Shown: positions 1 to 64,000 of the stretch, in pieces
Numbering within the stretch: the first letter of the stretch is position 1
How the letters are laid out: every line of letters starts with the position of its first letter
Origin: Tubiluchus corallicola
Lineage: Eukaryota; Animalia; Priapulida
Assembly (NCBI GenBank): GCA_030141605.1
Contig: JAQGDQ010000303.1
Coordinates: 218,858 to 282,857 of the forward strand
Length of the DNA: 64,000 nt
Direction of reading: 5' to 3'
The notes under the pieces: generated by a model
Database searches by the model: none
Told to the model about the DNA's origin: nothing
What the model saw: the letters and a program-made list of their open reading frames with translations, nothing else
Position numbers and translations under genes: made by a program

Positions 1-43
1 CAGTAATTATTAGTAAATCATCTAACCCACTCAACTGCCTTAA

Positions 44-726
44 AGCACAAGAAAACCCTTCATAAACATAAAGCTTAAAAAATTCGTTTTGAAATTTTAT
101 ATCACTTACGTACTGCCTTTTTGCGTGCAGGACTTCAATCGGCAGTCACGCTGTATAAAATAGTGTAAATTTAACTCCCGCGATGACCGTTAGACGCAGC
201 CATTTTCACGACAGGTCATTTGAAACAAGTTTAGGTAACATTTTGTAAAGTTTGAAAAAATAGGCAGAGCATGCGTAGCGCTCAAGTCACTAACTAAATA
301 AAATTTTAAAATACTGTATATTGTGAATAAGATTAAAAATGAGTGTTTTGGTTAGTAAGTGGTGCACCCTGGATGGTGAGTCAGCGACATTTTACCAATT
401 GGTGAAAAATTTTAAATAATTAATAATTTTCTTTTCTAGTTACATAAGTCTTTCTAGTAGGTAAGCGAAAATCTAAGTAATATAGATTTGCACGGAAAGT
501 CTTTTGAGACATAATTTAACATTGCCTTTTCTTCCCTTGATTTACGTTTGGTACATGACGTCATGTAATGGCGACTTCGGGACAATATTGCGGGAGATTT
601 AAAATGAAAACAAACTAAAATTCCTTTCAACGCGAGTACGATATACGCATAAAATTGCTATAAAGTAATATAATTTTTTAAGGCGATTTTTCTGAAACCT
701 ACTTCAGGTACCCCTTTTCTTGTCCT
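44..726. mobile_element. Non-autonomous TTAA-flanked DNA transposon (Kolobok-like)
   Basis: TTAA|AGCACAAGAAAA ... TTTTCTTGTCCT|TTAA (TIR 11/12). The right ~255 bp recur at 54862-55116. Confidence 0.75.
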
Positions 727-1110
727 TTAACACAATTACCGGTTTTACTATGTACAATGTCGAGAACGTACAATATACAGAAAGTTTTAAGAACGATCAA
801 CAAACCTCGAATGTGATGAGACTGAAAGAAGGATTCGGCAAGATACGTTAAACTAAAGAGATAATTCATAGATATAATTCTGGACAAAGAGAAGACGGAA
901 TGAAAGGCCGAAAGGATCAGAAAATAGGAAACACTATTGAGTGTGAAATATCTAATTGTTTTCAAAACAAAAGATATCTGGGAATGAAACTGCGAAAACA
1001 AACCTTTAATATGACGATGCCACATCAAATAGAAATATTTTTAATGACAAAATGGTAATGAACATGTTGGTAATCCTAGCACTCTGTATAATTAAAAAGT
1101 GAGTACTTAC

Positions 1111-1168
1111 TACTAGTGTCCTGTTTGGGTTGACTGCTAGGAGACGTCGCCCAGTTCACCTTCATTTC
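1111..1168 (-). CDS. TIA1/TIAL1: Internal coding exon of TIA-1/TIAR (Rox8) family RNA-binding protein: end of RRM1 and RRM1-RRM2 linker
   Basis: Minus strand reads ...ttttgattttcAG|GAA ATG AAG GTG AAC TGG GCG ACG TCT CCT AGC AGT CAA CCC AAA CAG GAC ACT AGT A|GTaagt = EMKVNWATSPSSQPKQDTS. This matches the family motif EVKVNWATTPSSQKKDTS (human) / EIKVNWATSPGNQPKTDIS (fly Rox8), recalled from memory. Strong acceptor and donor, phase 0 in and phase 1 out. Confidence 0.93.
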
Positions 1169-3283
1169 CTGAAAATCAAAAAAAACAAATCAAAAATTGG
1201 CAATCTTGAATGTAATTACAGCGAATACAACTCTGCTAAACACAGCAGAGCGGGAAAACAAAATAACAGACAAGCTGGACAATGAAGAAACAGACAGGTA
1301 AAGTTTGTTTGGTACAGTTCAAGATCAGAGACCTAGGTAAATTCCTGTTAAGTGCAATGAAATTTAGCATAAAATTTCCTTAGATAAATTCGTTGGGATT
1401 TCCTCTAGCACAAGAGGAAGAAGGATTTGCAGAAAATGTACAAAATTAGGTACATTTAAACGAATGTTAAGTGCCGGAGTTAAGCTCGAGATATGCAATG
1501 TAGTTGTACCATTGTAATTAGCAAAAAGGACTTACCTTTCAGCATGCTACTGTTTACGGTACATCGAACAACACAGATAGGCAGTAAGAACAACTTACAA
1601 ACTCAGTTTTCAGTGCTCTACATTCAGCTTACTTTAAGCAAAAGTAAAATTTCCCAAGAACCCCCAAATTTTTGGAGCTTCGAATGACACAATCCTCTTT
1701 GGTTTTATTGACAACAACGTTGGACTTTTTTCACAAAAATTCGATGTGGGGACCCATAAGCTTATTAAAGAGTAACAACAATGTAAACGGAAGGTTTAAT
1801 TATTAAAACTGCTCAATTTAAAATCGACCAAAATAAACCTTGCAAAAGTAATTTTCACTAGCCAAAATTGAGTGTCCACAGTTAAGCATCATTAGATCTA
1901 CAGGAGAAAAGTGGTAAGCATTCCTACACAACAAAAGGAATGCAGCGAGTACATACGAAATGTATGTAATTATTTCTATAATACGTTAAATTATCATATT
2001 ACGACGTATAATACGAACATTCAATGCATTACAATTTTCACTACATTAAGGTTGTATGAGCTGGTAATAAACAATTATCATTATTGCAGTAGATTATTTG
2101 TCAGAGTAGAAATTATAGTAAAAAACTTAGTTTAGAAATCACAATGTGTTTTTAATTTTGCAGTACTTTGCTAAATATTGACTAATAAAATTCCAAGCTC
2201 CCCATTTTAAACTTTCAGAATTCTTCACAATAACTACTGTCGTTGAATCATTACCATTAAACTGTAACAAATTTATAAGCTTAGCTGACTGAATTGATTT
2301 TTTCTCTTAACCAAAATTTATTTCACCCGTTGCTTCATTTACAAATTTAGATTAATTTCTGGCGCATATTAAATGTTTATCAACAACAATTTAGTTTAGC
2401 TGATTTTTTTTTGGATTCTTTTCTGCCAAGAAAGAAGTCAAATTTAACCAAATGACTGACTTTGATTCAGCTTCAAGATTTACCAGCTTCTATACGTTGT
2501 TGCAAAACTATTCAAAGTTCTAGTCAGAGAACAAATACAGGCAAATTTAACTGGGTAGAAGTCCCATAAACAACGAACCCAGCAGAAGTCAATCCAAGCC
2601 AAGGAAGGATATCATCATTGCATCAAGGCTGTGATTAATCTTGGTAATGTTTAGCCTATTGTTTTACTAGCAAATCTTTCACTCACTTAATTAATCGCAC
2701 AGAAGCCTAATTGATGGCCTTCTACTGCCCGGAGAAGCAATACTTGAAGCCAGCCTAGCCTTCCATGAAACAGTGAAGTGTGCAGAACGCTGGTAGTTTC
2801 CCATAAAATTAGGATGGAGTTGTTTTACGACAAGAGGAAGAGCAATTGCATCTCTACAGGAAGAGCAATTGCATCTCTACACGGCCTCTGTATTTACCCA
2901 ATAAACAAGCTTAAACGACTCATTAATTCTTCAAGTAGCCATAAATGGCAATATTAATTGAGAGGAGACAAGAAAGCTGAGAAGAATACGAAATGTCCTC
3001 AGGCTTATCAAATGAAACCCCACACTGCAATAAGAAACTTTGCACATGTAATACGAAGCCATGCATTTGTTTCGTGCAGCCGTCGCCAGGCTGCTCAAAT
3101 TCGCCTATTAAGTTTAATCAAATTTGATTAGCAACAATTGTTGAAAATGTTTGACTTGAATTATTAAATTATTAATTTTGCACGTGTAAGCAGGCGAATG
3201 TCAATAATACTGATTAAATTGGGATAGGATTAACGCGAATGAAGCCTTAAAACGGCCCCAATTTTTATCAGGGCACCTCCTAA

Positions 3284-3824
3284 TATTGGCTTTGCATGTC
3301 AAATTTAGACCTACGTTAACTCAAATGTAGATTTAGGTAATTCAAATGTGTCTCGGTAACTCAAATGTACACTTAGGTAGTTCAAATGTGTTAACAATGG
3401 TTTTCAACAAATCTTAAGCGCTTTTGGTAAGTCAAATGTGACATTGGTATCTCAAATGTGGATAGGTGGTAAAGCTTAAGGATGTTAAATTTAATCTCTT
3501 TTAATTTCAATTTAATAATTGCTACTAAGTTAAAATAACAACGTTATAGACCTACTAATAGATGCATGATCTTTGGTTTATCTTTTTCTAATTTGCACTT
3601 AAATAAGTTAATTACCAATTTATTCAATGTAATGCATCTACATTTGACTTACCTAAGTCACATTTGAGTTACCAAAACACATTCGAAATTCCTATGTCTA
3701 CATTTGACTTACCTAAGTCACATTTGAGTTACCAAAACACATTCGAAATTCCTATGTCTACATTTGACTTACCTAAGTCACATTTGAACTTTCCTGTATC
3801 TACATTTGACGTGTAAAACCTGTA
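3284..3824. mobile_element. Foldback MITE with ~20-bp subterminal repeats (TCAAATGT / ACATTTGA)
   Basis: Left arm has TCAAATGT repeats. Right arm has ACATTTGA repeats, including a 60-bp tandem. An inverted copy lies at 31866-32485. Confidence 0.75.
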
Positions 3825-5554
3825 TTGGCTTTGCATTTTTTTGATACACTGGTACATGTTACTGGGAAGTTGTAAGACTATTCCGGTTTTAACACTCTCT
3901 TACAAAAACTTAGGAGGCAATAATCTTTTGTCCTTTATTTTAGAGAACTATAGCGTGCCTCGGGGCTTGCAACACTAGAGTTGGTCTAGTTGCTTATAAA
4001 ATAATTAGTTTTCGATGCATTTTTATTTTATTTAATCAAGAAAAATGCAACATTTGCTTTATAATGTTTCTCTTCTATGCTTGGGTGATTTGTATTTACA
4101 TTAGTAATGACATTTGCTCCTTATACTCCACAGTTGTGCAATGGCATTACAGGAAAATGCAGCAAGCTTCCCGCTGTTTGATTTTTAAAAGACATGGACA
4201 AACCTGTAGATGCTTGACAAGACAACATACATGTCTGAAAAACTACCATCATCCTAACTAACATGAACTCAGCAAATAGCCCACGTGCTACACCAGCACA
4301 CTGAAAGGTCGTCTGACCCTCACCGTAGAACAGTAACTAATAACCAGAAATTGATGCTCCCCAAAGAGAGGAGGATAGATTGACCAAATTGCAGTTATTA
4401 CATTCGGGAGTAACATGCCATCAACAAGCAATTATTAATTTATACCTTTGGTCCCAAATGTAACAAGAACAATTATTACACTAAAGCATTGTTCAGAATA
4501 GAGTGATGAGTACAGGCGACCACAATAAATTGTGTAAAACAATTTCAATGCAAACTCTCAGGCAGCAGTCAAGTAAAAACATGTGGACTTTTTCATTCAA
4601 ATCACTAATTAATGCTGATAAACTTCTACTACATTACCAACTCCTCTCAAGAACACGTGAAAAGAAAAGATTTGCGTTTTCCTAACTGTATGCTAGACTA
4701 AATTACATTTATTTGTTTATCCATTTCCAAACAAGGTTACAATATACAAAATATTACAATTGCAACATTAACACTGCATTGCAGTGCCATGAAATTAACT
4801 TATAAGCTACATACTATTAACGTATAAATTACGCTATTCAAAAAGGAAAGCTATTTTAAGTAACAGACTACAATCAGTTAAACTCACAGCTAAAAACAAC
4901 AGAAATCTATTTAAGAGAGACAAACCTTTCATGAACGTAACAATAAATTTGGCCACGTTTCTTTGTACAAATGTACATCTTTGTTACAAATGTACATCAG
5001 CAGCAAAAGTGTAAAATGTATGCTCTTCACAATGGGGTAGGATATGAAAAATCATGCTGTTCTCTTTGATTAGCACTGCTGGACTTGTCTGACTTAACAG
5101 AGCATAGAAATGTTCGAGTTCATTTAGTTACTACTAAACAGACTGCCATTCTAAACACTTTTAAATAGCTACTGTATTCTCTAGACGATACGGTTGGTGA
5201 AAACTTTAATGCATTCACATGCAACATTTAATATCTTGTGACTTTTTCATTCCATTAATAGCTTGTCTATTGTTAATGGACGCATTACGCTATTCACATT
5301 TAAACGGCAATCAGACAATGGCGTTGCTCCAAAGAATTCATCCATCCTGACAACAGTTAAAGCTGATCAGGAGACAGACCATCATAAACAGCCTAACTTG
5401 ACGACTTTTCTACTTTCAAATTTAAGTGACTGGATTTTTGCACCAAAAAATATTAAAAACTGGTAAAAAAAATTATATTAGCTTTGCTGTGATTCAAACT
5501 CATACGCTTTGGTTCAACACGACAGTTAATTGGGTACATAGAATCACACATCAC

Positions 5555-5671
5555 CAGGGCCTATTTCAGCATAAAGCAAAAAAAAATAACGTTACCTCAG
5601 CGCGAGGCCCTCCCGGAGGGTGAGGCCCCGTGGAAGTATCCCCCCCAGCCCACCCCATGAAATAGGCCCTG
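5555..5671 (+). mobile_element. hAT-type MITE family A, internally deleted 117-bp copy
   Basis: TIR CAGGGCCTATTTCA/TGAAATAGGCCCTG with a perfect 8-bp TSD CACATCAC. Confidence 0.9.
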
Positions 5672-7113
5672 CACATCACACAGCTTCACACACAACAGAG
5701 TTCAGTGTCAAGTTTGGTCAAATAGCACTATACTACACTGCTATTGCCATTCCTACTGCATGATCAAATGGTACATTTCCAGATAAAATTCAACACTCAA
5801 ACGGTTACGGTATAATTTTGAAAATGTACATAATTTTGCTAATCTTTTGCCTGCTACTATAATCCTTACCCAAATTAGCTATGCGAGTGGAAATGGGAGC
5901 ATGTTAAAGAATCTATTTGCCTCTCAAACACGCCAGGGACAGTAAAAACACGTGCAACTCATCAATGCTATTGTGCAGACGTGAAAAGACGAATTTCATG
6001 CATTCTTTGTTGTTAAAGAAACAGCTGTTATATGGCAAATATTTGCGGACAAATTAATTTTCAGCCAACAACAAAAGCAGACAATATTTGGTAGCAGGTG
6101 TTAGACCAACAAGCTTAATTGTGTCAGAGCCATTTAATAACTACTTCCAATTTGCTAGCCTACCCATATCACTAAACAGCACTTCAAGCAACCACTGTAG
6201 TTTTTAACAGAAATAAATTACAAACCAGAATAAAGCAAATATATATAAGTGAAAAAAATAATTCATAAACAACGGCATACGCACACGCATGAGAGAAAGA
6301 ATAAGTGAGTGAACAACCAAACAAACGAACAAAGAAGTGGTATATGATAGATGTACTTAATTCTAGTTTCTACCAAAATTTACAGAAATATTCTGCTTCG
6401 ATGTAGGAAAAATTTTAAGTATATTCGACTGACTAGTACGCACAGAATTTTATTTATGTCAAAGTTATCACTTCTAGTTTGAAATAACGCAAACTAAAAA
6501 TGGCAAGCAAGTAAGTAAATTAACATGAAGGTTTAGAAAAGATTTATTTAACTGTCCAAGCTGCACCTGAAATCAACATAGAATTACTGGTTTTTAGCCA
6601 AATACCACCAATACATCTGATGTCAATCCATGGTTTGTACATCATTCTGTTCAAGTTGTTGCAAAGAAAGCACCACAATTTTCAACAAAAGCGTAAAAAT
6701 GGAAAGTGGTGTCTGTCCTATCCAGTTGAAATTCTGCATGGTCCTCAGTGGTTCCTTTGCTCTTTCGGACTTTCGGACCACGAATCCTTCATGAGCTCAT
6801 GACTTTATCATTGCAGCTTATGTACCAAAGTTTATTAATTACGCACACAACAGACAGGGGCACTTCCAGGAAATGAAAAATTGCCGGGAATTGTTTCAAG
6901 AAATCATCTAAAAGAAGATTCCGCTTCCAAACTTGTGTCCAAGGTATAGTTTAGTCAAGACAGAAATAAGCAATATTCACACATAAAACGTAACACTCAT
7001 TCAGGACCAAGCTATCAGATTTAGGTGACAAATTCTACTATGACAAGATGTCAGTTAGATATTAAGAAACAAATGCACACTTGACACTTTTACTGTGTCA
7101 CACTATTAGCAAC

Positions 7114-7505
7114 TAGGGGTGAGCATCGAACGCTCGAATTTGATTCGAACGAGTTTTTTTAGTTCGAACTCGATTCGAATCCAAAACTATAGATTCGAAT
7201 TATTCAGCACTTCAATCACATGTGTTCTTTATCACTAAAACGATTGAAACATCATGCAATTAGCATAATTTAGCTGTGACTTCTGCACACAGTTTTAAAG
7301 AAATTACTAGTCATTTTACTCCAGAACAAAATCTATGTGCATGATCTTTGTAAGACTAATTTTTGCTGGTGGTTCAAAAACTTCTTCGAAAATCGTTCAA
7401 TCTCAATTCGAATTCGAAACACTGAAGTTCGGTTCGATTCGAATCCGAAAGTCACAAATTCGGTTCGATTCGAATTCGCTTTCTGGTAGAGAATGCTCAC
7501 CCCTA
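7114..7505. mobile_element. hAT-type MITE with TTCGAA subterminal repeats
   Basis: TIR TAGGGGTGAGCAT/ATGCTCACCCCTA, TSD TTAGCAAC/CTAGCAAC. Confidence 0.88.
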
Positions 7506-8197
7506 CTAGCAACACAACCGTGTCTGCACCGTGTTTACAGAATGCTCACCCCTACTAGCAACACAACCGTGTCTGCACCGTGTCTACATAATCTCTACGT
7601 CTCTGTCCTCAAGCAAATCTTAATGCACAACTGCAAACTAAGCAGCTGATAAAAAGTGCAACCTTCAAAATGCAACAGGAAGAACATAATTTTTTTTTAA
7701 AAAACTGTAAGCAGGTACTGAAAGCTCGTTCGCAATGAACAGAATACTTCAAAATGTAAGTCTTTTGAGGCGTGAATTAGACAACATCTCAGAGGAAAGC
7801 CACCGAAAGCCTTACGTTCCAAATTACCAACTTTCACCATTTATTAACCACAGAAACATTCTAGTTAATGAATTCTTCCCAAATAGATGAAATTTATTGC
7901 TCCCCTGGGTGTAATATGCCCATATCGCATTAGGTGAACGCATATCATTAATTTCCTTTAATAACAGTCAACAATTATTAATGACCTATCGCTAAGCGTA
8001 TCACCTTGGACGTGTTTCTGTGACATGTCACCATTCCGTTCCAATGTAACACAGGGCAACCTACGTGTGTAAGCCATTTTTTAAAAAAAAAATGGTAAGC
8101 TGTTGCATTTTGTATATGTAAAAATATCTAATACTTTGTGTTGATAGTAGTGTTGTTTTTATATATTTTTTTGCAAACTACAAGCGAATCGTTTAGA

Positions 8198-8745
8198 AGA
8201 TGAAAAATAATCATAGTTAGACTTTCCCAATTAACACCTAATGCTTTACGTTTATAGCATTGTCGTTTGGGAGATGAAAAATAATCATAATCAGACTTTA
8301 CCAATTAACACCTAATGCTTTACGTTTATAGCAGTGTCGTTTGGGAGATGAAAAATAATCATAATCAGACTTTACCAATTAACACCTAATGCTTTACGTT
8401 TATAGCATTGTCGTTTGGGAGATGAAAAATAATCATAATCAGACTTTACCAATTAACACCTAATGCTTTACGTTTATAGCATTGGCGTTTGGGAGATGAA
8501 AAATAATCATAATCAGACTTTACCAATTAACACCTAATGCTTTACGTTTATAGCATTGTCGTTTGGGAGATGAAAAATAATCATAATCAGACTTTCCCAA
8601 TTAACACCTAATGCTTTACATTTATAGCATTGTCGTTTGGGAGATGAAAAATAATCATAGTTAGACTTTCCCAATTAACACCTAATGCTTTACGTTTATA
8701 GCATTGTCGTTTGGGAGATGAAAAATAGTCATAATCAGACTTTCG
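8198..8745. repeat. 74-bp minisatellite, ~7.4 copies
   Basis: Unit AGATGAAAAATAATCATAATCAGACTTTACCAATTAACACCTAATGCTTTACGTTTATAGCATTGTCGTTTGGG. Confidence 0.97.
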
Positions 8746-8954
8746 CAAATTCTCCAGCAAATCTTATCAAGAAATGCTAATTTAAATACAAAATTGAAAT
8801 GCAATCACTCAGGTGAGACGTCATTCAAGGACAATGACCCCCCCCCACACACACACACAAAACTTTTCAATTTTTTTATTTTGTAACTCTTCAAATTTGA
8901 TTGAATGCTAATCTAGCAATGCTGAAATGCATTCTGATAGCTGACTGGACAATG

Positions 8955-9580
8955 TACATTAATCATGATGCATACATTTCTAAATGGGCATTGTTTGCCA
9001 ATACAAATCATTAGCAGGTACTTCAATGGCCATAACATACGACTTTTAATCAGTAGAACTTATAATGACATCAATGATGAATTAAAAACTGTTCAGCCAA
9101 TTCAAAAATTTAAAAAGAAATACAGAGCAATGATTCTCAACAAGTACAACACTTCCTAATTTCCTACACCTACTGCAGCAGTCGTACCACAATCCTGGTA
9201 CAGATTATGCAAAACAAGGCATCATTGATAAACCTTTAGAGCTGATGTCAACATAGCACAATCTATTATCTTTCTTCCTACCATTTCCACTAACACATCC
9301 TTCTACCCTTCCCGTGTGATCTAACCTTTCTCCAAGTTCTTTTTTTGTTCACTCATCCATTCTTTTTTACCATGTGAGTGGTATAAACCCACTCACATGA
9401 CAGTGGGTTTATACAAGCCTTTGCTTCTCTAGCCACACTGCAGTACAATTATTCTTTTATGATAATGATAGTGTATGAAACATAACAATTTAATACAGTA
9501 TGACGTAATAATTTTGATGTCACTGTGTGCTTAATGTCATAATATTGTACTGAATGTGATAATAATAATAAATAAATAAT
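8955..9580 (+). mobile_element. 3' end of an L2/CR1-group LINE (ORF2 C-terminus, 3' UTR, (TAA)n tail)
   Basis: NDINDELKTVQPIQKFKKKYRAMILNKY fits the WNxL...FKKxL ORF2 tail motif. Near-identical to 24261-24755 and ends in AATAATAATAAATAAATAA. Confidence 0.75.
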
Positions 9581-11834
9581 TGAGATCAAACTACATGGCC
9601 TAATTCTCTTCTTAAACATGTTAAACATTTTTCTGGTTGTTCAAGGCTCTGCAGCACATTATAAGGTGCATGAGCAAACTAAGTCTGGCAATTTGTTCCA
9701 ATTTGTTCATACTCCAAGTGATAAGAAAATTTTTTACGGCAATTCCTTAAATTCACTGTAAATTATTGTGAAATACTTCATACCATATAATCAAAAAGGT
9801 TAACGGGTTTCAAAAGGACCTTGACAATTTGTCTTTTCGACTTTTCAAAAATTTTTGCTTCTGAAAGTCAGGTGCCTCAACCACAAATAAAGGTAATTCT
9901 TGCCTTGTGAAAAAGATTTAGATTCATTAAATGTTCATCCATTACTGGCAGCCATTCGATTCTGAATGAATGGCACAAAGCCTATGTCTCACTATCATTA
10001 AAATGTACCAATGAAACATACAAAAGACTGATGCCAAAATTAACCTACATTCACTGTATACAACAATTGTTTTGAGTCTCTAACCAAAACCGTTCTTATT
10101 AATTAATTTTTGTCTTTTTCACGTACATTGTACAAATTAATCAATAGCAATTATTTATTCAGTAATTGTGTCTTATAATAAATACAACTCTTGCCTTCTG
10201 ACTAAAGCCGTAACTGGACAGAAAATTAATGTTAGCAAGCAGTGTAACTGTGACATTTTTCTCAGCTGACTGAAAAACCAAAAAAAAAGCCATGTCTGTC
10301 TGCGACCAATTAAATCAGGTATAATATTTTTTCTCAACTTATTGTTAGCAGGATGACATAAATATGTCCCTATGGAACGTGGCCGACATTAGCGCAAGGA
10401 CGATTTCGCATTCTGGGCAGGTGCTTTGGTAATTCTTCCCAGGATGGTTAATAGTTTTGACTTAGCTAGCTGCAGTCTCGCCACTCAGAAATAACAAACG
10501 AATAGCATGCCACCAGGGACGCTGCAGTAGGCGAAGAATTTAAAGCAATTTTAGAGGATGAGCGTGTTGGAGGTTTTTTCTTGGAATGTCAAGCGTCTTG
10601 AGTCATTCTAAATTAATTAGCTTGGCAGCAAAGTTACCTTGGGATTCACAATTTCTTCTATTTTGCCATAATTCTGCCACTATTTAAAAATTTATCAATT
10701 ATGGCTGTATATATGGTATTCCAAACTCATCCCATATGGTCATTTTTGAAAACGACAATAGCTTTAGCTGTAACTTTCTAATACGATCTGTTTAGAGCAT
10801 TAAATGTTTGCTATCCAAACAAACATTACAATAGCGTTCTACCATCGACTTGAAGTCAAAGTCCAAATTTTTCCTGTTGACTGATTAAGGAGAAGGAAAA
10901 GAAGAAAAAAAGAGAAGATCATGTTCACCATACAAGAAAACGCATAATAGTGACTTTTAAGAAGAGAGTGGATATTCGATATGGAAAAAAACTGGTATGG
11001 AAGCATTGAGTACATCCTGCAAAATATTAAAAGTGATACAACACCATGGTGGCATGATGCTCACAGTAAACTATACGTTTGCATTGAGGATTTCTTCAAA
11101 TGTTAATGTAAAGTGCAGACAAAATTTGCAAGAATAATTTTGCTTGAATAGGAATACTATCACTTGCTTGATTCTAGTTTAAGCAAGTATGAATTTTCAG
11201 TATCATTTGAAAAGTTCGTCAACTCATACAAGTCAAGGTGTTTTTGCTAATATTGAATATAATCATATTAACACAATATGCAATTCAATATAATACCAGT
11301 TGGACCAATAATGTTTCTTAATTCAACACGGACTTTCATACGAAATCAATGGATTAACAATACTACTGCGTACGCTGTAATTTAAGTTTATTTTAATACA
11401 AAATTTTCAAGGATAATTTTTTTAATTGAATTATTCTTCTTATTCATAGGAAAACTATAAGATAAACTTCTCACCAGAACGTATCATTTATACATAAAAA
11501 TACAAATCAGACAAAATGAAATTGTTTAATACACAGTTCAATCTGAAAAAGTGAAATTACGAAGCTCCCAAAACTAAAACAAATATCATATCTTTGTTGA
11601 GTATTATTGGTACGAATTGCAATAATTACAACAAGACCAATAACTAAGATGTAAAGATCTTTATTTAAGTCTGCAAAGATGGAGAGATATCAGTAGTGCA
11701 TCAAGTTTGAAATTTCAATTTCATTAATACAATAATCCACGTAATATAATTATTTTGGCTCCTGTATTTATGCCATTTCTTCAATTTGCACAGAACTGTA
11801 AACAAGCCTAAACTAGAGTTCCAGTGTTTAAAAC

Positions 11835-12417
11835 GTTTTCTTTGTTTTTTATATAAATGCTCGATCTAATCTCTGTTTGATTTTGATACCGAGACAAAAT
11901 TTTGACATTTTGTTCAAGTTTTCTTTGTTTTTTATATAAATACTCGATCTAATCTCATTTTGATTTTGATACCGAGACAAAATTTTGACATTTTGTTCAA
12001 GTTTTCTTTGTTTTTTATATAAATACTCGATCTAATCTCTTTTTGATTTTGATACCGAGACAAAATTTTGACATTTTGTTCAAGTTTTCTTTGTTTTTTA
12101 TATAAATACTCGATCTAATCTCATTTTGATTTTGATACCGAGACAAAATTTTGACATTTTGTTCAAGTTTTCTTTGTTTTTTATATAAATACTCGATCTA
12201 ATCTCATTTTGATTTTGATACCGAGACAAAATTTTGACATTTTGTTCAAGTTTTCTTTGTTTTTTATATAAATACTCGATCTAATCTCTTTTTGATTTTG
12301 ACACTGAGACAAAATTTTGACATTTCGTTCAAGTTTTCTTTGTTTTTTATATAAATACTCGATCTAATCTCTTTTTGATTTTGATACCGAGACAAAATTT
12401 TGACATTTTGTTCAAGT
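11835..12417. repeat. 83-bp minisatellite, 7 copies
   Basis: Units start GTTTTCTTTG at 11835, 11918, 12001, 12084 and so on. Confidence 0.97.
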
Positions 12418-12503
12418 AAGTTTTATAAAAAAAGAAGAATAACGGCACCTGAACCTTTAACCACCTGAAAGCAATCCTCAAGTAGCAATTCAAGCAAGCT
12501 CAC

Positions 12504-12532
12504 CAGCCGACTGAAGAAGTCGAAGAACTTTT
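12504..12532 (-). other. Candidate 29-nt cassette exon
   Basis: tttttgtgggtttttcAG|AAAAGTTCTTCGACTTCTTCAGTCGGCTG|GTGAGc. Good acceptor and donor, open in all three frames, length not a multiple of 3. Confidence 0.3.
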
Positions 12533-13602
12533 CTGAAAAACCCACAAAAAATTATCCGCCTTGTTTCTGTGAGAACAAATGATTCTTCCAGTTACAATAA
12601 CCAATATTCATGTTCACTACACGAGCAAACCTTTACATACTTAGTTACATTGTACCTTTTAAATGAACTTAACAATTTCAATAAGAAAAATCACGTTACA
12701 ACTTATGATATCGAGTAAAGCGAAGTCATCGGTAGCCACACAACAAAAATGTAACACTACTGCATTTGATGCATAAAATAATGTGGTAAAAATACAACCT
12801 ATGGCACATGATCAACTGGAAAATGCGTGTAAAAAAGCAAAGAATAACCTGTGATGTGGTCCGTCGACGATTTGCAAATCATTTGTGGCTGTTTTCCCAC
12901 ATTTAAATAAGCAAAATTCTAAACCTGTAAGTTACGGAAGCAACTGTGACAACAACCTGGATGCAGTTAGATTAGGATGATGACGGGGAAGCACTAGAGA
13001 TTCCAGCATTTCAATTACTCTGAATTTTTACACTAGTCAGGCGTGAAGAAGAAGCAAAATTGTGTACCTTTCTGGGTGACAAATAAAGTCCGAAAATCAT
13101 AAGCCTACACACAAGCATAGGCAGTGCAAAGTATTTTCCACGAACTGCAACATTAAGCATCTGGTAAAAGTATGAAAAAAGGGGTTACCATCCACAAGGT
13201 TCCTTGAAAAACAGGAGCAGTAGGGTGGCGGCAGCTTCCGATAATGATGCGAACGTAGAGATGAATAATTATCAGTATGAAAAATATATACCACCTGATG
13301 CAATCCATACTTGGCAACATTTAAACTTTCCATGTTATGATAAAAAATAAATAAACCTGTTTTTCAATGCAGCACAGACCAGTCTTTGACCTGAAAGGAA
13401 TGAACTCGTCATCAAAAGTAGATGTAAATATCACCTGTGATCAACACCTGCTAACGTCCTTCTCTGACTGGAACATAAAACCCACGTATTACATAAAACA
13501 ATTTACCATTTTCATCCGCATTGTTGGTAGTCAAATGGGAAGTATCATGATTTTTAGGCGGGACATTATATATTACACGATTATAATGAATTAAGTGGTT
13601 AC

Positions 13603-13637
13603 CTCACTGAGGTGTTCCTGTATATTTATCAGGTAAC
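13603..13637 (-). CDS. Candidate 35-nt exon (xYLINIQEHLSE)
   Basis: ctgttttggttttcacAG|GTTACC...AGTGAG|GTaacc. Strong acceptor. Only one of the three frames is open, and it exits in phase 0, matching the TIA-1 exon. Confidence 0.4.
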
Positions 13638-14606
13638 CTGTGAAAACCAAAACAGAATAATAAATCAAAGAGCACAGACATCAGAGCACGGTTTAAATGA
13701 GCATACAGCTGTTGCAATAATTTAATCAATCATTTAGCAAAATGAGTAAAAGCAAAAGCAATCAACTTAGCAACAAAGTTTCAGACATGTAGGGATAGCT
13801 TACTGCAAAATTTTACATGTTTTACATGTCTAAAAATCGTCAAAGCTATTTTATTGAGATAACGACCAAACTAGTACTATCTAAGTAGCTAATTTCGCTT
13901 AATATTATATATATATAATTGCAAAATAGATCCCTGTTATAGGTGCATTACATTACAAAAGGTACAAGTACATTTTACATGCCATGTTAAACAGATATAT
14001 TTTCAGAACCTACATCGATCCACTATAACTTTTACAACTATCCCACATTGACTAGTCTAAAAATTGTTTGTATACAAGTTGCAAAAATCACCCAATGAAA
14101 TACAATCATTAAAGCAAAAGCGCATTCAAGTGAATGTTTAACGCAAGAAGGAATAGTTTTCAAGCCGCGGAGCAGGAGTAGGACACTCCGGAGAAGGCCT
14201 CTTATTGCTTCATTTATTGCAAAACTTTAAAAACTGCCAACCGTGAATCTAATCTGCTGCGCCAACCAAGCATTCCCAAAACTAACAAACTAGACCAATC
14301 AGGCACACTGTGCAACACATTTATACCTGATTAATAAAAACTTTTCCGGATACATTTATTTTATTGTAATATAATATATTTCTACCAAAAATTATGATAA
14401 GCTTGTAAACATGTATATAATATACAACATTTTACCAATCTTTACCCCATGCTGGTACTCTTCAATGAACTATTTTTTTATTTACAATATAATGATTTTG
14501 TTTTGGTACTTGAGCATTAGCAGAATCAGTTACTAAGGTTGAAATAAAAGTCAACAATTGACCTGGAGTGCTTCCTAGGGAATCACTGAGCCAACGAAGC
14601 TCCATC

Positions 14607-15003
14607 TAGGGGCGTATGAAGACTTTACGAGGCTGATAGTTCCCTTTATAGTGCATTTATGGTTGCTTATGTAATGAGCAGATTAAACAATTACTTGTGG
14701 TGCATTTTTAGAAACACTATTAACCTAGCTTCCACGTGGTCATTATTAGCTACATGTATTTACATAGCGTTTATATTTAAGCAGGCTGTGCAACTGCTTG
14801 TTGTGTAATACCTTGCACCTGTTCGTTATGTGGCATTTATATAAAGTTGTGATTAGTAACCGCCTGTGGTGTGTTATAATATGTGCCCTTACATGAAAAT
14901 GAAACTAGACACATTTTCCGAGACTTTTTGTAAAATGTGACGTCCCTCAAACTTTGTCGCCCTAGACTATAGCCTAGTTAGCCTATTGGCTAATATGCCC
15001 CTG
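14607..15003. mobile_element. hAT-type MITE
   Basis: TIR TAGGGGCGTAT/ATATGCCCCTG, TSD GCTCCATC/GCTGCATC. Confidence 0.75.
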
Positions 15004-15087
15004 GCTGCATCACATTCCACATACTTTTAAACCGACTCAATTACGCGAAAAAAAAACTGCAGCGTCTTCGAATTCGTTTCTCAAGCG

Positions 15088-15178
15088 TTTCTAGAGTATA
15101 CTGCCAACCCTCCCTTGTTCTAGAGCCTCCTGGCAACCCTCCCTTGTTCTAGAGCCTCCTGGCAACCCTCCCTCGTTC
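15088..15178. repeat. 29-bp tandem repeat, ~3 copies
   Basis: CAACCCTCCCTTGTTCTAGAGCCTCCTGG repeated. Confidence 0.85.
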
Positions 15179-15912
15179 CTTTCTTCACCAAACCACTAAC
15201 AGTATTCAGAAGAATTATACATTAAAATTCTGAAACAAACAGAATGAAACAAGAGCTCTCCATCAAAGGTTCGTCTAAACTTGAGTCAATAAGTCATCTA
15301 AAACAACAAGGGAACATTAACCGTTTCATCGTGCTGTTCAATATTTGCTAAAAATGTGCATAAATCTGTAAACAATTCTAGCACGTGATCGAAAACGATA
15401 TCCTGGCAATGTTGGCAGCCTTCTTGTTTTTCTTGTGGATCACCGTGAGGACTTTGAGGGCACGTAGTACTGGATCATAGGCTGCCATATTTAGAAACGT
15501 GTGTTATAGGCTTTATACAGGCAAATATCAGTTAATGTACCAGCAAACACATTAATTTGTCCCAATGCAAAAATATGGCATTTACAAAAATATTCAGGGA
15601 GAAATACGGGAGAAATTCAGGGACGTGTGTACACTGAATGTGGGTGTATGCATTGTCTTGTGCTACTAGAAAGAAAAACAGAAAAGGATTTTTATGTTAA
15701 GTGTTTATTGCAATCGGTGTTATAAAGATGACGAGTAGTGGTAATTTACAATATTGCAAGTGGACCGTTTCTTAGCACACATTTTGCCTTGGACCCAGTT
15801 TACCTGGCGTGGATAAGTAGGCCTACTTTATTTGAAAAGCAACGTTGCAAGTACCTGTTACTTAGTCAATCGAGTATTTCTTGACATTCTACTATACACG
15901 TTACTAAAAAAG

Positions 15913-16362
15913 CAGGGCCGGAACTAGATGTGGCAAGTGGGGGGGGGGCGCAAAAATTTTCTGGGGGGGGGGGGGGCGAGGTATCCGAAGTGGTTAAAAA
16001 ATGGTTAAGCCAATTTTAACCCCTTTTATACTGCATGCAGGCCTATAATTAGCATGTGTGTAGGACGGCGTAGCGGACAGAGCAATAATGAGAAAATTAA
16101 CTCTCAGTTAACCTAACGTTATTAATGTGCCTCTAACTAAATTGTTATTTACAGAAATTTATCACACACAAGTTTTAAGAAAATAATACACTGAAGCTAC
16201 CAAACATTTTTTTACCTAATTCTAATTCATATTGAAAATGATTACATGCGAACTGCAATTTTCACTGCAAAAAAAATTATTTGTCCGATTTTGCAGGGGG
16301 GGGTGGCGCAAATTTTGACAGGGGGCGCTCTCCTCGCTCCCCCCCCCCTAGTTCCGCCCCTG
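15913..16362. mobile_element. hAT-type MITE with G/C-run subtermini
   Basis: TIR CAGGGCCGGAACTAG/CTAGTTCCGCCCCTG with a perfect TSD TAAAAAAG. Confidence 0.88.
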
Positions 16363-17127
16363 TAAAAAAGACTAGGGTATGTGAGTTCAGAACAACGGCT
16401 AATTTGCAGTAATAAAACTTGACGATTCCTTTGAACAATGAGTTTTTTAGTCACAACCTATGCTAACGTCAGAAAAAACGCTTACAAAGGCCTTCACGGA
16501 TGAAACAACGCCCGAGCGATAACACACGACTCTCAAACAAACAAATAAACAAATAATTTAAAAGTTGTCAAAAGTGTCAACTGTAACCAGAGGTAACTTC
16601 CGCCCTAACAGTTTCACTTTCTGTTTGTAATTACTAACAAAACTTGTCTTGTAATTGAACTTCCTCCTAATGCCACTAGGCGACATCCCCACCCAAAAAA
16701 TGCAAGTCTTATTGGTCACCATCGACGTGTCATCGGAATACGAGTGCTAACCAAAGCATGCGACCAACCACATGGCTTCCTCTAAAGGTATTGAACAAAT
16801 AGCCCATTCTGGATTATTAGTCAACAGAGGGCGTACATGCGTGTCCGGCAAGGCCTCGGGAGAGCACGTTATATTTCGCTTCGTTTATACATGTTTTATG
16901 ACTCGCTGATGAAACTGCGCCCAGCAACAGAATCTCAATCAACTTGAGGTAGATTAGATGTTAAGCGAAATGTTGAGGTATGGCCTCATGGTTAGGTACA
17001 CTCAAGTACACACATCTGTAGGCAGGTCGAACCGAGAGACAAGCACACTGCAATCAACACGTCTTACTGGAGAGTATGCTCTTTGATATGACTAAATTAG
17101 AACGTGTCAGTTATAACTAGTAATGGC

Positions 17128-17703
<576 letters not shown>

Positions 17704-18222
17704 GTAATGGCTTCCAAATACTAGAGATAAGGGAAGCCGTAAAACAATAGCAGTAGAAGTAACTAGACAGCAAAGCTGATGCACACTTCAGCCACGTCAC
17801 TGAACCAGAACAATATTGGGGCCCAATTAAGACCGCACATACAAACAGCTGCCTGAGTGTGGTTAGTAAGATAAAATGTGTACCTGGTTACGTTCTGAGT
17901 TTAATCTGGACCCATATTGTCCACAGCCATTAGTTAAGAGTTCCTTCGAAGCTTCAAAGATGAGGTCTCAACTTATGAAGAACGACTATCTTTTAACCTG
18001 GTAGTGGCAGTAATTTAATCACCCATAGGAAATCTTTTTTCCCGAATTCATATTTATCCTTTCCTCTGGCAGCGTAGAATAAAAAGCTATTCCCATAATT
18101 AAACGCTACGCAATTATGATAAGCGTATGATAATGATATTCCTTACAGCAATTATGGTAAGTACTAAGTAGTACCTTACACAAATTACGGACTCACTGTT
18201 GCACGTTACGGCAATTCAGTAA

Positions 18223-18639
18223 GCCTTTTCACAGTTCCAGTCTCCAGCGATTGAAGGTGGTCGTGAAAAGGTCAAAGGTTAAGTGTACCAAATAACGCAT
18301 TTAGGTACACTTGACAAGGCATCGCAGCCCATGCTGTTGTAATAGTAACAGCTTTAACATCGAGCTAGAGCCTTACTTAGTCCATTTTTTCTTGCTCCCA
18401 AGCAAGATACTGCTAGTACGTCACTCTATGCATAGATTAGTACATAATTAAGCAAACGCATAGATTAGTACATAATTAAGTAAGTCCAGGCAAAACAACT
18501 ACAGTTACTGAGCCGGTGCGGCAAACGGCTTTGCTTTACCCACGTCACATGACGGTTGCAATTAAGACGCGTTGCTGTGGTAGACTTAACCTTTGACCTA
18601 GAACAACTGCGCGTGTGCACAACGAAACTGTGAAAAGGG
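18223..18639. mobile_element. MITE with CCTTTTCACAGTT termini (Harbinger/ISL2EU-like, superfamily tentative)
   Basis: CCTTTTCACAGTT ... AACTGTGAAAAGG, inner inverted AGGTCAAAGGTTAAG/CTTAACCTTTGACCT, second copy at 37997-38380. Confidence 0.75.
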
Positions 18640-20631
18640 TATTACTGATACCAAACAAATGAATGAATACAGGCTAAGAAGTGCAGAGAAAAATATGTTC
18701 CGCGATACCCAAGTGAAATTTGTCATTACCCTCCTGGACAAAATGACCTAGAAATAAACTTTCAGTTATGAATCTCCAGCATCATAGCATCGCCCAATAA
18801 GTCTCATTAGCCTACAGCAGCAGAGCTAATGCGAGATATTACAGCTTGGAAAAGCAATATCCATCAGCTGGAGCACAAGTGAATGATCCTCAGTCTAAGA
18901 AGCATTCAAACAAACATGAAATGCTACTTAAACTTCCCCACGGATGAATTGCTCTCTACGGCTTGACACGTCAACACGTGTACGTTAATACAGTACAATG
19001 CGTCGACTTAAGAAGCCACAATAATGGCAAATAAACACGCGTTTTACGAAATTAATTTCAAACTTTTACACCAGGTGGCTTCTCTAAGTATTAAATTGTA
19101 TACAGCAGACTACTTTGGTGTAAATGTAAATACATTTTCCCGATCATTTGTTTAAGAGTGAAATAAGGAAGGGTGGGGGGGGGGTAAGACATTCATTTTC
19201 GATAACGTCATTTCTTCGCGCTTTTAAATGCACAATAACGTAGCACTTTGTCTTACAAGCTTGTATGAATTACAGACTATATTCGTGTGTTCTCATTGTG
19301 GCACAATAACGTAGCACTTTGTCTTATAGTGGCACAATAACGTGGCACTTTGTCTTACAAACTTGTATGAATTACAGACTATATTCGCGAAGTTCGTGTA
19401 GTAAAATTTCATCTAATTTTCCTTCAAACGATCGAAACTACCTTCACTTAAATAATTTTTTGTCCCGTCTGGTATCTCCGATTTTAGGTAAGTACCTTTC
19501 CACGCATGCGCGTTGCCATTGTGTACATACTAAACGCTAAACGCTCCGGAAAATAAAAACTTATTAATATTGAGTTTCAAGTGTATCTATAGTTTTTTTC
19601 AATAATGTACTTAGTGCGTGTGAAATTTAATTTAGTATGACAAAGATTTGCACTAAAAAACGTGAAATTAATGACGTTTAATATTTCAAACACTTACAGC
19701 ACTTCGGTGGTTTCAGCAAAACATCCTAAGTGCATAAACTGATGCAGGATAAATGTATTGTGTAGTTACGGACGCACTGCTATCTAGAGAACAATGAGAT
19801 TCTTTTTCAGAAAAACAATGGAAAGTTTTTGTGGTTTTGGAAAAGTAACACAGCGAATTTCACCTCAATATTAACAAACTACGGAACAATGGCACATTAT
19901 GAAGATTCTTCTAGAATTACAATAAAGAGGAGGGGGGGGGGGGTAAAACGTGCAAATAATAAGACAACACAAGTAACTTTACCTGTATTTTAATGTTGAT
20001 ATATTATATCACAATGAAAATAACTATAAGCTCAAAAAACAATGAAAAGATTCTTTCGATTTACCAAGGGTAGATGGTCCATGTTTTTTCATAACAAGTC
20101 AGTAACTTTATAGTGTAATTTACCATTGTTTGGAAAACCAAGGATTCCCATTCATAGATAACTTCACAAGAGAAATGCCCATACTAATTAAACATTTTAA
20201 AAACTGGCGTTTCAAACACAAGCCGTATAATAGAAAAATGAAACCACAGAAGTGCAAAACTTTAATTATTAATTAAATAAATTAATTAACGTACTTATTA
20301 ATCAAAATAAATAAACAAACAAATAAAAAAAGAATTATTACTAATAAATGTTGTGACTTTCTACTGAGCCTACATAATATACCTAGCAATAAGAAGCTAG
20401 GGGTGTTCGATGATCGGGACGGGATCGAAGTCCGGGTCGGGCTCCAGTGGTCGAGTTCGATGACCGGGTCGAGACGAAATGTTCGGGATCGGGGTTCCCC
20501 ACCGTAAACCAATTATCAGTAAATGGGGATATAACAACCGAATTCCGCAATTTTAGCTCCACTCGTTTAATATTGATAACTGTGACATGATTCACTCACT
20601 CGGGTACGTTCAAACCATGCTGGTTTCTGCG

Positions 20632-21694
20632 TGGTAAAAACGGCACAGGAAAATAGCATAAATGGAAAAGCAGGAAAAAATGGCACATATGTTATTTTGA
20701 TGCAATTGATTTCTATGGTGCGCAGTAAAATGCCACAGGAAAAAATGGCACAAGAAAAAATGGCACAGAAATAAAAAATGCACAGGAAAAAAATGGCACA
20801 AATGGAAAAGTAGGAAAAAATGGCACATATGTTATTTTGATACAACTATTTTCTATGGTGCGCGGCAAAAATGGCACAGGAAAAGTGGCACAGGAAAAAA
20901 GGCACATGAGTCATTTTGATGCAATTGATTTCTATAATAAAACTAGAATGCGTTCAGTAGGAAGCAGATCTCTGTCAAAGCTGAACAATCCTTAAACTTA
21001 TTTGACCGATTCTTAAAATTTAAAAAAAAACTTATAACACAAAGATAAAAAATATGCAAAAATGTACAGCATTGGTATTATATAGAGTATAGACTAGCAA
21101 GACTCATTTGTTCATTAAATAGATTTATAATAAATAATGCACGAATGTTCCACATAGTGTTTGTCTACCTTTTTAGCCATTAATTTTGGCGATTGTAATA
21201 GATTGCAAATATATACCTACCAAGTCAGCTTATTAACTATATACATTAATAAGCAAAAGAAGTACTAAATACTCCCTCTGAGACTGCTACGAATGTTTTT
21301 TTTTGTATGTGGTGTTTGGTCAAGTTCTACAGAAAAAGAACAGGCAAAAAGATTCCCATTTTGGCACCCCCTAAACACGCCTTTCTTCACAAAGCTTCTT
21401 GGAAATCTCTTGTATAGTTTTTGCATAGTAGGTTTACTGGCATAATGGACAAAAAACAACCAAACAAACAGACAAACAAAGAAACTGTGTTGAAGCATAA
21501 CTTTCTTGACAGAAGTAAAAATAGCTAAAAAAATTTATCTCCCACTGTAACCCTAAGCCTAAACACATATTTTGCTAAGTGTGCCATTTTTACCTACTTT
21601 TCCATTTGTGTCATTGTTTCCTGTGCCATTTTTACCTACTTTTCCATTTGTGTCATTGTTTCCTGTGCCATTTTTTTGTTGTGCCATTTTACCA
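20632..21694. mobile_element. Nested foldback element with ATGGCACA/TGTGCCAT subterminal repeats
   Basis: Left arm (20632-20930) has AAATGGCACAGGAAAA repeats and right arm (21579-21694) has TGTGCCATTTT repeats. Termini TGGTAAAAACGGCACA / TGTGCCATTTTACCA. Confidence 0.65.
20941..21520 (+). mobile_element. Helentron/HINE-like non-autonomous element (nested)
   Basis: Starts AACTAGAATGCG..CAGATCTCTGTCAAAG and ends (CAAA)n..CATAACTTTCTTGACAGAAGTAAAA. The subterminal inverted pair TCTGTCAA/TTGACAGA plus microsatellite is the HINE-type layout. A truncated related copy lies at 21715-21965. Confidence 0.55.
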
Positions 21695-22214
21695 TCATTG
21701 GATTTCTATAATAAAACTAGCATGTGCTCAGCAGGACGTAGATCTCTGGTTCTTATGATTGAACTCTGATTCTTGTGATTAAAAAACGTAAAGAAAAATA
21801 ATCAATCAAAGGCACAAAAACGTATCTGCATTCCTATAAATGTAGACTAGCAAAGGACTCACAAAACATTTTGTGCATTAAGCAGAATTATAATCAATAA
21901 TTTGCGAACATTCCACATAGTGTTTATCTACCTTTCTTCAACCATTAATTTTGGCTATGTAAGAGAAATATATATATATATCAATATATACATTCGTATT
22001 TGTATGTATGTATGTAAAAAGTCGGCTTACCAGGACGAATTCACTCTGTAGGCGCCGCGAAAAACTAATCACGCGTTACTTGAAACTACTTAAAAGACAT
22101 TTAAAAAAATAGCGCAATGTAAATAAGATTAATTTGCGCGATGAATAAATGGCTCATTTTTCATCTTATGTTTGAAGCGGTCTCGAGACAGGATGAGTAA
22201 ACGCAAGAAGTTTG

Positions 22215-22510
22215 GGAACGGGGTTCGGGATTTGTCCGAATGTTCGGGAACGGGATTTGGGATTTGACCGAACGTTCGGGAACGGGGGTTTGTGATTTGA
22301 CCGAACGTTCGGGAACGGGGTTCGGGATTTGACCGAACGTTCGGGAACGGGGTTCGGGATTTGACCGAACGTTCGGGAACGGGGTTCGGGATTTGACCGA
22401 ACGTTCGGAAACGGGGTTCGGGATTTGACCGAATGTTCAGGAACGGGGTTCGGGATTTGACCGAACGTTCGGAAACGGGGTTCGGGATTTGACCGAACAT
22501 TCGGGAACCG
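22215..22510. repeat. 32-bp minisatellite (~9 copies) inside the hAT-like element
   Basis: Unit GGGAACGGGGTTCGGGATTTGACCGAACGTTC. Confidence 0.95.
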
Positions 22511-22932
22511 GGATGCGACATTTGAAGACAGTTCGAGAACGAGGTTTCGGGGGCCGGGATGTTGGCGAAACAACCCCGATTCCGAACACCCCCTATGAGA
22601 AACACAAGAATGAAACAATAACAGGTCAAGTGTAAGGACCTAGTTACGAGTCCAGGGAAAAGTACCATATGGCAAACATTTCTTTGTAGCTAGCAGCAAG
22701 CAATAAAAATATCGATAAAAATAAGTGGGGGTAATTGTGCATCATCAACGTTTATTATTGATCGAGGAAGAAGTGACTAAGCAATTGATGCACCTGTGTG
22801 CAAAATGATAACCTACCTAGACAACAACTAGATGTAATCACATGGACAGAGGCGCTAGAAGACCGTGTTATTAGTTATTATTTTTAAGCAGTTTCTTAAT
22901 TTTTTAAATAGTTAAGGTATGAAATCCTAAAA

Positions 22933-23894
22933 ACAGTCTCAAATCTACAAACCCTGTTCACACAATCACAGTCCCAAATCTACAAACCCTTGTTCACACA
23001 TCACAGTCCCAAATTTACAAACCCTCGTTCACACAATCATAGTCCCAAATCTACAAACTCTTGTTCACACATTCACAGTCCCAAATTTACAAACCCTCGT
23101 TCACACAATCACAGTCCCAAATCTACAAACCCTTGTTCACACAATCACAGTCCCAAATCTACAAACCCTTGTTCGAACAATCACAGTCCCAAATCTACAA
23201 ACCCTTGTTACAATCACAGTCCCAAATCTACAAACCCTTGTTCACAATCACAGTCCCAAATCTACAAACCCTTGTTCACAATCACAGTCCCAAATCTACA
23301 AACCCTTGTTCACACAATCACAGTCCAAATCTACAAACCCTTGTTCACACAATCACAGTCCCAAATCTACAAACCCTTGTTCACACAATCACAGTCCCAA
23401 ATCTACAAACCCTTGTTCACACAATCACAGTCCCAAATCTACAAACCCTTGTTCACACAATCACAGTCCCAAATCTACAAACCCTCGTTCACACAATCAC
23501 AGTCCCAAATCTACAAACTCTTGTTCACACATTCACAGTCCCAAATCTACAAACCCTTGTTCACACAATCACAGTCCCAAATCTACAAACCCTTGTTCGA
23601 ACAATCACAGTCCCAAATCTACAAACCCTTGTTCACACAATCACAGTCCCAAATCTACAAACCCTTGTTCACACAATCACAGTCTCAAATCTACAAACCC
23701 TTGTTCACACAATCACAGTCCAAAATCTACAAACCCTTGTTCGAACAATCACAGTCCCAAATCTACAAACCCTTGTTCACACAATCACAGTCCCAAATCT
23801 ACAAACCCTTGTTCGAACAATCACAGTCCCAAATCTACAAACCCTTGTTCACACAATCACAGTCCCAAATCTACAAACCCTTGTTCACACAATC
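22933..23894. repeat. 36-bp minisatellite, ~27 copies
   Basis: Unit CACAATCACAGTCCCAAATCTACAAACCCTTGTTCA. Confidence 0.98.
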
Positions 23895-24199
23895 AATCTA
23901 CACACCTGTAACATTAACGAGAGCACTTCTTTTGCGGTTAACTAACTAGCTGTGAATTTCTGCACGCCCTGCGGTGGGAAGCCATATATATCAGCCATAC
24001 ATTGTTAGTACATACATGAACGATTCGCTCGTGTGCCCATTGATCAAAGAGAAACAATACGGGAAACAGCGAAACAGTACATTACTCTGTGTAACATTCA
24101 TCAACACGTCTACCCTGATGTTTACTTTACCTGGCAAAACCTCAATCAAGTTGACTATGATATTAAATATAGCCAGAGCTGAGCTATGATGTCGATCAA

Positions 24200-24755
24200 T
24201 GTGAAATGGCGCTCAAGTATGGCACGGCAATTCATTGCAAATGTTGGTCCAAGGCTTTGGAATGACATAAATGATGAATTAAAAACTGTTCAGCCAATTC
24301 AAAAATTTAAAAAGAAATACAGAGCAATGATTCTCAACATCCTAATTTCCCACACCTACTGTAGCAGTCATACCACAATCCTGGTACAGATTATGCAAAA
24401 CAAGGCATCATTGATAAATCTTTAGAGATGATGTCAACATAGCACAATCTATTATCTTTCTTCCTACCATTTCCACTAACACATCCTTCTACCCTTCCTG
24501 TGTGATCTAACCTTACTCCCAGTTCTTTTTTTTGTTCACTCATCCATTCTTTTTTTATCGGGTTCACATGACAGTGGGCTTATACAAACCTTTGCTTCTC
24601 TAGCCCACTGCAGTACAATTATTCTTTCATGATAACGACAGTGTAGGAAACATAACAATTTAATACAGTATGACGTAGTAATTTTGATGTCACTGTGTGC
24701 TTAATGTCATTATATTGTACTGAATGTGATAATAATAAATAATAAAATAATAATA
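24200..24755 (+). mobile_element. 3' end of the same LINE family
   Basis: GPRLWNDINDELKTVQPIQKFKKKY, shared 3' UTR, (TAA)n tail. Confidence 0.8.
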
Positions 24756-25819
24756 ACGAAAGTAAAAGAGGAACGCGAAGTTTCTACATACATTTAGATT
24801 TCGTTTCATCTTAAGTCGATGTATTACAATCAGCGATAAATAAGACAAAATTATGAAGGATGAAAAAAAAAACTGCACACAAGATAAAAAAATCTGCACT
24901 ACTGAAGCACAATTTTAATTTGGTAAATGTCAGCAAAAATATGAATTTGTCTCGGGTTCAAATCTTGGCTGTGAATAATTTTTCATCACTGTCTGTTCTT
25001 GCTACCAAAAATATATTACTTCGAAGGATGGAATATCACTTTGAATATTGTTAATTATAATTTAATAATTTCTTATGCACAATTTCAAGTTGTCTAAAAT
25101 GGAGGAGTGCAAATAACGATGAAATAATTTACTTCACTTATTCGATCAAAATTAGATTAACTTCATAAATATCAGTTTTTTTCTGGCTTCAGACAAATGC
25201 GCAAACAAAAAGACAAAACACGCCTTTTTTGAAAATAAATTTAGCTTAAACTCGAAAAAATTCCAATAAAAAGTTTACTTTTAATTTCGAAGCAAGAAGC
25301 CTATATCAAAAATGTTTGTAAATGCAAATATACAGTCTAAGCGAATTTACAAGTTAAACTCAGGCAATATTTTAAAATTAGTGATTCTTTTATGAATATG
25401 TGAATGAAGTCTTATTACATTGCAATAATTTTTCATTGCATATTGGCCATTTTGTCCTCATTTGGTCTAGCTGGCCCTCGTGTTTAAGATTTGTAACGGA
25501 AATACAGCGACTGATCTAAATTCTTTGTGGATATCAATAATTTTCGTTTATACTAAACTAAATCTTCTATGCTACATTGGCAAGCTAATATCTTCATAAT
25601 CTACAGGAACATGTTTGATGATTCGATTGCACCATGCAATGTGGCACATACATAGTGACGCTGCAGCCTTGAAATTCTTGGGTAATTACAATTTACAATA
25701 ACTAAGTAGAGACTATCTATTATTATTATGTACTCGTAGTGTAAACAAAGTTATGCATATCTTAAAATATTTTCTTGATTAGTTATTACCAAAAGTACAA
25801 TAGGTGAAAACATACTTAC

Positions 25820-25829
25820 CTGTCTGTTT
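25820..25829 (-). CDS. Candidate 10-nt microexon (AAACAGACAG)
   Basis: tatgtttatAG|AAACAGACAG|GTAAGTatg: a consensus donor CAG|GTAAGT with an AG acceptor 10 nt upstream. An internal AG would give a 4-nt variant of the same phase. Confidence 0.3.
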
Positions 25830-26480
25830 CTATAAACATATATATACATACATATTTCTATAAATATATCATAAAGGAAAGTCAAATAATGGTAGTAAAA
25901 ATGGGCCTCAAAAAATTCAAAAACAGTTTCAAAGCCAAATAATGAAATAAATAACTAAAGAATGAAATGATCAAATTTATAAAAATAGAATCATGTAGTT
26001 TTGATAATTTCAAACTCACCTATCATGTCATTTTCCAATTTGTCCACAGCAACATGAAAAAAAACAGAGGAAAATTAGCTAAAAATCAGATAAGATACGA
26101 ATACTCGATTAAAACACAAATAAATAATCACTATTTTTACCATTAATGCTCTACTGAAACTCTGAAAGTGCATGTCTTTCTATTTAACTCATTCACTTAA
26201 GGGTTTAAAAGTTTATAACATTTTATAAGTCTCTATGACAAAACTCTTTCAAAACTTCCACAAGAATTCAACAGCTTAAACGGTTCAACTGAAGTAATGG
26301 CAGACACTTTTTTACCAGTTTTCTAATAAAAACTATTTCCTGTGGACAATGTACACGTGTTAGTAGCAGTTTACCATGATTTAACTTGAACAGCAAGAAG
26401 CAACCTAAAAAAATCTCAAAGTGCAAAAGAGTAAATTACGTCAACATTGTAACAATGTATTTGGGAAGAAGTTTATGATT

Positions 26481-26873
26481 CTAATCCTAATCTAATCCTA
26501 ACCATAGCCCTAACCCTAACCCTAGCCCTAACCTTAACCTTAACCCTAGTACTAACCCAACCTTAGCACAAACCCTAACCCTAACCCTAGCCCTAACCTA
26601 AACCCTAACTCTAACCCAACCTTAGCTCAAACGCTAACCCAACCCTAATTAAACCTTAATCCTAACTCAACCATAACCCCAACCAAACCCTAGCCCTAAC
26701 CTTAACCCTAGCCTAACCTTAACCCTAACTCTAACCCAACCTTAGCTCAAACGCTAACCCAACCCTAATTAAACCTTAATCCTAACTCAACCATAACCCT
26801 AACCAAATCCTAGCACTAACCCTAACCCAGCCTAACCCTAACCCTAATCCTAATATTAATCCTAATCCTAATC
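26481..26873. repeat. Degenerate telomere-like (CCCTAA)n tract with 120-bp higher-order duplication
   Basis: CCCTAA/CCTTAA/CCTAAT/CCTAGC hexamers. 26601-26720 is repeated at 26721-26840. Confidence 0.9.
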
Positions 26874-27574
26874 CGCTTCCAGAACTAGTCTGTAGGGAAT
26901 AGTAAACTTTAGCCTGTATTTATAATCAAGAAGTATTTTTCTCACTACCCAATAAAAAAAACTCTTCCATGAGAAACCGAAAATTCGCTTGAAACAGAAC
27001 TTTTCCTGTCATATGAACATTTACATCTCGAACTTCCAATGCTCCACAATAAACGAGAAAACGAAAATAGGAGTGCAAAATGTTGCTTAGCAGTGAAACC
27101 GAGAGATAATAAAAAGCACTTCATCTTTACAACGTCAACTTTGAATAACAACCGACAATCAAAGACAGAGAACACGATAGCGTACCAAGGCTACAAAGCA
27201 GCCAGACAAACGCATTTAAGACGGCGGAAACTCTAATCTTCAACAGAGAATAGATTGAGATATGATACTGTGAGACTCACAGCTACATCAAAGAACAAAA
27301 AATACTGCAAACTTCAGCATCAAAGACGCGTATTGTCACCAAATGATAAAAATCTCATACGGTGCTGCAGCTCCAGATCTTAAAGGAACAACAACAAGTG
27401 CTGTGCGTGCTACGTTTTAACAATTAGTGTACGGCAGAAGTATAAAGCTACCATTACACCCAAAAGCAATGCCTAAAACCACGACTGGTCGTTACGTTCT
27501 TCCACACACCTTCACAAGTTATATTAATGAGACCACAATGCCAGCTACATTAGGAACTATGAGAAATTAACTTT

Positions 27575-27685
27575 CCTTTTATCTAGGGATGCCCAACACA
27601 TATAGACTCTTGCAGCATTTGTTGGGTCGTATGAGGGATAGATGATTCAGAATTCAGGGGCAGGTGCAAGTTCGCATTCTAAATT
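27575..27685 (-). mobile_element. Short dispersed repeat, probable retroelement 3' end (copy 1)
   Basis: Aligns with 29025-29135 (TTTATCTAGGGA..CTCTTGCAGCAT..GTTGGGTCG..GATAGATG..GCAGGTGCAA). Confidence 0.55.
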
Positions 27686-29024
27686 GGGAGATTTAATCAA
27701 GAGATGGCGCTTGCTTCATCGTGGCTTCCAATACAAGGTTAAAGACTATGATGCATCAGGGTGAAAAATGGCCGACTAAGAATCTAATTACAATATTACA
27801 GTTCATGTTAATTAATCACATATATTATGATACATATTGTTCGACCGCAAAGGAATGCCTCAGATGTAGCGTGCTCGCTTTGCAAGCAAGACAGTGTAGG
27901 TTAAACTCTCAGCCAAAAATACTACAGCTGGTTCTTTGTTCACGTAGGCCTAGACGTAGGCCTTATGGGGTTTTCGAAGTAATAGGTGGGAGATAATAAT
28001 CATTGTTTAAATCGTGGCTACATATGTAGTAATTTAGCTAAGTATGTAGTAAATAATTGTTTATGTGGCAAGTCATTGTAATTCAACGATGCTGAGTATT
28101 AGATTCACAACAAATCTCTAGAGTTCTCCAAAAACAGCAATATCGCCAATAATTACTTGTACAATACACTCGCCCCTATTGTGGCTATTATATCTAGCGT
28201 GTGCCTCGTCTGCATTGAAATTGTATGCGGGTGCACGCATCAGCATACGAATAGATGCATAACCCTCATTTCTGTTTTTAGTTATTCAATAACGTTCTAC
28301 TGTATGAAACAGTAGCTGTAGTCGTGTGTATACATGGTACAATACAGTGCAACTTGATATCATTAATTAAGAGTTTTCATTGCACACAAACGCGAAGCGT
28401 GTACTGCCGCATGTAGATATTAGAATATTATAATAGGCCAAATGATGGGAACATCACAGTAAGAATAAGATGGCTTAATTTTTAACCACGATTAATACTA
28501 CACGTTACAATTACAATATATACAATTATGCATTACAACAAGTTTTTGGAGATGTCGCTTACTGAAAACGTGCGCTTGTTTCTTTGTTAGTTGTTACTTT
28601 CTTACCTGTTGTTTATTGTTGTCTGTATACAAAAAATAACATTATCGTATATATTATTGTATTCAGTCTACTGCAGTTTTGAAGAATTTTAAGTGTTGCA
28701 AGTTGACTGAATATATGAATATTAATCGGTATGTTCCTGTATTTGTTCAGTCACTTATTATTCTGTTTCTGTGGCTTAGTTGTTTTTCACTACTGCCAGC
28801 TTTATTTTACGTTTTTTCATTATTTTGTTTATCTCTTCGTTTATACGTTCGTTAAGCATTTCTTTTTGCTTTTGATCATTTATCGATTTTCTCATTATAA
28901 CCAGAGAAGAAATGGTAAAACAGGTTAGATAGCACTAGGTGGCGGGAGGCGATAGGAAAACAAGTGGAAGCGATATATGTATTGAACATTTGAGTAAACC
29001 AGCTATTCATGTATATATATTTCC

Positions 29025-29135
29025 ATTTATCTAGGGAAGCCCATTACACATAGCCTCTTGCAGCATATGTTGGGTCGCATGAGTGATAGATGGTTCAGAA
29101 CTTTGGCGCAGGTGCAATTTTGCATTTTAAATTTA
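29025..29135 (-). mobile_element. Short dispersed repeat (copy 2)
   Basis: Aligns with 27575-27685. Confidence 0.55.
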
Positions 29136-29217
29136 CTTTGAAATTAACGGATAATGAAATCTCACAAATGTACAAATGCACATCGATAGTGTTAACAGAG
29201 GTAACGTTTACGTGCGA

Positions 29218-29940
29218 TGCCTTATGATGTGCACGTAAGTGAGGATGACTTAAAATATCACAGCATCGTAGCATCCCCCCATACCTACCGGGTCATTGTC
29301 GTACATGTGCATGAAACCTAGACGTGTACGAGTGCAAAATCATCTGTACCAAGGCCTTATGATGTGCACGTAAGTGAGGATGATTTAAAATATCACAGCA
29401 TCGTAGCGTACCCCCCCCCCCCACATACCCACCGGATCATTGTCATACATGTGCACGGAACCTAGACGTGTACGAGTGTAAAATCATCTGTACCAAGGCC
29501 TTTTGATGTGCACGTAAGTGAGAATGATTTAAAATATCACAGCATCATAGCATTCCCCCATACCTACCGGATCATTGTCGTACATGTGCATGAAACCTAG
29601 ACGTGTACGAGTGTAAAATCATCTGTACCAAGGCCATTTGATGTGCACGTAAACGAGGATGTTTTAAAAGCATCACAGCATCATAGCATTCCCCCATACC
29701 TACCGGATCATTGTCATACATGTGCACGGAACCTAGACGTGTAAGAATGCAAAGTCATCTGTACCGAGGCCTTATGATGTGCACGTAAGCGAGAATGATT
29801 TAAAATATCACAGCATCATAGCATTCACCCATACCTACCTGATCATTGTCGTACATGTGCATGAAACCTAGACGTGTAAGAATGCAAAGTCATCTGTACC
29901 AAGGCCTTTTGATGTGCACGTAAACGAGGATGTTTTAAAA
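29218..29940. repeat. ~135-bp tandem repeat, ~5.3 copies
   Basis: Units start GCCTTATGATGTGCACGTAA at ~29219, 29354, 29498, 29633, 29769, 29904. Confidence 0.95.
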
Positions 29941-31865
29941 CACGCAGAGAAGCGCGCATCTCTAACTGATAAATAAACTATATTAAAGAACACCAGTGTG
30001 TCATAAATTTCGTATGAATCTCATTAGATCGACAAAGCAGTGCTATAATTGATGGGCTTTTTCCTCGCGAAGGCAACATTATCGCAGCTTCATATAAAAT
30101 CCGTCGCATAAAGTCGAGTTATGCGAAGTTAATGGGTTCTATTACAAAGCGTAGGATAATTTCAAAAATTAATATCCTTTTCGCGCAATGTACGTGTTTA
30201 CCTGTTCTTTAAATGCTGGAACTGTGATCATGAACAAAAAGTCAAACGAACTATCAGTAAAATAAACGTATCTATCTAAACCGTTTATGTTACTAGCAAA
30301 ATTATGCAAAAATCCTTCAGAAGACGTATAATTTTCTCCAGTAAAATCAACAATTATAGAGGAGATCGGGGTAAAATGTTTCCTTATTTCATTAGCAGAT
30401 GAAGCGTGTAGATGTGTTTTAAATGTTTTTGCTTTTTGCTTTATATTAGCATTGCACTAATTCTGATTTTGTAAGTAACTAACAGTAACAGTCTTTGATT
30501 AGTCAACACATATATTATTATTAAAAACACATGTTGTTGTTGTTGTCGCTCCTGCTGCTGCTGTCGCTGTCGTTGTTGTTATCATCATTAATTTATTGCA
30601 CATACAATGCAGGCTAAAACAAAAACCTAAATAGTATGCATTAACGTATATTAAATTTTTAATACACATTCTTGCAGAATTCAGACCTATTGACTTACTG
30701 TTGTTCAAGCTATTGCGCAGCACCACATTTCATCACAATTAGACCCACAAAACGTTCTCTCAGTCAAACTCAGTGTTGAAATTAGAGTTTATCTAACCAA
30801 AGAGTACACTGTTTGCTGGGTAAATGCAGGCGATTGCACAAGCAAATACATTTTCACAGCCAGGCAGCAGAGCTGCGGGTGAATTTTATGAAATTGACTT
30901 ATTATAAGCAAATTATACACGTCATCGATACAGTGTTTGCTTTAGCCGACACATTTGCAGAAGAAGTCATTTCATTCTTTTCGCGCGGGAATTAATTTCG
31001 TAAATAAAGCGCGAGTACGATATACAGTACACTAAGGCACACCGTTAAAAACAAAGATTAAAAGATTTGAATTGAATGCAGGTGAAAAGCTTTCTCGCCT
31101 CCTACAACTAAGATCTCCGCCATTGGAAGCCCTGGAGTACGTGCCATGTTTTAGAACATAAAGGCAAGCAATCGACACCACTGTAATCCTAAAGCACATT
31201 CATATGGCATGTAATTAGCCCTAGTGCATGAGAGACGCTTGCCTTTCAGTACAATTTCAGTACAGTAACGCTTTTTTTGAAAATGAGTGAAAATGTTTTC
31301 AAAAAGTTCAGTTTTTTTTACAATTTCACAATTAAAATACAAAACTCTCAGGCAAATTTCAGACATGCTGGAACAGCAGAGACTTTCAGAAATCGTTCTA
31401 TTAAGTTCTGATCCTTTCTTTTAGATTTTCCGTGATTAACAAGTACTGTTGCTAGAGAATATTCTTCACGTGGTAATTACTGCAGTTAGACGCGTCTGGC
31501 CGGGTCTGAAGTCAACAAGAAAGAGTGGCGGCTTAAATAAGCATCGCAAACGGGTTGATTTTGATGACTCCAAGTGTTGTGTACTGCGTAGTTTGTGAGG
31601 TGTGGATTCAATGAGTCTGTGTTGTTTTGTCTAGCATTTCTAGACATTAACTCATCACGATCATTGCATTTTCATTGCATATAATTGCACGTCTGATCAC
31701 TTCAAGTGCTATTATACGCAAGGCCCAGGCCTACCAATTTAATTTCTTTAATTTAACTTTAATTTTAATTTAATTTTGTTCTTTATTTCAGTTCGCAGAC
31801 GTTACACGTCTTAAACCATAAAAATGCAGTTACTAATAAAACTAATTATAAAGATATAAACTTAC

Positions 31866-32485
31866 TATAGGTTTTACACGTCAAGTGTAGACACAGGAAA
31901 GTTCAAATGTGACATAGGTAAGTAAAATGTAGACATAGGAATTTCGAATGCGTTTTGGTAACTCAAATGTGACATAGGTAAGTAAGATGTAGACATAGGA
32001 ATTTCGAATGCGTTTTGGTAACTCAAATGTGACTTAGGTAAGTCAAATGTAGATGCGGTACTTTGAATAAATCGGTAATTAACTCATTTAAGTGCAAATT
32101 ACGAAAAGATAAAACCAAATTAAAATTATATTGTATGGTCATTGTGCTATCGGCAGCATCACTTCCCAATGAACAGTGAATCACTAATTAGTTTTTTAAG
32201 TAATGCATTAGCACTGCATTAATGAATTAGTTTCTCTCAAGAAACATTGTTTATTTTAAGAATGTATTGTTTTCTCTAACAGTTGCAATGGTATGTAAAG
32301 TTTACAGAATATTAGTGAACTGTTAGTAGACCTATAAAGTTATTATTTTGACACCTATTCACATTTGAACTACCAAGACACATTTGAACTACCTAAGTCT
32401 ACATTTGAGTTACCAAGACACATTTGAATTACCTGAATCTACATTTGAGTTAACGTCGATCTACATTTGAAATGTAAAACCTATA
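31866..32485. mobile_element. Foldback MITE, second copy (inverted relative to 3284-3824), TA-flanked
   Basis: TATAGGTTTTACACGTCAA ... TTGAAATGTAAAACCTATA termini, with the same subterminal repeats. Confidence 0.8.
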
Positions 32486-32994
32486 TTTACAAAGATTAAA
32501 AAGAGAACACCATTAAAAAATATTTACATAAGTGACAAGAGTTAAGAGTATTTTGAAATTTCGTTGAAATAAGCAAAAATTTTAGAGTATATAAAACAAC
32601 AGAATGATAAATTAAATGCTGTAAAATACTATTAGAAGAATTCAAAACACCGACGCTTGTGAATGTGGCAGAACCGATACTTTGCCGATTTATCAAGGCG
32701 ATGTTGTTGACCGATCAAGACAGGATGTTGGACAAAAGTGTCTCAGCTATGTTCGCATCTCTATATACGTCATCCATGAAAGAGAAAACTAACCGGGCAG
32801 AACGTTAGCAGACAAAATTATTAACACGCATCCATTTACTGACTAGGTCTGTCGCTTTTTAATTTCGCAGTTACACATGCGCCTAAAACTCAAGATCGTG
32901 ATTTTCTGCACCATAGAAAACGGAAAGAAAAGTTATCTAGATACCCCGGGGGAAAATTAACCTGAAAAAATCCCCTCAAGCCCAGCACAATAAC

Positions 32995-33558
32995 CTTATG
33001 GATATCCATAAAATAAGACCAAAAATCCATAAAACAAAATTTGAAAAATTCATAAAATAAGAAATGCATCAAATAAAAAAATATTTTTTTGTGATTTTTT
33101 TGTACAAAGTAACGAGTTGTAAGCATTGGCAACACTGAAAACGAACGTTAGAAGGAGAGAAAGAGAAAGAAAACAAACCAACAAAAGCGCATTTCCGGAT
33201 TTGCTATTTTACATTGTTTTTTCTCATTGTCTTTTTGTTATCAAGATGGCGAAGTTTCACCCAAAGCATGAGCTGGAGTTCGGTCTGAAACTAGCTGAGA
33301 GAGACCCAGCCATTGTCTCGTAAAATTTGATTAAATTTGAAGTGATATGAAACCGATAAAATTAAAACTAAGTCCTGCGTGTTTAAAAACACGTTTCAAG
33401 CCTCCTGTTTTTACTTTTTAATTGATTTCCCCCTGGGCATCTCGTTCCAGATATAGTCTATTTCTTATTTTATTGATATCCATAAAATAAAATTTCAAAA
33501 ATCCATAAAATAAGCTATTTTATTTATTTTATACATATCCATAATCTTATGCACCCTG
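32995..33558. mobile_element. hAT-like non-autonomous element with truncated left terminus
   Basis: Right end ...ATATCCATAATCTTATGCACCCTG is followed by ACAATAAC. The same 8-mer (32987-32994) abuts CTTATGGATAT on the left. CCATAAAATAA subterminal repeats. Confidence 0.6.
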
Positions 33559-33807
33559 ACAATAACAGACCCGTATACGACAGAGTGTTCATGTATAACA
33601 TCACTTCACTCAAGCCACGAGCTGTAACACTTCTCACGTTACTGCACCGTGAAATTCAATAACTCGGCGTAATAGCAGACGTTTTGCTTGCCAGTAATCA
33701 CGTTTATATCAACAAAATTGCTGAAAGATGAAAATTTGCATGAGAAAATTAGTTTATGAATTTTACTATGATAGATTATAGGGCACCTCTTGACGTGATG
33801 TTTCAAC

Positions 33808-35115
33808 TGGTTACATTATAGTGCATTGCTAGAGGCGCTAGTGCAAACAGTGCACTAAAAGAAGTGTTACCTATGCTGCAATGCACTACTATCAGGGTTG
33901 GTTACATTACAGTGCATTGCTAGAGGCGCTAGTGCAAACAGTGCACTAAAAGAAGCGTTGCCAATGCTGCAATGCACTACTATCAGGGTTGGTTACATTA
34001 CAGTGCATTGCTAGAGGCGCTAGTGCAAACAGTGCACTAAAAGAAGCGTTGCCAATGCTGCAATGCACTACTATCAGGGTTGGTTACATTACAGTGCATT
34101 GCTAGAGGCGCTGGTGCAAACAGTGCACTAAAAGAAGTGTTACCTATGCTGCAATGCACTACTATCAGGGTTGGTTACATTACAGTGCATTGCTAGAGGC
34201 GCTAGTGCAAACAGTGCACTAAAAGAAGCGTTACCAATGCTGCAATGCACTACTATCAGGGTTGGTTACATTACAGTGCATTGCTAGAGGCGCTAGTGCA
34301 AACAGTGCACTAAAAGAAGTGTTACCTATGCTGCAATGCACTACTATCAGGGTTGGTTACATTACAGTGCATTGCTAGAGGCGCTAGTGCAAACAGTGCA
34401 CTAAAAGAAGCGTTACCAATGCTGCAATGCACTACTATCAGGGTTGGTTACATTACAGTGCATTGCTAGAGGCGCTAGTGCAAACAGTGCACTAAAAGAA
34501 GCGTTGCCAATGCTGCAATGCACTACTATCAGGGTTGGTTACATTACAGTGCATTGCTAGAGGCGCTGGTGCAAACAGTGCACTAAAAGAAGCGTTGCCA
34601 ATGCTGCAATGCACTACTATCAGGGTTGGTTACACTACAGTGCATTGCTAGAGGCGCTAGTGCAAACAGTGCACTAAAAGAAGCGTTGCCAATGCTGCAA
34701 TGCACTACTATCAGGGTTGGTTACATTACAGTGCATTGCTAGAGGCGCTAGTGCAAACAGTGCACTAAAAGAAGCGTTACCAATGCTGCAATGCACTACT
34801 ATCAGGGTTGGTTACATTACAGTGCATTGCTAGATGCGCTGGTGCAAACAGTGCACTAAAAGAAGCGTTGCCAATGCTGCAATGCACTAGTGCAAACAGT
34901 GCACTAAAAGAAGCGTTGCCAATGCTGCAATGCACAACTATCAGGATTGGTTACACTACAGTGCACTGCTAGAGGCGCTACTGCAAACAGTGCACAAAAA
35001 GAAGCGTTGCCAATGCTGCAATGCACAACTACCAGGGTTGGTTACACTACAGTGCACTGCTAGAGGCGCTAGTGCAAACAGTGCACTAAAAAAAGTGTTG
35101 ACAATGCTGCAATGC
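33808..35115. repeat. 91-bp minisatellite, ~14 copies, TGCA-rich
   Basis: Units start GGTTACATTACAGTGCATTGCTAGAGGCGC at 33809, 33900, 33991 and so on. Confidence 0.98.
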
Positions 35116-35217
35116 GTGTTGGCTAGACGCACGGAATAGTTGCAGTGTAAACTGTACTTTTTTTCAAACATCCAGATATTTTCAATTTGAGTTGATTTGT
35201 AAAAACTGCCATCTTGT

Positions 35218-35374
35218 TGTTCACTCTCATTGGAATCACTTCTGCTATACAGAATGGGGAGATCTTAACTGTTCACTCTCATTGGAATCACTTCTGCTAT
35301 ACAGAATGGGGAGATCTTAACTGTTCACTCTCATTGGAATCACTTCTGCTATAGAGAATGGGGAGATCTTAACT
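35218..35374. repeat. 52-bp tandem repeat, 3 copies
   Basis: TGTTCACTCTCATTGGAATCACTTCTGCTATACAGAATGGGGAGATCTTAAC x3. Confidence 0.95.
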
Positions 35375-35677
35375 ATGTCAGTTCGGGAAAGTGGGCTAAA
35401 TGGTGTTGGCCGTACATGTGGGCATGAATGACCATGACACACGTACGATTTTACAATTCATCTACGAAACAGGTCACACAGGTTACAACTATCACCTGCA
35501 CATGTTCCTAACTTTCGCATATTACACTACCCCGCATAGTGCAACCAAAAAATGACAAAATAACAAAGACGCTTATTTACAGTCGCCGGGACAATAGACA
35601 ACGTTAGCTATAAGACACTCTTGACGGATACAACAGCACATAAACAATACAGATAACAACTGTTTGCGCCAGTGTAG

Positions 35678-35757
35678 GTGGCAGTGGGATTCGAACTCGG
35701 GTTGTAAAGCAGAAAAACACTCACAGTCCGTCACCTTAACCACTCGGCCATCCGTAC
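35678..35757 (-). pseudogene. tRNA-derived sequence (tRNA pseudogene or SINE head)
   Basis: Minus strand GTACGGATGGCCGAGTGGTTAAGG (A box) ... GAGTTCGAATCCCAC (B box). The anticodon and acceptor stems do not pair properly. Confidence 0.7.
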
Positions 35758-36282
35758 TGATAACAAAGAAAAACATACGCAAAGCTAGTGCCAAACAACT
35801 GTTCTATCTGAAACAAACAATTACGGCGTAGGGCAGTGGCAGAAGTACTGGTGCGCATGTCTCTTATCAGCATTTGTAAAAAAACAGATAAAAAATCAAC
35901 ATATTTTATTGATGCCGTAAAAAGTAATCCAGAGTAATTAATACTAACTATTTATTCTCTCAGTTACTCTTGCTAACTCTCTCACACTTACACTGAATAA
36001 GGTTATTACACAACTTACCAAGCAACATAATATTAATCCACAAAGACTAGAGAATGCGCAACATGCTTGATGAGCTGTTAGCTTCCTCTTTTAAAACGTG
36101 GCGTAAATAAAAGCAAGTAATCGAAACTACGATTAATTTTCATAAAATTATAGCATAAATTATAAAATTTCATATACTATAGTGCTTAATTGCCATATTT
36201 AATCATAGGTCAGAAAATTAACGCAAATTGCTATTAATTCTTTTCTTATCCACGAAACAGGAAGTTCAAGGAAAAAACTTAC

Positions 36283-36345
36283 GAGTGGACTGGGTGTCTG
36301 CGTCGCCGTCTCCATTTTCAGCAGAACAGGGGTCCACATAAGCAT
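36283..36345 (-). CDS. Candidate coding part of an alternative first exon (MLMWTPVLLK-METATQTPSPL), phase-0 donor
   Basis: ATGs at 36345 and 36315 (AAAATGG, good Kozak context) are in frame to the donor CTC|GTAAGTTTTTT at 36283/36282. It lies ~300 bp downstream of a promoter-like element, and its phase is compatible with the TIA-1 exon. No homology recognised. Confidence 0.45.
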
Positions 36346-36604
36346 GGATTCTCCTTACTATTGCGAACCGAAAGAGAATGAATGTTGAGAGACCTTCACG
36401 AAAGACGTGACAGAACCGTCACAGGAGTGTATAATAGTCGGAACGACCGAGAAACGGATTGGAGAAAAGATGTTATTCACATAGCGCGAGGTACTCCTCC
36501 ACGACGAGCCGCCTACACAACCGACACGAACAATACTAACCTCAACTACACAATGGCCACATCAAATAACATGCAATAACAGCTTATTAATTATTTACAT
36601 CACA

Positions 36605-36700
36605 GTAGGGTCGCAAACGCGCGCGCGAAGCCCGGGAAGCCAATTGGCTGGATCCAAGCGTTTCCATGGCAACGACGATTCGATAAACAGCCAATGGTGA
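36605..36700. promoter_or_regulatory. Promoter-like module: RFX X-box, two CCAAT elements, GC-rich/E2F-like tract
   Basis: GTTTCCATGGCAAC (36660-36673) is a near-perfect palindromic X-box. AGCCAATTGGCT (36638-36649) is a palindromic CCAAT and AGCCAATGG lies at 36689-36697. CGCGCGCGCGAA and CCCGGGAAG make the site locally CpG-rich in an AT-rich background. Confidence 0.65.
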
Positions 36701-37996
36701 GAGTGTAACGTGCTGGACTGGCTAGCTTGAAGAATCATTATGTTGTCGGGTGTTGGATTAGGTGCTGCCCGAGGCCCCGTATCCCTAGATGTCAGCAGAT
36801 TACTCTGCATTGAGAGAAAATAGTATGGCAACAATTAGCAAATAGGAATGACAAATCAGTTAATTACATTAACTATGACACCAATGCAGTCTCCAGTGTA
36901 TGCCAAAAACGAAAATAGGTCGCTCAAAACTGTCAAACAAAAGTCCACCAAGGTAATACCTTGGTCCTTCAAGGTAACACCCTTAATAAATTATTTAATT
37001 CTGAAATAAGACCATATCGTTGAGTCGTGATAAAACCTCATTTGCTCAATATAGTATATTATTCACAAAGTAATTGAATTTCTGCTAACCAGATCTGGTT
37101 ATTTGAACTTGTTTTTTGTTCGTTCTTGTTCTTGTTCAAACAAGTTGATCTTGTTTTTCGGGTGATGTAAAAAAGAATTTTCGTCACTCACAAAATAACA
37201 GTTCGTTTTCCAGGATAGCTTCTCGTTTTCACTTCATAACACGCTATATCTCGTTTCATTAAAAATACATTTTCCTCTTTCTCTTGAGATCATTCGAAAC
37301 GGTTTAACTTCCTCATATCAGTAAGCCTTAGTAAAAGTATTACATTCTTGCCGAGTGAGTACTTCGTTCTTTCAAGGTAGCTTCTAGTTACCTCTTTTTG
37401 GAATGGCCTAGGTCCGTCACGATAGTATCAATCTTTCAACACATTACTGAGTTTTTCTCATTCACATTAGGCATAGTTCTCATTCACGCACTGAAGCAAT
37501 TAATTTCCACTGTTACTTGAACATCATATTCTGTTTTATCAAGAAGAATCGCGTTCTCCCACTGAAATGAGTTTGAGAAGACTTTCCGGGGATCCGTACT
37601 CAGTTAAAAAACTGAATAAATGCCATCACAACACACACACGTACGTAGAAAACTACAATTTTAATAGCAAACGCAGAAATTATCCTATATTGCCTTCCTA
37701 TAGTAGTAGCAGGAAGTTTCCAGGTAAAAATCAAACTAACAAAACAGCTTCTCGTGCGACTGGTATTGTTTTACAATAGCTTCTCAGCTTGCACTCAGAA
37801 CGAGCACTGAAACTATATTAAATTCTCAAAGAGAGTCATAAGACAAAAGAAAAATCAATTTCTCTAGGTCTTATCAGAGCCAGTGTTGAAATAGTGGTGC
37901 TATCAATCAGCAGTGTCAATCAAATCGATGCCGTAATATTGAACACCGTTTTACACTCTGTGAGACTAGCAACGAAAAAAGCTAAAAATTAACATG

Positions 37997-38380
37997 TCCT
38001 TTCAGTGCTCCAGCGATTGATGATGATCGTGAAAAGGTCAAAGGTTAAATGTACCAGACAATGCATTTGTGTGAACTTGAAAACGCCTCGCAGTCCATGC
38101 TATTGTAATAGTAATAATTTTAACAGCAAGCTAGAACCTTACCTAATTCATTTTTCTTGTTCCCAAGCAAGATCCTGCTAGTACACGCTGTACACACAGA
38201 CTAATGCATAATTAAGAAAAATCCACGTAAAACAACTGAAATTACTGAACTGATGCGGATAGACGGCTTTGCCTTGCCCATATGTAACGTGATGGTTGTA
38301 GTTAAGATGCGTTGCTGTGGTAAACTTAAACTTTGACCTAGAGCAACTGCGCGAGCGCACAACAAAACTGTGAAAAGGTT
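37997..38380 (+). mobile_element. Diverged second copy of the 18223-18639 MITE
   Basis: Colinear alignment along the whole length, ending in AACTGTGAAAAGG. Confidence 0.75.
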
Positions 38381-39574
38381 TATCAAGACCGTGAAATGCT
38401 CTGCCCCTGCCAGAAAACAATATGCCTCTCGCAAATCAGATCAAATGCAAGCATCACTCTGCAGACAATGTCATAAATTTTCGCAGGATTACAGTATTAA
38501 GAGGTTTCGTAAACGACATACATTCTTCTTCAACCATCAAGATTAATTTAAGTAGAAGGATGTTGATTTTGTTAGCAATGCCATCTTTCTATATATAATC
38601 TTGATCTAATGCGGCTACACACGTGAAATGGCCATCTTCTCCTAATGAAATGCCATGTGAAATGTCCTGCAGGCTGCCACAGGGGACGCCACAAGCAGAA
38701 GAGAACAACTGAAAGCAATTAGGAGTAAAGAATACGCTACCGTGCCTTGCTCCTGGCTCGTATTTTTCATTAGCGCACTCCCAAAAGAGAGGTTTGTAAT
38801 TAACTCGGCAAGTTAAACATCCAAGAAATAAGAACCATTTGTTCTCGAAACACAAACTTAATTGAAAGAATCATAAGTTTCTTCAATACAGGTTTCTGTA
38901 AACACTAAATACGCCAGAAGGTTCTGTGACGTGTTCTACATCAGTTCCACATATAACCGAGTGCTACACCTTTACTGACTTCGCTTGCGATGTTGTTGAT
39001 TCAATTACCAGGAAAGTAAAAAAAAATGTGCCATTCAAATATTCAGGCTCAGAAACATATATATTTACATCATGTCAATAAAAATGACATATAAACAACA
39101 AAACCACAAGTGGAATTATTCTTGGGAGCGCTAACGCTGCCATTTTGCTTTCACAATAGTTGCAAATGACAGGAAATGTTTCAAAGCACAAGAAAAAATA
39201 TGATGAGTGCACAAATCCTCTTGAATTTCACATCTCCCGATTCCCCCTATAGGAAATACAAGATCATGGTCATCACAGTGAGGCACAAACTGAGGAAGAC
39301 ATTCAAAACAACTCCAACAATAACTTGAAAAATATGCAGCAAAAATGACTATACTCTGATTGTCGTTGAATGTTGCAAACTGTACTAATGAGTGATCAAA
39401 GACAAGTACAGAATTAATTATAGCAGGTGTTACTGTTGCCCCTATAGTAAACAATTAAGAGGCGCTACGAGGACTACTTTAAACAATTGTACACAACAAA
39501 ACTCATCAGTCGATTACAGAGGTCTTATGAGGTCTTGGGCATTTAAAATCAATGTAGCTGTAAATATCTTAGAT

Positions 39575-39760
39575 GCCTTCAACAAATGTCTTGGCTCCCT
39601 TCAACAAATGTCTTGGCTGCCTTCAACAAATGTCTTGCCTCCCTTCAACAAATGTCTTGGCTGCCTTCAACAAGTGTCTTGGCTGCCTTCAACAAATGTC
39701 TTGGCTTCCTTCAACAAATGTCTTGGCTCCCTTCAACAAATGTCTTGGCTCCCTTCAACA
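39575..39760. repeat. 22-bp minisatellite, ~8 copies
   Basis: CCTTCAACAAATGTCTTGGCT(G/C). Confidence 0.95.
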
Positions 39761-40162
39761 TCCCCACTTATGTAGCACATATAACTTCCACAAAAAGTTG
39801 GAAAACGTATCATTCAAACGCATATAATGGCAGCGATGACGATGCTGACAGGTGTAATTATAATGCTGTGATGATGATAACCCATTCAATGTTATTGCAT
39901 AGCTCAGCATAGCTGAATATTACGGGTTGGATACTTTTATAATCATTCTAGTCATCCTCAATACTACCAGCAGAAATAATGCTTAGATGCTGCAAAAGAG
40001 CCAAGAATTTGCCAAGCAACATGAATTCACGTGAACGTGGAACTTGAGCTCAATTAAAAAACATGTCTTCTAAACTAATTTAATAATTTATTTTCTTTCT
40101 TTGATTTATGAGCCAGAAAATTTACTACAAGCGTAAAGACGTAAGGACTTTTGAATGAGTTC

Positions 40163-40336
40163 AAGCAGCGCGCGTTTACGGAAAGACACGACGTCCTTAC
40201 GAAAAGTCACGAAGTCTCCCAGTTACGTCAACATGATAAACTCAACATTCTGTATGACTTGATCTTTCCTCTAAACGTTGATTTTGACAGAAAAAAATTC
40301 AAAAAACATACGCAATAGTCAGGGATTGATTGATTG

Positions 40337-40408
<72 letters not shown>
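40163..40408 (+). repeat. Dispersed repeat ending in (GATT)n (copy 1)
   Basis: Near-identical to 44578-44790, followed by ~21 GATT units. Confidence 0.85.
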
Positions 40409-40410
<2 letters not shown>

Positions 40411-41317
40411 GGGATGACAGGAAACTCCATCAAGTATTGCTTATAAGGACTGCCTAGAATATTTTAACTAAACAATTAATATTCCACTGCCCCAGTCATC
40501 TCCAATTTACAATTACCAAACTTATATAATTCAACTTAGTCAAGACGAATTATACAGCAATAAGCACCAAAATTGTCTTTGTCGTTTACTCATTGTTCAA
40601 CGGACAGAAATCGTCTTATTTCCCAATGGTCACAGAGTTAGAGAAACTGAATTTAAATTTTTATAGCAGCTGTCAATGTCCATGATGGAACAATTTACCC
40701 ACAACGAGCAACGCAAAGCAGTCAAGAGACTTGTACGTTAAATGCTAGAACCGGAAAGAAAATTTACTAGCTCTGTGTTTCTGAAAATTTCGATAGTATA
40801 CGTATCCAATCCTACGAACAAACTCCTGAGACATTTTATTACATAATGACACCTGAACTGAAGGAGAATAAATATCAGCCTCTGATGAAGACGTCGAAAT
40901 AAGAAAGGCTTGGTGAAATTTCACCTTAAATTTTGATTTCTAATATTATCTGTGGTGATTTAATTACCATTAATCAGAATTTGGACACGGAATCCAACTT
41001 AGTGAATACGTATTACACTTACCCAGTAATAAAGAGTTAATTTAATTAAAATAGAGATCAAAATAATAAAACTTTTCTGGAGATCAAGAAAATCAACCTG
41101 AGTGACTTAGTTTGAAGAAAGCGAAGCATAAGCAGAATGACAACGTCTTATCATAATTCACTGATAAGCACTTCGGTTTTGAATATACGAATAGTACGCA
41201 TGCGTATAACTGACTTTTTAATTGTTTAAATACTAACTGTTGAATACGCAATACGAATCACGCATCACGTACACATGCAGCCATAACTTAAGACCAAAAT
41301 TTCTAGCGGTACACAAT

Positions 41318-41717
41318 CAGGCCCTATTTTAAGGGGGGGGGGGGGAGTGGGGATACTTCCCCGGGACCTCACCCTCCAGGGGGGCCTCACGCCGAGGTAA
41401 CTTTTTTTGCTTTATGCGAACATACTGCCTCTTGTCTCCCTCTCTCTCTCTTGTCGCACGAGTGCCGTTTGCCAGTATTGGGAAGTATTAAGGACTGGTC
41501 TTGAGAATAAAGCAGTTTTTCTTTCAATTGTTCTTTGCTTTAACAACTGTATAACTCCATATTTTCTCTTCGAAAATGCTTCTCCGCGGTTCTAGCAGTT
41601 CAAAAATTTTCTGGGCGCCAATCATGGTGGCGCCCACTCCCCGGCGGTTTGAAAGGGGGGCCTCCCCCCCCCCCCCCCCCACTTCCCCGGGCCTCGCTTA
41701 GGCTGAAATAGGCCCTG
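41318..41717 (-). mobile_element. hAT-type MITE family A, reverse orientation
   Basis: TIRs CAGGCCCTATTTTA/TGAAATAGGCCCTG with a perfect 8-bp TSD TACACAAT. The body is the reverse complement of the 17128 copy with a short (CT)n. Confidence 0.92.
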
Positions 41718-42777
41718 TACACAATAACCATGAAAGACTTCTTATTACATACAAGCTTTTACGTACTGTAGCTGAACTTGTGGCAGTCATAGTTTGTATT
41801 AGCTTTAGTGAAATCAGCTCCAATATTGCCAAAGTACAGGCTCAAATCTTGCAAGAATTGCAACTAGCAGAAAACGCTAAACAGAGATTAACTCATTCCA
41901 CCAGCAAAAAAGGTACGTCAACAGGAATGTGCAGCGTCTTCATACCATAATAATCTGCATGGTCTATTAAGATATGCAGATTAAGTGCCAAGTAAGCCAA
42001 CAAGAAAAGAAACCTCTGCATGCAGGGCACATTATAGCAGACATAAATTAACATAAATCTAAAGTAAAGGCAAGTTCACAGTGTTCTTAGCAGCAGAGAA
42101 ATACAAAAGAATTTCAAGTTAGAAATGGAGCTATGTGTCAACATAAAGTGCTGATGATGACGCTGAAACAGTAACGTTTTTTTTTGGATTATTTATTCAA
42201 ACTAGTTTACTACAACCGGCCCCAGTTGAGCAACAATTTGAAATTTACCCAAGAATTTAATATCACGAAAATGTTTTTTGTTGACTTCAATAAAATCTGA
42301 AATTACTGCTGGGAATAACAAGCCATGCATAAAAAGCTCTACATGCATGGGAATAAGTCATAAATTATACTTATCTCTGCGCTTTATCATGCTCAAGAAT
42401 TTACATTGACAAAAATCGTTCGCCCGTGGGATTATGTTGATGAATTTGTGAGCGAACGATGAGATGTGTAAAGCTCTAAGCCACTGTAATTTAATATCAT
42501 TTTCTTTTTGTTGCCTGAACGCGCATTGTTCCTTTGGGTATCGGCGCGCAAGTGCAAAAATTCTACAATACGACCATCGCTTTAGAATTTCAAGCATTAT
42601 TCATCCCACATTTTATGAAAATTTATAAACAACACAACAGCTAATGTGACCGAAAAATGAGGGGAAGTTAATCTAATTGAGATTCAAGCGGTTTTCTTAC
42701 AAAATTATGAAATCACGAGAGAGTTTGTCATCAGCAAGCCTTTCAGAGGAGAGTCGGGAGACCTTCAACACGCAGAC

Positions 42778-43241
42778 GGAGGTCTACTGGATACGTAACA
42801 CAATAGCGGACAAGGTCTACTGGATACGTAACACAATAGCGGACAAGGTCTACTGGATACGTAACAATAGTGGACTACGTCTACTGGATACGTAACAATA
42901 GTGGACAACGTCTACTGGATACGTAACAATAGTGGACAAGGTCTACTGGATACGTAACAATAGTGGACAACGTCTACTGGATACGTAACATAATACTGGA
43001 CAAGGTCTACTGGATACGTAACATAATAGTGGACAAGGTCTACTGGATACGTAACAATAGTGGACAAGGTCTACTGGATACGTAACATAATAGTGGACAA
43101 GGTCTACTGGATACGTAACATAATAGTGGACAAGGTCTACTGGATACGTAACATAATACTGGACAAGGTCTACTGGATACGTAACATAATACTGGACAAG
43201 GTCTACTGGATACGTAACATAATAGTGGACAAGGTCTACTG
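42778..43241. repeat. 30/33-bp minisatellite, ~14 copies
   Basis: GGACAAGGTCTACTGGATACGTAACA(TA)ATAGT-type units. Confidence 0.97.
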
Positions 43242-44577
43242 CAACGACGTGTCTGAGAAGCAAACACTTCGAATGTCCTTTAAACAATTACAAACACAGA
43301 AAATCAACAGAACGAAATTGCAGTGCACTAAATAAATTTCAAAATTTAAAACGATTAGCAGGACACCTTTTGTTTCCTGTAACATTTAAACAAGACCCGA
43401 GCCATATTATTTAACGTATATAATCGCTCGGCGCAAAAATTGGGTTTTGTTTGGTCAATCTGGTATGACTATATCAGACGAAAAAATGGACGACAGGTGA
43501 CAGGACTAATTTTCAGGATGGCGTTGTGGGTGGTACGGGCCAATTGGTGGGACAATCCCCTAAAAGCCAAGTGCAAAGTCCACATTATCATCTGACCGCT
43601 AACCAAACTGGCCGAAAGAGCCCCATTTTTGAGCTCCGGGCTCCAGGACTAACAGGAGTGATCATGCGAACATAAAAACCGTTCAAAGCGCTTTCAACAC
43701 ATACTGAACAGCACACTTAAACAGGGGAAAGCGTAACTGTAAATATTACATATTATATCGGCAAACTCCAGACGAATCCGACCAACAGCAACAGACCTAA
43801 TTTAGTATATTACCGCAGAGCAATAGAGGCCACGCTAATCATTGTCATCACAGACAAACTGTCAACATATGCCAGCATTCATCTTTCAATCGTCAAAGAC
43901 TCAACTGAATCCAATCTCATTCGATCTCAACCACAAGCGTCCCAACCTAGAAACGCGTACGTTCGATTGTATATGACACTAATGTCCTTTGAGCAGAGCT
44001 CAGTTATGAAATTACTCCTGGAAGACGACCTGGATATAAACAATTTGTAGACTAAATTACACCACCATTACGTAATGCGTCCAAAGGGGGGGGGGGGGTG
44101 AACATTTGCAGACTTGGAGTATGCAGCGGGGCAACGTATGCATGTATGTTTATAACTAATCCAATTACTGTTGTACTAAGCTGTGCCTGATCAAATTGTA
44201 TTTAATTCCGTTGCACTATCGCGCATCAACTAAGTTTCCGCGCACATCCTCCAACTGTGTTTAAAGGAAAAGTCAAGTCTTCTGGGAGGTTAGGCTTATT
44301 TCAATGTTTGCAAAAAATGTTAGAAGGATTTAGTAATAAGCCTGCAATAAGCACCTCGTGTAACTAGTAAAATCACTTTAAAGTCGCGATCACTTTGTGC
44401 TTGCGCGCTCACATTTTCAATGCGCATTCTTCTTCCAGTGACGTCATTCGCCCTGAAGAAAAAGTAGCGCACTGTCAATCTTCGGCAAAAGCAATAAGTT
44501 TCTAGAAAAAAAGTAGATAGGTAATCTTGTAGTTTTTGCACGAACATTAGGTAAGCAGCAAAAATTAGAATTAGTTT

Positions 44578-45012
44578 AAGCAGCGCGCGTTTACGGAAAG
44601 CCACGACGTCCTTACGAAAACTCACGAAGTCTCCCAGTTACGTCACGTGAACGGGCGTGAATGAACTTCGCAAATTTCTCTGTTATATTTTCAACATGAT
44701 AAACTCAACATCCTGTGTCACTTGCTCTTTCCTCTAAACGTTGATTTTGACAGAAAAAAATTCAAAAAACATACGCAATAGTCAGGGATTGATTGATTGG
44801 TTGGTTGGTTGGTTGGTTGACCGACTGACTGACTGGCTGGCTGGCTGGCTGGCTGACTGACTGACTGACTGACTGACTGACTGACTGACTGACTGACTGA
44901 CTGAGACTGACTGACTGACTGACTGACTGACTGACTGACTGACTGACTGACTGACTGACTGACTGACTGACTGACTGACTGAGTGAGTGAGCGAGTGAGT
45001 GATTGATTGATT
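44578..45012 (+). repeat. Dispersed repeat with compound tetranucleotide microsatellite (copy 2)
   Basis: Same flank as 40163, then GATT-GGTT-GACT-GGCT-GACT-GAGT-GATT blocks. Confidence 0.85.
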
Positions 45013-45274
45013 GTGTATCTCTGCAACTAGTAATGATCCAAAAACGAGAAGGAAACGTGTCCAACACTTCCAAAGCTGTGAGAAATTGAAACGCCTCGAA
45101 AATATGCAAAAACGCAGGTCCCATAACTGTCCAGAATTCTTAGAGCTCCTAGGCGCTTACTCCAACGTCAGCGTAAAATTTTCTGCCAAGTTTCGTATAA
45201 ACTGCGACGCTCAAATTAAAGCAACGGCATTGGAGATCATGCTCGACCTATTCACCTTGCTGAATACACTTTAA

Positions 45275-45690
45275 AGGAAGACAGGATGATTTTTCATATG
45301 CTACCTCATTATCAAGTACCGTAAAAATATACGTTTTAACACCAATGATACTGCAAACGCATTTCTGATAATTCAATAATAGATTAAAATATTAATTAAC
45401 GGTTGACGAGCGCACTAAACATCACAAACGAACATAATTTTCGACAGCAAAAAACATTCCACGAGCGTGTTCCGCGTACAATATGATATTCAGTGTGTTG
45501 TACTAAAACTAGGCAAGTTTTAAGATAAAAAACTCAAATTTCAAATTAACCACTGTGCTCACGCATGAGCTCTCGAAAGTGAGCAGTATGTCACAAACGA
45601 ACACATCTAAAATGAGAGGTACAACACCTGTTTTTTGTGTAAAGCGTTTCCGATTGTTTTGACCTACAGTTTAATATTGGGTTTTGCTTT
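45275..45690 (+). mobile_element. TTAA-flanked (Kolobok-like) element or arm
   Basis: TTAA|AGGAAGACAGGATGATT... The first ~310 bp are an inverted match to 50320-50669. Confidence 0.65.
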
Positions 45691-46077
45691 AAAAGCAAAT
45701 TATCCGTGTTTGAAATAAAGGATGCTAGAATTTTTCCTGCTTATCCTGTTCTGCAAGCGTGTAATTAAATAAATGACATGTTGCACTTGTTCGATAAATG
45801 AAATTTTCCAACAAAGCAGCAAGAGAAGAACCCAGAATTACGAATTCTCGCAAAGTGAAACAATTCCATGACGACACGGGGATCGACAATTCAACGATGC
45901 ATTTCCACAGATCGTCAAGTCCCACCTGACCGAAACATAATTGTCCTGCAGCTTTGTCATTCCAGCATTTTTCTCCAAGGAACAAGGAGGAGCAGAAACA
46001 AATTTGCGCTTAATGGCTTCCCAGCTCGGGGACCACGAGTAAATGACTTTTACCTAAAGTGCAGGAGTGACGAGAAA

Positions 46078-46550
46078 TGTTTTTCAAGATATCTCAAAAC
46101 CAGAAACGAAACAAAATCAAGTTTTTCAAGATAATCTCAAAACCAGAAACGAAACAAAGTCGAGTTTTTCAAGATAATCTCAAAACCAGAAACGAAACAA
46201 AATCAACTTTTTCAAGATATCTCAAAACCAGAAACGAAACAAAATCAAGTTTTTCAAGATAATCTCAAAACCAGAAACGAAACAAAATCAAGTTTTTCAA
46301 GATACAAAATCAGAAACGAAACAAAGTCAAGTTTTTCGAGATACTCTCAAAACCAGAAACGAAACAAAATCAAGTTTTTCAAGATAGAAAATCAGAAACG
46401 AAACAAAATCAAGTTTTTCAAGATACAAAATCAGAAACGAAACAAAATCAAGTTTTTCAAGATAATCTCAAAACCAGAAACGAAACAAAGTCAAGTTTTT
46501 CAAGATCATCTCAAAACCAGAAACAAAACAAAATCAAGTTTTTCAAAACC
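46078..46550. repeat. ~41-44-bp minisatellite, ~11 copies
   Basis: TTTTTCAAGATAATCTCAAAACCAGAAACGAAACAAAATCAAG. Confidence 0.95.
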
Positions 46551-47675
46551 AAGCAACGCGAGTATTTGGAATAAGGCGACCTGATTTCCAGCAAGGGCTC
46601 CAGCAAGCAGAGTGAGGAAATCCCAGTGACAAGCCTAGATAAGCTGAAAGCCAGCAGATGAATCCATTGTAATCACGTAATCATTCACTCCTTCATGAAT
46701 GCTGACTATGAAAAGTACACGCTTGTTTTTCTAACGCCACGTGAATAAAAATGACGTCAAGCATTGAGTGAATGAATGAATAAAACGGAAGGAAGTCGCT
46801 TGCCGTTTGGAAAGTGGTCTTGTATCCAGATCTTCGGAGATGAAGCCCATTTGCACGATTTTCACGAAAAGGATAAATAGCTAATAAGATGAAGTTGAAA
46901 ATCGCACAGGAAATGACGACAGAGTCACAAGGAACGGAAGTATGATTACACGGCAAAGATACTCATGAAAAAGTCCAAGTTAGCAAAAAATAATGAACAA
47001 ATCGAAAATGAATAACTCAAACCTTCTCATGACGGGCAACAAAGTGCTCTGCTATGTTTTCTTCATGTCATTATGTCATTGGCGTAGTTTGTTATATCGT
47101 TAATTGTTATTTGTGTTATTGTTGTGTGTCATGATTTATTATATTATTTGTATTAACTTGTGATGTGTATATGAACTTTGTGAAGTTTGAAATAAAAGAT
47201 TAAATCTAAATCTAAAATCTAAATCTTCACTGGGTCAGAGACGCATTACCTCAGATAATGACTTGGTCGATTTCAGAATACGCGCGGAATAATGGCGTAC
47301 GCTCCCGCTCTTTGCAATAAATTATGAATAGCCTGACATTCGAAAAACAACAGGAATCCAATCAAACTCAACATTCATTTCACGAAGCCCAAATCAGACG
47401 TTCCATTCAGATGCACGCTACATTTAAAAAGTTTGGACAGAAGCAAGTCCGCAATTATCTGAAAACTGAATAAAATATAACATGACCACTGTATGCAGAT
47501 CATTAGACAAATTAATGCTAATTTACTGCTCGCTTTTGACGGTAAACTGCAGCTGGCTTGTAAGCATGAAAGTTTTTTGCATTACACAACTTAACAAATG
47601 CTTAAATGCTTGGAATACAGCAAAGGCTGACAAAAAGACAGTAAACACTTACAATTCGTAAGACAGGTGAATTCT

Positions 47676-48319
47676 GAGAGACTGGCTACGCAAAAGTAAC
47701 TTACGCAAAGCCATTCAAACACTCCGCGTACGGGAGAGACTAGCTACGCAAAAGTAACTTACGCAAAGCCTTTCAATCAATCCGGGTACGGGAGTGACTA
47801 GCTACACAAAAGTAACTTACGCAAGGCCATTCAAACACTCCGCGTATGGGAGAGACTAGCTACGCAAAAGTAACTTACGCAAAGCCTTTCAATCAATCCG
47901 CGTATGGGAGTGACTAGGTACGCAAAAGTAACTTACGCAAAGCCATTCAATCAATCCGCGTATGGGAGTGACTAGCTACGCAAAAGTAACTTACGCAACG
48001 CCATTCAATCAATCCGCGTATGGGAGTGACTAGCTACGCAAAAGTAACTTACGCAAAGCCATTCAATCAATCCGCGTATGGGAGTGACTAGCTACGCAAA
48101 AGTAACTTACGCAAAGCCATTCAAACAATCCGTGTATGGGAGAGACTAGCTACGCAAAAGTAACTTACGCAAAGCCATTCAATCAATCCGCAAATGGGAG
48201 TGACTAGCTACGCAAAAGTAACTTACGCAAAGCCATTCAAACACTCCACGTATGGGAGAGACTAGCTACGCAAAAGTAACTTACGCAAAGCCTTTCAATC
48301 AATCCGCGTATGGGAGTGA
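47676..48319. repeat. 58-bp minisatellite, ~11 copies
   Basis: GGGAGTGACTAGCTACGCAAAAGTAACTTACGCAAAGCCATTCAATCAATCCGCGTAT. Confidence 0.97.
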
Positions 48320-49379
48320 TGAACTTGATGCTTCTACGTCACTTCATTGTACTCAACACGCATAAGTTGACGCGTACAATCAGTAAGCAATGAGCCCGCT
48401 TAAATAACGTAGAGCATGCTTCATAAATCTGTATATAGTTTACTTATGCGATTGTTATATATGTTATGCAGATCAAACGTTTTACATTAAAATAATTACA
48501 TTTCAAATGAATCAGTCAGGCTTGTATTTGAACAAATACGCTCTACGCTGTTTTATTGCCTTCATTAAAAACGGTAGATGTATTTCATCAATTCATTTTA
48601 CTGATAGTAAGTGAAGGTTAATAAACGCAACAACAACTTCAATTTAACGAACATTGAAGACACGCCGAGCGCAAAGGCTTCATAGTTAATACGCAACTTT
48701 CTCGCGGGCAGTGGTGGCAGCACGGTACAGTCTTGAGACTAAATTGCGCGGGCACAATGACAGCACTCTGGGACTACGATCATCTTAATATGAATATTGC
48801 AGCTTTAAAAGTAAAAACGTAACACTTGCTGGTACTGCTGCTTACAGGTCAGTTAATCAAGCTTGCACATTTTGCTACGTTCTGTACGACTAGCCGTCGC
48901 TACATTGCTTACATCAACATTCAAACACACTCAAAATGAAAGTCAAACACAGCTGAAATCACTGTTGACTCGCGCGGATCAATTTGGGAACTCAAAAACA
49001 GCTCTCACTTGTGAAAATGGTTGACTTCTGTGATGTAAAAAATCAATCAGAATGAAGTGATAATCTAATTGACACGTGACATCATCTGATTGGATTATTA
49101 GCCCGAGGCGAGATGATAAGCCGATGTGATGGTGACACGTGTCAATAAGACTTGACGAATGACCTAGAAAACCCAGCTGAAAGACATTCAAAACTGGACA
49201 ATGAAATTTGATTAACTACTTATATAAAATACACTCACGATTTGTGTGGAATCGCATGTCAGCACATTGCACATAATTCCACATGTGCCGCTTGGTCACA
49301 ATATGCCGATTTGATAAAACGTAACCACAAACCCAGTATTACAGTCATTCAGCTTTTCAGTCATACTTTAGTCCAGTTT

Positions 49380-49816
49380 CAAATCAACATGATCATTACA
49401 CAAGATATTCAGTCGAAAACTATGTACTCCCCCTTCCAAAAACAAATATAATGAAACGGTCATCAAAATATAATGCTATTAAAATATGGTCATCAATGCC
49501 GCGTGAAATAAAAACTCTTAATCTCTTTCAATTTAAAAAAGCGTCAAAGAATTACCTACTACAACGGTATAATTAACTCACAATTTTACTCATCCTGATC
49601 TTAAGTTACTAACAAAACTTATTTTGTTCTAATGTACGCTATAACTGATGAAATGTAATGTTAATTGTAAATAGTTCCACTTATCTGGAGGAGGACTCGA
49701 AAGCAAAATGCTCCTTCCTCCTCCTCACAGTAACTCGCATAGTTTATTTTTTTTAATGTTATATCAATTTATATGTATGTTTGAGTTGCTGTGGAATAAA
49801 TTCATAATTCATAATT
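49380..49816 (+). mobile_element. 3' end of a second L2/Crack-like LINE
   Basis: Frame reads HDHYTRYSVENYVLPLPKTNIMKRSSKYNAIKIWSSMPREIKTLNLFQFKKASKNYLL (HxYxTR...KIWN..FKK pattern). The 3' UTR has a GGAGGAGG/CCTCCTCC hairpin, AATAAA and a (TTCATAA)2 tail. Confidence 0.7.
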
Positions 49817-50319
49817 ACAGACAAACATAAAAAAATTTTTTTTAGCAATCTTGTGTTCCTTTACTTTAGGTATGAGTATTTTAAACATCTTTGGTTAAAC
49901 TCAACTAATGTTAAAATACGCACTATGACCTTCGTTGACACGAATTCTTCCGTAAAACGTCATCAGATAACGTATAATCCAAAGAATTTACAATCTAAAA
50001 CCTTTACATGCAATTCCCTCCCTTGAAAGCTGAAAGTGTTAAAAAGTTGTAAAGGTCTGTGAGCGACCATGTTATCTCTCACATAACCCGAATGACATCA
50101 ATCACTCGGAGTCCGTCCTCTCCAGGGAGCACATCACTGTCACGGACATTTATCTCAGAAACTTTAGAACAGAGTCTAATCGGATTTTGTTGAAAAGGAG
50201 CTTTCAGGTTATGCTGGCGAATCTCTAGCGACACAGACGGGCAGAAAACAACAGAGACGGGAATACTCCAGTGAATTTGAAAAGCTGGAGAACACAGGAA
50301 TACTCCAGTGAATTTGAAA

Positions 50320-50669
50320 AGCGCGTTCGACAACTCAAATGGGAGCACAGCGGTAAATCTGAAATTTGAATTTTCATCTTAAAACTTGCGTAATTTTAGT
50401 ACAACGCAGTGAATATCTTACAGTAGCACTGTACTTAAATTTTCTCTTTCGCAAACATGCGCACCACGCTCGCGGAATGTTTTTGCTGTTGAAAATTATG
50501 TTAGTTTGTGATGTCATCAATAGTAGGACCCCCGCCGTTAATTAAAATTTTTAATCTATTATTTAATTACCAGAAACGCTTTTGCAGTATTAATTGTGTT
50601 AAAATGTATACTTTTCATCCGACTTGAAAATGGTGTAGTACAATATATGGAGAATCATCCTGTCTTCCT
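50320..50669 (-). mobile_element. Inverted copy or arm of the 45275 element
   Basis: ...AATCATCCTGTCTTCCT|TTAA. The reverse complement aligns to 45275-45585. Confidence 0.65.
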
Positions 50670-51039
50670 TTAAGCAAGAAGTTGTACTTGCAAAACGAAA
50701 CGTCATGTGTATTTATTTCGGTCATTCTCAAGAAAAGTTTAAATGGCTTCTTTAAATTCTAAGCTTTAAAAAGAAAGCACCCTTTTTCTTGGACTGCCAC
50801 ACGGCTTGCACGAGGCCAAGCGAAACAAAATGAAACAATCAGAATGATTCCACCCAGTATGTAGCTGAAAGAAAGAAAATGTGATCAGCTTGGATTTGAA
50901 CCATGAACGTTTTTAGTTAGTTGCTAATTACTTTATAACGCCACGAAAACGTTTCAAATGTTTGGCTGGCGAGTTATCAGGATTGAATCAATACATGTCC
51001 TGACCACAACAGGTTGTATGCTATGAAACTAGCAATTCA

Positions 51040-51447
51040 CAGGGCCTATTTCAGCCTAGGCGAGGCCCGGGGAAGTGGGGCGTGTGAGGCCCCATCAGGG
51101 GGTGAGCGCCGTGGGGCGGGCGCTACCATGGTTGGCACCCATAAAATTTTTGAACTGCTAGAACGCCGAAGAAGCATTTTCGAAGAGAAAATATGGAGTT
51201 ATTCAGTTGTTAAAGGAAAGAACAATTGAAAGAAAAACTGCTTTATTCTCAAGATCAGTCCTTAATACTTGTCAATATTGGCAATACTGGCGTGCGGCAA
51301 GAGAGAGAGAGAGAGAAAGAGAGAGAGAGGGAGAGAGGAGGCAGTATGTTCGCATAAAGCAAAATAAAATGTTACCTTGGCGCGAGGCCCCCCTGGAGGG
51401 TGAGGCCCGGGGAAGTAGCCGCACTTCCCCCCTTGAAATAGGCCCTG
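51040..51447 (+). mobile_element. hAT-type MITE family A
   Basis: Same TIRs, TSD GCAATTCA/GCAACTCA (7/8), ~35-bp (GA)n. Confidence 0.9.
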
Positions 51448-51828
51448 GCAACTCAGAGGGTTGTTGTATCTACTCCAGGACAGATTTTGCTGTTTTGTTT
51501 CATCAAATTTCCTTTTTTAGAAGTAAAGTTGCGTTTTTACTAATCTAATAAACGTGGGTTCATTCTAATATCTACATATCTACTCACGCGTCAAGTTTGC
51601 CTGTTGCGAACTTTCAAGCAAAAAAGCGAAATGACGAGTTTGTCGTTAAGTTAACAATGTTCTTTACGCAGTTCAATTCCTTCGTCCAAGAAAACAGAAG
51701 TCACCAATTAAAACACGTACATGAAGAAAGCGTTTTTCAATTCAGTTGAGCTTTATTGATGATGTCAAGTCGGGTTGAATCAACATGAGACGGCGTGAAT
51801 CAAAGTGACAGCTGCAAGAAACGAAACG

Positions 51829-51963
51829 TGTAGGAAAGCAACAGCAGTAACTGCATGCATGTCAAGTGATCCATGTAGGAAAGCAACAGCAGTAACTGCA
51901 TGCATGTCAAGTGATCCATGTAGGAAAGCAACAGCAGTAACTGCATGCATGTCAAGTGATCCA
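51829..51963. repeat. 45-bp perfect tandem repeat, 3 copies
   Basis: TGTAGGAAAGCAACAGCAGTAACTGCATGCATGTCAAGTGATCCA x3. Confidence 0.95.
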
Positions 51964-52816
51964 AATGAGTCACGCCTGTATGAAAGGTCATCAGACAGGT
52001 CTCAAATGAGGAATACTTCATAATTACAGGTTATAGAAACACCTGAAAATAGTTACAGTCTATTGGAAAAATGATTAAACTGCGAAACTAATATTTTGCG
52101 TCAAATGCAGGTACAGTTGCCCCAGAAAATGCAAGACAAACACTATAAATGTACACATGTTTATGTTTGGTAACTTTTATTTGCAAATATTGTTTAAGCT
52201 TTATGAGCGTATGAATTCTTTCACAATATGTTTTACAAAGTGTACTTTTGAATTGAAATGAACCAATTTACATTCCGAGAGACACCAGTGAAATGCTTAA
52301 TTACGGAAATGTTTGTAAAATGATAGAAGCAAATCTTGCTGGTGTAATTTACAATTATTGTAAATTTCTACTATAGCGTGACGTCACAGGATATGACGTC
52401 AATATGAGTAGCAAACCGATTCCACCAATGACGTATAATTAAAATACGGCCAACACTGAAGGGACAACATAACCTTTTGCCATCAAAGCAGCAGCGCCTC
52501 GGTACGCATTATTCATGAGAAACTTGTCCACTGCTCCAGTCTCCACCCAAATGAAATTTCAATTTATCAACGCGCAAGTAATTAAATTTCACTACAGCAA
52601 ATCCCCGTTTTAATCAGATCTGTTGTGTCCGCAAGAGTTGTTTTGAAAATATCGAAATAAACCATCCGATGAATAATTAATGGTATTGTGCAACAGCGCA
52701 GCTTACAATAAGTTCATTAAGAAAAATTCATTAGCCGTGCACTTTATGAGGTAAGGTGAACTTTACAGGAAAAACTCCCAGCATCATAGAGCAACAAAAT
52801 GCACTTACGACCAAAA

Positions 52817-52817
<1 letters not shown>

Positions 52818-52850
<33 letters not shown>

Positions 52851-52980
52851 GTTATTGTTATTATCATTATTATTATTATTATTACTATTATTATTATTAC
52901 TATTATTATTATTGTTATTATTATTACTATTATTATTATTGTTATTATTAGTTATTATCGTTGTTATCGTCGTTGTTGTC

Positions 52981-53043
<63 letters not shown>

Positions 53044-53053
53044 ATCGTTATCG

Positions 53054-53098
<45 letters not shown>

Positions 53099-53158
53099 CT
53101 ATTATTATTATTACTATTGTTGTTGTTGCTGTTGTTATTATTATTATTATTATTATTA
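52818..53158. repeat. Compound tri-/hexanucleotide microsatellite
   Basis: (TTA)n-(TCGTTG)n-(TCATTA)n-(TTA)n-(TTG)n-(TTA)n. Confidence 0.97.
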
Positions 53159-53982
53159 GTGGCTAAAAAAATTGCAAAATAATTTATTTTCCATTGGATC
53201 GTCTTATTTAAAACTTAGTTTTTCGTTTACACCGCGTATAAATTCTAACACTGCAAAGAATTATGTTTCCAAGTAAAAAATCATTTTTTGGGAAAAAACA
53301 GCATGCCGCTGGCACAGAACAGCTTGAAGAAAATGATGCAATCTTAAATGACACGATCATCGAGCACACGCGTAAAAAAGTTACAACGATTTCAAGCGCG
53401 TATTGTAATTTTCACGTATTTGTACAAAGAGTTGATGATCCAATCAGACAATCACACGGGAATTTTCCCTCATTCGTCAATTCTGCACATCAATCCCATT
53501 TTGCTGATTTTCACGATCACAGAAAGCCAGTGAAACTGTCAGTGGTGATTTCCACTTTCATCACCCTAACTAATTACACAATTGCTCTCTGCAGGTGTAG
53601 AAGAGTTACTCTAAACGTGGAACTTTTTGCAGGGCTAAATTTTTGCGAATTAACCTTCGGAGCCTTGACTGCTAAGGCCAGATTTTCGAACGGCCGTAAT
53701 GACATTACGCAATATGGGGTACCTTTTATTACACTCGTTTTGTGCATTTTTTATAAACATATTCCTTATTTTATTGCTACGTTTCGTATACAGTTGATCA
53801 ATCATACTTTAGGCACTTGTGGTGTTTAGTTGAAAACATACACAGATGACAGAATAAAATTCTTTTTGTCTAACAACACAAGCAGTTAACATCTAAGACT
53901 ATCTAACAAAATGAGACATCACATATGGGGTCATCTCTCCTAAAATGGCGGGTAGACCCTATGCAATGCTGAACAGTGTTAA

Positions 53983-54443
53983 CCCTTTCATACCCGTTGT
54001 ATTCCGTGGGATACGAGGTTATTTTCTGCCTTTAAAATTAATAAAATTTTAAAACTGACAGTTACTTGATCTGTTGATATTTATTTTGATTTAAGCCAAT
54101 AACAATAGACTAAAAGTGGTGATAAAATGGCAAACTAGAAAATCTACATAGCATAAAAAACTGTGCAGGGTACAGCACTTTAGAGAGGACTTTGTACAGA
54201 TCAGCATAGCATGCATACTAAATGTCTTAAATACTTAAAAAAATTATCAGCAAAAGTTGCAAAATGAAGCACATTTTATGCTTCCATTGAATCCCAATGT
54301 ATCCCGTAGGATACAAGCTATATTTAGCATGCGGGCACAGGTAGAAAAAATAATTATTATGTGTAAAAAAGATGGACATACTGAACAAAAGTACCAAGCC
54401 AAAAAAAATTTCTTATTAAACAAATAATTTGGGACTGAAAGGG
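53983..54443. mobile_element. piggyBac-type MITE
   Basis: TTAA|CCCTTTCATACC ... GGACTGAAAGGG|TTAA, with an internal repeat of GTAT(T/C)CCGT(G/A)GGATAC. Confidence 0.8.
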
Positions 54444-54727
54444 TTAAATAAAGTAACGTTTTGGTCGCATTTAGTAAGGATTTACCAGAAAGCAATGCTG
54501 CGGTCGTCTCATCAGCACAGCGTCCAATGTCTCGTCAAATTGCAAAAGGAAAGCTCAGTGTATGGTTAGGCTGGACAGCAGGTAGGATGGACAGCAGGTA
54601 GTTTCAAAACGAAATAAAAGACTGAAGTATGATCAAAATGCAAATCGTTAAAACCACTAAACGAAACAAAGTTTCATTTTATTTAATGATATGCACGCAT
54701 GTCGTACAATCAAAAATTTTGTACATG

Positions 54728-54774
54728 GTGTGTGGGGTGTGTGTGTGTGTGCGTGTGCGTGCGTGCGTGCGTGC

Positions 54775-54830
<56 letters not shown>
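54728..54830. repeat. (GT)n/(GCGT)n microsatellite
   Basis: Direct reading. Confidence 0.97.
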
Positions 54831-54831
<1 letters not shown>

Positions 54832-54861
54832 TGTAGGTAAAATGCAGCAGGTAAATGAGAT

Positions 54862-55116
54862 ACTAAGTAATATCGATTTGCACGGAGTGTTTTGGGACAT
54901 AATTTAACATTGCCTTTTCTTCCCCTGATTTACGTTTGCGTAGTGACGTCATGTAATGGCGCCGTTGGAACAGTATTGCGGGAGATTTAAAATGAAAACA
55001 AACAAAAATTCCTTTCCACGCGAATACGATATACGCATCATAAAATTGTTGTAAAGTATTATAATTTTCAAGGCGATTTTTCTGAAATCTACTTCAGGTG
55101 CTCCTTTTCTTGTCCT
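54862..55116 (+). mobile_element. Partial second copy of the 44-726 element (right end)
   Basis: Clear alignment to 472-726, ending in the same TTTTCTTGTCCT|TTAA. Confidence 0.8.
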
Positions 55117-55835
55117 TTAACATATGCTGATCAGCCAATATCTGTTACTATAAGCGGCTCTTGTCGACGCAATATTGTGCAAATTCTAAATCTCCTAATC
55201 CCGCCTTCGTCCTGAGACATCGTCGCTAACAAAGAATCCTTAAAATTTCGTTGTTTTCCCTGACGAATTTGTTCTCAGTCGAAATTGGATTTGCGACCGA
55301 TGGTTTAGCACTAGTAACGTTTCGTTCTAACAGCCCGTCATTTTGTTCCCATGTTGTGACAAATTCAATTTGTTCCACTCGCGCGAGTTTGCGGAATACA
55401 AAGCAGGCGCGAAAGCAACCGAGAAATGCGCCAGAACATGCCGTAAGTGCGTCCTTACGTAACTTACAAAGCACGGTGCAATTGGAGACTTAATTGACGA
55501 ATGTTAAAGTCTTTTATAAATAGCTGACGTGTCGGTTTACAACGACTAAACTATTTTAGTTAAAAACAAGTCAAAAAAGAACGAATGCAAAAATGCCATT
55601 TCACTAAGTGCATAAATTAAATGGCATTTTATTAAATCAATAAAAACTAAATTATGGCAAATACTCAAGGTAAATGTTGTTGACCTTGACCTTGACCTTT
55701 CCTTGACCTTTTTCCATTTCCAATAAATTTCTTAATTAAGCCCAGAATTACATACCGATTAAAACCAAAAAGACAAACCTTGATGCTTTTCAGTACATGT
55801 TTGTTCATGAATAAGCATTTTCAAACAGATAACTT

Positions 55836-57425
55836 TTCAGAGCACGTGTTTGTGAATTGTACGAGTGAGAAATTCTACTACATATAACTCTTCAGAACAC
55901 GTGCTTGTAAACTGTACGAGTGAGAAATTCTACTACATATAACTCTTCAGAGCACGTGTTTGTGAACTGTACGTGTGAGAAATTCTACTACATATAACTC
56001 TTCAGAGCACGTGTTTGTGAATTGTACGAGTGAGAATTTCTACTACATGTAAGTCTTCAGAGCACGTGTTTGTGAACTGTACGTGTGAGAAATTCTACTA
56101 CATATAACTCTTCAGAGCACGTGTTTGTAAACTGTACCTGTGAGAAATTCTACTACATGTAAGTCTTCAGAACACGTGCTTGTAAACTGTACGTGTGAGA
56201 AATTCTACTACATGTAACTCTTCAGAGCACGTGTTTGTGAACTGTACGTGTGAGAAATTCTACTACATATAACTCTTTAGAGCACGTGTTTGTGAATTGT
56301 ACGAGTGAGAAATTCTACTACATATAACTCTTCAGAGCACGTGATTGTGAACTGTACGTGTGAGAAATTCTACTACATGTAACTCTTCAGAGCACGTGTT
56401 TGTAAACTGTACGAGTGAGAAATTCTACTACATATAACTCTTCAGAGCACGTGATTGTAAACTGTACGTGTGAGAAATTCTACTACATGTAACTCTTCAG
56501 AGCACGTGTTTGTGAACTGTACGAGTGAGAAATTCTACTACATGTAACTCTTCAGAGCACGTGTTTGTGAACTGTACGTGTGAGAAATTCTACTACATGT
56601 AACTCTTCAGAGCACGCGTTTGTAAACTGTACGAGTGAGAAATTCTACTACATATAACTCTTCAGAGCACGTGATTGTAAACTGTACGTGTGAGAAATTC
56701 TACTACATATAACTCTTCAGAGCACGTGTTTGTGAACTGTACGTGTGAGAAATTCTACTACATATAACTCTTCAGAGCACGTGTTTGTGAACTGTACGTG
56801 TGAGAAGTTCTACTACATATAACTCTTCAGAGCACGTGTTTGTGAACTGTACGAGTGAGAAATTCTACTACATATAACTCTTCAGAGCACGTGATTGTAA
56901 ACTGTACGTGTGAGAAATTCTACTACATGTAACTCTTCAGAGCACGTGTTTGTGAACTGTACGAGTGAGAAATTCTACTACATGTAACTCTTCAGAGCAC
57001 GTGTTTGTGAACTGTACGTGTGAGAAATTCTACTACATGTAACTCTTCAGAGCACGCGTTTGTAAACTGTACGAGTGAGAAATTCTACTACATATAACTC
57101 TTCAGAGCACGTGATTGTAAACTGTACGTGTGAGAAATTCTACTACATATAACTCTTCAGAGCACGTGTTTGTGAATTGTACGAGTGAGAAATTCTACTA
57201 CATATAACTCTTCAGAGCACGTGTTTGTGAACTGTACGTGTGAGAAATTCTACTACATGTAAGTCTTCAGAGCACGTGTTTGTGAACTATACGTGTGAGA
57301 AATTCTACTACATGTAAGTCTTCAGAGCACGTGTTTGTGAACTGTACGTGTGAGAAATTCTACTACATGTAAGTCTTCAGAGCACGCGTTTGTGAACTGT
57401 ACGAGTGAGAAATTCTACTACATGT
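55836..57425. repeat. 55-bp minisatellite, ~29 copies
   Basis: Unit TTCAGAGCACGTGTTTGTGAACTGTACGTGTGAGAAATTCTACTACATATAACTC. Confidence 0.98.
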
Positions 57426-57988
57426 ATCTCAAGTAGATCTAAGCTATTCGCACTACAGCCGCAATTTTGAAACACAGCTTTTAAGGATCGTTTTAACACA
57501 TTTTCAAATTATTTCAGAAATTCAAAATCTATATACAGGTGCTTGTGTTTTCGAATAGCTAAAGTTTACCTTAAATGATCGACAGCAATATCTAATAGCT
57601 AAATTGGTTGATTAGATCGTTACGGTCTCCATTCGTTCGTGACTTATTTCGTTATTTAAATTATAATTCATTTCCATGGCTGACTAATTAACTATTTGCC
57701 CATCTATTTATTTATCCACAAATTTATTTCTTTTTCATTTATTATATCACAAGAATTCGAAAACAAAGGCATATATAGTCATCAGCAGTAGGATCGGAAA
57801 TTCACAAGATTTTTGGGGTCTTAATTGTACTTACACGAACTTTCTAGAAATCCTTAAAAAAATCCAAGAAAGCCTTAAAACCTGGTGAGGCATGTGACTG
57901 CTGATGACGACCATTTCGTAGTACTTCTAGTATAAAGGAATTGGCAGTGTTAAATTTCACGCCTAATTACTCATAAATAAATATGTGT

Positions 57989-58410
57989 GTTATTGTTGTT
58001 GTTCTTGGCATTCTTCTGTCTCGGAAGACAATGGAATGTGCGCCAAGAGAGTCCGATCCTTGAAGGTGTCCAGGGCGCACGCCTGGGCAAGGTGTATGGA
58101 GATCCTGAGTTGCCCAGACAACAGGAACCACCTCTCTTCCTCCCTGGTGTAATCCAAAGGAAAGCGGAGCGATACGTTTGGCACCAGGTTGGCTGCAGGA
58201 GCTGCCGGAGTCAGTGAGCATGCCGCACTGGTCCGCCTTCTAGCCGTTGGCTGCTTTTGTGCAGCTCCTCCGCCTAGTGTCGAGATACAGTGTGGACATC
58301 CGGCAAGCCTACACAGTACCTAGTATTCCTAGGCGGTCACCCATCCAAGCACTAACAATGCTCTACGTTGCTTAACTTCGGTGATCAGAAACAACGTGAT
58401 TTGGCCGTAG
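57989..58410 (-). mobile_element. 5S rRNA-derived SINE (SINE3) with RTE-like body and tail
   Basis: 58410-58305 aligns to 5S rRNA (CTACGGCCA..TCTGATC..GAAGTTAAGCA..GTTAGTGCTTGGATGGGTGACCGCCTAGGAATAC..GTAGGCTT) with a short 5' internal deletion and no poly-T terminator. A ~300-bp GC-rich body follows, ending CCATTGTCTTCCGAGACAGAAGAATGCC(AAC)n. Confidence 0.8.
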
Positions 58411-59194
58411 TATATATATATTTACTAAAATGATCAAATGAAGTGATGAAAAACCGTATTGGGAGTTAAGTAGAAAAGCACATAATAATGCAAAAACCTT
58501 TAACACTTTAGTCGCGAAGTTTTCGCTTTAGTATTCATCCATAAAGTTCTACAGAAATATTGCGTACACTAATCCACAATTCAGTTCACATTGATTTTTT
58601 ACCTCTACTTATTTACGCAAATTATTCCTAGACAATGAAATGCCAGCAAAGCTATTGTACTGTGCATTCTGAACCAGAAGTTTATCAAGAAATTCATCAC
58701 ACCTGCACACAAGGTGTATATATATATATATATATATGTAGCAAAGCAGGTAGCAGGACACTCATAACACGCAATGACCAGACTTAGTATGAACTTCCTA
58801 GAAATTCTAACTTTCGTGACACGCACGTACAGCAGGCTGGCAAGCCAAAACGCCCAATGAACCCACAATGTAAACAGATAAAGTAATTTGTATCCGAAAG
58901 CTGCCCGATTACAAGCGAGTCAGCATTTCTCAATCCGCGTTATCTTCCGGTTGAAGGATGGTCGGATTACTGCTAAATGTAAGAAAACTTTACGCACACG
59001 ACCGCAATCACTCAACCGACTTTAATCTGCAATCAATTTTGCCCTCTCTATCGGCCATCGCTTTTTCTTTGAAGACTGAGTTTTCGTCGAGAAGCGCAGA
59101 GATTTCACTCGTCCGGGTCGATCTGACTCAAGAGGACATTCATAAACAGCAATAATTACAACACCAGAGCGGCTATGAAACATTTGTTGCTGTA

Positions 59195-59436
59195 TACGTC
59201 ACAGGAGTGATGTCTCTACGTCACAGGAGTGATGTCTCTACGACACAGGAGTGATGTCTCTACGTCACATGAGTGATGTCTCTACGACACAGGAGTGATG
59301 TCTCTACGTCACATGAGTGATGTCTCTACGACACAGGAGTGATGTCTCTACGACACAGGAGTGATGTCTATACGTCACAGGAGTGATGTCTCTACGTCAC
59401 AGGAGTGATGTCTCTACGTCACAGGAGTGATGTCTC
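59195..59436. repeat. 22-bp minisatellite, ~11 copies
   Basis: TACGTCACAGGAGTGATGTCTC. Confidence 0.97.
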
Positions 59437-62018
59437 AAAGAGTGATTCTCAGCAATTGGGAAGAAAGTCAGAGGACAAATGGAAAAGAACGTACAATGTG
59501 TTAAATTTAATTTTACCAAATGCACAATATAGTTTTGCATTTATACATAAGGTCATTTTTCTGCACGCAGGGCAGAGTGGGCGTTAGAAGTGAAATGGAT
59601 GTTTTGTGTTACAAGGAATTCGTTATTCTTATTCTACGATACTGAATAAAGCATTTTTTCTGTTTCCCAACAATACGTTGAAGTTTTACGTCAAATAAGA
59701 TTCTTTGAAATACGGATTCCTCTTTTCATAACTATAATAAAAAAGAATTTTAGTTTGAGGAGAGGAGAAAAGTGACCTGCGATTCTGAGAAGTCGGAGGA
59801 CTAGAACCATACAGGGACGGATATAATTTACTATTATTGCAACCTAATAATTTTTGTTAGAAAAACTGGATAATGTTTGAAAGGCAAATACCAACGTTTC
59901 ACGTGATTGTGAACCACTAAAAATGGCAAGTGTTAAAGTTTCAGTTTTAACTGAAATCATAAAATTTACTGCAAATGATAAAAAATGGTAGTCACGGGTA
60001 AAATTTCGTATCGTAGAAAATCAAAACTATTTCGGGTCTAAAGAAATCACGAAATGATAATGAACATCAATTTATTGTACAACATAGTGTTTTTTTCGTA
60101 CAAGAATAAGTATTTCACGGGTATTACACATTTAAGTGCAAAGCAGGCATACAATTTGCTGAAAAGCCGATGTCATGTCATACGGGAAATAATATAAAGG
60201 TCTCATTTTAGAATGTAAAACAGCTTGTGTAAGGCAAAAACAATCTTATTACGTGACCGTATAATTTTTTTCAACTCGAATGCCTCGAAGGAAACAGAAT
60301 CTATGAAGCGAAATAGACAAAACATTCGAGTTTTCTGTGGAGATGAAGAGCGTGCTTTCACGACAGCACCGTCGATTCATCAGATTCATTGATTGATTGG
60401 GTACTTTGTGAATTGATACACTCGTCTCTCCTTACACCAGAACGCGCTCGTCATGGAAAAATTCCGAGTCTTCAATGCACAACTGCAGATAACAAAAACT
60501 GCGAAATCGGTTCATGGTAAATTGTCACAGAGTCTATCAGATTATCTACATATGACAAATGAATACTATCTGTCCATGTCACTGGGACGCGTGACGATCT
60601 GTCATCGCAGAAGCTTTTCATTGCTGCGCTAACAAGAGAATACCGAGTGAAAAGACCTCTTCAAAGTATTCACAGCCGGGCAATAATATTGCCATAATAA
60701 GCAATTAACAGTACACTAAGCTCTTTCAAAATCAGTGTCCATTAGTAGTAATTCGACAATAAAAACAGAAAACTAAAAGGATTGCGTTAGTGGTAGATAC
60801 AAAGAGGGCACAGGACAAAGAGAGAAGCCATCGACAATACGAACCGCCCTGGAATTCAGGTCATATGCGTTTTCATTGATTCATGAATGTAACGTCCACG
60901 CACGCAACACTAGAACCAGCGGACAATGGACAGAAGCAATTCACGCACGGACAAATCTAGGGCGATTTTTAACGCGTAACATTCTAACAAAAGCCAACAG
61001 CCACGAGCGAAGGTTCCTCAAACAGAGAGATGAATAAGTAAAGCAAACAATTACTATAATGCACAGCTTCTGCCACGCAGTTCTGTTAGGTTTAATCAGA
61101 AACAGCCAATCGCATGTATATGCACCAAACCACAGACGCGACTAACCGATAAAACACATCATCATAGCACTGCTAGCATTCTCTTAAGCCTTATATTATA
61201 CATATATTAATTCTTTATTTGTCATTAAAATGGCTCACTCATTATAATAAAATTGAGTAATCCTCAGCGTAATGTTAAAATAACAACACTGTTCAAGACA
61301 AATGCGACCAGTGCAGACTAAAAAAACTAAAGTGCAAAACTAATGCCTAATTATATACAATAAATGAACATATTTAGAAACACAATATTAAAATATTTTT
61401 ACAAAACAATATTACAAAAATACATTAAATTTTACATGACATATTTTACACTATACATACATTTAACATGACACAATTAACAGAAACATGCTTTACATTA
61501 CATAAATTGCCTTTAAAAAACAACTACGTCCATCAATTTTGCAATGAAAATATATAAAACCGAATGGTATGAAGTTATTAATAAGGTAGCCAATATAGGC
61601 CCATTGGACAACAACCTTATTTAAAATCCACAGAATGAAAAAACTTAGAGCTTTTTATCAATCATGGCAGTGGTTCTGCATAAGCAGTTTTTTCTTTACG
61701 GGATTTAACGACTTACTAATTTCTGATTGATTACTGAACGTGAATTGATTGTTGCAGCAATAAGGTTACGGTTTGACTTGAGAATGTGCTCAACTTCTAG
61801 CACTCTGACATCTTATGGTTGATCAATAATCGATTACGATGGCTTATGGTTGATCATTTATCGATTACGATTGGCTTGGTATTTCTTGTTCGATAGCAAC
61901 TCATTGTGCAAATGTTCATAATTCTGTCCATACCAACATGACGGCTAGAGCTATCTCGAGTAAGATTCACTTAGATTCCCATTTGGACATTAATACCTAT
62001 TAATACTCTTCATATAGG

Positions 62019-62089
62019 CAGTGGCCGCTCGTGTATAGGCACTGTGGTACTGCAGCACTCCCACTAATTTTAGCTACGAGCCGCCACTG
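62019..62089. mobile_element. 71-bp minimal MITE (hAT-like termini)
   Basis: CAGTGGCCGCTCGT ... ACGAGCCGCCACTG. Flanks CATATAGG/ATCATAGG look like a degenerate TSD. Confidence 0.65.
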
Positions 62090-62099
62090 ATCATAGGTG

Positions 62100-64000
62100 T
62101 TATTTCAGGTGTCACGTAAGTTTGTACTGGTAGTGGTAGTGCAAGGCAGAACTATTTCAGGTATCACGTAAGTTTGCATGGGTAATCGTAGTACAAGATA
62201 GAACTATTTCAGGTGTCACGTAAGTTTGTACTGGTAGTGGTAGTGCAAGACAGAACTATTTCAGGTATCACGTAAGTTTGCACTGGTAATCGTAGTACAA
62301 GATAGAACTATTTCAGGTGTCACGTAAGTTTGTACTGGTAGTGGTAGTGCAAGACAGAACTATTTCAGGTATCACGTAAGTTTGCATGGGTAATCGTAGT
62401 ACAAGATAGAACTATTTCAGGTGTCACGTAAGTTTGTACTGGTAGTGGTAGTGCAAGACAGAACTATTTCAGGTATCACGTAAGTTTGAGGTAATGTAGT
62501 ACAAGATAGAACTATTTCAGGTTCACGTAAGTTTGACTGGTATGGTAGTCAAGAGAACTATTTCAGGTATCACGTAAGTTTGAGGTAATGGTAGTACAAG
62601 ATAGAACTATTTCAGGTATCACGTAAGTTTGACTGGTAATGGTAGTACAAGGCAGAACTATTTCAGGTATCACGTAAGTTTGTACTGGTAGTGGTAGTGC
62701 AAGGCAGAACTATTTCGGGTATCACGTAAGTTTGTACTGGTAATGGTAGTACAAGATAGAACTATTTCAGGTATCACGTAAGTTTGTACTGGTAATGGTA
62801 GTGCAAGACAGAACTATTTCAGGTATCACGTAAGTTTGCACTGGTAATGGTAGTACAAGATAGAACTATTTCAAGAACTATTTCGGGTATCACGTAAGTT
62901 TGTACTGGTAATGGTAGTACAAGATAGAACTATTTCAGGTATCACGTAAGTTTGCACTGGTAATGGTAGTACAAGATAGAACTATTTCAAAAACAACAAC
63001 AAACACGGTATCACGTAAGTTTGTACTGGTAATGGTAGTACAAGATAGAACTATTTCAGGTATCACGTAAGTTTGTACTGGTAACGGTAGTACAAGATAA
63101 CACAACAGAACTATTTCAGGTATCACGTAAGTTTGCACTGGTAATGGTAGTACAAGATAGAACTATTTCAGGTATCACGTAAGTTTGTACTGGTAATGGT
63201 AGTGCAAGACAGAACTATTTCAGGTATCACGTAAGTTTGTACTGGTAATGGTAGTACAAGATAGAACTATTTCAGGTATCACGTAAGTTTGTACTGGTAA
63301 TGGTAGTGCAAGGCAGAACTATTTCGGGTATCACGTAAGTTTGTACTGGTAATGGTAGTACAAGATAGAACTATTTCCGGTATCACGTAAGTTTGCACTG
63401 GTAATGGTAGTACAAGATAGAACTATTTCAGATATTACGTAAGTTTGTACTGGTAGTGGTAGTGCAAGGCAGAACTATTTCGGGTATCACGTAAGTTTGT
63501 ACTGGTAATGGTAGTACAAGATAGAACTATTTCAGGTATCACGTAAGTTTGTACTGGTAACGGTAGTACAAGATGGAACTATTTCAGGTATCACGTAAGC
63601 TTGTACAGGTAATGGTAGTACAAGATAGAACTATTTCAGGTATCACGTAAGTTTGTACTGGTAACGGTAGTACAAGATGGAACTATTTCAGGTATCACGT
63701 AAGCTTGTACAGGTAATGGTAGTACAAGATAGAACTATTTCAGGTATCACGTAAGTTTGTACTGGTAACGGTAGTACAAGATGGAACTATTTCAGGTATC
63801 ACGTAAGCTTGTACAGGTAATGGTAGTACAAGATAGAACTATTTCAGGTATTACATAAGTTTGTACTGGTAATGGTAGTACAAGATAGAACTATTTCAGG
63901 TATCACGTAAGTTTGTACTGGTAGTGGTAGTGCAAGGCAGAACTATTTCGGGTATCACGTAAGTTTGTACTGATAATGGTAGTACAAGATAGAACTATTT
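62100..64000. repeat. 52-bp minisatellite, ~36 copies, runs off the window end
   Basis: Unit AGAACTATTTCAGGTATCACGTAAGTTTGTACTGGTAATGGTAGTACAAGAT. Confidence 0.98.

What the first reader, a model, noticed from the sequence alone, without database searches (positions are those of the whole stretch)
1111..36700. Possible RRM1-less TIA-1/TIAR isoform from an internal promoter, with a new N-terminus built from tiny exons
Seen: the exon at 1111-1168 is the one that closes RRM1, but I found no exon encoding YVGNL, DPYCFVEF or AMNxR in the 63 kb upstream. Also seen: candidate exons 36283-36315, 25820-25829 and 13603-13637 join without a stop into METATQTPSPL-KQTG-YLINIQEHLSE-EMKVNWATSPSSQPKQDTS. The 10-nt and 35-nt exons sum to 45 nt, and the 10-nt exon sets exactly the only open frame of the 35-nt exon. 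Direct joining of 36283 to 1168 is also in frame. Established: RRM2/RRM3 carry most U-rich RNA binding in TIA-1, while RRM1 assists U1-C recruitment. Inference: this could be a protein that binds RNA but has altered splicing-activator function. Alternatively the small exons are 5' UTR and translation starts at the ATG of MKVNW.
Basis: partly seen in the sequence, partly recalled or inferred. Interest (0 to 1): 0.8.

Follow-up and report, generated by a model that had tools for sequence, protein, structure and literature searches.

The report
Conserved RRM1-less TIA-1 with LC8 motif
A long intron of this animal's gene for the RNA-binding protein TIA-1 holds a tiny exon whose peptide recurs in abalone and ribbon-worm gene models, so it likely starts a shortened TIA-1 that lacks its first RNA-binding domain and instead carries a motif predicted to bind the dimerising hub protein LC8.

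Summary
The four exon candidates exist and join in frame. 1111-1168 ends TIA-1/TIAR RRM1; the rest of RRM1 is not in the window. The one RNA contig on that exon joins it to a normal RRM1 exon beyond the window and does not cover the candidates. So the gene is intact and the window is a >62.8-kb intron. Comparative support is strong for exon 36283: RefSeq isoforms of Haliotis (mollusc) and Lineus (nemertean) carry the same METATQTP peptide and lack RRM1, Haliotis by a direct join. Chance gave an 8-residue match in 1 of 200 resampled windows. RRM1-less N-termini are common: 47 of 248 TIA-like proteins. New reading: ETATQTP fits published LC8/DYNLL motif rules and lies in a predicted unstructured region; binding is untested. 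The 10-nt and 35-nt micro-exons have no homologue or read support, and the 35-nt one may be a poison exon. Verdict: probably a real, old alternative first exon (0.85); LC8 swap about 0.5; micro-exon N-terminus about 0.3.

The parts
36592..36695 (-). Putative internal promoter: CCAAT boxes (36691-36695 on +, 36643-36647 on -), near-palindromic X-box-like site 36660-36673, GC/CpG-rich patch near 36626, TAAATA at 36592-36597
   Evidence: The site fits the GYTRYY-N2-RRHRAC consensus of PMC2375033. Near-perfect palindrome: 1 match vs 0.18 expected, 17 of 100 shuffles. Degenerate consensus: 4 vs 3.5 expected. TSS not mapped.
36283..36345 (-). Coding 3' end of the alternative first exon; in-frame ATGs at 36345, 36339 and 36315 (only 36315 has A at -3 and G at +4); phase-0 donor gtaagt followed by a U-rich tract
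   Evidence: The same METATQTP peptide occurs in Haliotis P0189/P0193 and Lineus P0047/P0055. It is the best match in the window to any alternative N-terminus.
36292..36312 (-). Codons for E-T-A-T-Q-T-P, candidate LC8/DYNLL-binding motif (positions -4 to +2, Q = 0)
   Evidence: Rules and binder table of PMC6607443; region unstructured in the AF2 model of the Haliotis isoform; binding untested.
25820..25829 (-). Candidate 10-nt micro-exon: best donor in the intron, poor acceptor; unproven
   Evidence: rough recalled PWM: donor 8.9, acceptor -3.3.
13603..13637 (-). Candidate 35-nt exon: top-ranked micro-exon candidate of the intron; open only when entered in phase 1; gives a stop at its third codon when entered in phase 0
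   Evidence: No cover by the RNA contigs in bin 13272-13848.
1111..1168 (-). TIA-1/TIAR exon encoding the last strand of RRM1 and the RRM1-RRM2 linker; common acceptor of the alternative 5' ends
   Evidence: A spliced contig of run X2 joins it upstream to a canonical RRM1 exon end and downstream to the RRM2 start.

Best explanation
The window is part of a >62.8-kb intron of a TIA-1/TIAR gene, inside which a likely internal promoter drives a conserved alternative first exon (ending at 36283) that would splice, probably directly, to the exon at 1168 and give a TIA-1 isoform with RRM1 replaced by a short, predicted-disordered peptide whose ETATQTP motif is predicted to bind the dimeric hub protein LC8/DYNLL. 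Shown: the exons and frames; absence of RRM1 from the window; a canonical RRM1 exon spliced to 1168 in one RNA contig; the same peptide in RRM1-less gene models of two other phyla. Inferred: transcription from the internal promoter in this species (about 0.85) and LC8 binding (about 0.5-0.55). Inferred consequence: the isoform keeps U-rich RNA binding (RRM2/3) and the Q-rich tail, loses the RRM1 help in U1-C recruitment, and is paired by an LC8 dimer. That would raise RNA avidity and granule formation and shift it from splicing activator towards cytoplasmic RNA-granule scaffold. The X-box-like site hints at RFX control in ciliated cells, neurons or sperm (weak, about 0.3). The two micro-exons are optional extras at best (about 0.3 as an in-frame pair).
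For: Haliotis rufescens/cracherodii XP_046366212.1, XP_071089694.1 and kin (P0189, P0193) join MLMETATQTPP directly to EMKVNW; Lineus longissimus XP_064631332.1 and XP_064631333.1 (P0047, P0055) start MLMETATQTPP and lack RRM1. The longest exact match between the window's six frames and 24 alternative N-termini (962 aa) is this 8-mer; 1 of 200 Markov-resampled windows reached 8. Among 34 minus-strand Met-to-donor candidates it scores 43, next 29; best of 32 plus-strand controls 28. TQT occurs ahead of RRM2 in only 4 of 248 TIA-like proteins, these four. PMC6607443 (passages and section 7): TQT anchor, P/D/E at +2, polar -4, no bulky -2, no pre-anchor proline. Its ITC-validated binders include BCL2L11 and Bassoon (STQTPSP; the window has ATQTPSP) and CAPRIN2 (TASTQTPP). 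AF2 model of the Haliotis isoform: residues 1-69 pLDDT <50, RRM2 and RRM3 folded. PMC8836218 (passages): RRM2 binds U-rich RNA helped by RRM3, and U1-C binding is RRM1-favoured. PMC9282019 (passages): the LC8 orthologue DLC-1 binds RNA-binding proteins and aids germ-granule assembly.
Against: No RNA from this organism shows exon 36283. The single RNA-like run X2 has zero depth over 36022-36643, and its one contig on exon 1168 runs into the canonical RRM1 exon; one contig set of unknown tissue, 2 differing letters in 60. The supporting isoforms are predicted RefSeq models whose read support I could not inspect. The motif was not among the listed members for Mytilus (15 of 20 and 15 of 36 listed), Ruditapes (8 of 8) or Owenia (2 of 2). 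Many TQT peptides do not bind LC8 (31 of 53 tested peptides showed no binding, not all with TQT). Position -3 is Thr rather than the favoured large or basic residue. A start at 36315 leaves only 4 residues before the TQT, where at least 5 were used; a start at 36345 or 36339 fixes this. The X-box is not beyond chance under the degenerate consensus.
Confidence: 0.55

Rival explanations
1. The first exon and RRM1-less isoform are real, but the peptide is not an LC8 ligand. It is conserved for another reason (translation-start context, N-terminal acetylation, a Thr-Pro phospho-site, or an overlapping RNA element), and the isoform acts simply as a delta-RRM1 TIA-1 that competes for U-rich sites with weaker U1 recruitment.
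For: At least 24 different alternative N-termini join the same acceptor across protostomes, and only 4 of 47 such proteins carry TQT, so removing RRM1 may be the main point. PTBP3 makes natural RRM1-truncated isoforms that keep RNA binding (PMC4477659 passages). TQT is necessary-like but not sufficient for LC8 binding.
Against: Eight residues kept unchanged between two phyla centre exactly on a TQT with Pro at +2 in an unstructured tail, the pattern of known binders.
Confidence: 0.3
2. One reading: exon 36283 plus the 10-nt and 35-nt micro-exons are spliced as an obligate in-frame pair to build a 26-residue (or longer) new N-terminus.
For: 13637 is the best acceptor and 25820 the best donor on the minus strand, and 13603-13637 ranks first among micro-exon candidates, with none as good on the plus strand. 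The 10-nt exon is the only 1 of 18 upstream candidates that opens the 35-nt exon in frame (the score cut-off was set at its own score). Lineus also puts internal exons between the METATQTP exon and EMKVNW.
Against: Random candidate pairs are in frame 29 of 270 times (11%). The 10-nt exon's acceptor has no pyrimidine tract, and 22 minus and 10 plus candidates score as well in sum. A better-scoring acceptor at 25857 would give 38 nt, out of frame. There is no homologous peptide or RNA cover. PWMs are rough recalled frequencies.
Confidence: 0.3
3. The 35-nt exon is a poison cassette: spliced in after the canonical RRM1 exon or after exon 36283 (both phase 0) it places a stop at its third codon and sends the mRNA to NMD, as TIA proteins do to their own pre-mRNAs.
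For: Phase-0 entry gives V-T-stop. It has a strong acceptor and a weak donor (2.7) followed by an AU-rich tract, 42% U. Human TIA1/TIAR activate PTC-bearing exons with weak 5' sites on their own pre-mRNAs (PMC4385921 passage).
Against: No reads. The U content after the donor is only modestly above this 63% AT genome. Its one open frame happens to lead in frame into exon 1168.
Confidence: 0.25
4. All three upstream candidates are chance intron sequence and only the canonical RRM1-bearing TIA-1 is made.
For: The only RNA junction seen is canonical; exon 36283 is uncovered in X2.
Against: An exact 8-residue match to RRM1-less isoforms of two other phyla at a Met and phase-0 donor, and promoter-like sequence directly upstream.
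Confidence: 0.1

Closest known systems
RefSeq-predicted TIA1/TIAR-like isoforms of Haliotis (X5/X6/X8; XP_046366212.1, XP_071089694.1) and Lineus longissimus (X9, X10; XP_064631332.1, XP_064631333.1)
   Same: Same METATQTP peptide, no RRM1, joined in phase 0 ahead of EMKVNW.
   Different: Here the exon ends ...TPSPL and has WTPVLLK between MLM and the motif. Haliotis joins directly; Lineus uses other internal exons. These are unannotated predictions and I found no paper on them.
Other RRM1-less protostome TIA-1/Rox8 gene models (MHPYYY.. type in Haliotis, Ruditapes, Mytilus; Owenia, Plectus, Oedothorax, Ornithodoros types)
   Same: Alternative 5' exons spliced to the same acceptor before the last RRM1 strand: 47 of 248 proteins.
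   Different: Unrelated peptides, no TQT; none found in this window.
Human TIA1a/TIA1b and TIAR
   Same: RRM1-RRM2-RRM3-Q-rich layout; the exon matches the RRM1 end.
   Different: The reviewed major isoforms differ by an 11-aa exon at the start of RRM2 and keep RRM1 (PMC8836218 passages).
PTBP3 AUG11 isoform (PMC4477659)
   Same: Natural loss of most of RRM1; remnant not stably folded; RNA binding kept; more cytoplasmic.
   Different: Made by downstream initiation, gains no new motif, and belongs to a different protein family.
LC8/DYNLL clients: BCL2L11 (Bim), Bassoon, CAPRIN2, Panoramix, C. elegans PGL/MEG proteins
   Same: TQT anchor with Pro at +2 in a disordered region. LC8 dimerises the PICTS complex (PMC7861614 abstract) and aids P-granule assembly.
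   Different: No TIA-family member was found described as an LC8 client. Here the motif would be switched on by promoter choice in exchange for a folded domain.

Membership tests
TIA-1/TIAR/Rox8 gene | RRM1 C-terminal strand plus linker (KVNWAT.P) followed by RRM2 start (H.FVGDL) | tested here: met
   the X2 contig continues into the RRM2 start.
TIA-1/TIAR/Rox8 gene | Intact RRM1 in the main isoform | tested here: met
   The X2 contig joins a canonical RRM1 exon end (reads M-C-L-G-K, 16 nt seen) to 1168; that exon is not in the window.
TIA-1/TIAR/Rox8 gene | RRM3 and Q/N-rich C-terminal domain | not testable with these tools
   They lie beyond the window's left end; no genome is held.
Alternative first exon (internal promoter) | Transcript 5' ends mapped upstream of the exon and spliced reads from its donor | tested here: inconclusive
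   One RNA-like contig run, no cover; contigs cannot show absence.
Alternative first exon (internal promoter) | Orthologous exon used in other species, in the same phase, to the same acceptor | tested here: met
   Haliotis direct join, Lineus via internal exons; protein models only, genomic structure not seen.
LC8/DYNLL-binding short linear motif | TQT anchor; polar -4; non-bulky -2; P/D/E at +2; no pre-anchor proline | tested here: met
   E(-4) T(-3) A(-2) T Q T P(+2) compared by eye with the rules in PMC6607443; -3 is Thr, acceptable but not optimal; LC8Pred not run.
LC8/DYNLL-binding short linear motif | Motif in a disordered region with about 5 residues N-terminal of TQT | tested here: inconclusive
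   Unstructured in the AF2 model of the Haliotis isoform. 6 residues precede TQT in Lineus and more in Haliotis; here 4 from ATG 36315, 12 or 14 from the upstream ATGs.
LC8/DYNLL-binding short linear motif | Demonstrated binding to LC8 | not testable with these tools
RFX target promoter (X-box) | GYTRYY-N1-3-RRHRAC within 1 kb of the ATG, palindromic, conserved between species | tested here: inconclusive
   Match at 36660-36673, about 315 nt upstream of the first ATG, near-palindromic. The degenerate form is at chance level; conservation not testable.
Coding micro-exons (10 nt + 35 nt pair) | Spliced inclusion and frame-preserving use, or conservation | tested here: inconclusive
   Frame holds only as a pair; no reads; no homologue; 11% of random pairs are in frame.

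The most novel reading that the evidence does not exclude
Since before molluscs and nemerteans split, lophotrochozoan TIA-1 has carried an RFX-type internal promoter that swaps RRM1 for an LC8-binding motif. Promoter choice thus turns a monomeric U1-recruiting splicing activator into an LC8-dimerised RNA-granule scaffold in ciliated, neural or sperm cells. It is one of a wider, undescribed set of plug-in N-termini at the same RRM1 acceptor across protostomes.
Probability: 0.35. Interest if true: 0.75.

Novelty: new variant of a known kind. Interest (0 to 1): 0.55.

Why it matters
TIA-1/TIAR are core stress-granule nucleators and 5' splice-site activators, and their isoforms are described mostly as small insertions in RRM2. 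A natural, anciently conserved RRM1-less class would separate the splicing and granule functions by promoter choice. If the motif binds LC8, it would be a domain-for-motif swap linking TIA-1 directly to a dimerisation hub already tied to germ granules and piRNA silencing. It is cheap to test: one peptide ITC and one RT-PCR. If LC8 does not bind, it remains an ordinary but unstudied alternative first exon already present in predicted annotations.

Tried and rejected
No genome is held for the window, so the RRM1 exons beyond 64000 could not be located. Sequencing runs: no RNA holder on record was listed; two runs only. X2 gave no cover on exons 36283 and 13603: not evidence of silence. The 10-nt exon was in neither laid stretch (1-17300, 35400-44700). 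A search with the exon-1 read-through ORF among longer proteins gave 3 candidates, none scoring; P0055 residues 1-42 gave no candidate, because the isoforms hide under canonical cluster representatives. A degenerate METATQTP DNA pattern in metagenome contigs gave 24 of 24 unrelated, mostly GC-rich hits, none TIA-like. ESM Atlas with the Haliotis N-terminus: best score 0.84, leads only. Other known alternative first exons (MHPYYY.. type and others) were not found in the window. The idea that the gene lost RRM1 outright was rejected. No LC8 sequence could be obtained (one search returned nothing usable), so no LC8-peptide complex was folded. Earlier scan findings: none. Paper searches for an RRM1-less TIA-1 isoform or a TIA-1/LC8 link found nothing on point (listings only unless cited as read); subscription journals are mostly not covered, and the Bombyx BmTRN-1 isoform papers (recalled to include truncated forms) were not readable.


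Full report
Observation. The window is AT-rich animal DNA (37% GC, no N) full of minisatellites, with no long credible ORF. Either micro-exon alone causes a stop, so they work only as a pair. The 58-nt exon at 1111-1168 matches the end of RRM1 of human TIA-1/TIAR and retrieves TIA-1/Rox8 proteins.

Where is RRM1? Not in the window. tblastn with 123 RRM1-bearing N-termini gave only noise. HMMs of the two halves scored at most 8.2 and 6.5 bits, against at least 62 and 51 on their training sequences (an in-sample control). Two public runs were available. X1 behaves as DNA and confirms 36281-36716 as contiguous sequence. X2, guessed to be RNA and of the same species label, has one contig (405 nt, depth 131, 2 differing letters in 60) on 1111-1170. 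I read its loose ends by hand: upstream M-C-L-G-K, a normal RRM1 exon end like those of Owenia and Ruditapes, and downstream the start of RRM2. That upstream exon end is absent from the window at up to 3 mismatches. So the gene is intact and the window lies in an intron longer than 62.8 kb. X2 shows no cover on the 35-nt exon's bin or on exon 36283; this is one contig set of unknown tissue and does not show silence.

Comparative evidence. Cluster listings (at most 15 members listed per cluster) exposed isoforms hidden under canonical representatives. Lineus longissimus X9 and X10 begin MLMETATQTPP and reach EMKVNW through other short segments without RRM1. Haliotis rufescens and H. cracherodii models join MLMETATQTPP straight to EMKVNW. 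The window's exon reads METATQTPSPL, with in-frame ATGs ten and eight codons further up. The 8-residue identity is the longest between the window's six frames and 24 alternative N-termini; 1 of 200 resampled windows reached 8 anywhere. Among Met-to-donor candidates it scores 43, against 29 for the next of 34 on the minus strand and 28 for the best of 32 on the plus strand. Of 294 proteins fetched, 248 were TIA-like and at least 250 aa: 170 with full RRM1, 47 with an unrelated N-terminus at this acceptor, 20 with half of RRM1, 7 starting at MKVNW, 4 unclassified. The 47 span molluscs, a nemertean, an annelid, a nematode, a spider and a tick, so this acceptor is a general plug-in point. All are predicted models; that RefSeq isoform models usually rest on RNA-seq is recalled, not checked. 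The organism is not identified; the exon-1168 peptide is identical to that of Haliotis, which suggests a lophotrochozoan.

Mechanism. PMC8836218 (passages) states that RRM2, helped by RRM3, binds U-rich RNA and that U1-C binding by the Q/N domain is RRM1-favoured. An AF2 model of the Haliotis isoform (30-row alignment) has residues 1-69 under pLDDT 50, including the motif and the orphan RRM1 strand, with RRM2 and RRM3 folded. The conserved core is E-T-A-T-Q-T-P. PMC6607443 (passages and section 7) defines LC8 ligands by a TQT anchor with P/D/E at +2, a polar -4, no bulky -2 and no pre-anchor proline, all met here. Validated binders include Bim and Bassoon (STQTPSP, against ATQTPSP here) and CAPRIN2 (TASTQTPP). 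TQT occurs ahead of RRM2 in only these 4 of 248 proteins. Against: many TQT peptides fail to bind, -3 is not the favoured large or basic residue, and the strongest-context ATG leaves only four residues before the anchor. I could not fold a complex because no LC8 sequence was available. LC8 is known to bind RNA-binding proteins in P granules (PMC9282019 passages) and to dimerise the PICTS complex (PMC7861614 abstract). I infer an isoform that binds RNA, recruits U1 poorly and is paired by LC8, which would favour condensates. Upstream of the exon lie two CCAAT boxes, a CpG-rich patch and a near-palindromic X-box. The X-box fits the consensus in PMC2375033 (passages), but the statistics are modest: 1 vs 0.18 expected for the tight form, chance level for the loose form.

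Micro-exons. With rough recalled weight matrices, the 35-nt exon is the top candidate in the 35-kb stretch and has the best minus-strand acceptor. The 10-nt exon has the best donor but a poor acceptor. It is the only 1 of 18 upstream candidates that opens the 35-nt exon, yet 29 of 270 random candidate pairs are in frame and the cut-off was set at its own score. No homologue and no read supports either. Entered in phase 0 the 35-nt exon gives an immediate stop, which fits the known TIA autoregulatory poison exons (PMC4385921 passage). I put the in-frame pair at about 0.3 and the poison reading at about 0.25.

Comparison and novelty. The gene is a member of the TIA-1/TIAR family. The isoform type already stands in predicted annotations of other species, so it is not unique to this genome. 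Searches of the held library found no paper on RRM1-less TIA-1 isoforms or on a TIA-1/LC8 link; most subscription papers are outside that library. The nearest described analogue is the RRM1-truncated PTBP3 isoform (PMC4477659 passages). No supplements were opened; the LC8 motif tables in the supplements of PMC6607443 could refine the motif score. No earlier scan finding bears on this.

Verdict. Observation confirmed; interpretation partly supported. A conserved alternative first exon giving an RRM1-less TIA-1 is likely (0.85), the LC8-binding role is plausible and untested (about 0.5), and the micro-exon N-terminus is unproven (about 0.3). New variant of a known kind, interest 0.55.

Noticed in passing
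window 58308-58412 (-): 5S rRNA-like sequence just above Rfam's gathering score (41.8 vs 38 bits), probably a pseudogene or 5S-derived repeat.
   Followed up: no
window 35675-35756 (-): tRNA-like A and B box sequence seen by eye, not called by ARAGORN; likely a tRNA-derived SINE head.
   Followed up: partly
window 26481-26871: Degenerate telomere-like (CTAACC)n array inside the intron, about 650 nt upstream of the 10-nt candidate exon.
   Followed up: no
window 25820-25849 (-): The strong donor at 25820 also ends a short phase-0 ORF (M-Y-I-Y-V-Y-R-N-R-Q) that would join exon 1168 in frame, so it could close another first exon instead of a micro-exon.
   Followed up: partly
window 1536 and 28606-28622 (-): Two further strong donors (8.1 and 7.3); the second closes a 17-nt candidate exon ranked second overall.
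   Followed up: no
proteins P0187-P0200, P0046-P0059: Haliotis and Lineus models have an optional 7-10 residue segment between the linker exon and RRM2, at the same place as the vertebrate TIA1a exon 5.
   Followed up: no
proteins P0192, P0026, P0206: A second conserved RRM1-less first exon (MHPY..YVQY.P...KQ.M) is shared by Haliotis, Ruditapes and Mytilus; not found in this window.
   Followed up: partly
window 1-730, 9233-9809, 37888-38509, 41309-41619: Very high-copy interspersed repeats, with summed contig depth in the thousands in run X1.
   Followed up: no
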